A stretch of DNA of 64,000 nucleotides from Leucoraja erinacea (Eukaryota). Below are positions 1 through 64,000 of the stretch, in pieces (within the stretch, counting starts at the first letter, position 1; every line of letters starts with the position of its first letter). The position numbers and the translations under genes were made by a program. The notes beneath the pieces are model-generated. The model searched no databases. It was not told the DNA's origin and saw only the letters and a list, made by a program, of their open reading frames with translations. The DNA lies in contig NC_073386.1 in the NCBI RefSeq assembly GCF_028641065.1, positions 57,412,001-57,476,000 on the forward strand, read 5' to 3'.

Positions 1-2283
1 TCAACACCCTACCGCCAATACCATGTGCTCTAATTTTAGTCACCAGTCTCCCGTGCGGGACCTTATCAAAGGCTTTCTGAAAGTCTAGATACGCTACATC
101 CACTGGCTCCCCTTCATCCATTTTACTTGCCACATCCTCAAAATATTCCAGAAGATTAGTCAAGCATGATTTCCCTTTCATAAATCCACGTTGGACTAAT
201 CCTTTTACTGCTATCCAAATGGCCCATTATTACCTCTTTAATAATTGACTCCAGCATCATTCCCACCACCGAAGTCAGGCTAACTGGTCTGTAATTCCCC
301 GTTTTCTCTCTCGCTCCTTTCTTGAAAAGTGGGATAACATTAGCTATCCTCCAATCCACAGGAACTGATCCTGAATCTATTGAACATTGGAAAATGATCA
401 CCAATGCGTCCACTATTTCTAGAGCCACCTCCCTGAGGACCCTGGGATGCAGACCATCAGGCCCAGGGGATTTATCATCCTTCAGTCTCATTAGCCTACC
501 CAATACTATTTCTCGCCTAATGAAAATTTATTTCAGTTCCTCTACCCCCTTAGATCCTCTGTCCTCCAGTACATCTGGGAGATTGTTTGTGTCTTCCTTA
601 GTGAAGACAGATCCGAAGTACCTGTTCAACTCTTCTGCCATTTCCTTGTTGCCCATAATAATTTCACCCGTGTCTGCCTTCAAGGGACCCACATTTGACT
701 TTGCTATTATTTTTCCCTTAACATATCTAAAGAAGCTTTTACTGTCCTTCTTTATATTCCTGGCCAGCTTCCCTTCGTACTTCATCTTTTCAGCCCGTAT
801 TGCCCGTTTTGTTTCCTTCTGTTGTCCTATGAAAGTTTCCCAATCCTCTGGCTTCCGGCTACTCTTTGCTGTGTTATACATCTTTTCTTTTAGTTTTATT
901 CTATCCCTAACTTCTCTTGTCAGCCACGGTTGCCTCCTACTCCCCTTAGAATCTTTCTTCCTTTTTGGAATGAAATGATCCTGCGTCTTCCGGATTATGC
1001 CCAGAAATTCCTGCCATTGCTGTTCCACCGTCATTCCTGCTAGGATCCCTTTCCAGTCTACCTTGGCCAGCTCCCCTCTCATGCCTTCATAGTCCCCTTT
1101 GTTCAACTGCATCACTGACACTCCCGATTTAACCTTCTCCTTCTCAAATTGCAGATTAAAACTAATCATATTATGATCACTACCTCCAAGCGGTTCCTTT
1201 ACCTCGAGTTCTCTTATCATATCTGGTTCATTGGACGACATTAAATCCAGAATTGCCTTTTCTCTGGTCGGCTCCATTACAAGCTGCTCGAAGTATCCAT
1301 CTCGGAGGCATTCGACAAACTCTCTTTCTTGGGGTCCTGAACCAACCTGATTTTCCCAGTCTACCTGCATATTGAAATCCCCCATCACCACAGTGGCATT
1401 ACCTTTGTTACATGCCAGTTTTAACGCCTGCTGCAACTTACACCCTACATCCGGGCTACTGTTTAGGGGTCTATAGATACACCAATTAGTGTCTTCTTGC
1501 CTTTACAATTCCTCAACTCAATCCACAGTGACTCTACCTCGTCAGTCCCTATGTCTTCCCTTGCAAGGGACTGAATTCCGTCCCAACCAGCAGAGCTACC
1601 CCCCTCCTCTGCCCACCTGCCTGCCCTTTCTATAGGATGTATAACCCTGAATATTAAGTTCCCAGGCCCGATCCTCCTGCAGCCACGTCTCAGTAATCCC
1701 CACAATGTCATATCTACCAACCTCTAACTGAGCCTCAAGCTCATCTACTTTACTTCTTATACTTCACGCATTCATATACAATACTTTTAATTCCTTACGC
1801 ATCTCACCTTTCACATCGATCCCTATTACACTTGGCCATACTCTCCTATCCCTTTGTGAGCTTCCTTTCCCGTTAATTCTGGGGTCATTAACCATCCCTT
1901 TACTCTCTTTCCCTTTAACTCTGTCCTCGACTATCCCATTTGACACCCCACCCCCCTTATTCAGTTTAAAACCACCCGTGTAGCAGTGGCAAACCTGCCT
2001 GCCAGAATGCTGGTCCCCCACCTGTTAAGATGCAATCCGTCCCTTTTGTACAGTTCCCCCTTACTCCAAAACAGATCCCAGTGATCTAAGAATCTAAATC
2101 CCTGCCCCCTGCACCAGTTCCTCAGCCACACATTCAGGTCCCGTATCTCCCTGTTCCTGCTCTCGCCAGCACGAGGAACTGGAAGCAAACTGGAGATAAC
2201 AACCCTGGAGGTCCTGCTTTTCAGCATTTTTCCGAGCTCTCTAAAGTCACGCTGCAGAATATTCACCCCCTTCTTTCCGACAT
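1..2283 (-). mobile_element. CR1-clade (HER1-like) LINE, 5'-truncated within ORF1, frameshifted; ORF1 SGNH/GDSL esterase plus ORF2 APE endonuclease and start of RT
   Basis: ORFs with DGLHLN (esterase), YMNA/ITETW/GDFN/GSDH (APE endonuclease) and KSPGPDG..NYRPVSLTS (RT N-terminus). Confidence 0.93.
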
Positions 2284-2639
2284 GGTCACTCCACCATATA
2301 TCTTGCTCTATTAACAGATTCAGATGTATCTTAGATCTCCTCTTGTAAGTCTGCGTGGCGCTATCCTTTGTCTCTGACATTCACGAAACTCCTTGCTTGT
2401 GTTATTGATCCACACCGTGAAGGTTAGAGTTTCCAGCTCTAGAAGTTGCCAGCCATGGCCTGTGACTGTGGGCTGTTTCTATGTCTGGCAGCAGAGGTAT
2501 TGCGCACTCACTTGGCAGATGAAATGGAGCCAGTTTGCCATAGTAGTTCAGCACTGCTCTCTGGTTGTGGTGGGATGATTCAGTTGCCTGATAACAGCTG
2601 GGAAGAAACTGTCCCTGAATCTGGAGGCGTGCGTTACCT

Positions 2640-3170
2640 TTCCTAATTTGAGGAAGGATTTTCTTGCTATTGAGGGATGCAGCGAAGGTTCACCAGGTTA
2701 ATTCCCGGGATGGCAGGACTGACATATGATGAAAAAATGGGACGACTGGGCTTGTATTCGCTGGAATTGAGAAGGATGAGTAGGCACCTTATAGAAACAT
2801 ATAAAATTCTTAAAGGGTTGAACAGGCTAGATGCAGGAACAATGTTCCCGATGTTGGGGGAGCCCAGAACCAGGGGTCACAGTTTAAGAATAAGGGTTAG
2901 GCCATTTAGGACTGAGATGAGGGAAAACTTTTTCACACAGAAAATCTTTTTGAATTCTCTGCCACAGAAGGCAGTGGAGGCCAATTCACTGGATGTTTTC
3001 AAGAGAGAGTTGAATGTGGCTCCTATGGCTAACGGAATCAAGGGATATGGGGAGATAGCAGGAATGGGGTAGGGATTTTGGATGATCAGCCAAGATCATA
3101 TTGAAAGACGGTGCTGGCTCGAAGGGCCGAATGGCCAACTACTGCATCTATTTTCTATGTTTTTACGTCA
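2640..3170 (+). mobile_element. CR1 LINE 3' fragment
   Basis: QRRFTRLIPGM..LGLYSLE.RR..TRGHSLRI..FFTQ C-terminus, 3' stem-loop and ctatgttt tail. Confidence 0.9.
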
Positions 3171-3679
3171 TGGTGAATCCAGCACTCGTTGATGTCTGGT
3201 CCTTAAGAAGGGTCGTGAACCAAAACGCCACCCACCCATGTTCTCCGTAGATGCTGCTCGACCCGCTGAGTTACTCCAGCACTCTGTTCCTTCATGATCT
3301 GGCTGGTGTCTTGCTTATATGAAAGAGCTACATTGCCAATGCACACAAGCTCCAAATTTGCTGTTAACATGAAACTGTTGACAGTTCAAGAAATGAAAAA
3401 CGTTGATGAAACCCGAGTGATGGACAAGATAATGCTTCACAGAAGAAAGTTAAATCTGCATTGAATTAAAACCCACTTGTAGAAACTAAACTAAAGGAAG
3501 ATGTTTCCAAAAGTTATGAGCTTGATTCTATTACTCCAGAAGTGAAGGGCAGGTGGGGGAGAGTCTAAGGCAATTACCCCCCTTCATTTGATCAACACAG
3601 GGGACAAGGGGTCGGCTTAATCATACTTAGATCTGTCAAGAAATAAAAGGCAAACAATATTAAATCTCAAGTGTTTTTG

Positions 3680-3960
3680 TTTTGAGATACAGTGTGGCAA
3701 CGGGCCCTTTGGCCCACCGATCCACGCCGACCAGCATTCACCTGTATACACGCACTATCCTACACACTGGGGACTTTTTACCAAAGACAATTAACCTACA
3801 AACCTGCACGTCTTTGGAGTGTGGGAGGAAACCGGAGCACCCTGGAGAAAACCCACGCGGGTCACGGGGAGAACGTACAAACTCTGTACAGACAGCACCA
3901 TAGTCAGGATTGAACCCGTGTCTCCAGCGCTGTGAGGCAGCAACTCTACCGATGCACCAC
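3680..3960 (-). mobile_element. tRNA-derived V-SINE (HE1-like)
   Basis: A/B-box tRNA head on the minus strand, V-domain core (gagtttgtacgttctccccgtgacc), tail gggccgaagggcctgtttc-like. Confidence 0.85.
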
Positions 3961-4629
3961 CCTACCTTGTTGGGGGAAAAACACTTAAAAAGCAGCAGAA
4001 TATTTTTGACATTTACCAAATGAGAGTTGTCTACAGTCAAAGCATCTGTAGTACTTCTGCTTTATCAGTTTCACACTTAACTCTATAAACCTAAAGACTC
4101 CACTGTTGAAATGCAATTCAATATTTGACAAATCTGATCACCGTAACAGACAGATATAAAGCACACAGAGGGATTAATGTAGTGCATTTTTTCTTTGTGG
4201 TCCCTGAGAAATCAGTGGCAGTGGCAGAGGGTTGTTCTGATGTTCTAAGCCATGCCAATCCAGATATCCTTCCTTGGCACCAGTGGACCGTTACCACTCA
4301 CTGCCCGGTGTAACGTCATAAAGGCCCCCACTAGCCCAGGCACTTCCTGTGCATGCGCTGCCTAATGCATTGAGCATCTGGTGTGCAGGCATTTCAAAAT
4401 CCCCCAGAGCTCACAAAAATCTGCAATCAACTTTGAGCAAGTCTTATGTTTTAAAAGAAAAATGTAATGAGCAAAATGCTCCTGAGATTCAGAGCATGAA
4501 GTTCACACATATGTATTAGAAAATGGAAATTGACGCAAAATTCCACAGTTCCTCACCCCAAAATGTGGGAACGGCACCTCGTATTCCACTTGGGTAGCTT
4601 ACAACCCAACACCGTGTTCTCCAAAAACA

Positions 4630-4815
4630 GACGCAAAGTGCTGGAGTAACTCAAGAGGTTAGGCAGCATCTGTGGAGAGAGGAATTGGTGAAGTTTTGGG
4701 TCAGAACCCTTCTTCAGAGGTCCTGTCCCAAAATGTCACCTATTCCTTCTCTATGAAGATGTTACCAGACCCGCTGAGTTACTCCAGCATTTTGCACCTA
4801 TCTTCGGTATAAACA
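4630..4815. repeat. Palindromic pair of PLE terminal units
   Basis: gtgctggagtaactc...ggcagcatc mirrored by gatgttacc...gagttactccagca, with degenerate hammerhead remnants at the centre. Confidence 0.7.
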
Positions 4816-4819
4816 AGCA

Positions 4820-5083
4820 AGTGAGAAAAACTTTTTTCACACAGAGGGTGGTGAATCTCTGGAACTCTCTGCCACAGAAGGTAGTTTGAGGCCAGTTCAT
4901 TGGCTATATTTAAGAGGGAGTTAGATGTGGCCCTTGTGGCTAAGGGGATCAGAGGGTATGGAGAGAAGGCAGGTACGGGATACTGAGTTGGATGATCAGC
5001 CATGATCATATTGAATGGCGGTGCAGGCTCGAAGGGCCGAATGGCCTACTCCTGCACCTAATTTCTATGTTTCTATGTTTCTA
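4820..5083 (+). mobile_element. Young CR1 3' end with (CTATGTTT)n tail
   Basis: Nearly identical to the copies at 20790-21050 (-) and 41680-41926 (+). Confidence 0.9.
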
Positions 5084-5534
5084 TTTGCAGTTCCTTCCTA
5101 CACATTGAATTCTCCAAGTTTAGGTAAGTAACCTACTAATTTTAGTAGGTAGACAAATAATGCTGGAGAAACTCAGCGGGTGAGGCAGCATCTACTGCTG
5201 GAGGAATAGGTGACGTTCGGGTCAAGTCCCTTTTCAAACTGATGTCGGTGGGGGGGGGGGGAAGAAAGGAAGAGGCGGGGACAGGAGGCTTTGCGGGAGA
5301 GCTGGGAAGGGGGAGGGGAAGGAGGGAGAAAGCAAGGACTATCAATTTTAGTAGCTTGGTTACCTTCCACCCCCTCTTTCCTGGGCCCCATCTGGATTTG
5401 TGCCCACTTCACCTCTTTCCCCACTCTGCTTCAACCTACATTCCTTCCTCTGGCTTCACACTTCACACCTCCTATCTTCACCTCACACCTTTTGTCTTTT
5501 TCATCTCTGGCCCTTATGCAACCATCTGCCTATC

Positions 5535-5535
<1 letters not shown>

Positions 5536-5576
<41 letters not shown>
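5536..5576. repeat. Poly-C homopolymer (~40 nt)
   Basis: Seen directly; length may be a sequencing artefact. Confidence 0.9.
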
Positions 5577-5577
<1 letters not shown>

Positions 5578-5684
5578 CCTCACCTGTATCCACCCATCAC
5601 TTGTCAGGATTTGCCATGCCCCTCTTCCAGCTTTTCCTCCCCACCCCCTCCCGAGTCAATCTGAAGAAGAGTCCCGACCCATAA

Positions 5685-5991
5685 AGGGCCTGTCCCACTG
5701 TATGAGCTAATTCAAGAGCTCTCCCGAGTTAAAAGAAAAAAAAAACTCGTGGGAAGTACGTAGAATGTACGTAGCGGGTACGTCGGAGCTCGGAAAGTCT
5801 CGTAACGGCTCGTGATGCTAACGGCAGGTACTCGGGAAACGTGGTCACTCGTGAAGTTTTTTCGGCACTGTGAAAAATGTCCATGAGAGCCCCGAGTACC
5901 GACGAACGGCTATTACTGTAATTCTCCGAGATCAAATCAGGGGGAACTCTGGGAGAACTCTTGAATTACTTCGTACAGTGGGACAGCCCCT
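5685..5991. mobile_element. PIF/Harbinger-type MITE, copy 1
   Basis: TIR AGGGCCTGTCCCACTGTA...TACAGTGGGACAGCCCCT, flanked by TAA/TCA; inserted into a PLE hammerhead motif. Confidence 0.8.
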
Positions 5992-6836
5992 TCACATCAT
6001 CTAGCCACGTTCTCCAGAGATGCTGCCTGACCTGCCGAGTTTTACTCCAGCACTTGTCCTCTTATTGCAAGCCAACACCTGCAGTTCCTTGCGGTGCCAT
6101 CATGGGATTAAAAACATTGCGTAACCTTCCATGGGGACGTCCAGCAAACATTGCACTGCAAACTTTACTTGCTGCAAAGCAACGGGTCAGGACACAAAAT
6201 TAACTAAACAGCAACGGGTTTCTGCAAAATATCCAGCTGAAGTTAGCAAGCAAAACGATGACCATTTGTGGAGATACAAGTTCATAAGTTCATAGGTTAT
6301 CAGACTAGAATTATGCCATTCGGCCCATCAAGTCCACTCCACCATTCAATCATGGCTGATCTCTGCCTCCTCATCCCATTTTCCTGCCTTCTCCCCATAA
6401 CCCTTGACACCCGTTCCAATCAAGAATTTGTCACAATGCTTGGTCAAGAATACTTGGTAGGGTGCTGAAGAACTTCAAGTAGGCAGAGCTCTCAACTCCA
6501 TACAGACAGCACCCGTAGTCAAGATCGAACCTGGGTCTTTGTTGCTGCACCACAGTGCCGCCCCATGTCTCAAATGGAGGAAAAATGGCAATTGTGCACA
6601 AACTGAGAAGACGAGCAAGGAGGAACTGCAGATGCCGGTTTCCATCGAAGATAGACACACAATGCTGGAGTAACTCAGCGGGACAGGCAGCATCTCTGGA
6701 GAGAAGGAATGGGTGATGTTTCGGGTAGAAACACTTCTTCAGACTGAGTTACTCCAGCACTTTGTTTCTGAAGAGGGGTTCTGACCAAAAACGTCTATTC
6801 CATCTCTCCAGAGACGCTGCCTGTCCTGCTGAGTTA

Positions 6837-7147
6837 AGGGCCTGTCCCACTATACGAGTTTACCCAAGAGCTCTCCCGAGTTAAAAAAAAAATCAAACTC
6901 GTGGTAAGTATGTAGAATGTACTCAGCGGGTACGTCGGAGCTCGGGACGTCTCTTAGCGGCTCGTAACACTAACAGCAGGTACTCGGGAAACGCGGAAAC
7001 TCGGGAAGTTTTTTCGGCACTGTGAAAAATGTCCACGAGAGCCCCGAGTACCTACGAACGGCTATTACCGTAATTCTCCGAGTTCGAATCAGGGGAAACT
7101 TGGGAGAACTCTTGAATTACCCCGGACAGTGGGACAATGGGACAGGC
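6837..7147. mobile_element. PIF/Harbinger-type MITE, copy 2
   Basis: Same internal sequence and left TIR after TTA; right TIR rearranged (gggacaatgggacaggc). Confidence 0.8.
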
Positions 7148-7596
7148 ATTTTGTGTCTCTAATTTTGAACTGATCTTTCAGCCCTTTTTTGCAATCGCCT
7201 CAAATGATGCACACACTTATATTACCACCAGAACCATGATCTAGGCCATTCATTATTCCATGTTAACACTGGTGACAAAGAAAGAGGTTTTATATCTGTG
7301 CAAGTCTGTTTACCAGATGGCAAATTTAAAAAAAAAACTACCAGCAGTATTTTGGCTTTTGCACGAAATTCCTAATGGTTTAGTCATGACAACTGGGATT
7401 GAAATCGTGTTAAACTCTGCATTTAAAAAAAAAAATACACTTTCAAAGCCAAAACAAGTCTCTCTGGCATAGTTATGCTAGACCTCATCATTTTCAAAGG
7501 AGCAGAGGATTGAAGGCTCTGGTCTGCACACAATCATTGTTCTTGGCACGGTTTTGTGGATCACAATTAAACTGTCAAATGGTATAGACTCTATAG

Positions 7597-7890
7597 GGCA
7601 TCACGGTGGCGCAGTGGTAGAGTTGCTGCCTCACAGCGCCAGAGACCTGGGTTTGATCATGACTACTGGTGCGGTTTGCATGGAGTTTGTACGTTCTACC
7701 TGTGACCACGTGGGTTTTCTCCGGGTGCTCCGGTTTCATCTCACACTCAAAATACGTGCAGGTTTGTCGGTTAATTGGCTTTGGTAAACATTGTAAATTG
7801 TCCCTGGTGTGTAGGATGGCGGTAATACACAAGGTGTTGATCGCAGGTCAACACAGAGTCGATGGGCTGAAGGGAAGTCTCTCCAAAGTT
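7597..7890 (+). mobile_element. V-SINE (HE1-like)
   Basis: cacggtggcgcagtggtagagttgctgcctcacagcgccagagacctgggtttgatc tRNA head plus V core. Confidence 0.88.
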
Positions 7891-8439
7891 TAAAGTAAGT
7901 TACTAAAACAGGCAGAGACAAAAATATCCAGGGTGTGGTTAAGAATGATAATTTAACAAGCAAGCCAAGCAGTCAGCCAGTCATCTTCATCATAGAAATA
8001 TTGGTGAAGAAATATACCATATCTTTTCTTCCTGGTCTATAAAGGTGTCGCACGTCTTCCATGTGAATGCTGCTCTGCTCAAATGGTGTGTAGTGCAAAC
8101 ATTTTCTGGAAGACAGATCCATAAAATAACCAGTCAATCGACAATAGGTGCGGGAGTAGGCCATTCGGCCCCTCGAGCCAGCACCGCCATTCACTGTGAT
8201 CATGGCTGATCATCCACAATCAGCCCCATTATATTTCTACCCAACCTGTCTCTATTTTCTGCCCTCCACTCCTCACCATTTACACCAATTAATTTAACAA
8301 CACCTTGCCAAAACTTTCTCTCCCACCCATCTCCACTCCCAAATCCACACAAATGCAATTGTCAACATTTGGTCCATATCCTTCTGTTTTTTACCTCAAT
8401 GTCCAAATATCCCTTGAACAGTGTTCATCTTCCTCAGTC

Positions 8440-8900
8440 AAGGGTTATGGAGAGAAGGCAGGAGAATAGGGTTGAGAGGGAAAGATAGATCATCTATGAT
8501 TCAATGGCAGAGTAGACTAGATGGGTTGAAAGGCCTGTTTTCGCGCTGTATCTCTAAAGTCTAGAGTAGATGCGGAGAGGATGTTTCCACAAGTGGGAAA
8601 GTCTATGACCAGAGGGCACAGCCTCAGAATTAAAGGACACATGTTTAGAAAGGAGATGAAGAGGAATTTCTTTCGTGAGAGGGTGGTGAATCTGTGGAAT
8701 TAATTGCCACAGGTGGCTGTGGAGGCCGTCAATGGATATTTTTAGGCAGAGATAGATAGATTCTTGATTAGTTCGGGTGTCAGAGGTTATGGGGAGAAGG
8801 CGTGAGAATGGGGTTGAGGGAAAGATAGATCAGCCATGATTGAATGGCGGAGTAGATTGGATGGGCCGAATGGCCTAGGTCTGTTCCCATAACATGAACT
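8440..8900 (+). mobile_element. CR1 3' fragments
   Basis: ERMFP..RGHSLRIKG..RNFF..VVNLWN coding remnants and 3' UTR. Confidence 0.8.
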
Positions 8901-9899
8901 CCAGCACCTCCTCTGCTAAAGAATTCCAAATATTTACTACTCTGTTTTTTTTTTAATCCTCTTAAATCTCCTTTAAAACTCCTTCCTTCCTCTCAAGTAA
9001 AGCTATGCCTGTTTTTTTGATAACAAGATTAGAAATCAAATTAGGATTTCAAGTCAGATTTTAAACCACAGGGGCAAAATCAAATCAAGAATGGGGCCCA
9101 ACATAAGCAACACCAACATATTAAGAACCAAATGGGTTCCCTCTGAACCAATTTATAAAAGAAGAGGTGACAATATTCATTTCATAAATTCATAAGTTGT
9201 AAGAGCGGAATTAGGCCATTCGGCCCATCAACTCTACGCCGCCATTCAATCCAGACCTAGGGTGCTGTCTGTGTGGAGTTTGCACATTCTTCCCTTGACC
9301 GTGTGGGTTTCCCTTGGATGCTCCGGTTTCCTCCCACATCCCAGCGATGTGCATATTTGCATATTAATTGGGATCTAAATTGCCCCCGAATGGATGAGAG
9401 CAGGAGAACAGAACTCATGTGAATTGGTGATGGATGGTTAGCATGAGCTTGGTGGAGTGAACGGCCCGTTTTCATGCTGTGTCACAACCCAAACTAAAAC
9501 CAAACTAACCGAAAAGTTGCCCATTCCTTCTCTCCAGAGATTCTGCCTGTCCCGCTGAGTTACTCCAGCGTTCGGTGTCTATCTTTGATTTTAAAACTAA
9601 ACTAATGTGTATGAAGGAACTGCAGATGCTGGTTCACACCGAAGATAGAATTGCAGGTCTAATCGAAGCCAGTTTTCTTCATAGTCGAGGAAGGTTTTCA
9701 ACATGTGCGTGGGAGGTGGTAGGAGGTTGTAGGTCACCTCGACCTTGATTTTTTTTTGGGCGGCGGGCAAGGTCACCAGAGGTTGCTGTTTAGGTCTCCT
9801 AAGTGGGACAGGGGCTGTACACAGCATCGTATGAAGCAACAGGAGATGGCTTTCAAATTTAAGGTCATACAGTACAAGAAAGACAGATGTTAGTCTCAC

Positions 9900-9983
9900 T
9901 TTCTCAACGTTCTGGTGCCAAGTGCTGACATCTTCATTCAATGCAACCACAGCGTTTTTAACATAATTGACGTGTGTTGCCAT
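9900..9983 (-). CDS. Candidate first coding exon (MATHVNYVKNAVVALNEDVSTWHQNVEK), possibly an RGL1 alternative N-terminus; exon 9900-9998
   Basis: Minus strand: acceptor ttttcatttcAG|acgc, ATG in good context (cccATGG), 28 open codons, phase-0 donor AAA|GTGAGA, non-repetitive sequence. The RGL1 assignment rests on synteny and weak similarity only. Confidence 0.45.
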
Positions 9984-10590
9984 GGGTGATCATTGCGTCT
10001 GAAATGAAAAGTCTACTTGGGAGTTGAAAAGAGGAAGCCAAAGCAGCAATGGAGATTTAAAAAAAAATGTAAATGAAGGAAATGATGGCTTTGGTATGCT
10101 GCAGCGAGAACACAAAAATAGGCCCTTCAGCCCATCACGTTCATACTGACCCTTTTGTCCATCTGCCCTAAACCCATTTGCCCACATCAAGATGGCAGCC
10201 ATGTAGGCCTTGCAAATTTAAATAGTAACACTTCACCAGCATTGTGTGTGAGTTTTCCTCACTATGTGAGGAACTCAGTGGGTCAGGCAACATGTAGGAG
10301 AGAGAGACCAGGGTTTGTGGGCCCAACTGGTTGTTGGTAGCGGAAGGGATCGGGAAGGGATCGGGAACCAACAAAGCTGAAGATAGAAATAAAATGCTGG
10401 AGTAATTCAGCAGGACAGGCAGTATTTCTAGAGAGAAGGAATGGTGATGTTTTGCGGAGAGAGCCTTCAATTTGTGCTTATCTACGGTCTAAATGACAAA
10501 CTACAGTCCCTTCCTACACAACCTACAAAGCTGCATATCTTTGGGAAACCGGAGCATGCGGAGAAATCCCACACGGTCACAGGAGAATGC

Positions 10591-11071
10591 NNNNNNNNNN
10601 NNNNNNNNNNNNNNNNNNNNNNNNNNNNNNNNNNNNNNNNNNNNNNNNNNNNNNNNNNNNNNNNNNNNNNNNNNNNNNNNNNNNNNNNNNNNNNNNNNNN
10701 NNNNNNNNNNNNNNNNNNNNNNNNNNNNNNNNNNNNNNNNNNNNNNNNNNNNNNNNNNNNNNNNNNNNNNNNNNNNNNNNNNNNNNNNNNNNNNNNNNNN
10801 NNNNNNNNNNNNNNNNNNNNNNNNNNNNNNNNNNNNNNNNNNNNNNNNNNNNNNNNNNNNNNNNNNNNNNNNNNNNNNNNNNNNNNNNNNNNNNNNNNNN
10901 NNNNNNNNNNNNNNNNNNNNNNNNNNNNNNNNNNNNNNNNNNNNNNNNNNNNNNNNNNNNNNNNNNNNNNNNNNNNNNNNNNNNNNNNNNNNNNNNNNNN
11001 NNNNNNNNNNNNNNNNNNNNNNNNNNNNNNNNNNNNNNNNNNNNNNNNNNNNNNNNNNNNNNNNNNNNNNN
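10591..11071. other. Assembly gap
   Basis: N run. Confidence 1.
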
Positions 11072-11509
11072 TATTGAACAAGCTGCCAGAAGAGGTACTT
11101 GAGGCTGGTGCTATCATAATGTTTAAGAATAATTTAAACAGGTACATGGATAGGACAGGTTTAGAGGGCAATGGGCCAAATGCAGGCAGGTGCGACAAGC
11201 ATAGGTGTGGCCAAAGGTCCTGTTTCCACACTAGATGACTCTCATGCACCATTAACACTCTTGTGGCCCCCTGAGGTGATATCCCTCCTCTTGTTTGAGG
11301 GGTGTGACTACCAAATTCTACCCATCTATGTTCCGCAGCAGAATGGTCTTCCATATTCTTAAACCCAAGGTGAGGAAATGGAGCAATTAAAATGTTGTAT
11401 TTTGAAGTGACAACTGTGATCACACAATCCTTCAAACTGGGTGCCTGTAATGTTTTTAAAAAGCATAACTGTTAACATTGTTTTAAATCAATCTATATCA
11501 GTCTATATA

Positions 11510-11795
11510 GACAATAGACAATAGGTGCAGGAGGAGGCCATTCAGCCCTTTGAGCCAGCACCGCCATTCAATATGATCATGGCTGATCATCCTCAATCAG
11601 TACCCCGTTCCTGCCTTCTCCCCATATCCCCTGATTCCATTATCTTTAAGAGCTCTATCTAACTCTCTCTTGAAAGCATCCAGAGAATTGGCCTCCACTG
11701 CTTTCTGAGGCAGAGAATTCCACAGATTCACAACTCTCTGTGTGAAAAAGTGTTTCCTCATCTCTGCTCTAAATGGCTTACCCCTTATTCTTAAA
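11510..11795 (-). mobile_element. CR1 3' end with (ATAGACA)n tail
   Basis: Reverse CR1 3' UTR stem-loop and microsatellite tail. Confidence 0.85.
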
Positions 11796-11822
11796 TATCT
11801 CTCGTTTCCCTTATCCCTAACC

Positions 11823-11910
11823 AGTCTGAAGAAGGGTCTCGACCCGAAAGGCCACCTATTCTTTCTCTTCAGAGATGCTGCCAGTCCCGCTAAGTTATTC
11901 CAGCATTTTG
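11823..11910 (+). ncRNA. Minimal hammerhead-ribozyme-like motif in a PLE terminal unit (stem III degenerate)
   Basis: agtCTGAAGAagggtctcgacccGAAAggccacc. Confidence 0.5.
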
Positions 11911-12379
11911 TGGCTATCCTTTGTTTGAAATCAATGCAGCAATTGATTCACCATTTTAGTATGAAGATTATGCAATTATAGCTCTCTGATCTTTTGGCAG
12001 TACTTGAATGCAGTGAAATGACCTGCCAAGTCCATTGTAAACACGGGCTGCACACAAAGGAACTGTATCCAAACACAACTTCATTACCATGCAACCAACT
12101 GCATTAATTTCACTTCCAAAGCCAACCATGCCTCACCTTAGCAATGAAACAACAACTCAGACGGCCAAGACCTAGAGTTGGGGAAGAACTTGTCTGTTCT
12201 AGTTTCAAAGTGGAATTAAAAAAAAATATTTCAAATGAATTCAGAGAGAATTCCAAGAAGCAGATCACTGAAGCTTAGCTGGGTCTCCACATAACAGGTA
12301 ACTATACGCAATGTGCTCGAGTATGTACTCAGAACGTTCACTTTCATCAAGTGTTTGTACACCATTTGCAGCATTCAAA

Positions 12380-12828
12380 TAGCTGAGAGAATGGAGCAGC
12401 TGGGCTTGTACACTCTGGAGTTTAGAAGGATGAGAGGATCATCTCATTGAAACATATCAGATTGTTAAGGGTTTCGACACGCTAGAGGCAGGAAACTTGT
12501 CCCCGATGTTGGGGGAGTCCAGAACCACGGGCCACAGTTTAAGAATAAGGAGTAAGCCACTTAGAACGAGCAGATGAGGAAACACTTTTTCTCACAGAGA
12601 TTTGTGAGTCTGTGGAATTCTCTGCCTCAGAGGGCGGTGGAGGCAGGTTCTCTGGATGCTTTCAAGAGAGAGCTAGATAGGGCTCTTAAAAATAGCGGAG
12701 TCAGGGGATATGGGGAGAAGGCAGGAACGGGGTACTGATTGGGGATGATCAGCCACGATCACATTGAATGGCGGTGCTGGCTCGAAGGGCTGAATGGCCT
12801 ACTCCTGCACCTATTGTCTATTGTCTAT
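12380..12828 (+). mobile_element. CR1 3' fragment, (CTATTGT)n-tail subfamily
   Basis: LGLYTLEFRRMRG...RGHSLRI remnants and tail ctattgtctattgtcta. Confidence 0.88.
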
Positions 12829-13834
12829 AAATAGATCTCAATGCACTGAAAACTGTTGTTAGTGTGGGTTTTCTCTGGGTGCTATGGTTTCCCCCCACAT
12901 TCCAAGGACATGTGGGTTTTGTAGGTTAATTGGCCTCTAAATTACCCCATGTGTGTTGAGAGAGGGTGAGAAAGTGGAAAAACAAGACTGGTGAGAACAG
13001 GTGATCGAAGGACAGCATGGACTCTGTGGGCTGAAGGGCCCGTTACCGTGCTGCATCTCTAAAACATTGCTTTGTTTAGTTTCCTGGAGAGTGACAGATT
13101 CTTGATTAGTACGGGTGTCAGAGGCTAAGGGGGAGAAGGCAGGAGAATGGGGCTGAGGGGGAATGTTACCCCTTCGATTCCTGTTAAATCTTTTCCACTT
13201 CACCGTAAAACCGATGTCCTCTGGTGCTCAATGTGCCCTACTCTGGGCAAGAGACTCAGTGCGTCTACCTGATCTATTCCTCTCATGATTTTGTATAAGA
13301 TCACCCCTCATCCTCCTGCGTTGCAAGGAATAGAGTCCCAGCCTGATCAACCTCTCCCTGTAGATCAGGTCCTTATGTCGGGGGTTACGGGGAGAAGGCA
13401 GGGGAATGGGGTTAGGAGGGAGAGATAGATCAGCCATGATTGAAGGGCGGGGTAGACATGATGGGCCGAATGACCTAATTCTGCTCCTAGAACTTATGAT
13501 CTTATTATTGACATGATTATGTCACGGACTTGTAGGGCCGAGATGGCCTGTTTCCATGCTGTAATTGTTATATGTTATTATTGGACGGTGAAAATGGTGA
13601 ATACAAGTTCTGGAGGAAATTATGCTGAATATTGGCATTTCTATTGGAGCAATTTGCTTCATATTTTGCACGATAATATTGGCAAAAATGCATTAATAGT
13701 CCACGTATTGATTTTTTCTCATCCTTCTGCACAGCACATGTAGGTTGTGAGAGTTTGCCCTTCAAACATCAAAAGCACGAGGTTACAATTCAAAGCCAAT
13801 GCCAGGCTGTCAGCTTCTGGAGACCTCAGTTCAG

Positions 13835-14690
13835 TTTAGTTTATTGTCACCGAAGTACAGTGAAAAGCTTTTGTTGCGTGCTAACCAGTCGGCAGAAAGA
13901 CAATACATGATTACAATCCAGCCGTCCACAATTACATGATAAGGGAATTTAGTGCAAGGTAAAGCCAGTAAAGTCTGATCAAAGAATCAAGAGAGTTTTA
14001 TTGTCATGTGTCCCAGATAGGACAATGAAATTCTTACATGCTGCAGCACAACACAATATGCAAACGTAATACATAACAGGAGAAAAAAACGTTCAGTGTG
14101 TATATATACACTTGCACACATACTCAATAAATAACAAATATAGTGCAATAATAATAATAGACTGTTGTAGTTCAGAGCATATTTGTTGTTGTGTTTCATA
14201 GCCTGATGGCTGTGGGGAAGAAGCTGTTCCTGAACCTGGACGTTACAGTTTTCAGGCTCCTGTACCTTCTTCCCGATGGCAATGGTGAGATGAGTGTGTG
14301 GCCAGGATGGTGTGGGTCTTTGATGATGCTAGCTGTCTTTTTGAGGCAGCGACTGCGATAGATCCCATCGATGGTGGGGAGGTCAGAGCCGGTGATGGAC
14401 TGGGCAGTGGCCGAGGGTCCCCGATGAGGTAGATAGCAGTTCAATACCGCTCTCTAGTTGTTGATAGGTGGATTTAGTTGCCTGATAACAGGTGGGATGA
14501 AACTGTCCCTGAATCTGGAGGTGTGCGTTTTCACACTTTTATACCTTTTGCCCGATGGGAGAGGGGAGAAGAGGGAGTGACCAGGGTGCGACTCATCCTT
14601 GGCAGCGTGAGGTATAAATGGAGTCAATGGAAGGGAGGCTGGTTTGTGCGATGGTCTGGGCTGTGCCCACAATTCTCTACAATTTCTTGC
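13835..14690 (-). mobile_element. Nested Rex1/Babar-like LINE 3' fragments
   Basis: ORFs IIKDPHHPGH..LPSGRRYRS..TSRFRNSFFPTAIRL and similar, with aataaa-microsatellite tails. Confidence 0.75.
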
Positions 14691-15134
14691 AACCTCACTC
14701 ATCACTACTCTTTTATTGTGTCTTACAAAAAAAATCTTCCCTCGGCTCCCACGATCACTTCTAATCATGCTTCATTTTTTAATGATCAAGGAAATTGCTG
14801 TTTTTGGCAGCGAGAACACAGAAATGGGCCCTTTGGACAAACACATTCTTGCTGACCACCCCTCACAGCCATTCATTTGCCCAAATCAAGATGGCATCCA
14901 TCTCTTCCTTACATATTTAAGTAGCATTGATGGCACAAGGGCAGCACCGGGGCACAGCGGTAGAGTTGCTGCCTTTCAGCACCAGAGGCCCGGGTTCGAT
15001 CCCGACAACGGAGTCTGTCCGTGCAGAGCATCATCCTCAAAGATTACAATATTTGCGAGCAAAACAATACTAAAACCATAGACTGTGCTACTAGTTATGT
15101 AGATATTGCCCAGCAAGTATAGATTGTTGAGATT

Positions 15135-15430
15135 GGTGGCGCAGCAGTAGAGTTGCTGCCTCACAGTGCCAGAGACCCGGATTTGACCCTGACTACAGGC
15201 GCTGTCAGTACGGACTTTGTACGTTCTCCCCATGACTGCGTGGGTTTTCTCCGGGTGCTCCGGTTTCCTCCCGCACTCCAAAGATGTGCCGGTTTGTAGG
15301 TTAATTGGCTTTGGTAAAGATTGTAAATTGACCCTAGTGTGTAGGATAGCGCTAGTGTACAGGAACCTCTGGTGGGCGCGAGCGCGGACGCAGTGGGTTG
15401 AACGGCTCGTTTCTGTGCTGTATCTCGCAA
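15135..15430 (+). mobile_element. V-SINE upstream of the APOBEC4 coding exon
   Basis: tRNA head, V core and tail. Confidence 0.88.
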
Positions 15431-15488
15431 TTAAAAACTACAAAATTTCTCCTTTCAGAGGTTGATTGATCTATTCGGCAGTCCCACC

Positions 15489-15509
15489 ATTTTGTTTTTT
15501 GCATTTCAG
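15489..15509 (+). promoter_or_regulatory. Candidate splice acceptor for the APOBEC4 coding exon
   Basis: Pyrimidine-rich tract ttttgttttttgcatttcAG (AG 15508-15509), 124 nt upstream of the ATG. Mammalian APOBEC4 has a non-coding first exon. Confidence 0.5.
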
Positions 15510-15633
15510 ATATCCCTTCCATCTGCGTTATTACAACCGTGCGAATGCACGGAGGTTTGAGTGATGATCATGAGGTCTAGAATGCTGCATAGATGCTCCT
15601 TCCTCATGGAAGCAAGGAGATGACGTAGCCAGT

Positions 15634-16737
15634 ATGGCTTTGACATATGAGGAGTATACTGCTCCACAAGGCACACTGGTGAAGCCTTATTACTGGCTGC
15701 ACTTCACTGAAAGTTGTCCCAAGTGCCCGTATCACATCAAAACCGGAGATGAGGCCCGTGTATCCTACATGGAATTTTATGAAACCTTCGGCTTTCCCTA
15801 CGCTCAGCCACAGCGCGGGAATCATCTAGTTTTTTATGAGCTGAAGTTATCATCAGGCACGTTGGTGCAGAAGGGACAAGTATCCAACTGTGCTTTGTAC
15901 CAGCTACATCCAGAGGCAATGTTCTTCGATATGGAGGGCTACCTGGATGCACTCATGTACTCCTATGAAGACATTGCGTACATCACCCTATATTCCAATT
16001 ACACCCCGTGCAATGAGCGAGCCCATGGCTGCATCGGCAAAATACACGATTTCTTACTGAACTACCCGAGCACGAGGTTAGACGTCTACTTTTCCGCGCT
16101 CTACCATATCGACGACCGCCATTACGAATCGGGCTGGAACACTGAGGCTCTCCACACATTGGCAGCGCTGTGGCCCAGAGTGACCATTAATCCCATCAGT
16201 AACGGGACATGGCTGGCCATTCTTCACAGGTTCGTGAATGGCGTGCCCTGGACCGCACTTTATAACCCCGTCTTGCCCGAAAGAGCTTCTGCCGATCTGG
16301 CCAACGCCCATCAGATCGCCACCATCACCGGCGTCAACCCTTCCTATGTTGACGTCGCCCCTCATGCCAAGCAGCAGAGGCAACGTTTTAGACCGGAAGG
16401 TGCGAAGTTGTACAAGTTTGCGCAAGCAGCACTGCCCGCCATCAACGGGACGCCGTTCGCCTCTCCATACCAACCCTACGCCAATCTCTTCAATCTGCCC
16501 GCACTGCCCTGGTCAATGTATCCCCCCCAACCGCAGAAAACCAGGCCAAAGATCGTGGTGAGACATCTCAACATGCCGGGCACGTCTGAGTGGAAAACCC
16601 ATTCATCCCCGACAATCCGCGATGAACAAGTAACCGAGATGGTGGTGATAAACGAGGTTCCACTTAAGGAGAAAGCAAGCAACTCCAAGGGGCAGGAGAA
16701 GAACAAGGCAAGGCCAAAACACACAAGGAGGAACTAG
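15634..16737 (+). CDS. APOBEC4: APOBEC4, putative C-to-U deaminase of the AID/APOBEC family (367 aa, single coding exon)
   Basis: Uninterrupted ORF. N-terminus YEEY..GTLVKPYYWL..CPKCPYHIKTGDEARVS, Zn motif H92-P-E94 and P-C126-x6-C133 (APOBEC4-specific spacing), LYFS.LYH, LWPRV, IVVRHLNMP and basic C-terminus all match vertebrate APOBEC4 as I recall it. Confidence 0.97.
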   Translation: MALTYEEYTAPQGTLVKPYYWLHFTESCPKCPYHIKTGDEARVSYMEFYETFGFPYAQPQRGNHLVFYELKLSSGTLVQKGQVSNCALYQLHPEAMFFDMEGYLDALMYSYEDIAYITLYSNYTPCNERAHGCIGKIHDFLLNYPSTRLDVYFSALYHIDDRHYESGWNTEALHTLAALWPRVTINPISNGTWLAILHRFVNGVPWTALYNPVLPERASADLANAHQIATITGVNPSYVDVAPHAKQQRQRFRPEGAKLYKFAQAALPAINGTPFASPYQPYANLFNLPALPWSMYPPQPQKTRPKIVVRHLNMPGTSEWKTHSSPTIRDEQVTEMVVINEVPLKEKASNSKGQEKNKARPKHTRRN

Positions 16738-16949
16738 CAAATAGTTAGAAACTGGTCAAAGTGCAAAATAATATCCCTTACAGCAGGTTAGATGTCAATT
16801 CAAGGTTCAATGATGTAGTGTTGCAGTATCGTAGAACGAGCCTCAGAATCATATGGCACGCAAATAGGCCATGCTGACCAAGATGGGCCCATCTACCCAT
16901 GTTTAGCTCATGTCCCTCTAAACCATTCCTACCTGGCACAATTCTTACA

Positions 16950-17180
16950 GGCAGCGTAGTGGCACAGCTGATAGAGCTGCGGCCTCACAGCACCAAGTTT
17001 GATGCTGACGTCAGGTGCTGTGTGTGTACGTGGAGTTAGCACGTCATCCCCGTAACCGCCTGGGTTTCCTTCCACATTGCAAAAAGACATGGCTGCTGTA
17101 AATTGTCCCTAGTGTCTAGGGAGAAACTAGTGTGAATAGGTGATCGATGTTCTGCATGGACTTGATGGGTCGAAGGGCCA
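16950..17180 (+). mobile_element. Diverged V-SINE downstream of the APOBEC4 stop
   Basis: ggcagcgtagtggcacagctgatagagctgc head and V-core remnants. Confidence 0.7.
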
Positions 17181-17886
17181 ACACTAAAACGCTACTAGAC
17201 TCCTGTAAAAGCATTAAATGTCTGCCCGATCAGATTAACGTCTTCTTCTTGCGTATAGTGTGCACAGCCTAAAGTTGTAGGACAACTTGTTCTATTTGAT
17301 CTTATTTGATTGTGCACGCTGGGTTGATTGTATTTGTCTAAACAGGGCGGACCACGTGAAGGTTGCAATCTCCCACCCCCATCAGATTACCTGTTGTACC
17401 ACGATTCTATTCCAGGTTAACTTTAGTCAGACGGTGGTGAATCTGTGGAATTCTTTGCCACAGAAGGTTGTGGAGGCCAAGTCAATGGATATTTTCAAGG
17501 CAGAGATAGATAGATTCTTGATTAAGGGGTTATGGGGAGAAGGCAGGAGAATGGGGTTAGGAGGGAGAGCTAGATCAGCTATGATTGAATGGCAAAGTAG
17601 ACTTAATGGGCCGAATGGCCTAATTTTATTCCTATTCCCAATGACCTTATTCAGTTATATGCACATGTACTGTGTTTCTGAATCCTATGGATTTGAATGC
17701 AAATTCCACTTTTGTGCAACTGATCCAAGGGATATGCTGATGCAATTGAAATCCATGGCAACAATGGATAGGAACTATCTAGGTTCCAGCTCACACAGAA
17801 CCATTCCCAAGCAAGGAAGCTAAAAGCTATCAGGTGAAGAGAAAGCAACAGAGAAAAAATATTATTTTTATATTTAAAATGGACAT

Positions 17887-18143
17887 AAAGTGTTGGAGTA
17901 ACTCAGCGGGTCAGGCAGCATCTGTGGAGAACATGGATAGGTGACATTTCACAGAGTGCTGGAGTAACTCAGCGGGTCAGGCAGCATCTGTGGAGAACAT
18001 GGATAGGTGACGTTTCACAGAGTGCTGGAGTAACTCAGCTGGTCAGGCAGCATCTGTGGAGAACATGGATAGGTGACGTTTCACTGCTGGAGTAACTCAG
18101 CTGGTCAGGCAGCATCTGTGGAGAACATGGATAGGTGATGTTT
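17887..18143. repeat. Tandem repeat, 66-bp unit x ~4, PLE-terminus derived
   Basis: Unit agagtgctggagtaactcagcgggtcaggcagcatctgtggagaacatggataggtgacgtttcac; units start at 17953 and 18019. Confidence 0.92.
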
Positions 18144-18239
18144 AGGAAGGAACAGCTGATGCTGCTCTAAACCAAAGATAGACACAAAAATCTGGAGCAA
18201 CTCAGCGGGTAAGGCAGCATCTCTAGAGAGAAGGAACAT

Positions 18240-18273
18240 GTGACGTTTCAGGTCGAGACCCTTCTTCAGACTG
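18240..18273 (-). ncRNA. Minimal hammerhead ribozyme motif (intact core)
   Basis: Minus strand cagt-CTGAAGA-A-GGGTC-TC-GACCT-GAAA-C-GTC-A. Confidence 0.6.
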
Positions 18274-18829
18274 AAGGGACCTGACCCAAAACGTTACCTG
18301 CTCCTTCTCTCCAGAGATGCTGCCTGACCCGCTGAGTTACTCCAGCTTTGTGTGTCTATGGATAGGTGATGTTTTGGGTCGAGCCCCTTCTTCAGACTGA
18401 TTGTAAGGATGGAGGGGGAGGGGGAGGGGGGAAAGGAGAGATTTGGAAAAAGGGCGAGGCAGGATAGCTGGAGGATAGCTGGTGGTGGAGGAGTTTGGAT
18501 AGGGAGCTGGTTGGAATAAAGGCCAAGGATAAGGAAGGAAAATGTGACATTAAAAAAGTTGCTGATGGTAAAGCTGATGGGAGGAGGGCGAGGCAATAGG
18601 GAAGAAAGTCTGTGGTGGGGGGAGAGGGGGGTTGATTTGAAAGTCTTTGGAGATACAGCATGGAAACAGGCCCTTCAGCCCACCAAGTCAGCCCCGACCA
18701 ACCCGTACACCAACACCATCCTACACACTAGGGACAATTTTACATTTTTTTACAAAGCCTACAAACCTGTATGCCCTGAGTGTGGGTGGAAGCCAGAGTA
18801 CACCTACATGGCCACAAAGAGATCGTAAC

Positions 18830-19050
18830 ACAGGGAGAGAGAGGTTACCTAAAATTGGAAAATTCAATGTTCATTCTGTTGGGTTGTAAGCTAACTAAGA
18901 GGAATACGAGGTACTGCACCTCCAGTGTGTGTGTGTGTGTGTGTGGCCTCTCTCTGGCAATGTACGAGGCCCAGGACATAAAGGTCAGTGTGGGAATGGG
19001 AAGGGGAGTTGAAATGGCTAGTGACCGTGAGATCAAGTAGGCCTTGGCGG
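18830..19050 (-). mobile_element. Penelope-like element, ORF C-terminal fragment
   Basis: LEVQYLVFLLVSLQPNRMNIEFSNF, homologous to the PLE ORF end at 36100-36173. Confidence 0.75.
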
Positions 19051-19175
19051 ACCAAGGGCCTGCGACCCTAGGAGTGGCCGGGACTCTATTCCATGGAGCG
19101 CAGGACGATGAGAGGTGATCTTATAGAGGTGCCCAAAGTAGGGGAATCGATGAGTAGAGGGCATAGGTTTAATGT

Positions 19176-19181
19176 GGGGGT

Positions 19182-19228
<47 letters not shown>
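19176..19228. repeat. Poly-G tract (~50 nt)
   Basis: Seen directly; possible artefact. Confidence 0.9.
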
Positions 19229-19229
<1 letters not shown>

Positions 19230-19749
19230 ATTTTTCTCACGCAAAGGGTGGTAGATAGTCAAGAGAGAGTCAAGAGTCAATTTAATTGTCATTTGGACCC
19301 CTAGAGGTCCAAACGAAATGCCGTTTCTGCAGCCATACATTACACACAAATAGACCCAGACACAACATAATTACATTTTACATAAACAGCCATCACATAG
19401 CTGTGATGGAAGGCCAAAAAAACTTATCTCTCCATTGCACTCTCCCCCCCCCCGATGTCAGAGTCAAAGTCAAGTAGATGTATGGAATGTGAAGATAGTT
19501 GAGGCAGGCACAATCAGAATGTGTAAGAAACATTTAGACAGGTACATGGATAGGATAAGTTTGGAGGGGTTTGGTACCAAATGCAGGTATGTGGGACTAG
19601 TGTAGATGGGACGTTGGCCAGTGTGGGCGTTAGGCTAACTTTCCTGTTTGCACACTGTAAGACTATGACTGGGTATATAAGGTCCACTACACTTTTGTAG
19701 GACATTAAAAATGTTAATAGGTGTACAGCAGAAACATCTTACAACCTCT

Positions 19750-20065
19750 TAGGGTGGCACGATGGCGCAGCGGTACAGTTACTGCCTTACAGCGCTTGCA
19801 GCGCCAGAGATCCTGGTTCGATCCCGATTACGGGTGCTGTCTGTACAGAGTTTGTACGTTCCCCCCGTGACCTGCGTGGGTTTTCTCCGATATCTTCAGT
19901 TTCCTCACAACCTCCAAAGGCGTACACAGATTTGTAGATGAATTGGCTTGGTATAAATGTAAATTGTCCTCACTGTGTGTTGGATAGCGTAGGTGAGCGG
20001 GGATCTCTGGTCAGCGTGGACGCGGTGGTCCGAAGTGCCTGTTTCCACACTGTATCTCTAAACTA
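19750..20065 (+). mobile_element. V-SINE
   Basis: Full head, core and tail. Confidence 0.87.
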
Positions 20066-20789
20066 AAAAAACTCAACAGATCATGGGTTGGTTTGGCATG
20101 TAAGGCTATACAGAACCATTAAATACTTTCCATTTATCTGTCATTTACTGTATGTAATACTTCAACTAATTCCCAACCAGTGCCTTTCACAATGCCCCTT
20201 CAATGCTACGAGGGCGAGTCTTGTTGATACTGTATGCTTATTCTTGGTTTACATCTACAACACAATAAAAAGGTATAAATATTAGAGTGTTCTTCAGTAA
20301 AGATCCCCAAGCTAAAGCATAGGTGCCACAGAATACTGCCAGAGGCTTTGTATACATGGTAAACTCAAAACTTATTTTTGGTAAATATATATCTAGGTCA
20401 GGTGCAAAGCAAGTTGGAACCCAATAAAAGGTAGCAGTGGTGTCATTGACGTCAAAGAATCACAGGGTCATACAGCATGGAAACGGCTCTCAAGGCCACC
20501 TTGCCCACGCCCACCAAGATGCCCCATCTACGCGGGGCCCACCTGCCTGAGCTTTCACTTCCAGTTTAGTTTATTGTCACGTGTACCAAGGTACAGGGAA
20601 AAGTCAGCGGAAAGACCACACATGATTACAATCGATCAATTCCATGTCCCTCTAATGCTATCCTATCCATGTACCTGTCCAAATGCCCTTTACATGTTGT
20701 TGCAGTGGCTGCCTCAACTACCTCCTTTGGCAGCTCGTTCCATTGGCAACGCCATCCAAACTGCCTTAGGCCACACACCGCACAGATTA

Positions 20790-21650
20790 ACATAGAAACA
20801 TAGAAACATAGAAATTAGGTGCAGGAGTAGGCCATTCGGCCCTTCGAGCCTGCACCGCCATTCAATATGATCATGGCTGATCATCCAACTCAGTATCCCG
20901 TACCTGCCTTCTCTCCATGCCCTCTTAGCCCCCTCTGATCCCCTTGGCCACAAGGGCCACATCTAACTCCCTCTTAAATATAGCCAATGAACTGGCCTCG
21001 ACTACCCTCTGTGGCAGAGAGTTCCAGAGATTCACCACTCTCTGTGTGAAAAAAGTTCTCCACATCTCGGTTTTAAAGGATTTCCCCCTTATCCTTAAGC
21101 TGTGACCCCTTGTCCTGGACTTCCCCAACATCGGGAACAATCTTCCTGCATCTAGCCTGTCCAATCCCTTAAGAATTTTGTAAGTTTCTATAAGATCCCC
21201 TCTCAATCTCCTAAATTCTAGAGAGTATAAACCAAGTCTATCCAGTCTTTCTTCATAAGACAGTCCTGACATCCCAGGAATCAGTCTGGTGAACCTTCTC
21301 TGCACTCCCTCTATGGCAATATTGTCCTTCCTCAGATTTGGAGACCAAAACTGCACGCAATACTCCAGGTGTGGTCTCACCAAGACCCTGTACAACTGCA
21401 GTAGAACCTGCACCGCCATGATCTTATTGAATGGCGGTGCAGGCTCGAAGGGCCGAATGGCCTACTCCTGCACCTAATTTCTATGTTTCTATGTTAACCT
21501 CCCTGCTCCTATACTCAAATCCTCTTGCTATGAAAGCCAACATACCATTCGCTTTATTTACTGCCTGCTGCACCTGCATGCATACCTTCAATGACTGGTG
21601 TACCATGACACCCAGGTCTCGCTGCATTTTCCCCTTTCCCAATCGGCCAC
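20790..21650 (-). mobile_element. Young CR1 3' portion, interrupted by an antisense CR1 tail (21410-21495)
   Basis: ORF LYRVLVRPHLEYCVQFWSP...FFTQRVVNLWNSLP; (ATAGAAAC)n tail. Confidence 0.92.
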
Positions 21651-21699
21651 CATTAACTGGGCTGTGCTCACCACACCACAGCTTCAGAGGGTGGACAAC

Positions 21700-22372
21700 T
21701 AACTCTTTCATCTTGCTGCTGTTAAGGGTTACTCCTGAACCACTCATGCTGAAGCAACGACCAAGAAAGCACACCAACGCATCTACTTCCTCACAAGGCT
21801 TAGGAAGTTCAGCATGTCCCCAACAACTCTCACCAACTTCTACAGATGCACCATGGAAAGCATTTTATCGGCATGCATCACAGCTTGGTTTGGGAACAGC
21901 TCCATCCAAAACCACAAGAAATTGCAGCGAATTGTGGACGCAGCCCAGACCCTCACACAAACCAACCTCCCTTCCGTCAACTCCATTTATACCTCACGCT
22001 GCCTCGGCAAGGCCAGCAGCATTATCAAGGACGAGTCACACCCTGGTCACCCCCTCTTCTCCCCTCTCCCATCAGGCAAAAGGTATAGAAGTGTGAAAAC
22101 GCAAACCTCCAGATTCAGGGACAGTTTCTTCCCAGCTGTTATCAGGCAACTGAATCATCCTACCACAACCAGAGAGCAGTGCTGATCTACTATCTACCTC
22201 ATTGGTGACCCTTGATCAGACTTTGCTGGCTTTACCTTGTACTAAAATTCCCTTATCATGTATCTGTGCACTGTGAATGGCTCGATTGTAATCATTTTCC
22301 GCTGACTGGCTAGCATGTAACAAAGGCTTTTTCGCTGTACGTCGGTACACGTGATACTAAACTAAACTAAAC
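21700..22372 (+). mobile_element. Rex1/Babar-like LINE 3' end
   Basis: KKAHQRIYFL..MSPTTLTNFYRCTMESILSACITAWFGN..RFRDSFFPAVIRQLN; (AACTA)n tail. Confidence 0.85.
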
Positions 22373-22949
22373 TGGGTGGTTCTCATTCTCTTACCTATCC
22401 ATTTTATCTCCCTGTTGTTGATCAGGGCCATGGTGGACAGTGGAATCATTGGCTCATATGTCTATGGTACTTGGCCAGTCATATCACACAGAGAGTAGAG
22501 CAAGGGACAGAGTGTAGGAAAAAGGCCAGAACAAATCAGGGCCAGCACCCGATGACCAATGAAGAGTGGAGCCCATAATAGCCCATTGTTGGTTGGGGAA
22601 GAGGGCCACTATGGGCTCCATCCACCCTTCCACCTTCGGAGTGACAAAGGGTTCCAACCCAAATCGTCACCCAGAGACACTGCCTGACCCGCTCAGTTAC
22701 TCCAGTATTGTTCACCTCCGGTATAATCCAGCATCCACAGTTCTTTTCTACACATTCCAACCAAGGTCTGTCGCTCAGGAAGTCCAGCAGTATTTGCAGG
22801 TGGAGGCCCCAAGGCCAAGTTACAGATGTTGAGGGATGAGCTGAGTTGGTATCATGGTGTTGAAGGCTTAGCTTTAGTCAATAACAAACATCCTGATGTT
22901 CTTAATGTCAACGTGATTCAGAGCTGACTGCAGTGCGAGAGGTGGTATC

Positions 22950-23790
22950 ATAAGATAGGAGTAGAATTAGGCCATTCGGCCCATCAAGTCTACTCCGCCA
23001 TTCAATCATGGTTGATCTATCTCTCCCTCCTAACCCCATATTCCTGCCTTCTCCCCATAATCTCTGACACCTGTACTAATCAAGAATCTATCGATGTCTG
23101 CCTTAAAAATATCCACTGACTTGGCCTCAACAGAGTCACCACCCTTTGACTAAAGGGCCTGTCCCACTGTACGAGGTAATTCAAGAGCTCTCCTGAGTTT
23201 TAAAAAAAAATCACACTCGTGGTAAGCACGTAGATTGTATGTAGCGGGCACGTCGGAGCTCGGGGACGTCACTTAGCGGCTTGTAACGCTAACGGCAGGT
23301 ACTCGGGAAACGCGGTAAACTTTGTTGAAAAATGTTGAAAAATGTCCAAGAGAGCCCCGAGTACCTACAAGCGGCTATTACTGTAATTCTCCGAGTTCGA
23401 ATCGGGGAAACTCAGGAGAACTCTTGAATTACCTCGTAGAGTGGGACAGGCCCTTAAATAAATGTCTCCTCATCTCCTTCCTAAAAGAACATCCATTAAT
23501 TCTAAGGCTATGACCTCTAGTCCTAGACTCTCCCACTAATGGAACCATCTTCGCCACATCAAGTCAAGTCAAGTTTATTTGTCACATACACATACGAGAT
23601 GTGCAGTGAAATGAAAGTGGCAATGCTCGCGGACTTTTGTGCAAAAGACAAACAACAAAACAACCAAACAAATTATAAACACAATCATAACACACATATT
23701 CTTTTACATAATAACATCCACTCCATCCAAGTTTTTCACTATTTTAGAGGTCCCCCCTCATTCTTCTAAACTCCAGAGGGTACAGGCCCA
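22950..23790 (-). mobile_element. Older CR1 fragment carrying a nested MITE and a LINE tail
   Basis: Reverse CR1 3' sequence split at 23154-23454 and 23560-23715. Confidence 0.75.
23154..23454. mobile_element. PIF/Harbinger-type MITE, copy 3 (best preserved)
   Basis: TIR AGGGCCTGTCCCACT...AGTGGGACAGGCCCT with perfect 3-bp TAA TSD (23151-23153 and 23455-23457), inside a CR1 fragment. Confidence 0.88.
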
Positions 23791-23924
23791 GTGCAGACAA
23801 ATCATCGGCAGGCTGGTTTCTCCTGTGTCGAGGCATCAAGAATGTCAGGAAGAGTGGTCCTAACTAATTTTTTCAATCACTTCAATGTGGTCAATAGTAG
23901 AGGTAGGCAATAGTCAGATTAGTT

Positions 23925-24210
23925 TTAGAAACACAGCGGAAACAGGCCCTTCAGCCCACCGAGTCTGTGCCGACCTGCGATCCCCACATACTAACACCAC
24001 CCTACACAATGGGAACAATTGTTTTACCAAAGCCAATTAACCTACAAACCTGCATGTCTTTGGAGTGCGGGAGGAAACAGGAACACCTGAAAACTCACGC
24101 AGCTCACGGGGAGAACGTGCAAACTCCGTACAGACAGCACCCGTAGTCAGGATGGAACCCAGGTCTCTGTCGCTGTGAGGCAGCAACTCTACCGCTGTGC
24201 CACCGTGCCC
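23925..24210 (-). mobile_element. V-SINE
   Basis: Reverse head ...caactctaccgctgtgccaccgtgccc. Confidence 0.87.
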
Positions 24211-25057
24211 TCCTGGTGACTTACGTTACTCTTCTTGGGGACTAGAATGGAAGTTTGCTTGATGCAGAAGGGGACAGAAGAGTGTTGAAGAAAGAGGTTT
24301 GTCTGAGCTTGCCAGATTACAAACAGCCGACTGCCGTATAGCCTGTACAGAAGAATGAACAAGTGTGTCGGGATGGAGTTAATGGTGCCACGCTGAAGCA
24401 GTCAACCTCCGCCATATGGGCCCTCGCATTACCAACATGCCACCTATCCAGTCTATGAACAGTCCTCAGGAACGGACCACCGCTGAATCTGGGGAAGACC
24501 CGTATATAGAATTTATTTCCATGACCTATGTGGAGGTCACTGTTGCTATATAGTCAGTCACACCGCGTGGAAACAGGCCCTTAAAACAATGTCCTCTGAT
24601 TCTTGATTCTGTACTCTGGGCAAGAGACTTTGACACTACCCAAACTATTCCCCTGAAGATTTTGTACACCTTTAAGATCACCCCTCATCTCCAGTGCTCC
24701 AAGGAATATGGTCCTAGCCTGGTCAACCTCTCCCTAGAGCTCAGGCCCTTGAGTCTTGGTGTACTGATAGAAAATCGATGGGCTGGCTAGTTGAGAGAAG
24801 ATGCAATGAGCTTTTTAGGTTCAGGTTCATTATTGTGACATGTCCAGTGAAAGGTTTTGCTTTGTATGCTATCCACACAGATCAGATCATGCTGTATATT
24901 TATACAACCAAGTCAAACAGTGCAATAGGTAGAGCAAAGGGGAAGATACAGAGTGCAGAATATTGTTTCGCACCAGTTACAGAGGCAAAATCTAATGTCC
25001 GCAATGGGGTAGAGGTGAATTGGACAGTACCCTAGCTTATGGAAGGACCATTCAGAA

Positions 25058-25785
25058 GTCAAGTTACAGGTTTGTTTATTGTCACATGGACCAATTAAGG
25101 TACAGTGAAATTCAGATGGCCATACACTCATACTAATAAAGAGCAACAAGACACCCAAATCATATTTTAACATAAACATCCACCACAGTGATCCCCCCAC
25201 ATTCCTCACTGTGATGGAAGGCAAAGAAAATTCAATTTCTTCCCTTCTTTGTTCTCCCACGGACAGGGCGCTTGAGCCTTCCGGTGTCGGGCGATCCCGC
25301 AGCCGGTGTTTGGGCCCTCCGCATTGGAGCAATCAAGCTCCTGCATCATGGGATCACAGCTCCCCGCGCTGGGTGATCGGACCCCGGGTCAGGGCTGGTC
25401 CAACCTCCTGCGGTTTGGAGCTCCCGACATCAGTCTCTACCCGTGACTGCGAGCTCCTTGATGTTGCAATCTGCAGGCCACAGTTAGAGTTTCGATCCCA
25501 GGCAAGGGATCGCAGGCTCCGATGGTAAGTCCACGGCCCCGCGGTGGGGCCCAAAGTCAGTCCCGAACAAGGCCTCCAGCCCCATGATGTTAGGCTGCAG
25601 AGAGACCGGAGATACGATCGCATCTCCGGCAAGGTAAGAGATTGAGAAGAAGTTCCCCCCCACCCCCCCACGTAAAACAAAGCAGAGAAAACTAAAACAT
25701 ACTCTTTAGCACGTACTGAAAATAACAAAACAGAAGAAAGGACAGACAGACTGTCGGCGAGGCTGCCACTGCCGGCGCCACCCGC
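25058..25785 (-). mobile_element. GC-rich non-autonomous retroposon with LINE-type aataaa/(TTGAC) tail
   Basis: Tail aagtcaagttacaggtttgtttattgtcac. A related sequence lies at 28085-28495 in the opposite orientation (shared gctgggtgatcggaccccgggtcagggct). Confidence 0.55.
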
Positions 25786-26563
25786 CATCTGCAGGTTATT
25801 CTGAGATTTGTTGAAAATAAGCAATTTTAGGATTTAAATGTTTTTAAATCAGACACTCGAATAATTATGCTCTGGTTTGAAGAAACAAAGGAGTACAGAT
25901 GCTGGTTTACATGGAAGATAGACACAAAGTGCTGGAGCAACTCAGTGGATCAGGCAACGTCTCTGGAGAAAAAGGATGGGTGACCTTCTGGTTGGACCCC
26001 TTCTTCAGACTGTTCCATTGAGAATAGAAGTTACGGATGCTCAGTGGAAAAGAGTTTCAAACCGGGCCTTAAATGTGCCAAAGGGCATATAATATGTAAC
26101 ACTGAACTGGCTGCACAGTCAATTCATTCATCCTAAAATGATGAGTCGCCCAAATGCTACTGAACATAATTTAAAGAGATTACACTTTAATGACCAAACA
26201 GGTCCTAAACCCCAAAAGCCACGAAACTAATGATAATTTGAGACTCCACTATAAAAATGATTAGCACACATGGCTATGTAATTTAGAGAAATACAATTAC
26301 CAAGAGCACTTCCAGAACAAATGCAGGCAGACAGTCATTATTTTGGGTAATAGTTTAAACTGGGCCCGAGCCAATTCCAAGTCGATCTCTAATTTAATCA
26401 TCAAGGCTACAAACATTCAAGCTTCAAGGTCTCAAAAACACCAGACATTTCTCTAAGATTAAGACAGCAATCAAATCATTGCTTGGCTCCCTAGAATTGG
26501 TAGGATAGGCCAGGTGTAGAGGGATATGGACCAAACACAGGCAGGTGGGACTACTAGTGCAGA

Positions 26564-27038
26564 TAGGGTCGCCAACTTTCTCACTCCCAAATAAGGGACA
26601 AAAGGGGACAAAATTCCCAACGGCAATTCATTGACCGACTCGGCCGTGGCTGGGTGAATGATGAGTTGGCCCGGGTGTTGGACTGAACGCAACGTCCAGC
26701 CGGCGGCCCAGCTGAGGAGTTGCTGCTGAGGGATCACATGATGTTCGGCCGTGAGAAGGAGGGGTGGTGGTGTCGGCGGTAAGCGAAGGTCTGAAGGTCG
26801 GACAGCTGGCCGGGCTGCTGACCGACGGGGCCACGGGCGAGGCTCTGCTGCTGCACTCCATGGGCTGCACTACGTCGGGGCGGGTGAGGCAGGGCCGGAT
26901 GCAGCGCTCTGACCCGACGGTCCCCTCGACCCAAGTAGTAGCGGTCAAATACGGGACAAGGGCGGTCCCGGATGGGACAAACTAATTTAGCCCAATATAC
27001 GGGATGTCCTGGCTAAAACGGAACAGTTGGCAACCCTA
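26564..27038. mobile_element. hAT (Blackjack-like) non-autonomous DNA transposon
   Basis: TIR TAGGGTCGCCAACT...AGTTGGCAACCCTA, subterminal GGGACA repeats, imperfect 8-bp TSD (agtgcaga/tgtacaga); inserted in a LINE/SINE tail. Confidence 0.8.
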
Positions 27039-28509
27039 TGTACAGATGGGACATGTTGGTCGGTGTTGGCAAGTTGGGCCTAAGGCCTGTTTCCATGCTG
27101 TAAGACATGCCTCTAATTACTACAGGCTATGAGTCGATGTAGCGGTCTAATTAATATGTTTCCAAACTTCTTTTTCACCACACCTGTTCCGAACAATACA
27201 ACGGACCATTTGACCACGCAGGAGGGTTATTTGGTCAGAGACAACAAGAGAAAAGATCCATCACCAGGAATTGTGCAGAACAATGGCCATCCCTCTCCAC
27301 TCTCTCTTCCATCCACATCGTACTTTCCAGCTCAAATCTATTCAACACAGACATATTCTTTTCATCCTTGAGCAGTTCATAAGTTCAAGGAGCAGAATTA
27401 GACCATTCGGCCTATCAAGTCGACTCCGCCATCTATCTTCCCCTCTCAATCCCATTCTCCTGCCTTCTCCCCATAACCTCTGACACCCGTACTAATCAAA
27501 AATCTGTCAATCTGCACCTTAAAAATATCCATTGACTTGCCCTCCACAGCCGTCTATGGCAAAGAATTCCACATAATCACCACCCTCTGACTAAAGAAAT
27601 TCCGACTCGTCTTCCTAAAGGTACGTCCTTTTATTCTGAGGCTATGGCCCTAGACTCTCCCACTAGCGGAAACATCCTCTCCACGTCCACTCTATCCAGG
27701 CCTTTCATTATTCAGTACGTTTCAATGAGGTCCCCCTCATTCTTCTAAACTCTAGCGAGTACAGGCCCAGTGCCTTCAAATGCTCATCATATGTTATATG
27801 ACACAATGGGCGTAATGGCCTAATTTTGCACCAGTGACTTATAAACATTGTAAACATTATAAACATAAACAGATGAACATTGTCTTCCTTATAAATCTAA
27901 TTTGCAGTTCCATGTTCCTCCATCTATCACTTGCCAGACTTTGTCCCCCCCCACACCTCTCTTCCAGCTTTCTCCCCCTATTACAGTCAGTCTGAGGAGG
28001 ATCCCAGCCCAAAATGTGGTCCATCCATTTCCCCACACAGACACTGCCTGAACCACTGAATTTTGTAGTGGAATGCAATTTCATCATCGAGGAGCTCGCA
28101 GTCTCAGGTAGAGACTTATGTCGGGAAGCTCCAGAGTCGCAGGAGGTTAGACTAGCCCTGACCCGGGGTCCGATTGCCCGGCGCGGGGGAGCTGAGATCC
28201 CCCCTGATGCGGGAGCTTGATCGTCCCGATGCGGAGGGCTCGACCGCTGGCTAAATGAGTCAAGATCGCCCCGACAACAGAAGGCTCGAGGCCCACGACC
28301 GCGGGAGAACAAAGGCAAGTGAGGAATGCCACCACAGTGAGGAATGTGGAGGAGTCACTGTGGTGGATATTTATGTTAAAATGTATTTTGTGTGTTCTGT
28401 TGCTTTTTATTTGTATGGCTGTGTAGCAAATCAAATTCCTCGTATGCTGCAAAACATACTTGGCTAATATAGTATGATTGTGATTATGAATTTGATAACA
28501 CACACTTTT

Positions 28510-28960
28510 AAATATGCCTGAGAGAAGTTGATACCTGGAACAGCGGATACAGTAGATGAGGTTGGAGGAAGTTCAAGTGAACCTCTGCCTCACCTGGAAA
28601 GACTGTTTTGGTCCGTGGATGGAATCGAGGGGGGAGGTAAAGGGACAGATGTAGCATTTTCTGCGGTTGCAGGGTAAAGTACCTGGGGAAGGGGTGGTTT
28701 GGGTGGGAAGGGACGAGTTGACCAGGGAGTTATGGAGGGAACGGCCTCTGCGTAAAGCAGAAAGGGGTGGAGATGGGAAGATGTGGCCAGTAGTGGGATC
28801 CCGTTGGAGGTGGGGAAAATGTCAGAGGATTATATGCTGCATGTGACGGCTGATGGGGTGGAAGGTGAGGACAAGGGGGACTCTGTCCTTGTTATGAATA
28901 GCGGAGGGGGAGTATGGGCGGAGCTGTGGGATATCGAGGAGACCCTAGTGAGAGCCTTAA
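28510..28960 (-). mobile_element. Penelope-like element fragment (region leading into the GIY-YIG domain)
   Basis: Reverse-complement homologue of 35594-35800 (CNRRKC..C...GPKQSFQV..FTCTSSNLIYCIRC). Confidence 0.8.
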
Positions 28961-29059
28961 ACACGTTTTGTTTTTAAACATGCCAATAATGCTTCATTAT
29001 TTCAGCAGGGCACCAAACTAATTTTGATCACTAATTACCCATCACCAGCTTAGTTTACA

Positions 29060-32000
29060 GCTAGAGCATAGAAACAGGCCCTTCTCCAACCGAGCCCATA
29101 CTGACCAATGATCACCCGTACACTAGTGCTATCCCACACACTGGGGGAAACTGACGGAAGTCAATTAACCGACAAACCGGCACGTCTTTGAGGAAACCGG
29201 GGCACCTGGAGAAAACCCACGCGGTCACGGGGAGAACGTACAAACTCCATACAGACAGCGCTCGTAGTCAGGATCGAACCAGTGAGTGTGGCGCTGTGAG
29301 GCAGTAGCTCTACCGCTGCGCCACCGTGCCGCACTTAATCTCCAGCACCATGAGATATAGGGCTGCCCCTAACATAGCAGGATTTCTTCACATCGAGACC
29401 AGGATTCAGGAGACCACTCACTTCATGCTGACTTGAGTTCACATAAAGTGCAGATTTTACTCAGTCGAGTATTTCTTAGTTTAGTTTAGTTTAGAGATAC
29501 AGCACGGAAACAGGCCCTTCGGCCCACCGGGACCACGCCGACCAGCGATCCTCGCACATTAACACTATCCTACACCCACTAGGGACAATCTTTACATTTA
29601 CCAAACCAATTAACCTACAAACCTGTATGTCTTTGGAGTGTGGGAGGAAACCAAAGATCTCGGAGAAAACCCAGGTGGGTCACGGGGAGAACGTCCAATC
29701 TCCGTACAGACAGCGCCCATAGTCGGGATCGAACCTGGGACTCCGGCGCTGCATTCGCTGTAAGGCAGCAACTCTACCGCTGCCTTACTAACACTAACGT
29801 GCCTCAATTTCATCTCAGCATTTTATTATTTATTTCCAGTATCAGCAATGGTCTTGTGCTCACACTTATACTTATCAAAACTCTATAAAAATAGCGCATT
29901 AGTCATTGTACCACAAAATCAGAGGATCTGCACAAAAAACTCTGTCTGCAGATAAACCAAGATAGGTTGTTACTTTAGGGTTTTACATTTCCATTACAAA
30001 GTAATTTAGTTTAGTTTCGAGGTACAATATTGAAACAGGCCACTCGCCCCATAGAGTCTGTGCCGACCAGCGATCACACCGTCCACTAGCACTATCCCAT
30101 ACACAAGGGATGATTTACAATTTTTACTGATGCCAACTAACCTACAAACCTGCACGTCTTTGGAGTGTGGGAGGAAACCAGAGCTCCCGGAGAATTACCC
30201 ATGCGGTCAAACTCCGTACAGACAGCACCTGAGGTCTGGATGGAACCCGGGTCTCTGGTGCTGTGAGATAGCAATACTGCTGCACCACCACAAATTGATT
30301 AAAAGTGCTTGTGTTGTTTATCTTTCATGATATCATATTTACAACGATCTGCTGCAAATGGTGTACAATTGACAGTAGTATGCTGTTCGCAACATTAAAC
30401 AGTCTTCAAAGTTTACTGCAGCCAGCTTGTGTCTTCCCAACTACTTACCCCCTCCTCCTCCTTCCTCATGCCAATGTTCCTCCCACCAGGCCCCCTGCCC
30501 TCCCACTGAACTCTGCTACAGTCTTGTTCCCCACCTACTGTACATTCCCACCCAGATTTATCCCAATAGCTCCACTTGGAACAAGACACAGACTGAAAAA
30601 CATGTGCACGTCACAGTTTGAGCGCTCTCTCCAATAACAGAACACCCAAATTCAAGACTGAATTCGAAACCCAGGCTCCCCCCAGAGATAAGAATACACA
30701 AAAACGATTCTGCTCGGATCGCTAAGATTTATTTGGATAGACTAACAATTAAAGTGGAACAGTTTTTGATTACATTCATGTACAGAATCAGGCACCGACT
30801 AACCAGAAACTCAGTTCTATTTAGTCTGAAGAAGGGTTTCAACACCTATTTCCTTCACTCCATAGATGCTTCTGCACCCGCTGAGTTTCTCCAGCATTTT
30901 TGTCTACCTCAGTTCTATTTAGTTTAGAGATACAGCGTGGAAACAGGCCCTTCGGCCCACCCAGTCCGTGCCAGCTATTGATCACCTGCACACCAGTTCA
31001 ATCCTACTCAGTAGGGACGATTTACCGAAGCCAATTAACCTACAAACATGTGCATCTTTGGAGTGTGGGAGGAAACCGGAGCACCCAGAGAAAACCCACG
31101 CGGTCACTGAGAGAAGGTACAAACTACATACAGACAGCGCCTGTAGTCTGGATCGAACCCGGGTCTCTGGTGGTGTAAGGCAGCAACTCTGTGTCACCCT
31201 CTATTGGACAGGATAAAGACTACAATGCACAAATCTAAAGAGCAGCAAAATAATTTAGTTATGGGACAATACTGGGCGGCACAGTAGCTGGTGGAGCTGC
31301 TGCCTCGTGGTGCCAGAGACCTGGGTTTGTTACTGACCTCTGGTGCTGTCCGCGTGGAGTCTGCACGTCCACCCCGTGACCACGTGGTCCGGTGCCCCCC
31401 CCCACACCCCAGAGATGTGCGTCTGAAAGTTAAATAGTCTTTGAATAGCCCTTGGTGTGCAGGGAGCAGATGTAGGAATGGAGAACAAGACTAGTGTGAA
31501 GAGATGGTAGTATTGGACACTGGGCTGAAGGCAAGTTTCCATGCTGTATCTCAAAACCAGACAATACAATAAAAAGAAAATCCTAAATTTGCTCAGTGAT
31601 AAGCAGAAGTTACAAGACAAACCTTCAGCCTACAGTTCTGGTTTGTGTTCCTGGTTGATGGATTGGAATCAAGGCAATGCTGGCTTAGGCATTCCAAGCG
31701 CAATCTGTATTGGCACAGTCCTGCCTTAACCAAGCTAGGTTGCTCTTGCTCAAATCCACCTACACAAATGGGTTCAGAGAACAAGTGAGTGCCTTCAAAA
31801 ACAAAATTCCCCACTGTCTGTGTTGATCTTGGCGCAGTGTCTCAGTCTCGTCTGCATCAGAGGAAATGGAAAGGACAGAATGATGCAGTGGGCAGGTTTA
31901 GCCACTGCTTGAGAGCAGAGAAAAAATTAACAAAATGTTGCGAAAGGGAGCAACAGATACAGTTTGAATAAGCGTGACACGCCAACATGAACAGGGCGAC

Positions 32001-33560
32001 ACGGTGGCGCAGTGGTAGAGATGCTACCTTACACTTCCATCAGAGTTGTAAGCAATTTGAGGCAGCACCTTGCTGCAGCGGTAGACTTACTGCCTCACAG
32101 CGCCAGAGACCCGGGTTCGATCCTGACTACGGGTGCTGTCTGTACAGAGTTTGTACATTCCCCCTGTGACCATGGGGGTTTCCTCCAGGTGCTCCGGCTT
32201 CCTCCCACACTCCAAAGACGTGCAGGTTCGTAGGTTAATTGGCTTGGTATAAATGTTAATTGTCCCTAGTGTGTGTAGGGTAGTGTTAATGTGCGGGGAT
32301 CATTGCTCTGTGTGGACTCAGTGGGTCGATGGGCCACACTGTATCTCTAAATTAAATTAAACCAAATCTTATCAGCTCTCTTGTGTAGGAAGGAACTGCA
32401 GATGCTGCTTTGCACCGAAGATAGACACAAAATGCTGGAGTAACTCAGCGGGACAGGCAGCGTCTATGTAGATTACTCCAGTTTTTTGTGTCTATCTTCT
32501 CTGCACCCCTTGCAGCTGACCAATAGCAGGGTGAACAAAACTGAACACAATACTCCAAATGTGGCCTCCAATAAGATTTCTTCTAACCACTTTAGTAATA
32601 TCCTTGGTTACAACTACCAGAGTGCATTTACGAAGATAGAATAAACCCCTGGATCTAGTTTCTAGTTCAGAGATTCGGTGCAGAAACAGGCCCTTCGGCC
32701 CACCGAGTCTGTACCGACCAGCGATCCCCGCACATTAACACTACCCTACACACCACTCGGGACAATTTACATTTACACCAAGCCAATTAACCTACAAACC
32801 TGTACGTCTTTGGTGTGGGAGGAAACCGAAGATCTCGGAAAAAACCCACGCAGGTCACGGGGAGAACGTACAAACTCCGTACAGACAGCGCCCGTAGTCA
32901 AGATCGAACCTGGGTCTCTGGCGCTGTGAGGCAGCAACTCTACCGCTGCGCCACCGTGCCACACTAGATCAATAAAGGAATATATTTTTGCTTGCTGCAT
33001 TCAGTGCAACCACATGGAGCAGGGACACAACTTTTGGCAAGAGTTTGTAAACTGCAAATTAGAAAACGTCATCTCCAGTCAGTTCTAATCAAGAACTAAA
33101 AGTACTTCCTCTTGTTCCACAGGGCGGGTCTCCGCCCATATTGTTTATTGAAAGATTTTGACAGCTTATTCCTTTTTAAAAGGTGCCCTTCAAATCAATT
33201 CTCTCTAGATTGCAGTATTATTTTTCCACAACTCATCATTAACACTTTAATTTAGTTTAGTTTAGAGTTACAGCTCTGAAACAGGCCGTTCAGCCCATCG
33301 AGTCCACACCGACCAGCGATCCCCGCACATTAACACTCTCCCACACACACGAGAGACATTTTTTTTACATTTACACCAAACCAATTAACCTAGAAACCCG
33401 TACGTCTTTGGAGTGTGGGAGGAAACTGAAGATCTCGGTGAAAACCCACGCAGGTCACGGGGAGAACGTACACACTCCGTACAGACAGCACCCGTTGTCA
33501 GGATGGAACCTAGGTCTCCGGTGCTGTAAGGCAGTAACTCTACTGCTGCGCCACTGTGCT
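29060..33560. mobile_element. Cluster of about 8 V-SINEs (29060-, 29480-, 30005-, 30920-, 31273+, 31993+, 32660-, 33250-)
   Basis: Repeated tRNA head, V core and (AAACT)n tail in both orientations. Confidence 0.85.
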
Positions 33561-34029
33561 GCACCACATCCTTTACTCCTAAACACTTATTCAATTCTTG
33601 ATTTCTCTCCCACACACAGACGCATTACAAAACAAAACAGTGAGTGATGAGTGTTTGAAGAGGCACCAGGAATCAAACAAATTCAGACCGTCCTGGACAA
33701 ATATAGATTACAGACTTCTGCCTCTGTGATTTTATCTGCATCTCCTGTTTATGACAATTACTTATTTATCTAACACTCCCTCGTGTCAAAGGAAATCCTG
33801 AGGTAATTGTTTGCAGTTGGGGGACCAAACAGACTTCGGATGGTCCATAAGGAAAACCACAGTTCCCAGCTAATATTTCATTTGCAAGTACAGGCTGTCA
33901 ACATTTGTAGGGCCTTGTCAGGCAAGGTTTCCACGCCAAACTTCCCTGCAAAATCGCTGCAGATTTTGTCAACCACTAAGTTTCTGCATACTATATATAT
34001 AGTTCCATAGTGCTCTATTTGTCACAGGT

Positions 34030-34515
34030 CATAAGGTCAGAAGTGATTGGAGCAGAATTAGGCTATTCAGCCCATTGCCTACTCCGCCATTCAATCAAGG
34101 CTGATCTATCTCTCCCTCCTAACCCCATTCTCCTGCTTTCTCCCCATAACCTCTGACTCTGTATGAATCAACAATCTATCTATCTCTGCCTTAAAAATAT
34201 CCATTCACTTGACCACCGCAGCCTTCTGTGGCAATGAATTCCACAGACTTTCTCCCCACACCCTCTGACTAAAGAGATTCCATCACATCCCTTCCTAAAG
34301 GAACATCCTTTCTGAGGCTATGACCTCTAGTCCAGGACTCTCCCACTAATGGAAACATCCTCTCCACATCCACTCTATCCAAGCCTTTCACTATTCGGTA
34401 AGTTTCAATGAGGTCCCCGCTCATTCTTCTAAACTCCAGCGAGTACAGGACCAGTGCGGACAAAAGCTCATCATATGTTAACCCACTCATTGTTGGGATC
34501 ATTCTGGTAAACACC
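34030..34515 (-). mobile_element. CR1 3' fragment
   Basis: FTRMIPTMSGLTY..LYSLEFRRMSGDLIETY ORF remnant. Confidence 0.85.
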
Positions 34516-34885
34516 TTCCTCCGTTGCCTTTGACCGGCTCAGCCCGTAAACTGATCTGTGAAGCAATGCACGAGAAGGTGGCAGAGGCATTTACTCAAAG
34601 AGAATCAAAACAGCATCAATTAAACATTTAGTAGGATCCAACTTGGTCTTATTTCCCAAGCTTGTTGAGTTACTTGGTACTCGAACTGAATGATGATAAA
34701 TTATTTTTATTTATGAGACAGTTTTATTTTTTGGAAGACATTACCTTTATCCATGCTCACCAATATTTACACTGCTGTCGGTGTTCTAACAGTTTGACAT
34801 TTGATAGCGTGTGGCAAGTACATTGATTTGTACTTGTTTCGTTCCATTGTACAAAGTAATTACCTTTATTAACTTTAATTAACTT

Positions 34886-35080
34886 TCTACTCCCCCCGGG
34901 CCCACCGCGGCGCGCCTGTGCAGTGCGCTCCCAGCCCGTCATCCACGCCTGCGCAGTGCGCTCCCAGCCCGTCATCCGCGCCTGCGCAGTTGGGGGAGGG
35001 TTGCCGGGCCCGCCGCCATTTTCAGATCACCATTTTGACCGGCGTCACAAGGGAGACCCAACGGGTCCCACTTAGTCTAG
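34886..35080 (+). mobile_element. Short Helitron-like element or Helitron 3' end
   Basis: Hairpin GACCC-AAC-GGGTC (35055-35067), then terminal CTAG (35077-35080) followed by T; candidate 5' TCTAC at 34886; internal 31-bp CpG-rich duplication. Confidence 0.6.
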
Positions 35081-35897
35081 TAAATACTAAAAGTCTAGAA
35101 GTTATTGGATGGCAGATGTTTATGGCATAGGTTGACTATTGAATGGAAAACAGTGAGATTCAGTCTTGCCTCCTAATACCAGTTGTACCTTGACCGTCTA
35201 GTTTATTGTCACGTGTACTGAGGTACAGTGAAAAGCTTTTGTTGCGTGCTATCCAGTCAGCGGAAAGAAAATACATGATTACAAGCAAGCCACTTATAGT
35301 GTATAGATACATGATAAGGGAACAACATTTAGTGCAAGGTAAAGCCAGCAAAGTCTGATCAAAGATAGTCCGAGGGCCTCCAGTGAAGTAGATAGTAGTT
35401 CAGCACTGCTCTCTGGTTGTGGTAAGATGGTTCAGATACCTGATAACAGCTGGGAAAAAACTGTCCCTGAATCTGGAGGTGTGTGTTTCACACTTCTGTA
35501 CCTTTTGCCTGATGGGAGGGGGGAGAAGAGGGAGTGGCCAGGGTATGACTCATCTTGATTATGCGGCTGGCCTTGCCATGAGGTGTAAATGGAGTCCCTC
35601 CGCAACTCCCTTGTCAATTCTTCCCTTCCCTCCCGTACCACCCCCTCCCCGGGCACTTTCCGTTGCAACCGCAAGAAATGCAACACCTGTCCCTTCACCT
35701 CCCCCCTCGACTCCATTCAAGGTCCCAAGCAGTCGTTCCAGGTGCAACAAAGGTTCACCTGTATCTCCTCCAACCTCATCTACTGCATCCGCTGCTCTAG
35801 ATGTCAGCTGATTTACATCGGGGAGACCAAGCGGAGGTTGGGCGATTGTTTTGCCGAACACCTCCGCTCAGTCCGCAATAACCAACCTGAACTCCCG

Positions 35898-35991
35898 TCT
35901 GAAGAAGGGTTTCGGCCCGAAACGTTGCCTATTTCCTTCGCTCCATAGATGCTGCTGCACCCGCTGAGTTTCTCCAGCTTTTCTGTGTAAC
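35898..35991 (+). mobile_element. 94-bp hammerhead-containing mini-retroposon with 12-bp TSD
   Basis: cctgaactcccg at 35886-35897 and 35992-36003 flanks tCTGAAGAaGGGT-TTCG-GCCCGAAACGTTgcc... Confidence 0.8.
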
Positions 35992-36286
35992 CCTGAACTC
36001 CCGGTGGCTCAGCACTTCAACTCCCCCTCCCATTCCCAATCCGACCTCTCTGTCCTGGGTCTCCTCCATTGCCAGAGTGAGCAACACCGGAAATTGGAGG
36101 AACAGCACCTCATATTCCGCCTGGGCAGCTTGCATCCTGATGGCATGAATGTTGAATTCTCCCAATTTTGCTAGCCCTTGCTGTCTCCTCCCCTTCCTTA
36201 ACCCTCGAGCTGTCTCCTCCCATCCCCCCGCCCTCGGGCTCCTCCTCCTCCCCTTTTTTCTTCCTTCTCCCCTCCCACCCCCCATC

Positions 36287-36320
36287 AGTCTGAAGAAGGG
36301 TTTCGGCGTGAAACGTCACC
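36287..36320 (+). ncRNA. Hammerhead motif at the native PLE 3' terminus (stem II mutated)
   Basis: agtCTGAAGAagggtttcggcgtGAAACGTCacc. Confidence 0.55.
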
Positions 36321-37674
36321 TATCTTCTTCGCTCCATAGATGCTGCAGCACCCGCTGAGTTTCTCCAGCAATTTTGTGTACCTTCAATGGAAGGGGGTTT
36401 TGTTTGTGTGAAGGTCTGGGCTGTGTCCACAATTCTCTGCAACTTTTTGTGGTCCTGGATGGAGCTGTTCCCAAACCGAGCTGTGATGCGGGCTGATCAG
36501 GGAAAGTTTCTTCTCAGCTGCTATCATGCAACTGAACCATCCTCTCACTGACCAGACTGTGGTTTTATCTACCATCTACCTGATTGGAGACCCTTTGACT
36601 ATCTTTAATCGGTCTTTATCCTGCACTAAACATTATTCCGGTTAACCTGTATCAGTACACTCTGGACAGCGTGATTGTAATCATATATATTAACTGGATA
36701 ACATGCAACAAAAACGCTTTTCACTGTACTTTAGTAACGTTCGTACACGTGACAATAATAAACTAAACTAAAGCAAATTCATTAACGAACGTAAACTGAA
36801 AACTCAAGATAGGACCACCTTAGTAAGAGAAAGCTTCCATAAAGAGGGTTATGACATCTCAGCTGTATATAGTGCAAGTAGCTCATCTCATTTCTTTGCA
36901 TATTTGGAACAAGAGATGATATTTGTAATCAAAAGATTCACACAGGTTGCACTCTACACATCAATTGATTAAAAAGATGCAGCAATGAACCAGGCCATGT
37001 GGCCCATGATGACCATCGATCACCCGTTTACACTCGTACTACAGTGTTTCATTGTCATGTGCCCAGAAACAGAACAATGAAATTCTTACTTCTATGTTCT
37101 GACACTCTCTCATCCACTCCCTACACACTAGGGGCAAGTTTACAGAGACCGATTAATCTACAAACCTGCACATCTTTGGGCTGTGGGAGGAAACCCGAGA
37201 AAACCCACGCGGTCACGGGGAGAATGGACAAACTCCGTACAGACAGCACCAGAGGTCAGGATTGAAACCGGGTCTCTGACGCTGTGAGGCAGCAACTCTA
37301 CTGCTGCACCACCGTGCCACCTTGCGATGTAAAGAATAGCCGTTCTGCATTCAATGTCACCAACCCATGAATGAAGGACATCAGGAAGAAAACATATCCA
37401 TGACAAGCCCAATGTTCAGTCAAACCTTGGTCTGGTCAGCTTGCGGCTTTAACAGTGCCTTGTGATTTAGTGGGACATGCAGTTGGCAACTCGCTGACTG
37501 TACTCCTGCTGATCCAAACGTCAACTTGTCCCGGGGAAAAATTACAAGACTATGATTGCTTTTATGCTTGAGATGGCAGCCTGATCACAAGGGTTGAGAA
37601 AGTAATATCTCCAGACCAACAGCTGACCATCTATTCCAAAACATTATGGCCAGAGGGATGAAAATCTGGCAGCT

Positions 37675-38370
37675 AGACACAAAAAGCTGGAGTAACTCAG
37701 CGGGACAGCCAGCATCTCTGGAGGGAAGGAATGGGTGATGTTTCGACTCGAGATTCTTCTTCAGACGGAGAGTCAGGGGAGAGGGAGGCTAGAGATATGG
37801 AAGGGTAAGGTGTGAAAACGACAGATCAAAGCAGACGATAAGGAAATGTAGAACCACATATCTACATGTGGAACCACGGGGTATATACAATGGTTCATTG
37901 TTGGCTGAGAGGAAGGTGATGAGGCACAGTGAAATCAATCAGAGGGCCGGTGAAACTAGTCAGAGAATTAGGGTGGGGGAGGGGCGGAGAGAGAGAGAGG
38001 GATAGCAAGGGTTACTTGCATTGAATGGAATTAAATACTTTAGAAGTTAGAGAAATTAATATTCATATCGCTGGGTTGTAAGCTTCCCAAGCTAAATATG
38101 AGGTTCTGTTCCTACAATTTGGTTTGGGCCTCACCAAAACGTCACCCATTCCTTCTCTCCAGAGATGCTGCCTATCTCGCTGGGTCTGGCAGCATCACTG
38201 GACAAAAAGGACGAGGGAATTTTTTGATTGGGACCTGTCTTCAGATGGAAAATAAGGGGTGGGATCCTACTTTCAGTCTGAAGAAGGGCCACGACCCAAA
38301 ACGTCACCGTTGAGTTACTCCAGCACTCTGAGTCTTTTTTGTAAATCAGCATCTGCAGTTCCTTGTTTGG
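37675..38370 (-). mobile_element. PLE 3' fragment with inverted terminal units
   Basis: Reverse ORF end (KL.EQNLIFSLGSLQPSDMNINF), 3' UTR and hammerhead remnants on both strands (37733-, 38278+). Confidence 0.75.
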
Positions 38371-39173
38371 ACATTCAAATACTGCTGGCAGCTTAGCTGA
38401 ATATCTGGAAACCAACCTTTTATTACAGCAAAACTTTAGATCTGATAATGTAAAGGCAGCCAAGTATTTATGGATTTGAAGCACCAGGTTTTGATGTTAA
38501 CTCATTTTATAATAGAGACATCTCCAGTTGCCCATCAGATCCCTGCTGTTACTCCATGTACGTTTCAGCTATTTCCTGCCAGATACTATTGGAAATTAAG
38601 TAACTGAAGAGTTAATGAGCAGAAGCCAAAGGAGGCAGATAGGGCTCAGTTTAGTTGATTGTCACGTGTACTGAGGTACAGTGAAAATCCAGTGCCACCC
38701 AGTCAGCAGAAAGACTATACATGATTACAATCAAGCTGTCCACAGTGTACAGATACAGGATGAAGGGAGCAATGTGGAGTGTATGATATAAAGTCCAATT
38801 AAAGATAGTCCAGGCGTCTCTGATGAGGTAGATGGTAAGGACCGATCTTTAGTTGGTGATAGGATGATTCCATTGCCTGATAACAGCGGGGAAGAAACTG
38901 TCCCCAAATTTGGAGGTGTGTGTTTTCAAACTTCTGTACCTCTTGCCCGATGGGAGAGGGGATTACAAAATGGTTGTTTAAAGAGAATTAAATGGTTCAA
39001 TTGATGCATGGGTGCTCAAAGACAAAATGACAGTGGCGTGGGGTGGGACAGGGTGGGCCGAGGAGAGGCGGAAAATGCATTGCCGTGGCTAACGATTTAC
39101 AGTAGTCCTTTTTTTAAAGATTTTAGAAATACAGAGCCTTCTGCCCATCGAGTCCGTGCCGACCAGCAGCCCC

Positions 39174-39378
39174 NNNNNNNNNNNNNNNNNNNNNNNNNNN
39201 NNNNNNNNNNNNNNNNNNNNNNNNNNNNNNNNNNNNNNNNNNNNNNNNNNNNNNNNNNNNNNNNNNNNNNNNNNNNNNNNNNNNNNNNNNNNNNNNNNNN
39301 NNNNNNNNNNNNNNNNNNNNNNNNNNNNNNNNNNNNNNNNNNNNNNNNNNNNNNNNNNNNNNNNNNNNNNNNNNNNNN
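39174..39378. other. Assembly gap
   Basis: N run. Confidence 1.
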
Positions 39379-40769
39379 AAGCCAATTGTCGCACAAATCT
39401 GTAAGTGTTCAGAGTGTGGGAGGAAACCAGACCTTTAGTTGCAAGCTATCCAGTCAATGGAAAACAATACATGATTACAATCGAGCCACATACAGTACTT
39501 ACAATGTATAGATACATGATAAGGGAATAGCGTTTAGTGCAAGGTAAAGCCAGTAAAGTCTGATCAAGGATAATCCGAGGGTCACCAATGAGGTAGATGA
39601 GGTAGAAAGGAGGCTACAGACTTTTGGCTGTTGAGTGGAACTACTGCTTGTGGAAAAAAGCAGTTTTTATGTCTGGCTGTGGCGGCTTTGACAGTCCGGT
39701 GCCGCCTTCCAGAAGGAAATGATTCAAAGAGATTGTGGACAGGGTGAGAGGGGTCAGAGATGATCTTACCCGCTCGTTTCCTGGCCCTTGCAGTGTACAG
39801 TTCGTCAATGTTCGTCAGTGTACAGTTCGTAAAATGCCACCAACACCTGGCGACTCTTGCATATGGACTCTGAGATGTCTCTATATATTCTGTACTTAAT
39901 CTGGGACTGGCCTTATGTATGGGAATAACTTTACTATTCTGTGTGTAAAAAAATCATTTCCCTGTACCTTGGAACAGGCAATATAAAGAAGATTGAAATT
40001 CTACATTGAACCTTCACACCCAGAGGCAGATGAAGCAACAGTTTCACTGGAACATGATGTCCTCAATAGAGTCACACAAGAATCATCTTCCTTTTGACCG
40101 AGTTCCACTTACTTTTTGTTCCCATGTGTTACACCTTAACCATCGTAGCTGAATTTGGTTCCAATAGTTGTTTAAGAAAGTAATACTAAACACCACAGAT
40201 GCTGTTGTCATTTCTCGAGGCCTTGGCGCGGCACTGGCCACAAAGGACATACATGGTGGACATAGTGTAATAGATCGCAGCTTTCCGGGAAAGCTAGAAT
40301 ATATAAAACAATCGACTCAAACACCCATAATTGTTCTTCAAAGAGAACGAGTAAAGAGGAAAGATAGACACAAAATGCTGGAGTAACTCAGCGGAACAGG
40401 CAGCATCTCTGGAGAGAAGGAATGGGTGATGCTTCGGGTCGAGACCTTTCCTCAGAAAGTCGATGGACCAGGTTCTTGATTGGAACATGTGTCAAGGGTT
40501 ATGAAGAGACGGCAGGAAAATAGGATTAGGGAGCAGGGATCAGCCATGATTGAATGGCGGAGTGGACTTGATGGGCCGAATGGCCTAATTCTACTATAAC
40601 AAGAACTTGTGATAGGTGCCCAACACCAACAGGCTCATTTGTTCTATTTCTCTCTATATTACCGTCTATATATCTCATTTCCCATTCCCCTGTCTCTCAG
40701 TCTGAAGAAGGGTCTCAGCACCTAGCCCTTTTCTCCAGAGATGCTGCCTGATCCGCTGAGTCACTCCAC

Positions 40770-43340
40770 CTTTTATCTTGGTCTATTAAAAGATTCAGAA
40801 CTACTTTAGATCTCCTCTTGTGAGCCTGCATGGTGCTCTGCATGTTCTCCGGCATTCTCAAAACCCCTTGCTTGGGTTATTGATCCACTCCGCGAAGGTT
40901 AGAGATTCCACCTCTAGTGGCTGCCAGCCATGGCCCGATGCTGTGGGCTGGTTCTATGATTCATGTCTGGCAGCAGAGGTATTGCGCACTCACTTGACAG
41001 ATGTAATGGAGCCAGGTTGCCAAACACAACCCGTCTCTCTTTTTCAGAGTTAGCGATCGTAGTTCCGTCGGAATGATGACGGCCATCACGGAGCAGAATG
41101 CCATCCTTTGAGGAGATTTCCGTTTGCATATTCTGGAATGTGCGGAATTCCTTGGCCAGCTTAGGACTGTTCGACTGGAAGATGGCCGGTGCCGGTCCAA
41201 ATGACAATCGGTTGTATCTGACCAGTCCCTTGTGCGTGTTAATCACGAGCAGGTTTTTTGTCTCGTTGTCCAGTTCCACTTGGAGATACTTGCAAAAAGA
41301 TTTGAGTATAGGAGCAGGGAGGTTCTACTGCAGTTGTACAGGGTCTTGGTGAGACCACACCTGGAGTATTGCGTACAGTTTTGGTCTCCAAATCTGAGGA
41401 AGGACATTATTGCCATAGAGGGAGTGCAGAGAAGGTTCACCAGACTGATTCCTGGGATGTCAGGACTGTCTTATGAAGAAAGATTGGATAGGCTTGGTTT
41501 ATACTCTCTAGAATTTAGGAGACTGAGAGGGAATCTTATAGAAACGTACAAAATTCTTAAGGGGTTGGACAGGCTAGATGCAGGAAGATTGCTCCCGATG
41601 TTGGGGAAGTCCAGGACAAGGGGTCACAGCTTAAGGATAAGGGGGGAAATCCTTTAAAACTGAGATGAGAAGAACGTTTTTTAACACAGAGAGTGGTGAA
41701 TCTCTGGAACTCTCTGCCACAGAGGGTAGTTGAGGCCAGTTCATTGGCTATATTTAAGAGGGAGTTAGATGGGCCCTTGTGGCTAAGGGTATCAGAGGGT
41801 ATGGAGAGAAGGCAGGTACGGGATACTGAGTTGGATGATCAGCCATGATCATATTGAATGGCGGTGCAGGCTCGAAGGGCCGAATGGCCTACTCCTGCAC
41901 CGAATTTCTATGTTTCTATGTTTCTATACACGTCGGATATGTCCAATTTCGAGAAGTGCTGTCCTCGCAGCTTGACGAACAGCTCTTCCACTCTTGGCAA
42001 GGGGTGTTGATCAACGTGCAATTGAGGGTTTACAGTCACTCTGTAGTCGCCACAGATGTGCACCTTGCCGCAAGGCACCTGAATGATAACTATGGGTGTG
42101 GCCCAGTCTGAATGGTCCACATGGGTGATTATTCCCATTTCTTCAAGGCGGCAAAGTTCCTTGTCGACGGCGTACATCCAACTGAATGGAACTGGTCTTG
42201 GTTTGAAGAACTTCGGGACGGCATCGTCTTTTTTAAGTCGAGCCGTGCCTTCATCTTTGTGCAATGTCCGAGTCCAGCTGCGAAAACGGCTGGAAACTGG
42301 TCAAGAACCTTCTGCAGATTGTTCACGCACTTGCTGACCATGTTACAATCTGGGGTAGATGACAATGCCACAGTTGATCCATCATAGATCAAGGCTTTCA
42401 TGTCAAGCTTGAAAGCATGGATCCAGTCGATAGCGCACAGGGATGTACCTTCTTTGCCAATGACGATCAGCGGCAACATCTGTGTCATACCATTACAGGA
42501 AAAGGCAACAGTGCATTTGCCTTTCGTGGGAATGGGCTGTCGTCCATATCTGAAAAGGCGGATGTTGTCCAGTTTCAGTTTCGGCGATCTGATCCTCTCC
42601 CAGATGTCCTGACCCACTAGCGACACAGCCGCACCAGTGTCCACCTGGAACTGTAGATCAACGTTCGAGACCCGCAGCAAAATCCTCAGCCTGTCGGTGA
42701 TCTTGGACACACCAAGCACTTCAATAGAAATGGTCTCCACGATTTGGTCAACTGCGGTTTGTGCTTTCTTGCCCTTTCTCCGCTGTTCTATGGACAGACT
42801 CGCTGCCTGGTGATGACCTTTACGGTACAGGCCTAACAAATGGACTCAATATACAGGCACTCACCGTGATGATGAGCAGTCGAGCCACTACGGTAGCAGG
42901 GTTTTGATCCTCTCCCCACAGGGGGACGGCTCTTCTGAAACTGTCCCACCTTCTCCGGATTTGCTCTGGGTCGATCAAGTGGTTTCCGGCGTTGCGGACG
43001 AGTCTGAAGAACTGTATGCACCTCCTGAGGGAGCTTCAACGATGTTTTGTCGGCCATTTTGTGCAGTTTTTTACTCAGCAGCTCGGCCATCTTAGCACAC
43101 TGCAGCACATTCTTCTCTGAGGCGTCCGATTCCTTGAGAATCACCTGCTGGATTGAACTTGGTGTGAAGTTCGGCAAGAAATTCGGTGATCGATTGCCCT
43201 TCCTGTTGCACCGTCCGTAAGAAATCAAAGCGAGCTGCGAGGAAATTTAGACTTTCTTCGAAATGCAGCTGCAAAGCCGTTATGATTTCAGCTTATGAGG
43301 CTTCAGTTACTTCAGGTGCTCCATGTACACTGTCAAGCCA
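40770..43340 (-). mobile_element. Decayed, internally deleted Ty3/Gypsy LTR retrotransposon (gag, Zn knuckle, protease, RT, pol remnants)
   Basis: gag LQLHF..LAARFDF..QQEGQSITEFLAEL; knuckle CYRSGSTAH...C; protease FQVDTGAAVS; RT PRPVPF..WATPIV..ICGDYRVTVN..PLPRVEELF..FSKLDI, resuming INTHKGLVRYNRLSFG after a CR1 insertion; frameshifts and stops; no LTRs identified. Confidence 0.9.
41293..41926 (+). mobile_element. Young CR1 3' end inserted in the Gypsy RT
   Basis: FEYRSREVLLQLYRVLVRPHLEYCVQFWSP...; (CTATGTTT)n tail; splits the RT between DVY and LQVELD. Confidence 0.93.
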
Positions 43341-44269
43341 AGATGACAGTGGCGTGGGGTGGGACAGGGTGGGCCGAGGAGAGATGGTAAATACATTGCC
43401 GTGGCTAACAATTTACAAATCTTTTTTTTCAGATTTTAGAAATACAGAGCAGAAACAGGCCCTTCAGCCCATTGAGTCCAAGCCGACCAGCAGCCCCTGA
43501 GTACTAACACTACCCCTCCACCCACGCACACACGTTAAAATTTACAATTTAGCCAAGCCAATTATCTCACAAATCTGTGAGTCTTCAGAGTGTGGGAAAA
43601 AACCAGAGCTCTGGAGAAAACCCACATGGGGAGAACATACAAACTCCATACAGGCAGGATCGAACCTGGGTCTCTGGCGCTGTCTGACAGCAACTCTACC
43701 GCTGCGCCACCGTGCCACCCTGAACCCATGTAGCTCAACTTAATAGAAACTAAGAATGAATTCATGTCCTTTCCTTTCCTTATATTTCCTCTGGGGACAG
43801 AGCACTTTCTGTAAGGACCACAACAATTTACAATGACATTTAGGATACCAGAAAATGAGTCACGTTAAACAAAGCCGACTACTTGTCCACTTGGACAAAA
43901 TATACAAAACAAAATGGTCACCAAGGAGAACGGTCACTGAGAAATCCATGGGTCTAATTGTAACATTGCTGGCAAGGCATCGGTAACATTGGGCACCTTC
44001 GAGCTTCCACACAAAGCTCTGAGGCCCAACAGTAGTCGAGAGATTAGCGAGTACCAGTTTAAATCCTCCCCCTTCCCCCCTGAAAATACCTCAATCATTT
44101 CTCAACGAAGTTGGAAAGGGGACAGAGAAGATTTACGAGGATGCTGCCAGAACTCATGTGATACGAGCAGAAATAGGCCATTCAGCCCATCAAGTCTGCT
44201 CCGCCATGGCTGATCTAGCTCTCCCACCTAACCCCATTCTCCTGCCTGCTCCCCATCATCCCTGACATG

Positions 44270-44680
44270 AGGGCCTGAGCTACAGGGAAAGGTTGAGCAG
44301 GCCTCTCTGTTCCATGGAGCGCAGGAGGATGAGGTGTTGATCTTGTAGAGGTGTATAAAATCATGAGAGGAATAGATCAGGTAGATGCCCAGAGTAGGGA
44401 AATTGAGAACCAAAGAAATAGCTTTAAGGTGAAGGTGAAACGATTTAATAGGAATCTGAGGGGTAACTTTTTGACACAAAGGATGGGTGAATGGAACAAG
44501 CTGCCAGAGGAGATAGTTGAGGCTGGGACTATTGCAATGTTTAGGAAACAGTTGGACAGGTACATGGGTCTAGAGGGATATGGGACAGATGCAGGCAGGT
44601 GGGACTAGTGTATCTGGGACATGTTGGTCGGTGTGGGAAGGTTGGACTGAAGGGACCTGTCTCCACGCTGTACAACTCTA
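44270..44680 (+). mobile_element. CR1 subfamily 3' end whose tail is shared with the SINEs
   Basis: YKIMRGID..RFNRNLRGNFLTQR..WNKLPEE; tail gggactagtgt..gaagggacctgt. Confidence 0.8.
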
Positions 44681-45689
44681 TCCTGATTAATTCACAAATT
44701 GAGTTGTTCTTAGATGGGTAAATATTACTTCCTAAACCCGAACCTTTACATATATTCTCTCCCCTAGCCACAAGCATCAAAAGATGATAAAAGCAAGAAC
44801 ACTTCACACACTCAAAATGTTTTTATAAGAACCACAAAGGGTGGAATCAAGTGCAGAACAAAAAGTCCCATTTACAAAACATTTGGTCAGATTAAAAATA
44901 ATTATTTTCTGCCTCCCCCCGAAGTGTCGGAAAATTGACTTGGGGAGAGAACGTCCAATCCATTTCTCTCAAGTCTACCTCCGATAGACACAGAAGAAAT
45001 CAAGTCTCCACATTAATCAAAGCTCAGTTAGCTCAGTCTGAAGAAAGGTCTAGACCAAAAACATCACCCATTCCTTCTCTCCAGAGATGCTGCCTGTCCT
45101 GCTGACTTACTCCAGCATTTTGTGTCTATCTTCGGTTTAAACCAGCATCTGTAGTTCCTTTCAACACAAGACGAATTGCAGAGAGAGGGGAGCTGCAAGG
45201 GTTACTTGAAATTAGAGAAATCAATGTTCATACCGCTGGGGTTGTAAGCTGCCCAAACTAAATATGAGGTGCTGTTCCTCCAATTTGCGCTGGGTCCCAC
45301 TCTGACAATGGAGGAGGCCCAGGACAGAAAGTTCAGTGTGGGAATGAGAGGGGGAGTTAGTGTTTAGCAACTGGGTGATCAGGTCGGCCCAGGCAGACGG
45401 AGCATCATGATACCATGGAATTTGTGGAATCCCCAATCATTGACCAAAGATGGGAATCCTATTAAAGAGTAAAGTAAACAGCAATATGCACGGGAAAAAG
45501 GAACAACGTGGTGGTGTAACTCAGCACGTCACGCAGCATCTCTGGAGAAAAATGTCATAAGCCAGCATCTGCAGTTCCTCGTTGATGGTACCATTTCCCC
45601 CTCAAGAGGAAAATGTCACAAAGACCTAGGGAAAATCTTTGGAAGGTGAAAGGAAGGAGAAGGGAAATGTTTAAAGGGAGAGTTCAATA

Positions 45690-47877
45690 GACCAAAGGGG
45701 GAGCAAAAGGGGGTGCCTCAGCCAGGGGGGGAGAGCAGGGGGGGGAAAGGGGAATAAAAGAGGGGAAAGAGTGGGGGGGGAAAGGGGAGCGTGTGGGCTA
45801 TAAAAGAAAGAGAAGAGGGAGTGAGGTGGGGAAGGGGGGGAAGGGAAGGGCGGGGAAGAAGGGGGAAGGAAGGAAGAGGGAGGGGAAGAGAAAGGAGGGA
45901 AAGAGGGTAAAATGGGGGAAAGGGGGAAGGGGACGGGGGGGGTGGAAAGGGGGGGGCGTGAATGGGGGGGGAAGGGCCGGGAGGAGGGAGGGGGGAAAGA
46001 AGGGGGGGGAAAGGGGGGGTGAATGGGGGGGGCATGGGAAAGTGGGAGATTGGGGAGAAAAGGGGAGGAAAGGGAACAAGAGGGGAAGGGAAGGGGGAGA
46101 GGGGGAAGAGGGGGGAAGAGGGGAACGATCCAAGGGGGGAAGGGGAAAAAAAAAAAGGGCAGGAGGGGGGAAGAAGAGGGGGGCAGAGGGGGAGGAGAGA
46201 GGGGGAAGGAAAAAAAAAAAAAAATAAGAGCAGAAAAGGTGAAAGAAGAGGGAAGAGGGGGGAAGAGAGGGCGGAAAGGGAGCAAAGGGGGGAGAGTGGG
46301 CGAGGGTGGGGTGCACGTTATCCAAAGGAAAGCAGAGGGGGGAGAAATCCAGAGGGTGAAGGGGACAGAAGGGGGAGGGGGGGGGGGGGGAAGGAGGGAG
46401 GGGAGGAGAAGAGGAAAGTGGGGAAGAGGAGGGCTGGAAGGGAAAGAAAGGGAATCCAGGGAGGAAGGGTTGGAAGGGGGAAAGGAGGAAGCAGAAGGGG
46501 GGAGAGAGGGAGAGGGTGAGGAGGGGAGGGGGGAAAATGGGGGAAGAAGAGGGAGGAGGAGGGAGGGGAAGGAGAGGGAGTGACAAGGGGGAAGAGTGGA
46601 GGGAAGAGAGGGGGAAGAGTGTGGAGGGACGGAGGAAAAGAGAGAGGTAGGGGAGAAGGGGGAAGAGTGGGAGGGGAGGGGGAGAGGGAGGTAGGTGGAG
46701 AGAGGAGGGGAAAAAGTGGGGTGAGGGAGAGGGGAGGGTAAGAGTGCGGGGGGGGAGGAGGGGCAGGGGGGTGGGAGGGAGTGAGGGGGAAGACGGGAGA
46801 GGGGGGAGAGGGGGAGAGAGGGAAGGGGAGAAGGAAGAAGAGAGTAGGGATAGGGGGTGAGGGGGGGAACAAGAGAGAGGGGTGAGGGGGGAGGGGGTGA
46901 GAGAGGAAGGTGGGGGTAGGTGGGGAGAGAGGGAGGGGGGAGGGAGAAAGAAAGAGAGGGAGAGGAGAGGGGAGGGGAAGAGAGGAGGGGGGAGGGGAGA
47001 AAGGGGAAGAGTGTGGGAGGAGAGGGGAAAGAGAGGGGGAAAGGGAGGAGGGAGATAGTAGGCATAGAAGGGGAGGGGGAAGAATGGGGAAGAAGGGGAG
47101 GAAAGAATGGGGGGGGGGTAGAGAGGGAAAGGTGAAGAGAGGGAGAGGGTGGGGGGGGGGGTGGGGAGGAAGGGGAGAGAGTGGGGAAGGGAGGGAACAA
47201 GGGAGAAGGGAGGAAGAGGGGGTGGGGAGAGAGTGAGGGTAGGGAGGAGACAGAAGTGGGGGGGGGGGGGAGAGGAGAGGGGTGAGGGAGGGGGGGGGGG
47301 CAGAGGGGGAAGAGGTGGAAGAGGGGGGAGAGGGGGAGAGAGAAGGGGGAGAGGAGGGAAGGGGTGGTGGGCAAGGGTGGGGGAGGGAGGGGGGAGGTGG
47401 GGGAGGGAAGGGAGGGGGAAGGGGGGGGGAGGGAGGGGGGGGGAGGGAGAGGCAAAGGGGAGGGAGGAAAGAGGGGGGGAGGAGGGAGAGGAGGGAGAGA
47501 GAGGGGAGGGAGGGGGGGAGAGGGGAGGGAGGAAGATGGGGGAGGAGGGGGGGGGAGGAGGAGGGGGGGGAGGAGAAGGAGGAAAGGAGGAGAGGAGGGG
47601 GAGGGGTAAGGGAGGAGAGGGAGGGAGAGGGGGAGGGGGGGGGAGTGAGGAGGTAGAGGGGTGGGAGGGGTGGGGGAGAGGAAGGAGAAGGGGTTAAAGG
47701 AGGGAGGAGGGAGGAGGGGGGAGGAGAGAGGGAGAGGATGGAAGGGGGGAGAGGAGGGGGGAGGGGCGGAAGTGGGGGGGGAGGGGGGCTGGGGAGGGAG
47801 GAGGAAGAGAGAGAGGAGGAGAGGAAGGAGGGAGGGGGGGAGGGAGGGGGGGAGGGGGAGGGGGTGAGGGGAGGGAA
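45690..47877. repeat. Polypurine G/A-rich low-complexity tract, probably low-accuracy sequence
   Basis: More than 2 kb of almost only G and A on the + strand, ending at a gap. Confidence 0.85.
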
Positions 47878-48053
47878 NNNNNNNNNNNNNNNNNNNNNNN
47901 NNNNNNNNNNNNNNNNNNNNNNNNNNNNNNNNNNNNNNNNNNNNNNNNNNNNNNNNNNNNNNNNNNNNNNNNNNNNNNNNNNNNNNNNNNNNNNNNNNNN
48001 NNNNNNNNNNNNNNNNNNNNNNNNNNNNNNNNNNNNNNNNNNNNNNNNNNNNN
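47878..48053. other. Assembly gap
   Basis: N run. Confidence 1.
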
Positions 48054-49036
48054 AGAGGGGGGGAGAGGGGGGGGGAGAGAGGGGGGAGGACGGGAGAGGG
48101 AGGAGGGGAGGAGGGGGAGAGGGGGAGGGAAGGAAGAGGGAGGGGAGGGGGGGGAGAGAGGAGGGGGGAAGGGGGGGGGGGGAGAGGGGGGAAGGGGTGG
48201 AGAGGGAGGGAGAGGAGGGGGGAGAGGAGGAAGAGGGGGGGGGGAGGGGAGAAAGGACGGGGCGGGGGGAGGGGGGAGAGGGAAGGGGTGGGGGGGAGGG
48301 GGGGGAAGGTTGGGGGAGAGGGAGTGGAGGGAGGGAGCGGGGGGGGGGGGGCGGGGACGAGGAAGGGGTTAGGGGAGGCAAGGGGAGAGGGAGGGGAGAG
48401 AGAGGGAGAGGTGGGGGTGGGGTAAGAGGGAGAGAGTGGGAAGGGAGTACGGGGAGGGAGGGTGGAAGAGGGACAGAGAGGGGAAGGAGGGGGAGAGAGA
48501 AGGAAGGAAGGAGGGGAGAGGGGGGAGGGGAGAGAGGTGAGAAGGAGGGAGAAGAGGGGAGGGAGAGGGGGAGGAGAGGAAGGCGAGAGGGGAGGGGGAG
48601 ACGGGAGGGGGAGGGGGGAGGGAGAGGAGGATATGGGGTAGGGGGGGAAGGGAGTGGATGGGGGGGGGACGAAATGGAGAGAGGAAAAGGGGGTGGGGGA
48701 GGGAAGGGGGTTAGGGGGCGGGTTGGGGGAAGAGTGGGAAGGGGGTGGGGGAGAGGGAGGGATGGATGGGTGGGCGGCGGAAAAAGGGGAGGAGAGGAGA
48801 GGAGGGTGAGGAGAGGGAGGTGGAGAGTGGGAGGAGAGAGAGAGGGATGGGGAGGGGGGGAGAGAGGGATGGGCAAGGGAGAGAGAGGTTGTGTGGAGGG
48901 AGGGGTAAGAGTTTGGAGTGAGAGGGGAGGGGTGGGGGGGGAGAGGAGGGGGAAATAGTGGGGAGGGAGAGTGGAAGGGGGAGGGGAGGGACAGTCCATC
49001 TGTTCCCCATTCCCTTTCACCCCCAATCCTCTTTCT
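48054..49036. repeat. G/A-rich element with a defined 49-bp end, copy 1
   Basis: Ends gggacagtccatctgttccccattccctttcacccccaatcctctttct (48988-49036). Confidence 0.85.
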
Positions 49037-49307
49037 CAGGAAACATGTTCCCGATATTGGGGGAGTCTAGAACCAGGGGCCACAGTGTAAGCCATTTCGA
49101 ACAGAGATGAGGAAACTTTTTCTCACAGAGAGTTGTGAGTCTGTGGAATTCTCTGCCTCAAAGGGCGGCGGAGGCCGATTCTCTGGATGCTTTAAAGAGA
49201 GAGCTAGATAGGGCTCTTACAAATAGCGGAGTCAGGTGATATGGGGAGAAGGCAGGAACGGGTTACTGATTGGGGATCATCAGCCATGATCACATTGAAT
49301 GGCTGGC

Positions 49308-52300
49308 CTCCCCCACCTGCCCTTCACTTCTGGAGTAATAGAATCAAGCTTGTAACTTTTGGAAACATCTTCCTTTAGTTTAGTTTCTACAAGTGGGGTT
49401 TAATTCAATGCAGATTTAATTTTTCTCCTGTGAAGCATTATCTTGTCCATCACTCGGGTTTCATCAACATTTTTCATTTCTTGAACTGTCAACAGTTTCA
49501 TGTTAACAGCAAATTTGGAGCTTGTGTGCATTGGCAATGTAACTTTCATATAAGCAAGACACCAGCCAGACCATGAAGGAACAGAGTGCTGGAGTAACTC
49601 AGCGGGGACTCATCAGGACCCTTCTTCAGGACCAGACATCAACGAGTGCTGGACTCACCATGACGTAGAAACATAGAAAATAGGTACAGGAGTAGGCCAT
49701 TCAGCCCTTCGAGCCAGCACCGCCTTTCAATATGATCATGGCTGATCATCCAAAATCAATACCCCGTTCCTGCTATCTCCCCATATCCCTTGATTCTGTT
49801 AGCCCTAAGAGCCACATCCAACTCTCTCTTGAAAACATCCAGTGAATTGGCCTCCACTGTCTTCTGTGGCAGAGAATTCCACAGATTTTCCGTGTGAAAA
49901 AGTTATCCCTCATCTCAGTCCTAAATGGCCTAACCCTTATTCTTAAACTGTGACCACTGGTTCTGGACTCCCCCAACATCGGGAACACTGTTCCTGCATC
50001 TAGCCTTCACTCCTTTAAGAATGTTATATGTTTCTATAAGATCCCCAATATCTTATCCTTCTCAATTCCAGCCCAGTCGACCCATTCTTTCATGATATGT
50101 CAGTCCCGCCATCCCGGGAATTAACCTGGTTAACCTACGCTGCACTCCCCCAATAGCAAGAATGTCCTTCCTCAAATTAGTAAAGGTACAGCAGTGTGAA
50201 AAAGCACACCTCCAGATTCAGGGACAGTTTCTTTCCAGCAGTTATCAGGCAACTGAATCATCCTACCACAACCAGATGGCAGTGCTGAACTACTATCTAC
50301 CTCATTGGTGACCCTCGGACTATCCTTGATCGGACTTTGCTGGCTTTATCTTGCACTAAACGTTATTCCCTTACCAAGTATCTATACACTGTAAATGGCT
50401 CGATTGTAATCATGCATTGTCTTTCTGCTGACTGTTTTTAGCACGTGACAAAAAGCATTTCTCTGTACACGTGACAATAAACTCAACTGAACTGAGTTCC
50501 TTGTATCTAACACTTGAGTCCAGTTGGTTATAACCACTGTGACCTGTGGTCATTTGGTGAAGTGGTTTATTCCCTTCTGGGCCTGCCTTCCATTCGTAAG
50601 ATCGCAAGTTTGTAAACCATCATAATCAGAGGTGACCTCATAATGTGTCTGGCCGGCGACCTCACAGTGAACTGCATCCGTAACCATGAGAGACGGGCTC
50701 CATTCCATCTGTCAACTTGGTAAACTGGCTCCATTTCATCTGTCAACTTGAAGTGGGTGGGTGCACCATACCCATTCTGCCAGGCATTGAAACAGCTGGT
50801 AGCTACTAGAGGTCGAAACTCTAACCTTCACGGTGTGGATCAATAGTCCAAGCAAGGAGTTTCGAGAATGCCGGTGAAAAAGGACAGCGCCACGCAGACT
50901 TACAAGAGGAGATTTAAGGTAGATCTGAATCTGTTAATAGACCAAGATAAAAGGTGGAGTGACTCAGCGGGTCTTATTCTTAAACTGTGACCCCTAGTTC
51001 TGGACTCCCCCTACATTGGGAACATAGGGACGTAGGGCTCTTCTGCCACCTCTGAGTGTATCTTTATGGGGGAGAATCCAATCCATCCAGTGACAATCCT
51101 GTCTCCAGTCTCCAACATTCGCCCACCTCTCCCCTCCCCCCGCCCATACCCAGCCTTTTCCTGTCACTGGACCTTTTTATATCCACTGTTGGTGCAACAA
51201 CTGTCTTGGCTTCTCTACTCCACTGGCCCACTCAAACCGGGAGGGTCCTGACCTGAAACGACAAATGTTACGGAGCATCTCTGGAGAACATGGATAGGTG
51301 ACGTTTCACAGTGTGTTAAAGTAACTCAACGGGTCAGGCAGCATCTCTGGAGAACATGGATAGATGACGTTTCACAGAGTGCTGGAGTAACTCAGCGGGT
51401 CAAACGATGTCGGAAAGAAGGGGTTGAATATTCTGCAGTGTGGCTTTAGAGAGCTCGGAAAAATGCTGAAAAGCAGGACCTCCAGTGTTGTTATCTCTGG
51501 TTTGCTTCCAGTTCCTCATGCTGTCGAGAGCAGGAACAGGGAGATACGGGACCTGAATGTGTGGCTGAGGAACTGGTGCAAGGGGCAGGGATTTAGATTC
51601 TTAGATCACTGGGATCTGTTTTGGAGTAAGGGAGAACTATACAAAAGGGATGGATTGCATCTTAACAGATGGGGGACCAGCTTTCTGGCAGGCAGGTTTG
51701 CCACTGCTACATGGGTGGTTTTAATCTGAATAAGGGGGGTGGGGTGTCATATAGGACGGTGTTAAAGGGAAAGAGAATAAAGGGATGGTTAATGACCCTA
51801 GAATTAACGGGAAAGGAAGCTCACAAAGGGATAGTAGCGTATGGCCAAGTGTAATAGGGATCGATGTGAAAGGTGAGATGCGTAAAGAATTAAAAGTATT
51901 GTATATGAATGCGCAAAGTATAAGAAGTAAAGTAGATGAGCTTGAGGCTCAGTTACAGGTTGGTAGATATGACATTGTGGAGATTACTGAGACGTGGCTG
52001 CAGCAAGATCGGGCCTGGGAACTTAATATTCAGGGTTATACATCCTATAGAAAGGACAGGCAGGTGGGCAGAGGAGGGGGGTAGCTCTGCTGGCGAGGGA
52101 TGGAATTCAGTCCCTTGCAAGGGAAGACATAGGGACTGACGAGGTAGATTCACTGTGGATTGAGTTGAGGAATTGTAAAGGCAAGAAGACACTAATTGGT
52201 GTTATGTACAGACCCCCAAATAGAAGTCCGGATGTAGAGTGTAAGTTGCAGCTGGAGTTAAAACTGGCATGTAACAAAGGTTACTGTGGTGATGGGGGAT

Positions 52301-53317
52301 TTCAATATGCAGGTAGACTGGGAAAATCTGCTTGGTTCAGGACCCCAAGAAAGAGAGTTTGTAGAATGTCTCCGAGATGGATTCTTAGAGCAGCTTGTAA
52401 TGGAGCCGACCAGAGAAAAGGCAATTCTGGATTTAGTGTTGTCCAATGAACCAGATATGATAAGAAAACCTGAGGTAAAGGAACCGCTTGGAGGTAGTGA
52501 TCATAATATGATTAGTTTTAATCTGCAATTTTAGAAGGAGAACGTTAAATCGGAAGTGGCAGTGATGCAGTTGAACAAAGGTGGCCTATGAAGGCATGAG
52601 AGGGGAGCTGAGCTAGACTGGAAATGGATCCTAGCAGGAATGACGGTGGAACAACAATGGCAAGAAAAACAGACAGACTTTTGTCCGAGGCTGCCAACAT
52701 GCGGCGCCCCTAGTGGCCAATGAGTTGTTCCTTCTCCATTTGGCTCTTCAAGTCCTCTCCGTCATTCAATCATATCTGGATTGGCATGGCTTAGAACATC
52801 AGAACAACCCTCTGCCACTGCCACTGATTTCTCAGGGACAACAAAGGGAAAATGCACTCCAGTAATCCCTCTGTGTGCTTTATATCTGTCTGTTACGATG
52901 TTCAGATTTGTCAAATATTGAATTGCATTCCAACAGTGGAGTCTTTAGGTTTATAGAGTTAAGTGTGAAACTGATAAAGCAGAAGTATTTTTGTGCCAGG
53001 AACAAACTACACACACTTTGACTATAGACAACTCTCATTTGGTAAATGTCAAAAATATTCTGCTGCTTTTTAAGTATTTTTCCCCAACAAGGTAGTGTGG
53101 CTCAGCAGTAGAGTTGCTGCCTCACAGCACCGGAGACCCATGTGCTGTCTGTACAGAGTTTGTACGTTCTCCCCGTGACCAGCATGGTTTTCTGCTTTGG
53201 TTTCCTCCCACACTCCAAAGACATATAGGTTTGGAGGTTAATTGGTTTTGGTAAAAAGTCCCCAGTGTGTAGGATAGTGCGGGTGTGCAGGTGAATACTG
53301 GTTGGCGTGGACATCGG
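49308..53317 (-). repeat. Inverted segmental duplicate of about 1010-4267 (permuted order)
   Basis: 49308-50188 = rc 2635-3561; 50722-50963 = rc 2286-2537; 51407-52666 = rc 1008-2283; 52774-53317 = rc 3720-4267. Includes sequence not otherwise repeated in the window. Confidence 0.9.
51407..52666 (+). mobile_element. CR1 ORF1 esterase plus endonuclease fragment (duplicate of 1008-2283)
   Basis: Near-identical ORFs and the same 5' truncation point. Confidence 0.9.
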
Positions 53318-54201
53318 TGGTGGGGAAGATGCTGGAGCCAATTATAAAAGATGAAATTGCGGCACGTTTGGATAGCAGTAACGGGATCCCACATAGGAGA
53401 TTAGTGCACAAAATTAGGGCACATGGTATTGGGGGTAGAGTGCTGACATGGATAGAAAATTGGTTGGCAGACTGGAAACAAAGAGTAGGGATTAACGGGT
53501 CCCTTTCAGAATGGCAGGCAGTGACTAGTGGGGTACCGCAAGGCTCGGTGCTGGAACCGCAGCTATTTACAATATACATCAATGATTTGGATGAAAGGAT
53601 TCAAAGTAACATTAGCAAATTTGCAGATGACACAAAGCTGGGTGGCAGTGTGAACTGTGAGGATGATGCTATGAGAATGCAGGGTGACTTGGACAGGTTG
53701 GGGGAGTGGGCAGATGAACGGCAGATGAAGATTAATGTGGATAAATGTGAGGTTATCCACTTTGGTATCAAAAACAGGAAGGCAGATTACTATCTGAATG
53801 GCGTCAAGTTGGGAAAAGGAGATGTACAATGGGATCTGGGGGGGTCCTTGTTCATCAGTCTATGAAAGTAAGCATGCAGGTACAGCAGGCAGTGAAGAAA
53901 GCGAATGGCATGTTGGCATTTATAAGAAGAGGAGTCGAGCAAAGAGACCCTTCTGCAGTTGTACAGGGCCCTCGTGAGACCACACCTGGAGTATTGTGTG
54001 CAGTTTCGGTCCCCCAATTTGGGGAAGGACATTCTTGCTATTGGGGGAATGCAGCGTAGGTTTACAAGGTTAATTCTCGGGATGGCGAGTGTCCTATGCT
54101 GAGTGAATGGAGCGGCTGGGCTTGTACACTCTGCAGTTTAGAAGAATGAGAGGGGATCTTATTGAAACATATAGATTGTTAAGGGTTTGGACACGCTAGA
54201 G
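53315..54201 (+). mobile_element. CR1 RT fragment whose 3' continuation lies at 49037-49305
   Basis: GVPQGSVL..FTIYINDL..KFADDTKL; ends at acacgctagag, and caggaaacatg resumes at 49037. Confidence 0.88.
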
Positions 54202-54847
54202 AGGTGGGGGGAGGGTTGGGGGAGAGGGAGTGAGGAGAGGGAGATGGAGGGGGGGGAGGAGGAGGGTTAGGGGAGGCAAGGGAGAGAGGGATGGGGAGGG
54301 AGAGGGAGAGGGGTGGGGTAAGGCGAGACAAGTGGAAGAGTGGGGAGGGAGGGGTACGGGGAGTGGTGGAAGAGGGACAGAGCGGTGGGGGGGGGAGGGG
54401 GTGGGGGGGAGAGGGAAGGGGTGGGGTAGAGAGGGAAGGGGGCGGGAGGAGAGAGAGATGGAGACGGGGAGAGGGGTGAGGAGAGGGAGATGGAGAGGGG
54501 GAGGAGAGAGGGGTGGGAGAGGGAAGGGGGTTAGGGGGCGGGTGTGGGGGAGGGGGGAGGGAGGCAAGGAGGGAAATGGGGTAGGGGGGAAGAAGGAGGA
54601 TGGAGAGGGAGAGGGGAGAGGAGAGGGAGGTGGGGGAGGGGGAGGAGGTTAGGGATAGGGTGGGGGAGAGAGTGGGAAGGGGAAGGGGAGAGAGGGATGG
54701 GGTGGGAGGGAGAGGGTAAGAGTTTGGAGAGAGGGGGAGGGGAGGGGGGTGGAGAGAGGGGAAAGTGGGGAGGGAGAGGGGAGGGGGGGAAAGGGATGGG
54801 GACAGTCCATCTGTTCCCCATTCCCTTTCACCCCCAATCCTCTTTCT
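54202..54847. repeat. G/A-rich element with the same 49-bp end, copy 2
   Basis: Same end at 54799-54847; shared internal landmarks gggttaggggaggcaaggg and gggtaagagtttggag. Confidence 0.85.
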
Positions 54848-54878
54848 GGATTGAGGGGGAACACGTGGGGGGGACACA

Positions 54879-55010
54879 NNNNNNNNNNNNNNNNNNNNNN
54901 NNNNNNNNNNNNNNNNNNNNNNNNNNNNNNNNNNNNNNNNNNNNNNNNNNNNNNNNNNNNNNNNNNNNNNNNNNNNNNNNNNNNNNNNNNNNNNNNNNNN
55001 NNNNNNNNNN
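54879..55010. other. Assembly gap
   Basis: N run. Confidence 1.
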
Positions 55011-56369
55011 AGGCATATGTAAACGATCCATTCCGATTGGGGCTGGGGCTGGAGCTGGGGCATTGTGACATCACCCAATGGGGCTGGGGCAGGGGCTGCT
55101 TCTATGGGTGAGCCAGGTTTCTTTTGAAATTTGGGGGGGGGGGAGGGGGAGAAGGATTTGATTAAAAATGTGTACATAAACACGACAAAATTTAATCAGG
55201 AGTGGATACTTGGAATGAAAAGTGAAATCTCTACCGAAATGGAAAAAATCTCGACGATTCTGCGTCTGGTGTCGGCGTAGCAACGAATCAAAGGCAGAAA
55301 GGCGGCCCACTATACACAGATTAGCAGGTACGTGGAATGTGCTTTGAGGGGTGGTGGAGGCGGATAAGGTTTTTGGATAGGCACCTAGCAATGCCTGGAG
55401 TAGTAGGATGTGGATCATGTTGAGGTAGAATAGATTATCGGCACGGTGGCGTAGTGGTAGAGTTGCTGCCTCACAGCGCCAGAGACCTGGGTTCGATCCC
55501 GACTACGGGTGTTGTCTGTACAGAGTTTGTACGATTTCCCTGGGACCGCGTGGATTTTCTCCGGGTGCTCCGGCTTCCTATCACACTCTGAAGGCATACA
55601 GTTTTGTAGGTTGATTTGGCTTCAAAAAAAATTGTAAATTGGGCCTAGTGTGTGGGATAGTGCTAGTGTATGTATGGGCTGATCGCTGGTCAGCAGGCAC
55701 CCGGTGGGCCGAAGGGCCCATCTCCGCGCCGTATCGCTCAACTAAACTACTTTAACTTGGCATCACATTCAGTGTGGACATTGTGGATTAAAGCACCTTA
55801 TACCAAGCTGTATTGTTCAATGCACTGCGATGGAGGCAATGACCAAGTGTGGAATATCTGCTGGACTTCAGTTCTAGAATTGTGCCTGGTTTATCTTGGC
55901 AGCCCGTCACCTTGTCCAAATGGCAGAAGAGTATCTTCATTGGAAACAGAACAAACATTTGTCGTAGGATAGTAGTGCCAGCAGGAATTAATGACCTACT
56001 GCGGAAGTTATTGTAATGTAAACAGAAATAGAACAAAGAAAGACAGTCCGACAAGGCCCAAAAAATAAACCTCAAAATCCATTGCAACTGCAAAATGCAA
56101 GAAATCAAGCCTTACAATAAAGTGCCAGCACTTTGAGTTGGAAAGGGCACAGAGAAGATTTACGAGGATGTTGCCAGGACTAGAGGGTGAGAGCTATAGG
56201 GAGAGGTTGAGCAGGCTGGGTCTATTGGAGCGCAGGAGGATGAGGGGAAATCATCCTCATGAGGTGTATAAAATCATGAGAGGAATAGATCGGGTAGATG
56301 CAAAGTTTAGTGTGTAGGATTATGTTTCGTATACAGGGTGGTCGCTGGTCGTTGCGGACTCAGTGGGCC

Positions 56370-57160
56370 GAATGTGAGGTTATCCACTTTGGCGGCAAAA
56401 ACAAGGGGGCAGATTATTATCTCAACGGGGTTAGGTTAGGTAAGGGGGAGATGCAGCGAGACCTGGGCGTCCTTGTACACCAGTCAAGTTGGCGTGCAGG
56501 TACAGCAGGCAGTGAAGAAAGCTAATGGAATGTTGGCCTTCATAACAAGAGGATTTCAGTATAGGAGTAGAGAGGTTCTTCTGCAGTTGTATAGGGCTCT
56601 GGTGAGACCACATCTGGAATATTGTGTACAGTTTTGGTCTAATTTGAGGAAGGACATCCTTGTGATTGAGGCAGTGCAGCGTAGGTTCACGAGATTGATC
56701 CCTGGGATGGCGGGACTGTCATACGAGGGAAAGATTAGGCTTGTATTCACTGGAGTTTAGAAGGATGAGGGGATATCTTATAGAAACATATAAAATTATA
56801 AATGGACAGGCCAAGCTAGATGCAGGAAAAATGTTCCCAATGTTGGGCGAGTCCAGAATCAGGGGCCACAGTCTTAGAATAAAGGGGAGGACATTTAAGA
56901 CTGAGGTGAGAAAAAACTTTTTCACCCAGAGAGTTGTGAATTTATGGAATTCCCTGCCACAGAGGGCAGTGGAGGCCAAATCACTGGATGGATTTAAGAG
57001 AGGGTTAGATAGAGCTCTAGGTGCTAGTGGAGTCAAGGGATATGGGGAGAAGGCAGGCACGGGTTATTGATAGGGGACGATCAGCCATGATCACAATGAA
57101 TGGCGTTGCTGGCTCGAAGGGCCGAATGGCCTCCTCCTGCACCTATTTTCTATGTTTCTA
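56370..57160 (+). mobile_element. CR1 3' portion
   Basis: CEVIHFG..VQVQQAVKKANGMLAFI..FFTQRVVNLWNSLP; ctatgttt tail. Confidence 0.9.
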
Positions 57161-57594
57161 TGGGCCGAAGAGCCCAATACCACGCTGTTTCTCTGAAGTC
57201 ATTGACAGTAAAGTCATTGAAAGTAATGTTCCGCTCCCTTCCCCCCCTATGAAGCTGGCAGCCGGCACCTCTCCACAACCATTGTGTTGTAGCTGGGAAC
57301 AGTTTGCACAATGAAGGGTTCTTTAGCTGCCCAGTACATGGTCACATGCCGATGACTTTCCATGAACCCTCTGGGTGAGTGGTGGATGAAACCAGCAGTC
57401 TAGCCTCCCTGCGAGTCCGTCTTTGTGCGAGTAAATGGCACCCGCTGCGGCCAAATTCCCAAGTGCCTGGCTGTTCCCCCAGAGAACTGCACCCTCAGCA
57501 AGTTCAGATCTGGGCGGTCAGTCAACCATTGTTGGTGAGAAGCAGCAAACATTCAATGGGAGTTCTCACAAGATAAAGGCAACCAACCGATTTG

Positions 57595-57955
57595 GGTTTT
57601 AAACTTGGGAAGTTTACACCCCAGCGGTGTGGATATTGACTTCTCCAACTTCAAGTAACCCTTGCTTTCCCTCTCTCTCCATCCCTCCCCCACCCTAGTT
57701 CTCCAACCAGTCTGACTGCCCCCCTGATTACATTGCATGCCTCGTTGTCACCTTCCCCGAGCTAACAATGATCCATTCTACATGTTCCTTCAACTTCATC
57801 CCCTTTGATGTCTCGGTTTCACACCAAACCCTTCCATATCTCTGTGTCTCCCTCTCCCTTGACTCTCAGACTGAGGAAGGGTCTCGACCCAAAACGTCAC
57901 CCATTCCTTCTATCCAGAGATGCTGCCAGTCCCGCTGAGTTACTCCACCATTTTA
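57595..57955 (+). mobile_element. PLE 3' end with hammerhead motif (57871: CTGAGGA..AAAACGTC)
   Basis: LGSLHPSGVDIDFSNFK* followed by the 3' UTR and terminal unit. Confidence 0.8.
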
Positions 57956-58579
57956 TTATCAACTTATTACGTTGATGGCCTCCAGAGTTGACATGCAGCC
58001 ACAACCTTGTTTGTCTTTTGCAAAGTAGTCAAATCAGGGGCAGATATTTTGCACAGTACAATGGAGCAGATGAATTTGAGTTGTCACCAATGCCGCACTA
58101 AAGGGCCCATCCCACTTAGGCTATTTTTAGGCGACTGCTGGCGACTGTCATAGTTGTAGCAGGTCGCTGAAAAACCGGCAACTGGACTCCCCCTACGGCA
58201 TAAAATTGGAAATAGAATCATTACTTTAACAACACAAATACCGGTGTCAAACCCGCTGTAGCAGCAACTTCTTGGAGGATGGAACAAGGTCCCAAGATGG
58301 ATTTCCAAGATAAATCACTGGATTGAAATCTAGGAAAATTAGCATCCCATGTGATTTGAAAGGAAACGAATGCTTACAGGATACAATGAAGTACTTGAAA
58401 TTGAACCATTAGTCCCTGCACTGATGTCAAACATTAATGTGGCTGCATAAACAGATCACACTACATTGCCCACAGCAGAGTTAAAGATTAATGTGTAGGA
58501 AGGAACTGCAGATGCTGGTTTACACCAAAAATAGACACAAAATGCTGGAGTAACTCAGTGGGACAGGCAACATCTTTAG

Positions 58580-61500
58580 ATTTAGTTTTTAGTTTTAGAG
58601 ATACAGCACAGAAACAGGCCCTTCGGCCCACTAGGTCCGCGCTGACCAGCGATCTCCGCACATTAACACTATACTACACACACTAGGGACAATTTTTACA
58701 TTTACCAAGCCGATTAACCTACAAACCTGCACGTCTTTGGAGTGTGGGTGGAAACCGAAGATCTCGGAGAAAACCCACACAGGTCACGGGGAGAACGTAC
58801 AAACTCCATACAGACAGCACCCATAGTCGTGATCGAACCCGGGTCTCCAGCGCTGCATTCACTGTAAGGCTGCAACTCTACCGCTGCGCCACCGTGACCT
58901 TCTCTGGCGAGAAGGAAAGCATGATGTCTCGGGTCGGGACTCTTGAAGACTAACGTCCTTCCTCAAAACAGTCAGCTACCAATCTCGTGAAACATGGTCT
59001 GGAAATGCCAAATTTCAATATTTCAATACAGAGAGGCAAAGTTAAAAACTGGCAAAACATCAATTCAAATATTCCCGATCACAGGAAAAACAAGGGCGGC
59101 ACGGCGGCTCAGCGGTAGAGTTGTTGCCATACAGCGCCAGAGACTCAGGTTCCATCCTGTCTGTACAGAGTTTGTACCTTCTCCCTTGTGACGGTGTGGG
59201 TTTTCTCCGGGTGCTCCGGTTTCCTCCCACACTCCACAGACTCACAGGTTTGTAGGCTAATTGGCTTCTGTAAATTGTCCCCTGCGCGTAGGATGGAACG
59301 CTTGTGAGGGCAATTCAGCATGGACTCAGTGGGCCGAAATGCCTGTTTCTACACTGCATCTCGAAACAAAAGTAAAAATGCAGTTCAAATTGAAAGTGGT
59401 TGCTCTCAAAAAAGGCAGGCAGATGTGGAGAAGGGGGAAATTTGAGCTTATTCATAGACAAACACTTTAGATGCACGTTACCCCTTGGAACCCTATGGTG
59501 TGCAGTCAATATTCATACAAGGTCCCCACCAGGTCATTACCCTGGCCCTTAGTGGGCACGGTGGCGCAATGGTAGAGTTGCTGCCTCACAGCGGCAGAGC
59601 CCCGGGTTCCATCCCGACTACGGGTGCTGTCTGTACGGAGTTTGCACGTTCTCCCTGTGACCATGTGGGTTTTCTCAGAGATCTTCGGTTCGTCCCACAC
59701 TCCAAGGACATATGGGTTTATATAAAGTGAATTGGCTTGGTGTAAATGTAAATGGTCCCTAGTGTGTGTAGGGTAGTGTTAGTGGCAGGGATCACTGGTC
59801 AGTGCGGACTCGGTGGGCCGAAGGGCCTGTTTCCGCGCTATATCTCTAAATGAAAACTAAGTTCAAAACCCGACCTCCGACCCTGATGAACAGTGTCAAA
59901 CCAAAACATTACCCATTCCTTCTCTCCAGAGATGCTGCCTGACCTGCTGAGTTACTCCAGCATTTTGTGCCTGTCTTCAACAATTCAAACTTGGATAGAT
60001 ATTAACTAAACAAGTTAGCTTCCTTTGCTAAGCCTTGCAAGTTAGAGGCATCATCTGCTATAGAATGTAGCACAATGTAGCATAGAAATAGACCCTTCGC
60101 TCCACAATGTTCATGCCATATATAATACCGAACTCCCTTATTTGCCTGCACGTGATCTATATCCCTCCGATCCCTATATCCATGTGCCTATCTAAAAGCC
60201 TCTTAAACACCACTATCATATATGCCTCCACCACCACCCTTGACATTCTAAGCACCCACCACTCCAAAACAAAAATTGGCCCATATATCTCCTTTAAACT
60301 AGGCCCCTCTCACTTAAATTTTGTCTACCCTAACATTTTCACCCGGGGGAAAAAGGAGCTATTCAGCAACGATTCAGGTTGTTTAGGCTCTAGAGATACA
60401 GCGCAGAAACAGGCCCTTCACCCACCGAGTCTGTGCCGACCAGCGATCCCTGCATACTAGCACTATCCTATACGCTAGGGACAATATAACCAAAGCCAAT
60501 TAACCTACAAACTTGCAAACCTACAATTAACCTACAAACCTGTACGTCTTTGGAGTGTGGGAAGAAACGAGAGCACCCAGAGAAAACCCACGCAATCACG
60601 GGGAGAACTCTTTACAGACAGCACCCGTAGTCAGGATCAAACCCGTGTCTCTGGTGCTGTAAGGCAGCAACTCTACCGCTGCGCCACCGTGTGACCTGCA
60701 GAAACTGAACGGAAAATAAAGTGCAGGAAAAAACTGCAGATGCTGGTTTAAACCGAAGATAGACAGAAAATGCTGGAGTAACTCAGCAGACAGCATCTCT
60801 GGTGAGAAAGAATGGGTGACTTTTCAGGTCAAGACCCTTCTTCAGACTTAAATAAAGTGCTGAATTAACTGTATCCCAACACAAAACGTCACCCATCTAC
60901 TGTATGTACTTCAGAGATGCTGCCTAACCCCCTGTGTTACTCCAGCACTCTGTGCTTGATGACAGATTCCATCATCTTCAGTTCCTCGTATATGAATGGA
61001 AAATAACACGAGCTGTAAACTTTTCCAAATTAATACTTTGGCGGGGGTGGGGGGGGGGATGAAAAGAACCTTTCGAGTTGATAACAGGAAAAATAAAATG
61101 TCACAGATGGAGTTAATGATCTGAGCAAATGCCTTTCTTCCATTAGTCTTGTGGGACTAATTTGCCTCGAATGATTAATCAGATAATCCTATCAGGCAAA
61201 ACATTCTCGGCACACAGCACAGATTAGCTTACCCATGTAACAAATATCTAAAGGGCAGCTCTCTGCAAATAATTCTGACGGCAATGTTGATGAAATAACA
61301 AAAGTGACATCCGTTTACTGCTAGTCTGCAGATCATAACTGCTGCAGAGATTGTGGATATGGAAGGTGCTTTCAAGGCAGCTTTGAGTCAGAGTCATACA
61401 GTGTGGAAACAGGCCCTTCAGCCCAACTAGTTCACACCAACCACACTAGTCCCACCTGCCCGCGTTTGGCCCATATCCTCCAAACCTATCCTATCCATGT

Positions 61501-63082
61501 ACCTGTCCGAACGTTTTTAATGCTTTGATAGTTTAGTGTAGAGATACAGTGCGGAAACAGGTCCTTCGGCCCACAACACTATCCTACACACACACTAGGG
61601 CCAATTTACATTCATACCAAGCCAATTAACCTACAGACCTGTACGTCTTTAGAGTGTGGGAGGAAACCGAAGATCTCGGAGAAAACCCACGTGGTCACAG
61701 GGAGAACGTACAATGTAATTTAATGAAATAGAGAATATAAATGTAAATTGTCCCTAGCGTGTCGGATAGTGTTAATGTGCAGAAATCGCTGGTCAGTCGG
61801 CCGAAGGGCCTGGTTCCACGCTCTATCTCAAGCTGGATGTACAGAGTGCGGAAAGTCTTTGGGAAGTCAGGAAGAGGTAGGATTACCATTGGAGAGCAGC
61901 TCAGACCCATTGATGAAGCCCTTGCATGCGTGGGAAATCGTGCATGCCAGAGTTGGCAATTTCATTCTGGTGCATCTTTGCACATCAAGGAGAGATGACT
62001 CTATCGAGATAGTCAAGGCTGGAGACATGGGCGTATGCATTTTCAACTTAGTTAATGATCACAGTGAAAAGCTTTTGTTGCGTGCTACCCAGTCAGCGAA
62101 AAGACAACACATGATTATAATCGAGCCGTTCACAGTGTATACAGGATAAGGGAATAACGTTTAGTGTAAGGTAAAGCCAGTAAAGTCCAATCAAAGATAG
62201 TCTGAGGGTCCTAGATGGGGTAGATAGTAGTTCAGGACTGTTCTCTAGTCGATGATAGGAAGGTTCTGTTGCCTGATAACAGCTGGGAAGAAACTGTCCC
62301 TGAATCTGGAGGTGTGTGTTTCTGGGGTTCCTGATGGAATGGAACTTGACCAAAGTGATCGTTCTTTCTGCACATTGGGACTTAGCACCCAAAAAGGCAT
62401 TCTGGGGAATTACTACAATGCTCTCCTGACTGATCCCAACCAACACCTCTCCATCAAGCAGTGAATTCCCCTCCACCACATCCACTAAATCACACACCCA
62501 ACAGAACAGAGGAAGGAAAAAGTGCTGGAGTAACTCGGAGGGTTAGTCTGAAGAAGGGTCTCGAACCGAAATGTCACCTATTCTTTTTCTCCAGAGATGC
62601 TGCCTGATTTGCTGAGTTACTCCAGCACTTTGTGTCTATCTTCAGATGATCAGGTAGCATCTTTGGGGAACATAGGCGATGTTTTGGGTCAACACCCTTC
62701 TTCAGACTGATTCTAGTAGGGCGAGTAAATTGGAAGAGAGGTGGGGGCAGGACAAAGCTAGCAAGCGATAGGCAGAATGTCAAAACAAGGGCGACACGGT
62801 GGCGCAGCGGTAGAGATCCGGGTTCGATCCTGACTACGGGCGCTGTCTGTACGGAGTTTGTACGTTCTCCCCGTGACCTGCGTGGGTTTTCTCCGAGATC
62901 TTTGGTTTACTCCCACACTCCAAAGACGTACAGGTTTGAAGGTTAATTGGCTTGGTGTAAATGTAAATTGTCCCTAGAGTGTGTAGGGTAGTGTTAGTGT
63001 GCGGGGATCACTGGTCGGTGTGGACTCGGTGGGCCAAAGGGCCTGTTTCCTAAGGGCCTGTATCTCCAAACCAAACTAAACT
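58580..63082. mobile_element. Cluster of V-SINEs (58580-, 59093+, 59553+, 60390-, 61530, 62790+) interspersed with PLE terminal units and a Rex-like tail (62060-62320)
   Basis: Same motifs as the other copies. Confidence 0.8.
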
Positions 63083-64000
63083 ACAAGGAATTGCAAATGC
63101 TGATTTCCAAAAGATAAAAAGCTGGAGTAAAGGAAGGAAGGAAGAGAAGAATTATTCAACCTGTCAAAAATAAACAAAAACAGGATTCTACTCCTCAACT
63201 CCCGATAAGTGGTGGACGAAGGAACGGCGGATGCTGGTTTAACCCAAAATTCTGGAGTAACTTAGTGGGACAGGCAACATCTCTGGATAGAAGGAATGGG
63301 TGACGTTTCTGGTCAGAAGAGGGGTCTCGACGAAACGTCACCCATTCCTTCTCTCTAGAGATGCTGCCTGTCCCGCTGAGTTCCTCCAGCATTAGTGGTT
63401 AGTGGGTAACGCACAAAGGGTGCGGAGAGAGTAAGCTGAGGGTCTCTGGGGAATGGCTGTCACAATGGTATAATGAGCGTTTGTTAGATGGAAAGGTGGC
63501 AACAATGCAGGGCTGAGTGGGCAGCAATACTTCCCAAGTCAAAGACAAGTAGCGGAGTGCAGTGACTAAGCCATGAATCACCTGCCACTGACTCGACTCT
63601 TTGTGCCAAATGAGTGCAGTGATAACTTGAATCAGTCTTCAGAAAGGTGGGTGCCCCCTGTCCCACCCTGCCCTCTGCCCCCTCCAATAGATTAACTGAT
63701 GTAGAAAACATTACAAGACTTGCTATACTTCCATCGCTCATTCTTTAATCTTCCCCCACAGTGAATACTAATGTTTACAACTTACACACACACACACACA
63801 CAATCCTAGCCCTCTCCTTCTCTACAGAGATGCTGCCTGTCCTACTGAATTACTCCAGCATTTTGTGTCCATCTCCTAATCTGCAGATCTGAATCACTGG
63901 TGCCCTCTGCTGGCCACACAATGTATTTCCAAAGAGAGACACAAAGTGCTGGGTGGATGTGTTTGCTGGAGAGTCCAGCGGGGTGGGGACAACACTATGG

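Follow-up and report, generated by a model that had tools for sequence, protein, structure and literature searches.

A 64-kb stretch of the Leucoraja erinacea genome, referred to here as the window, carries sequences resembling hammerhead ribozymes on both strands around APOBEC4, which raises the question of what these motifs are and whether they act on the transcripts of neighboring genes. They are very probably minimal type I hammerheads located in the pseudo-LTR (pLTR) of a very abundant skate Penelope-like element (PLE) of the Neptune/Nematis type, and the copies beside APOBEC4 are mostly short and mutated and likely do not cut host RNA.

All 23 positions at which the initial annotation had placed its roughly 20 ribozymes fall on copies of a single repeat family of ~100-140 bp. 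The positions were thus correct, but the count was too low, as the window harbors 52 profile matches to the repeat (51 with a second model) and 29 copies that span the motif, and most of these are not intact ribozymes, since only seven of the 29 motifs retain every core base. A 34-mer search allowing up to 12 mismatches found 21 copies in the window and 0-1 per shuffle in five shuffles. The 5' end of the repeat corresponds to a minimal type I hammerhead with a 4-bp stem II, a tetraloop and a 2-3-bp stem I. The core residues C3 U4 G5 A6 N7 G8 A9, G12 A13 A14 A15.1 and U16.1 H17 are the majority base throughout (n=412 copies), and the core is complete in 142 of 413 sampled motif-bearing copies. 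Helix II reads GGGU/RCCC, comprising 4 bp with G10.1-C11.1 present and a 4-nt loop, and an extra A follows A9. Two subfamilies of stem II, GGGTC/GACCC and GGGT/GCCC, had been proposed to differ while keeping their pairing. Both forms exist, differing by one-sided A-to-G wobble changes without two-sided covariation, but a 5-bp stem was rejected, since its additional pair would leave a loop of 2 nt and is assigned a probability of 0.000. The stem III region is an ACGU palindrome that allows dimer formation and has kept its CG in 47 of 58 strict copies. Helix I comprises 2 bp, with a third pair in 12 of the 58, and its pairing probability is below 0.04 in four real copies.

The seven motifs with a complete core lie at 6745 (-), 18272 (-), 35896 (+), 36287 (+), 37767 (-), 60848 (-) and 62545 (+); at 18272 and 35896 the two stems and the palindrome are preserved as well. 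The latter belongs to the unit 35896..35990 (+), whose strictly intact hammerhead (35896-35929) has a GUU triplet and a UUCG loop. This unit interrupts the 3' end of a Penelope-like ORF (35589..36171, +) at position 35896 and is flanked by a duplication of ~12-13 bp. Its nearest same-strand dimer partner, 391 nt apart, is the unit 36287..36403 (+), which starts 116 nt past the ORF stop and has an intact core and three of four stem II pairs. The other strictly intact motif (18239-18272, with a G10.1-U11.1 wobble) lies in the unit 18146..18275 (-), which is joined head-to-head to an inverted partner with a broken core (18266..18359, +). Adjacent are a truncated unit inactivated by G12A (18359..18401, -), downstream of a PLE ORF end (18848-19034, -), and a tandem array (17870..18145, -) whose 66-bp unit begins at G12, the CUGANGA half of the core being absent. 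A second 66-bp array without the 5' half of the core is found at 51272..51402 (-). Four further head-to-head pairs occur at 4584..4846 (4584-4718 - and 4719-4846 +, both G12A), 6608..6836 (6608-6749 -, core intact and palindrome lost; 6767-6836 +, broken), 60716..60986 (60716-60850 -, core intact and palindrome lost; 60875-60986 +, partial; with a 14-bp flanking duplication) and 63234..63393 (63234-63316 - and 63312-63393 +, cores broken), and two opposite-strand units overlap at 62543..62711 (62545 +, core intact with three of four stem II pairs; 62708 -, G12A). An intact core combined with a weakened stem II and a lost palindrome characterizes the unit 37616..37770 (-), accompanied by a PLE ORF end at 38043-38132 (-). 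The core is broken in the units 3201..3315 (+), 5128..5242 (-, with PLE 3' UTR upstream to about 5341), 25872..26013 (-), 27986..28062 (+, diverged) and 40348..40457 (-), a 10-nt deletion crosses it in 30821..30911 (+) and 40696..40790 (+), and G12A is present in 38272..38367 (+, with an internal deletion), 45032..45174 (+, PLE ORF end at 45205-45401 -) and 57865..58009 (+). A 5' unit fragment ending before GAAA (5655..5684, +) and an internal PLE ORF fragment (28522..28806, -; 80% identity, E 2.6e-40) were also located.

The association with Penelope-like coding sequence extends beyond the window. In 16 of 16 loci with long frames, as in the window, the unit follows an ORF encoding a reverse transcriptase (RT) and a GIY-YIG endonuclease (EN) on the same strand, separated from it by about 90-120 nt. 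In unbiased stretches it follows the ORF end on the same strand in 34 of 56 ORF-end matches and lies on the opposite strand in four. The genome contains 82,220 first-look ORF-end candidates, and ORF sequence lies directly upstream in only 36 of 413 motif-bearing copies. The longest frame, of 461 amino acids (L063), harbors RT-like motifs and GIY-YIG but lacks the N-terminal part; no full-length intact element was found, a difference from the endonuclease-bearing (EN+) Neptune/Nematis elements described in PMC8557442. The ORF end at 35589..36171, whose translation is 78-81% identical to the L063 RT and EN protein, carries a C-X4-CxxC linker finger and a GIY-YIG endonuclease with two cysteines between LIY and YIG. 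The skate protein also shows a CCHH finger with two cysteines between GIY and YIG (LIYCIRCSRCQLLYIG plus downstream histidines), which is found in the window at 35589-35894. Homologues carry PF00078 and PF01541, and the GIY-YIG Pfam matches of the skate copies themselves fall below the curated cut-off (E 0.014 at 35589..36171). The C-X4-CxxC finger is present in L063-L066 as well as in the window copy, and a CX2-5CxxC linker finger ahead of the endonuclease is given as a feature of the Neptune/Nematis clade in PMC8557442; the assignment is made by this motif, without a tree, and covers Neptune and Nematis jointly. Judged from these sequence features, the repeat is the predicted pseudo-LTR of a Neptune/Nematis-type PLE. 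The initial annotation overlooked that Penelope-like elements typically carry such a hammerhead in their pseudo-LTR and that the motif is an instance of it.

The hammerhead appearance might instead be incidental, the repeat carrying a promoter or protein-binding hairpin without ribozyme ancestry. An Rfam scan of the window returned 11 weak matches and no hammerhead, and no two-sided covariation was detected within the skate genome, where only wobble changes occur. Among 748 double changes at pair 10.2-11.2, 15 of the first 100 listed form a pair and 71 are an A-A mismatch (by eye). The A-A form, however, belongs to another repeat in which it rides as a passenger (11 of 12 fetched loci), and distant relatives argue against an incidental hairpin. 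A core-only search of metagenome relatives located the motif on the sense strand in 18 of 31 loci, at 89-177 nt past the ORF, and on the antisense strand in two, and the stems were paired although this search made no pairing demand. Among relatives of about 40-50% protein identity, the core does not vary at any base and the two stems show covariation: in an alignment whose sequences were chosen by a pairing descriptor, seven of eight stem pairs show two-sided changes (score 0.712, compared with 0.223 after shuffling). Stem covariation is therefore present across PLE families but not inside the skate genome. Helix I of the relatives has 3-5 bp with covariation, and most of them also have CG in the palindrome. 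The architecture agrees with the minimal PLE hammerheads published in PMC4209133, which share with the skate motif the CUGANGA core, the extra A before helix II, G10.1-C11.1, a tiny palindromic helix III, a short helix I and the location in the PLTR, and which likewise occur mostly as dispersed single copies of truncated elements with some opposite-strand pairs. The skate motif is nearest to the Drosophila virilis-type variant of PMC4209133, with its 2-nt palindromic insertion and 2-bp helix I, but helix II has 4 bp compared with 6-8 bp in the examples shown there. The covariation among relatives and the placement of the motif after the ORF already largely refute an incidental hairpin, which is extremely improbable.

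A very large ribozyme census had been expected of the genome, and a genome-wide pattern search bore this out, identifying 44,344 descriptor-intact motifs, with no match for reversed-pattern controls. The structural descriptor gave 60 matches in 1.304 Mb and none in three shuffles, and no second hammerhead family was present among these 60. Extrapolation from sampled copies suggests ~5-7 x 10^5 motif-bearing copies in the genome. PMC4209133 gives about 4,000 intact motifs for coelacanth and 9,000 for Xenopus, obtained with different descriptors. The APOBEC4 gene is real, but the density of repeats around it is not special: per 64 kb, the window contains 51.8 repeats, the flanking 200 kb 41.3, RGL1 introns 62.4 (40 kb), other introns 37.8 (800 kb) and evenly spaced stretches of large contigs 23.4 (200 kb).

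Most copies of the unit are short, and this could indicate a separate non-autonomous SINE- or retrozyme-like element with its own hammerhead processing that uses the PLE protein in trans. Copies begin within -3 to +4 of the unit start in 214 of 376 cases, 231 of 413 are preceded by sequence found at no other copy, the unit at 35896 was inserted alone with a duplication, and animal retrozymes are described as derived from PLE pLTRs (10.64898/2026.07.22.740005). These non-LTR retrozymes, like the skate repeat, carry a type I hammerhead, and they are present in the single chondrichthyan sampled in that study. Retrozymes are nevertheless tandem repeats with a full hammerhead per unit, whereas the skate copies are mostly lone or head-to-head and the 66-bp tandem unit lacks half of the core. 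An identity with non-LTR retrozymes was rejected on the missing CUGANGA and on the rarity of intact same-strand neighbors, found within 1 kb of only three of 58 strict copies. Furthermore, the unit is also found attached to ORF-bearing copies whose 3' UTRs are of several types, and copies start ~30 nt ahead of the cut site rather than on it (two of the 376 begin at the cut position), which suggests that the templates were likely uncut RNA. A separate element is thus unlikely.

The insertion pattern fits stubs of the PLE itself. Neighbors within 30 nt are arranged head-to-head in 114 cases and tail-to-tail in six, which agrees with the tandem and inverted 5'-truncated copies typical of EN+ PLEs. 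Duplications of at least 12 bp flank 29 of 112 pairs (mode 14), compared with seven of about 330 mismatched controls; clear duplications of 12-16 bp around about a quarter of the skate pairs differ from what PMC8557442 describes for EN+ Neptune/Nematis elements. Head-to-head junctions of one narrow type number 162, and the first 100, inspected by eye, gave no clean restart peak at the cut site: none restarted cleanly at A1.1, one at G1.1, five one base earlier and about 39 at G12 via a short shared word, and several were ambiguous; a restart at position 32 was seen in one of 114 sampled head-to-head pairs. The RT of the element may copy the uncut transcript by target-primed reverse transcription, and a template 5' end just ahead of the motif would yield stubs of ~100-140 bp with a common starting point. 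The ribozyme would be maintained by selection on master elements only and might cut only as a dimer through the ACGU palindrome or when assisted by the protein of the element, as has been reported for other PLEs. Lone inserted stubs would be passively transcribed in either orientation and then erode. The green anole Poseidon element PAc (PMC11167929) resembles the skate element in its pLTR hammerhead and in the absence of RNA-seq ends at the cleavage position. Its unprocessed RNA is reported as the dominant template, and reverse transcription begins internally, some 110 nt downstream, in agreement with the length of the skate stubs. PAc differs in belonging to another clade, in lacking the linker finger and in an ORF start that overlaps stem II, as described there, and its protein-assisted cleavage was measured, whereas the skate motif is known from sequence and RNA reads.

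Erosion of the copies is evident from their substitutions. Non-CpG changes affect 5.4% of the core and 6.8% of the body, with similar values base by base, which indicates neutral decay, and the core is no better conserved than its flanks among skate copies. G12 is retained in 67% of 412 copies and is lost mainly through CpG change. Genome-wide, 44,344 intact motifs stand beside 8,328 with G12A and 6,970 with C11.1T; the 19% excess of G12A over C11.1T would be compatible with mild selection acting against motifs that are active. It is conceivable, if decidedly improbable, that expression of the PLE protein or pairing of transcripts through ACGU turns the motifs into a conditional, transcriptome-wide RNA-cutting system that the host disarms via CpG decay of G12.

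The initial annotation had suggested that intact intronic copies could cut pre-mRNA of a host gene or of APOBEC4. More broadly, intact copies in introns and UTRs might cut host transcripts, such as those of RGL1 and APOBEC4, either in cis or by dimerizing in trans, and thereby shape expression. Besides the small G12A excess, this is favored by the large number of intact motifs (at least 44,344), by the anole PLE hammerhead, which according to PMC11167929 cleaves once its protein is added, and by the great abundance of the unit in polyA RNA, which implies that trans partners exist. However, intact motifs are not depleted on the sense strand of introns: 124 copies are sense and 142 antisense, and strictly intact copies number 22 and 20 (Fisher p 0.50; 42 strict copies only, with gene strand taken from LamG exon matches, not annotation). 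In polyA RNA the repeat reaches depths of 8,000-32,000, unbroken over the cut site and alike in both mate directions, and no pile-up of read ends exceeding one fifth of local depth was listed at the cut site. These reads pool thousands of loci from libraries of unknown strandedness, one run being labelled as another organism, and the test is weak for low-level cutting, whose products may degrade. G12A occurs in 15-19.5% of polyA reads and in 17.6% (18/102) of comparable genomic copies; one run shows 19.5% and 15.3% by mate direction, and two other runs reverse this difference. The active fold is not favored either, and the core is not conserved among the copies. The APOBEC4 ORF was located at 15574-16737 (+; PF18775, E 1.5e-18; likely start ATG at 15634), and the APOBEC4-sense copies nearest to it, 11823 (+) and 18265 (+), are both broken. 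The former belongs to the unit 11821..11948 (+), 3.7 kb upstream of the ORF, which has a perfect stem II but is dead through loss of U16.1 and the palindrome. A search for RNA data sets containing the APOBEC4 frame listed none, a result that carries no weight in either direction. RGL1 coding exons map to the minus strand at 1.9-178 kb left of the window and none lies inside it, the 5'-most one found being 1.9 kb outside; no host gene spanning the window is thus shown. Human-type synteny fails on the ARPC5 side, as the ARPC5 matches are far away. Exapted intronic hammerheads of the amniote HH9/HH10 type are single, canonical, conserved and lie within host introns in sense orientation; this reading was rejected for the skate motif, which is repeat-borne, minimal and decaying and shows no strand bias. 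Cutting of host transcripts by intact copies is very unlikely in general, and the window copies likely are idle. APOBEC4 is a bystander gene on which the repeat has no demonstrated bearing.

If these motifs are hammerheads, the ribozyme load of the skate would rank among the largest recorded: its intact minimal hammerheads number at least 44,000, roughly five times the top single-genome count in PMC4209133. This putative load is abundant in polyA RNA, with reads in both mate directions. The known association of hammerheads with Penelope pseudo-LTRs is thereby extended to a skate. No shark or skate was found in the examined text or in supplement file 2 of PMC4209133, and a literature search, with Repbase, Dfam and preprint supplements outside its scope, found no paper on PLE hammerheads in cartilaginous fishes. 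The hundreds of thousands of stubs record the stops of reverse transcription, the inversion of pairs and the distance between the two nicks. They point to uncut RNA as the template, which bears on the purpose of the hammerhead in Penelope-like elements.

All 23 positions at which the initial annotation had placed hammerhead motifs carry the repeat, as judged both from a scan allowing mismatches and from a profile derived from copies in the window. The profile matched the unit 52 times in the window, a density inside the local range; mismatch and structural-descriptor scans of shuffled controls gave 0–1 matches. The motif forms the opening 34 nt of this unit of about 100–140 bp, the pseudo-LTR (pLTR) of a Neptune/Nematis-type Penelope-like element (PLE). 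It is spanned by 29 window copies, but just seven retain the whole catalytic core, so the estimate of about 20 hammerheads holds for repeat positions and not for complete cores. Both stems and a central palindrome are kept besides the core in two copies (18272, minus strand; 35896, plus strand). An Rfam scan of the window returned no hammerhead family match. Two 18-nt core matches at 19899 and 33426 were false and stem from a second, very dense SINE-like repeat of about 280 bp, found at 18848-20033, 29158-33557, 58614-60691 and elsewhere in the window and in many copies in each sampled stretch.

The motif was read as a type I hammerhead, the 5' half of which consists of GU (5' strand of stem I), CUGAAGA and one additional A. 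Stem II (GGGU/ACCC or GGGU/GCCC) closes a CUCG or UUCG loop and is followed by GAAA, CG, UC or UU and finally AC or GC, the 3' strand of stem I; in the fold model, the fifth stem II pair proposed initially is impossible. The palindrome is A15.1-C-G-U16.1; it is through this feature that PLE hammerheads can dimerise in published work (PMC4209133, PMC6765202). In fold models, which leave out tertiary contacts, stem I pairing probability was below 0.04 in four real copies, flanking pyrimidine tracts competed for the core, and the dimer as modelled (-4.1 kcal/mol) was far less stable than the best cofold (-21.1).

The very large genome-wide census that had been anticipated was found. The 2.19-Gb genome contains 7,972 copies of an exact 33-mer of the motif and 44,344 motifs intact by descriptor, with no matches to reversed-pattern controls. 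Descriptor variants numbered 8,328 for G12A, a core change regarded as dead, and 6,970 for C11.1T, a stem II change used for comparison. With 45 motif-bearing copies in a 200-kb sample and 266 in one of 800 kb, extrapolation gives a total of 5–7 x 10^5. No publication on hammerheads in skates turned up in the literature searches.

A GIY-YIG protein C-terminus was found upstream of one exact-match locus, and its use as a query yielded 82,220 preliminary candidates. In all 16 loci retrieved for their long frames, the ORF end is followed about 90–120 nt later by the unit on the same strand. The longest frame (461 aa) harbors RT-like motifs, a C-X4-CxxC linker and a GIY-YIG domain with two inner cysteines; such a linker and domain are marks of Neptune/Nematis PLEs (PMC8557442). 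Homologues of the protein occur in sharks, rays and many invertebrates, with PF00078 and PF01541 present; Pfam GIY-YIG scores of the skate frames are under the cut-off. Among the listed homologues, PLE coding pieces also lie within annotated host-gene isoforms of rays and skates (kinase-domain, chitinase-domain, nicotinamide riboside kinase), which likely reflects read-through or misannotation. In 1.304 Mb of stretches chosen without regard to the motif, the unit lies downstream of 34 of 56 ORF ends on the same strand versus 4 of 56 on the opposite one, and 36 of 413 motif-bearing copies have an ORF directly upstream. Within the window, a PLE ORF end (35589-36171, plus strand) is followed by a unit at 36287, and comparison with the PLE protein located ORF fragments at 18848-19034, 28522-28806, 38043-38132 and 45205-45401.

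Other repeats in the window include LINE-type endonuclease and RT frame fragments (528-1502, 20925-21461, 41205-41657 and 53278-53865; Exo_endo_phos_2 and RVT_1 matches for two) and a minus-strand frame at 42129-42845 with a DTGA aspartic-protease-like word and no Pfam match, likely an LTR-retrotransposon fragment. Extended purine (G/A) tracts of low complexity, strongly skewed in GC and AT (45700-49070, 54180-55110), are possibly poorly resolved assembly sequence. A 66-bp tandem unit derived from the pLTR (17870-18145, 51272-51402) begins at G12 without CUGANGA; 28 occurrences of its junction are spread over 10 of the 125 stretches sampled, and RNA reads contain the junction too. The unit retains the half of the motif that bears the cut site and so could serve as a trans substrate.

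Stem covariation differed with the scope of comparison. Within the skate genome, the two main forms differ by wobble changes only, and most double changes at one stem II pair produce an A-A mismatch. This form is carried by a head-to-head pLTR pair that multiplied, with shared flanks, as passenger of another, GC-rich repeat. Of 748 motifs with double changes, about 70% of the first 100 are of this form, and 11 of 12 loci fetched show the pair inside that repeat (L255-L265, on skate contigs C1 and C2, many near the C1 end); a marker word of the GC-rich repeat is absent from the window. Relatives were drawn from 80 metagenome loci, some closely related; the ORF end was covered in 36, with 150 nt or more of sequence past it in 31. 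Searching these 31 for the core alone located the motif 89–177 nt downstream of the ORF in 18/31 sense versus 2/31 antisense. Pairing was not required, and the first pair formed in 19/19 matches for stem II and 18/19 for stem I. In an alignment of 12 relatives with three skate copies, its rows chosen by a pairing descriptor, two-sided change is seen at 7 of 8 pairs, with a covariation score of 0.712 versus 0.223 for shuffled and 0.145 for the best slid control. The motif and its paired, covarying stems across relatives suggest that selection maintains the ribozyme fold on master elements.

Neighbouring copies at most 30 nt apart are arranged head-to-head (114), in tandem (65) or tail-to-tail (6). 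Duplications of at least 12 bp (mode 14) surround 29 of 112 pairs versus 7 of ~330 controls, and those of at least 11 bp surround 26 of 297 lone copies versus 7 of ~890. Copy starts fall within -3 to +4 of the unit start in 214 of 376 copies; 70 extend at least 12 nt into the PLE 3' UTR, and just two start at the predicted cut position. RNA reads likewise break at the start of the unit, with differing flanks beyond it, and a genome-wide junction search gave no clean peak at the predicted cut site. The simplest reading of the copy starts is that RT copies uncut transcripts, which would start just ahead of the motif, the unit start presumably being the transcription start; RT would begin about 100–140 nt inside, from one nick or both. 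In the anole element (PMC11167929), RT likewise starts internally and uses mainly uncut RNA as template; RNA-seq ends at the hammerhead site are absent, as none was flagged in skate, and the hammerhead cuts only when the protein is present.

The copies do not detectably act on host RNA, as indicated by copy decay, intron strand balance, rarity of intact partners and RNA reads. Non-CpG change among copies (median divergence 6.7%) is 5.4% in the core versus 6.8% in the body and similar base by base, and G12, in a CpG, is retained in 67%. Across 80 stretches, each 10 kb long and lying between LamG exon matches on the same strand, 124 copies were sense and 142 antisense; the proposed sense-strand depletion of intact motifs did not appear (strict-intact copies, with core, stems and palindrome kept: 22 versus 20). 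Among 58 strict copies, just 3 lie within 1 kb of an intact partner on their own strand, a count lowered slightly by stretch edges. Four polyA or cDNA runs, one labelled as another organism, were placed on one near-majority copy. At depths of 8,000–32,000 over the predicted cut site in either mate direction, no pile-up of read beginnings or ends at the unit reached a fifth of local depth, with loci pooled and library strandedness not established. G12A made up 15–19.5% of RNA reads versus 17.6% of comparable genomic copies; its 19% excess over C11.1T genome-wide limits the no-action result.

The APOBEC4 frame (15574-16737, plus strand) is intact and encodes 366 aa from a likely ATG at 15634; the earliest polyA-like words downstream are ATTAAA at 17213 and AATAAA at 18515. 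It lies ~17.5 kb upstream of the 5'-most RGL1 coding exon found and points away from it; ARPC5 matches do not adjoin APOBEC4. A neighbouring RGL1 exon matches proteins labelled Leucoraja erinacea and Amblyraja radiata at 100% identity, which marks the genome as that of a skate. The 5'-most RGL1 coding exon is 1,946 bp beyond the left edge of the window and faces away from it, so the RGL1 coding exons found do not establish a host gene over the window. Unit copies sense to APOBEC4 and nearest its frame are dead (core or pairing lost), and the sole same-strand pair able to dimerise (35896, 36287) is 19 kb downstream. Together with the intron and read-end results, this speaks against the suggestion that intact intronic copies cut host or APOBEC4 pre-mRNA. 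The copies around APOBEC4 are mostly debris that is probably inert, and the motif is a skate member of the known class of PLE minimal hammerheads, notable for its number.

What the first reader, a model, noticed from the sequence alone, without database searches (positions are those of the whole stretch)
35886..36003. A 94-bp element consisting of little more than a hammerhead ribozyme, inserted with a perfect 12-bp target-site duplication
Seen: cctgaactcccg flanks 35898-35991 on both sides. Removing the insert and one TSD copy restores the PLE GIY-YIG frame (NQPELPVAQHFN). The insert begins at T-CTGAAGA-A, followed by stem II GGGT-[TTCG]-GCCC (G.U pair, UUCG loop), GAAA-C-GTT, and the PLE 3' tail. 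Established: Penelope-like elements carry minimal type-I hammerheads with a very short palindromic stem III, and non-coding ribozyme retroelements (retrozymes) exist. Inference: either a discrete ribozyme-defined micro-retroposon mobilised by PLE RT/GIY-YIG, or an extreme 5'-truncated PLE whose end is set by ribozyme structure.
Basis: partly seen in the sequence, partly recalled or inferred. Interest (0 to 1): 0.8.

Follow-up and report, generated by a model that had tools for sequence, protein, structure and literature searches.

The report
Solo Penelope tail copy with hammerhead motif
A young 94-base copy of just the tail end of a Penelope-like jumping gene, carrying that family's known minimal hammerhead-ribozyme motif, has landed inside an older broken copy of the same kind of element; this is an ordinary product of the family, but its start point recurs in other copies and is not the ribozyme's cutting site.

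Summary
CCTGAACTCCCG occurs at 35886-35897 and 35992-36003 and flanks a 94-bp insert (35898-35991). The insert splits the GIY-YIG reading frame of a 5'-truncated Penelope-like element (PLE). Uninterrupted paralogues that skip exactly 106 bp are present in contigs of four public runs.

The insert is the terminal module of a PLE. It has a 29-nt minimal hammerhead (HHR) motif and a 65-nt tail that ends at the family's short 3' end. It is 89% identical to the host's own tail (36289-36380).

The module makes up 6.2% of the window (49 copies). 25 copies start within 5 nt of the same position, just before CUGAAGA. These include all three solo copies with exact TSDs (12, 15 and 11 bp) and several head-to-head pairs.

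The predicted scissile bond lies 29 nt inside the element, so self-cleavage cannot set this 5' end. Only 1 of 24 truncated copies starts at that bond. I infer a discrete RNA 5' end, probably a transcription start at TCAGTCT, copied by run-off from the PLE's internal RT start site.

Rfam gives no hammerhead hit. The motif does fit the published PLE min-HHR descriptor.

Solo min-HHR PLE remnants are already described in the literature. First readers noted the same family on at least eight other pieces of this genome. Verdict: new member of a known kind, low to moderate interest.

The parts
35589..35897 (+). Host PLE fragment, upstream ORF piece. It holds the CX4CX2C linker (CNRKKCNTC) and the first half of the GIY-YIG domain (LIYIGETKRRLGDCFAEHLRSVRNNQPELP). 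The host is 5'-truncated near 35585.
   Evidence: ORF list and translation. Pfam GIY-YIG E=0.014, below the curated cut-off. Homologues at 46-72% identity, one of them (P0037) above the Pfam cut-off.
35886..35897 (.). Target-site duplication, left copy: CCTGAACTCCCG
35898..35991 (+). The 94-bp insert: a solo copy of the PLE terminal module (min-HHR motif plus short tail). All five CpGs are intact, so it is young.
   Evidence: 89% identical to the host's own tail and 75-83% to other copies. Paralogues lacking it are seen.
35899..35926 (+). Minimal hammerhead motif. CUGAAGA box 35899-35905; extra A 35906; stem II GGGU/GCCC with UUCG loop 35907-35918; GAAA 35919-35922; palindrome ACGU 35922-35925; U17 at 35926. 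The predicted scissile bond is 35926|35927.
   Evidence: Direct reading. Passes the descriptor scan, 4 intact motifs in the window against 0.29 in shuffles. No Rfam hit.
35945..35991 (+). Tail. AGAUGCUG...CAGCUU hairpin region followed by UUCUGUGUAAC, ending at the short-form 3' end, the presumed internal RT start site.
   Evidence: 3' ends of copies cluster at about 92-97 and about 123-132. Folds. The two-start-site 'tail' model comes from PMC11167929.
35992..36003 (.). Target-site duplication, right copy: CCTGAACTCCCG
36004..36174 (+). Host PLE fragment, downstream ORF piece (VAQHFNSP...NVEFSQFC, then stop)
36175..36288 (+). Host PLE 3' UTR. It is pyrimidine-rich and ends ...CCCCCCATCAG just before the module.
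   Evidence: About 30 nt of shared upstream homology with copy 5238(-).
36289..36383 (+). The host's own terminal module. Its hammerhead motif is decayed: stem II 3' strand is GGCGU instead of GGCCC.
30825..30907 (+). Second solo copy of the same subfamily (83 bp, with a 10-bp internal deletion), flanked by a 15-bp TSD, CTCAGTTCTATTTAG
60735..60848 (-). Third solo copy. It is the long-tail form, starts AAG+TCTGAAGA, and is flanked by an 11-bp TSD, GCACTTTATTT.

Best explanation
The 94-bp insert is a dead-on-arrival retrocopy of only the terminal module of a Neptune-type Penelope-like element (PLE).

**Shown**
- It was inserted with a 12-bp target duplication into an older PLE fragment.
- Its 3' end is the family's short 3' end.
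- Its 5' end, 0-4 nt before the CUGAAGA box, recurs in other copies.

**Inferred**
1. PLE reverse transcriptase started at its internal start site on a PLE-derived RNA. Two such sites are known for PLEs, and they explain the short and long 3' ends seen here.
2. It ran off at a discrete RNA 5' end lying at (T)(C)AG|UCUGAAGA.
3. That end is most simply the transcription start of the terminal-repeat promoter. TCAGTCT fits the initiator consensus YYANWYY, and solo copies mostly begin AG-TCTG.
4. Initiation at the start site nearest the 5' end of the transcript would then give exactly this 94-nt (short form) or roughly 115-130-nt (long form) product.

The hammerhead motif is carried whole as a passenger or cis element. 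Its own cleavage site is internal and does not make the end.
For: - **Insertion.** TSD and restored frame. Uninterrupted paralogues skip exactly 106 nt in four runs. Homologues read through the site.
- **PLE identity.** The host's own tail is 89% identical. 3' ends are bimodal at about 92-97 and about 123-132, matching the optional 30-40-bp PLE tail and the two RT start sites (PMC11167929, PMC8557442). Head-to-head pairs with tails pointing outward occur at 18270/18273, 6743/6767, 4718/4718, 63316/63313 and 38245/38277, as described for PLEs (PMC8557442).
- **Recurrent 5' end.** 25 of 49 module copies start at module positions 1-5. All 3 TSD-bounded solo copies are among them. Pairwise homology stops 0-5 nt upstream for most pairs.
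- **Bases just upstream.** G at -1 and A at -2 are kept in most copies with unrelated flanks, while -3 and -4 vary.
- **Promoter precedent.** D. virilis Penelope has an internal TATA-less promoter with an initiator in its terminal repeat (PMC2377424).
- **Cleavage not required.** In vitro, PLE cDNA runs to the RNA 5' end and hammerhead cleavage is not needed (PMC11167929).
Against: - No RNA ends could be read. All public runs were served as contigs.
- No full-length element is in the window, so the position of the module at a PLE 5' end was not seen.
- YYANWYY is a loose consensus.
- This insert itself has CG, not AG, before TCTG, and those bases belong to the TSD.
- Six of the nine 'other flank' copies have no detectable TSD. 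Their upstream sequence could belong to PLE 3' UTR families not otherwise present in the window.
- The sample is one 64-kb window.
Confidence: 0.55

Rival explanations
1. Ordinary random 5' truncation. PLE insertions are heavily 5'-truncated, and this copy is simply an extreme case. The apparent pile-up would then reflect only the edge of a conserved module shared by diverged PLE families.
For: - High 5' truncation is a defining PLE trait (PMC8557442; bioRxiv 10.64898/2026.07.22.740005).
- 24 of 49 copies are truncated at scattered positions.
- 8 of the 25 'full' starts continue upstream into pyrimidine-rich PLE 3' UTR.
- Only 3 solo copies have proven ends.
Against: - All 3 TSD-bounded solo copies start within 3 nt of one position in a 94-130-nt module.
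- Head-to-head pairs meet at the same position: CTTCAG-T-CTGAAG at 18270, and also 6743 and 38245.
- In contigs of other runs, inverted joints land at 35897 (table 5c).
Confidence: 0.2
2. Ribozyme-defined micro-retroposon, retrozyme-like. The unit is excised from a longer or multimeric RNA by hammerhead self-cleavage, possibly circularised, and then copied by PLE RT.
For: - The motif fits the published PLE min-HHR descriptor, and the insert is one of only two copies in the window with every core element intact.
- Non-LTR retrozymes related to PLE terminal repeats exist (PMC7229834; bioRxiv 10.64898/2026.07.22.740005).
- Stem II pairing is register-specific: 82% of cells paired against 8-46% when slid.
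Against: - Cleavage would fall between 35926 and 35927, inside the element. A self-cleaved unit would begin at module position 30 or be circularly permuted, whereas the insert is colinear with the PLE 3' end.
- Only 1 of 24 truncated copies starts at that bond, where about 0.8 is expected by chance.
- There is no tandem dimer of the full unit. The 66-bp arrays lack the CUGANGA box and stem II.
- Helix I is at most 2 bp.
- No Rfam hit.
- The active fold costs 4-8 kcal/mol over the MFE fold.
- For an Anolis PLE, no reads ended at the hammerhead site and cleavage was dispensable (PMC11167929).
Confidence: 0.1
3. A template boundary set by structure or bound protein. The telomerase-related PLE RT, bound to the hammerhead region, stops or switches template once it has copied the motif. 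This would be analogous to a telomerase template-boundary element.
For: - PLE RTs are the closest relatives of telomerase RT (PMC8557442).
- The Anolis PLE hammerhead cleaves only when the protein is present, which implies that the protein binds nearby (PMC11167929).
Against: - A roadblock would be met on the 3' side of the structure, before the motif is copied, not at its 5' edge.
- PLE-linked copies read straight through into the 3' UTR.
- In vitro products shorten with 5' truncation of the RNA, which is run-off behaviour (PMC11167929).
Confidence: 0.08

Closest known systems
Solo minimal hammerhead motifs of Penelope-like elements (Cervera & De la Pena 2014, PMC4209133)
   Same: CUGANGA and GAAA boxes; an extra nucleotide between A9 and G10.1; a G10.1-C11.1 pair; palindromic 15.2-16.2 (ACGU) with no real helix III; location in the PLE terminal repeat. 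Thousands of dispersed single motifs are attributed to truncated PLEs, and pairs on opposite strands are reported.
   Different: Helix I here is only about 2 bp. The published metazoan consensus has 4-5 bp, though D. virilis also has 2. That paper does not describe a recurrent 5' end of the solo copies at the edge of the motif.
PLE 'tail' and internal initiation of reverse transcription (Frangieh et al. 2024, PMC11167929)
   Same: Two 3' ends about 30-35 nt apart lie downstream of the hammerhead motif. cDNA runs off at the RNA 5' end. Inverted pairs are consistent with priming on both DNA strands. Hammerhead cleavage is not needed for insertion.
   Different: That work used an Anolis Poseidon element in vitro, whose ORF starts inside the hammerhead. 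Here the distances differ: 65 nt and about 85-100 nt from the scissile bond to the 3' ends, against 85-92 nt in Anolis. No biochemistry exists for this family.
Animal non-LTR retrozymes (PMC7229834; bioRxiv 10.64898/2026.07.22.740005)
   Same: Short non-coding hammerhead-bearing repeats related to PLE terminal repeats, with dispersed monomers, proposed to be mobilised by PLE proteins.
   Different: Retrozymes are tandem repeats with a complete, usually canonical, type I hammerhead in each unit, and are expressed as circular RNAs. This insert is a single colinear copy of a PLE 3' end. The tandem arrays in the window lack half the motif.
HDV-like ribozymes at the 5' ends of R2, RTE and L1Tc retrotransposons (background knowledge; mentioned in PMC4209133)
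   Same: A ribozyme motif sits at the very 5' end of a retrotransposon copy.
   Different: HDV-like ribozymes cleave at their own 5' edge and so create that end. A hammerhead cleaves near its 3' side, so it cannot. No HDV-like, hatchet, pistol or twister hit was found at E<=10.

Membership tests
Penelope-like element (host and source of the insert) | C-terminal GIY-YIG endonuclease | tested here: met
   YIGET...R.L..R..EH is read directly. Pfam GIY-YIG gives E=0.014, below the cut-off, for the interrupted piece. Homologue P0037 is above the cut-off, and P0001 and P0010 are just below it.
Penelope-like element (host and source of the insert) | Telomerase-like reverse transcriptase in the same ORF | tested here: inconclusive
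   The host is 5'-truncated near 35585 and has no RT part. The window holds no full-length PLE.
Penelope-like element (host and source of the insert) | CX2-5CxxC linker before EN (Neptune/Nematis clades) | tested here: met
   C-NRKK-C-NT-C is read in the translation of 35589-35897. The same motif is in P0001, P0007, P0010 and P0003. The feature is defined in PMC8557442.
Penelope-like element (host and source of the insert) | Optional 30-40-bp tail, heavy 5' truncation, adjacent inverted 5'-truncated copies, TSDs | tested here: met
   3' ends at about 92-97 and about 123-132. 24 of 49 copies are truncated and 8 sit in head-to-head pairs. TSDs of 11, 12 and 15 bp.
Hammerhead ribozyme, PLE minimal type I | Core boxes CUGANGA and GAAA, stem II closed by G10.1-C11.1, H17 | tested here: met
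   Direct reading of 35899-35926. Descriptor scan gave 4 intact motifs against 0.29 expected.
Hammerhead ribozyme, PLE minimal type I | Extra nucleotide between A9 and G10.1, and palindromic 15.2-16.2 | tested here: met
   A at 35906 and ACGU at 35922-25925+10000 (35922-35925). Both features are listed as family hallmarks in PMC4209133.
Hammerhead ribozyme, PLE minimal type I | Helix I of 4-5 bp or more | tested here: not met
   Only U-A/G and G-C can pair: 2 bp, 81% of cells. The upstream PLE 3' UTR is pyrimidine-rich, as is the 3' strand.
Hammerhead ribozyme, PLE minimal type I | Match to curated covariance models (Rfam Hammerhead families) | tested here: not met
   No hit at gathering score on the whole window, nor at E<=10 on 35700-36500.
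Hammerhead ribozyme, PLE minimal type I | Covariation supporting stem II | tested here: inconclusive
   82% of cells are paired against 8-46% in slid registers, but only 2 single-cell double changes; 12 of 500 shuffles reach the observed pairing. The copies are mostly decaying pseudocopies.
Hammerhead ribozyme, PLE minimal type I | Self-cleavage | not testable with these tools
   The predicted active fold costs 4.2-8.4 kcal/mol over the MFE fold in the four intact copies. Published min-HHRs cleave weakly, as dimers or with protein (PMC4209133, PMC11167929).
Non-LTR retrozyme | Tandem repeats with a complete hammerhead in every unit | tested here: not met
   The insert is single. The 66-bp arrays at 17889-18143 and 51274-51402 start at GAAAC and lack the CUGANGA box and stem II.
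Non-LTR retrozyme | Unit-length linear and circular RNA | not testable with these tools
   All runs were served as contigs, so no RNA ends or circles can be read.
tRNA-derived SINE | tRNA-like 5' part with an internal Pol III promoter | tested here: not met
   ARAGORN finds no tRNA-like gene in the window.

The most novel reading that the evidence does not exclude
The hammerhead-plus-tail module may be a self-contained natural minimal template for the PLE machinery. On this reading it is an RNA of about 94 nt (short form) or roughly 115-130 nt (long form), with a defined 5' end at the edge of the ribozyme motif and the RT entry site at its 3' end. It would be sufficient in vivo for target-primed reverse transcription and would amplify as 'mini-Penelopes' with dynamics of their own.
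Probability: 0.25. Interest if true: 0.5.

Novelty: new member of a known kind. Interest (0 to 1): 0.3.

Why it matters
Dispersed single min-HHR motifs in animal genomes have been attributed to truncated PLEs since 2014, and this case fits that picture. The small addition is that, in this cartilaginous-fish family, the shortest copies are not randomly truncated. They start at one position next to the motif and end at the known RT start sites.

If that holds genome-wide, it points to a discrete 94-130-nt RNA as a natural minimal substrate of a PLE reverse transcriptase. That would help define the cis requirements of PLE mobilisation. It would also show that the hammerhead is copied intact rather than used to cut the template. 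It does not change what is known about hammerheads or PLEs in kind.

Tried and rejected
- **Rfam.** Scans at gathering score (whole window) and at E<=10 (35700-36500) found no hammerhead or other ribozyme. Only chance snoRNA and lncRNA matches appeared.
- **MFE folding.** Monomers show no hammerhead fold and z-scores are insignificant. A competing helix, GAAGAAGG with the CCUUC tract, has no register specificity or compensatory change, so it is not proposed as functional.
- **Splice-acceptor idea.** A pyrimidine tract plus CAG sits just before the motif, as with the D. virilis intron. I rejected this as the maker of the end because solo copies retain the AG.
- **ATG inside the module as the PLE ORF start.** Rejected, because the long-tail form has a stop 18 codons later.
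- **66-bp tandem arrays as cleavage-to-RT-start units.** Rejected. The unit junction is at GAAAC, 7-8 nt before the scissile bond.
- **Mismatch-tolerant TSD search.** No TSDs were found for six further solo-looking copies.
- **Search for a full-length PLE.** Two metagenome pattern scans were empty.
- **RNA evidence.** All runs were contigs, so starts, ends and strand cannot be read. The depth ratios were not used as evidence of expression.
- **Joined ORF.** The joined (insert-removed) ORF was not built or searched; its two pieces were searched apart.

Full report
**1. Observation**

The window reads ...aaccaa CCTGAACTCCCG [94 nt] CCTGAACTCCCG gtggct.... The repeats are at 35886-35897 and 35992-36003, and the insert is 35898-35991. 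A 12-nt exact match abutting the element start never arose in 300 shuffles of the flank.

The ORF 35589-35897 ends ...AEHLRSVRNNQPELP, and the ORF from 36004 begins VAQHFNSPSH.... Removing the insert plus one repeat (106 nt) therefore joins the two pieces in frame. I did not build or search the joined protein; its pieces were searched apart.

Relatives found with the upstream piece (P0001, P0007, P0010; 46-51% identity) read ...P-V-[AS]-[KR]-HF... across this point. P0010 aligns to the window in two blocks that break at 35912 and 35995.

Contigs from four public runs (three other coded organisms, plus one possible RNA run) include forms that skip exactly 106 nt, with 12 letters fitting either side. 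Their loose ends at 35897 continue as GTGGCTCAGCAC at 0.98-0.99 agreement. Because the host is itself a high-copy repeat, these are uninterrupted paralogues rather than an orthologous empty site. They still show that the 94 nt are an insertion and that the 12 nt are duplicated target.

**2. What the host and the insert are**

- The host (about 35589-36383) is a 5'-truncated PLE. It has a CX4CX2C linker, a GIY-YIG domain, a stop at 36172-36174, a 114-nt pyrimidine-rich 3' UTR, and a terminal module at 36289-36383.
- The GIY-YIG call is weak in Pfam for the interrupted piece (E=0.014). One homologue is above the cut-off and the motif is clear by eye.
- The insert is 89% identical to the host's own module.
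- A module-only profile finds 49 copies covering 6.2% of the window. Six further GIY-YIG remnants are present.
- 3' ends fall into two classes, about 92-97 and about 123-132 nt from the module start. This matches the optional 30-40-bp PLE 'tail' (PMC8557442), which was shown for an Anolis PLE to be the stretch between two internal RT start sites (PMC11167929).
- Head-to-head pairs with tails pointing outward are frequent. This is another described PLE trait, and it is consistent with priming on both DNA strands (PMC11167929).
- First readers of this scan noted the same dispersed family on at least eight other pieces of this genome. Those notes are unchecked.

**3. The hammerhead motif**

- Positions 35899-35926 read CUGAAGA-A-GGGU[UUCG]GCCC-GAAA-CGU-U.
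- This meets every feature that Cervera & De la Pena list for metazoan PLE min-HHRs: the two core boxes, an extra base between A9 and G10.1, a G10.1-C11.1 pair, and a palindromic ACGU in place of helix III (PMC4209133).
- A descriptor scan finds four intact motifs in the window against 0.29 in shuffles. Only this insert and the copy at 18269(-) also keep GAAACGU-H.
- Most copies have lost G12 through CpG decay (CCCGAAACG to CCCAAAACA). The insert keeps all its CpGs, so it is young.

Evidence against calling it a canonical hammerhead:
- Helix I is at most 2 bp.
- Rfam's hammerhead models give nothing, even at E<=10.
- MFE folds pair GAAGAAGG with the downstream CCUUC tract. The hammerhead-competent fold costs 4.2-8.4 kcal/mol more.

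Across 22 copies, stem II is register-specific: 82% of cells are paired against 8-46% when slid. Compensatory changes are almost absent, as expected for decaying copies. The competing helix has no register specificity.

I file the motif as a PLE-type min-HHR by descriptor. Its activity is untested and is likely weak or protein-dependent, as published for such motifs (PMC4209133, PMC11167929).

**4. The 5' end**

Of the 49 copies, 25 begin at module positions 1-5:
- 8 continue upstream into pyrimidine-rich PLE 3' UTR, so they are longer PLE fragments.
- 8 sit in head-to-head pairs. In several of these an arm starts at the same base, for example CTTCAG-T-CTGAAG at 18270.
- 9 have unrelated flanks. 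Three of those have exact TSDs, and all three start within 3 nt of the same position: 35898 (12 bp, 94 bp long), 30825 (15 bp, 83 bp long) and 60846(-) (11 bp, long-tail form, starting AAG+TCTGAAGA).

Pairwise homology between most copies stops 0-5 nt upstream of TCTGAAGA. In copies with unrelated flanks, G(-1) and A(-2) are mostly kept, while -3 and -4 vary.

The other 24 copies are truncated at scattered positions. Only one (63810+) begins at the predicted scissile bond (module 29|30), where about 0.8 is expected by chance.

Hammerhead cleavage cannot make this end, because it would cut 29 nt inside the element.

**5. Mechanism**

Shown: PLE-type insertion with a TSD, 3' ends at the two tail positions, and a recurrent 5' end.

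Inferred:
1. The template RNA has a discrete 5' end at (C)AG|UCUGAAGA.
2. RT starting at the internal site runs off there, as in vitro PLE products do (PMC11167929).
3. The simplest source of such an end is a transcription start in the terminal repeat. PLE-linked copies read YCAGTCT, which fits the initiator consensus YYANWYY with A(+1) two bases before the U. D. virilis Penelope has an internal TATA-less, initiator-type promoter in its repeat (PMC2377424).
4. RT initiation at the start site nearest the 5' end of a PLE transcript would then give exactly these 94-nt or roughly 115-130-nt products.

I put about 0.95 on 'PLE-mediated retrocopy of the terminal module', about 0.6 on 'discrete RNA 5' end', and about 0.4 on 'that end is a transcription start'.

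The rivals are random truncation, a retrozyme-like ribozyme-processed unit, and a structure or protein boundary. They are weighed in their own sections.

**6. Comparison and novelty**

Dispersed single min-HHRs from truncated PLEs, opposite-strand pairs, tails, and PLE-derived non-autonomous hammerhead repeats are all published (PMC4209133, PMC8557442, PMC7229834, bioRxiv 10.64898/2026.07.22.740005). This insert is a clean, young example.

The only addition is the recurrent 5' end beside the motif, together with the point that this end is not the cleavage site. Verdict: new member of a known kind; interest 0.3.

**7. Limits**

- No RNA ends could be read, because all runs were contigs.
- All counts come from one 64-kb window.

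Noticed in passing
17889-18143 and 51274-51402: Tandem arrays with a 66-bp period. The unit runs from GAAACGTCACC (module position about 21-22) to ...CCAGCACTCTGTG (about 88). It therefore carries the 3' half of the hammerhead core but lacks the CUGANGA box and stem II. Both arrays have the same unit junction, which suggests a family of its own.
   Followed up: partly
module positions about 48-130, e.g. 18155-18225(-), 45085-45165(+), 60735-60800(-): AGAUGCUG can pair either with CAGCAU (short form) or with CAGCAUCU in the 30-35-nt long-tail extension. Each pairing is followed by 10-12 nt up to the short or the long 3' end. This is a candidate RNA basis for the two PLE RT start sites.
   Followed up: partly
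63810-63880 (+): A 5'-truncated module copy begins at the predicted hammerhead scissile bond, directly after a (CA)n run. It is the only such copy in the window, which is consistent with chance.
   Followed up: partly
28522-28911(-), 45239-45358(-), 18851-19025(-), 38043-38132(-), 57596-57652(+), 4554-4610(+): Six further remnants of PLE GIY-YIG coding sequence. Most have a module copy downstream, so the window is dense with 3' fragments of PLEs.
   Followed up: partly
528-1436(-) and 53302-53865(+): LINE-type ORFs: an AP-endonuclease family domain (Exo_endo_phos_2) and RVT_1.
   Followed up: no
45.8-48.9 kb and 54.2-54.8 kb: Long G/A-rich low-complexity blocks with many overlapping tandem-repeat calls.
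   Followed up: no
35896-35945 and equivalent parts of other intact copies: In every intact copy the MFE fold sequesters the CUGAAGA box by pairing GAAGAAGG with the pyrimidine tract about 10 nt past the scissile bond. The pairing is not register-specific across copies.
   Followed up: yes
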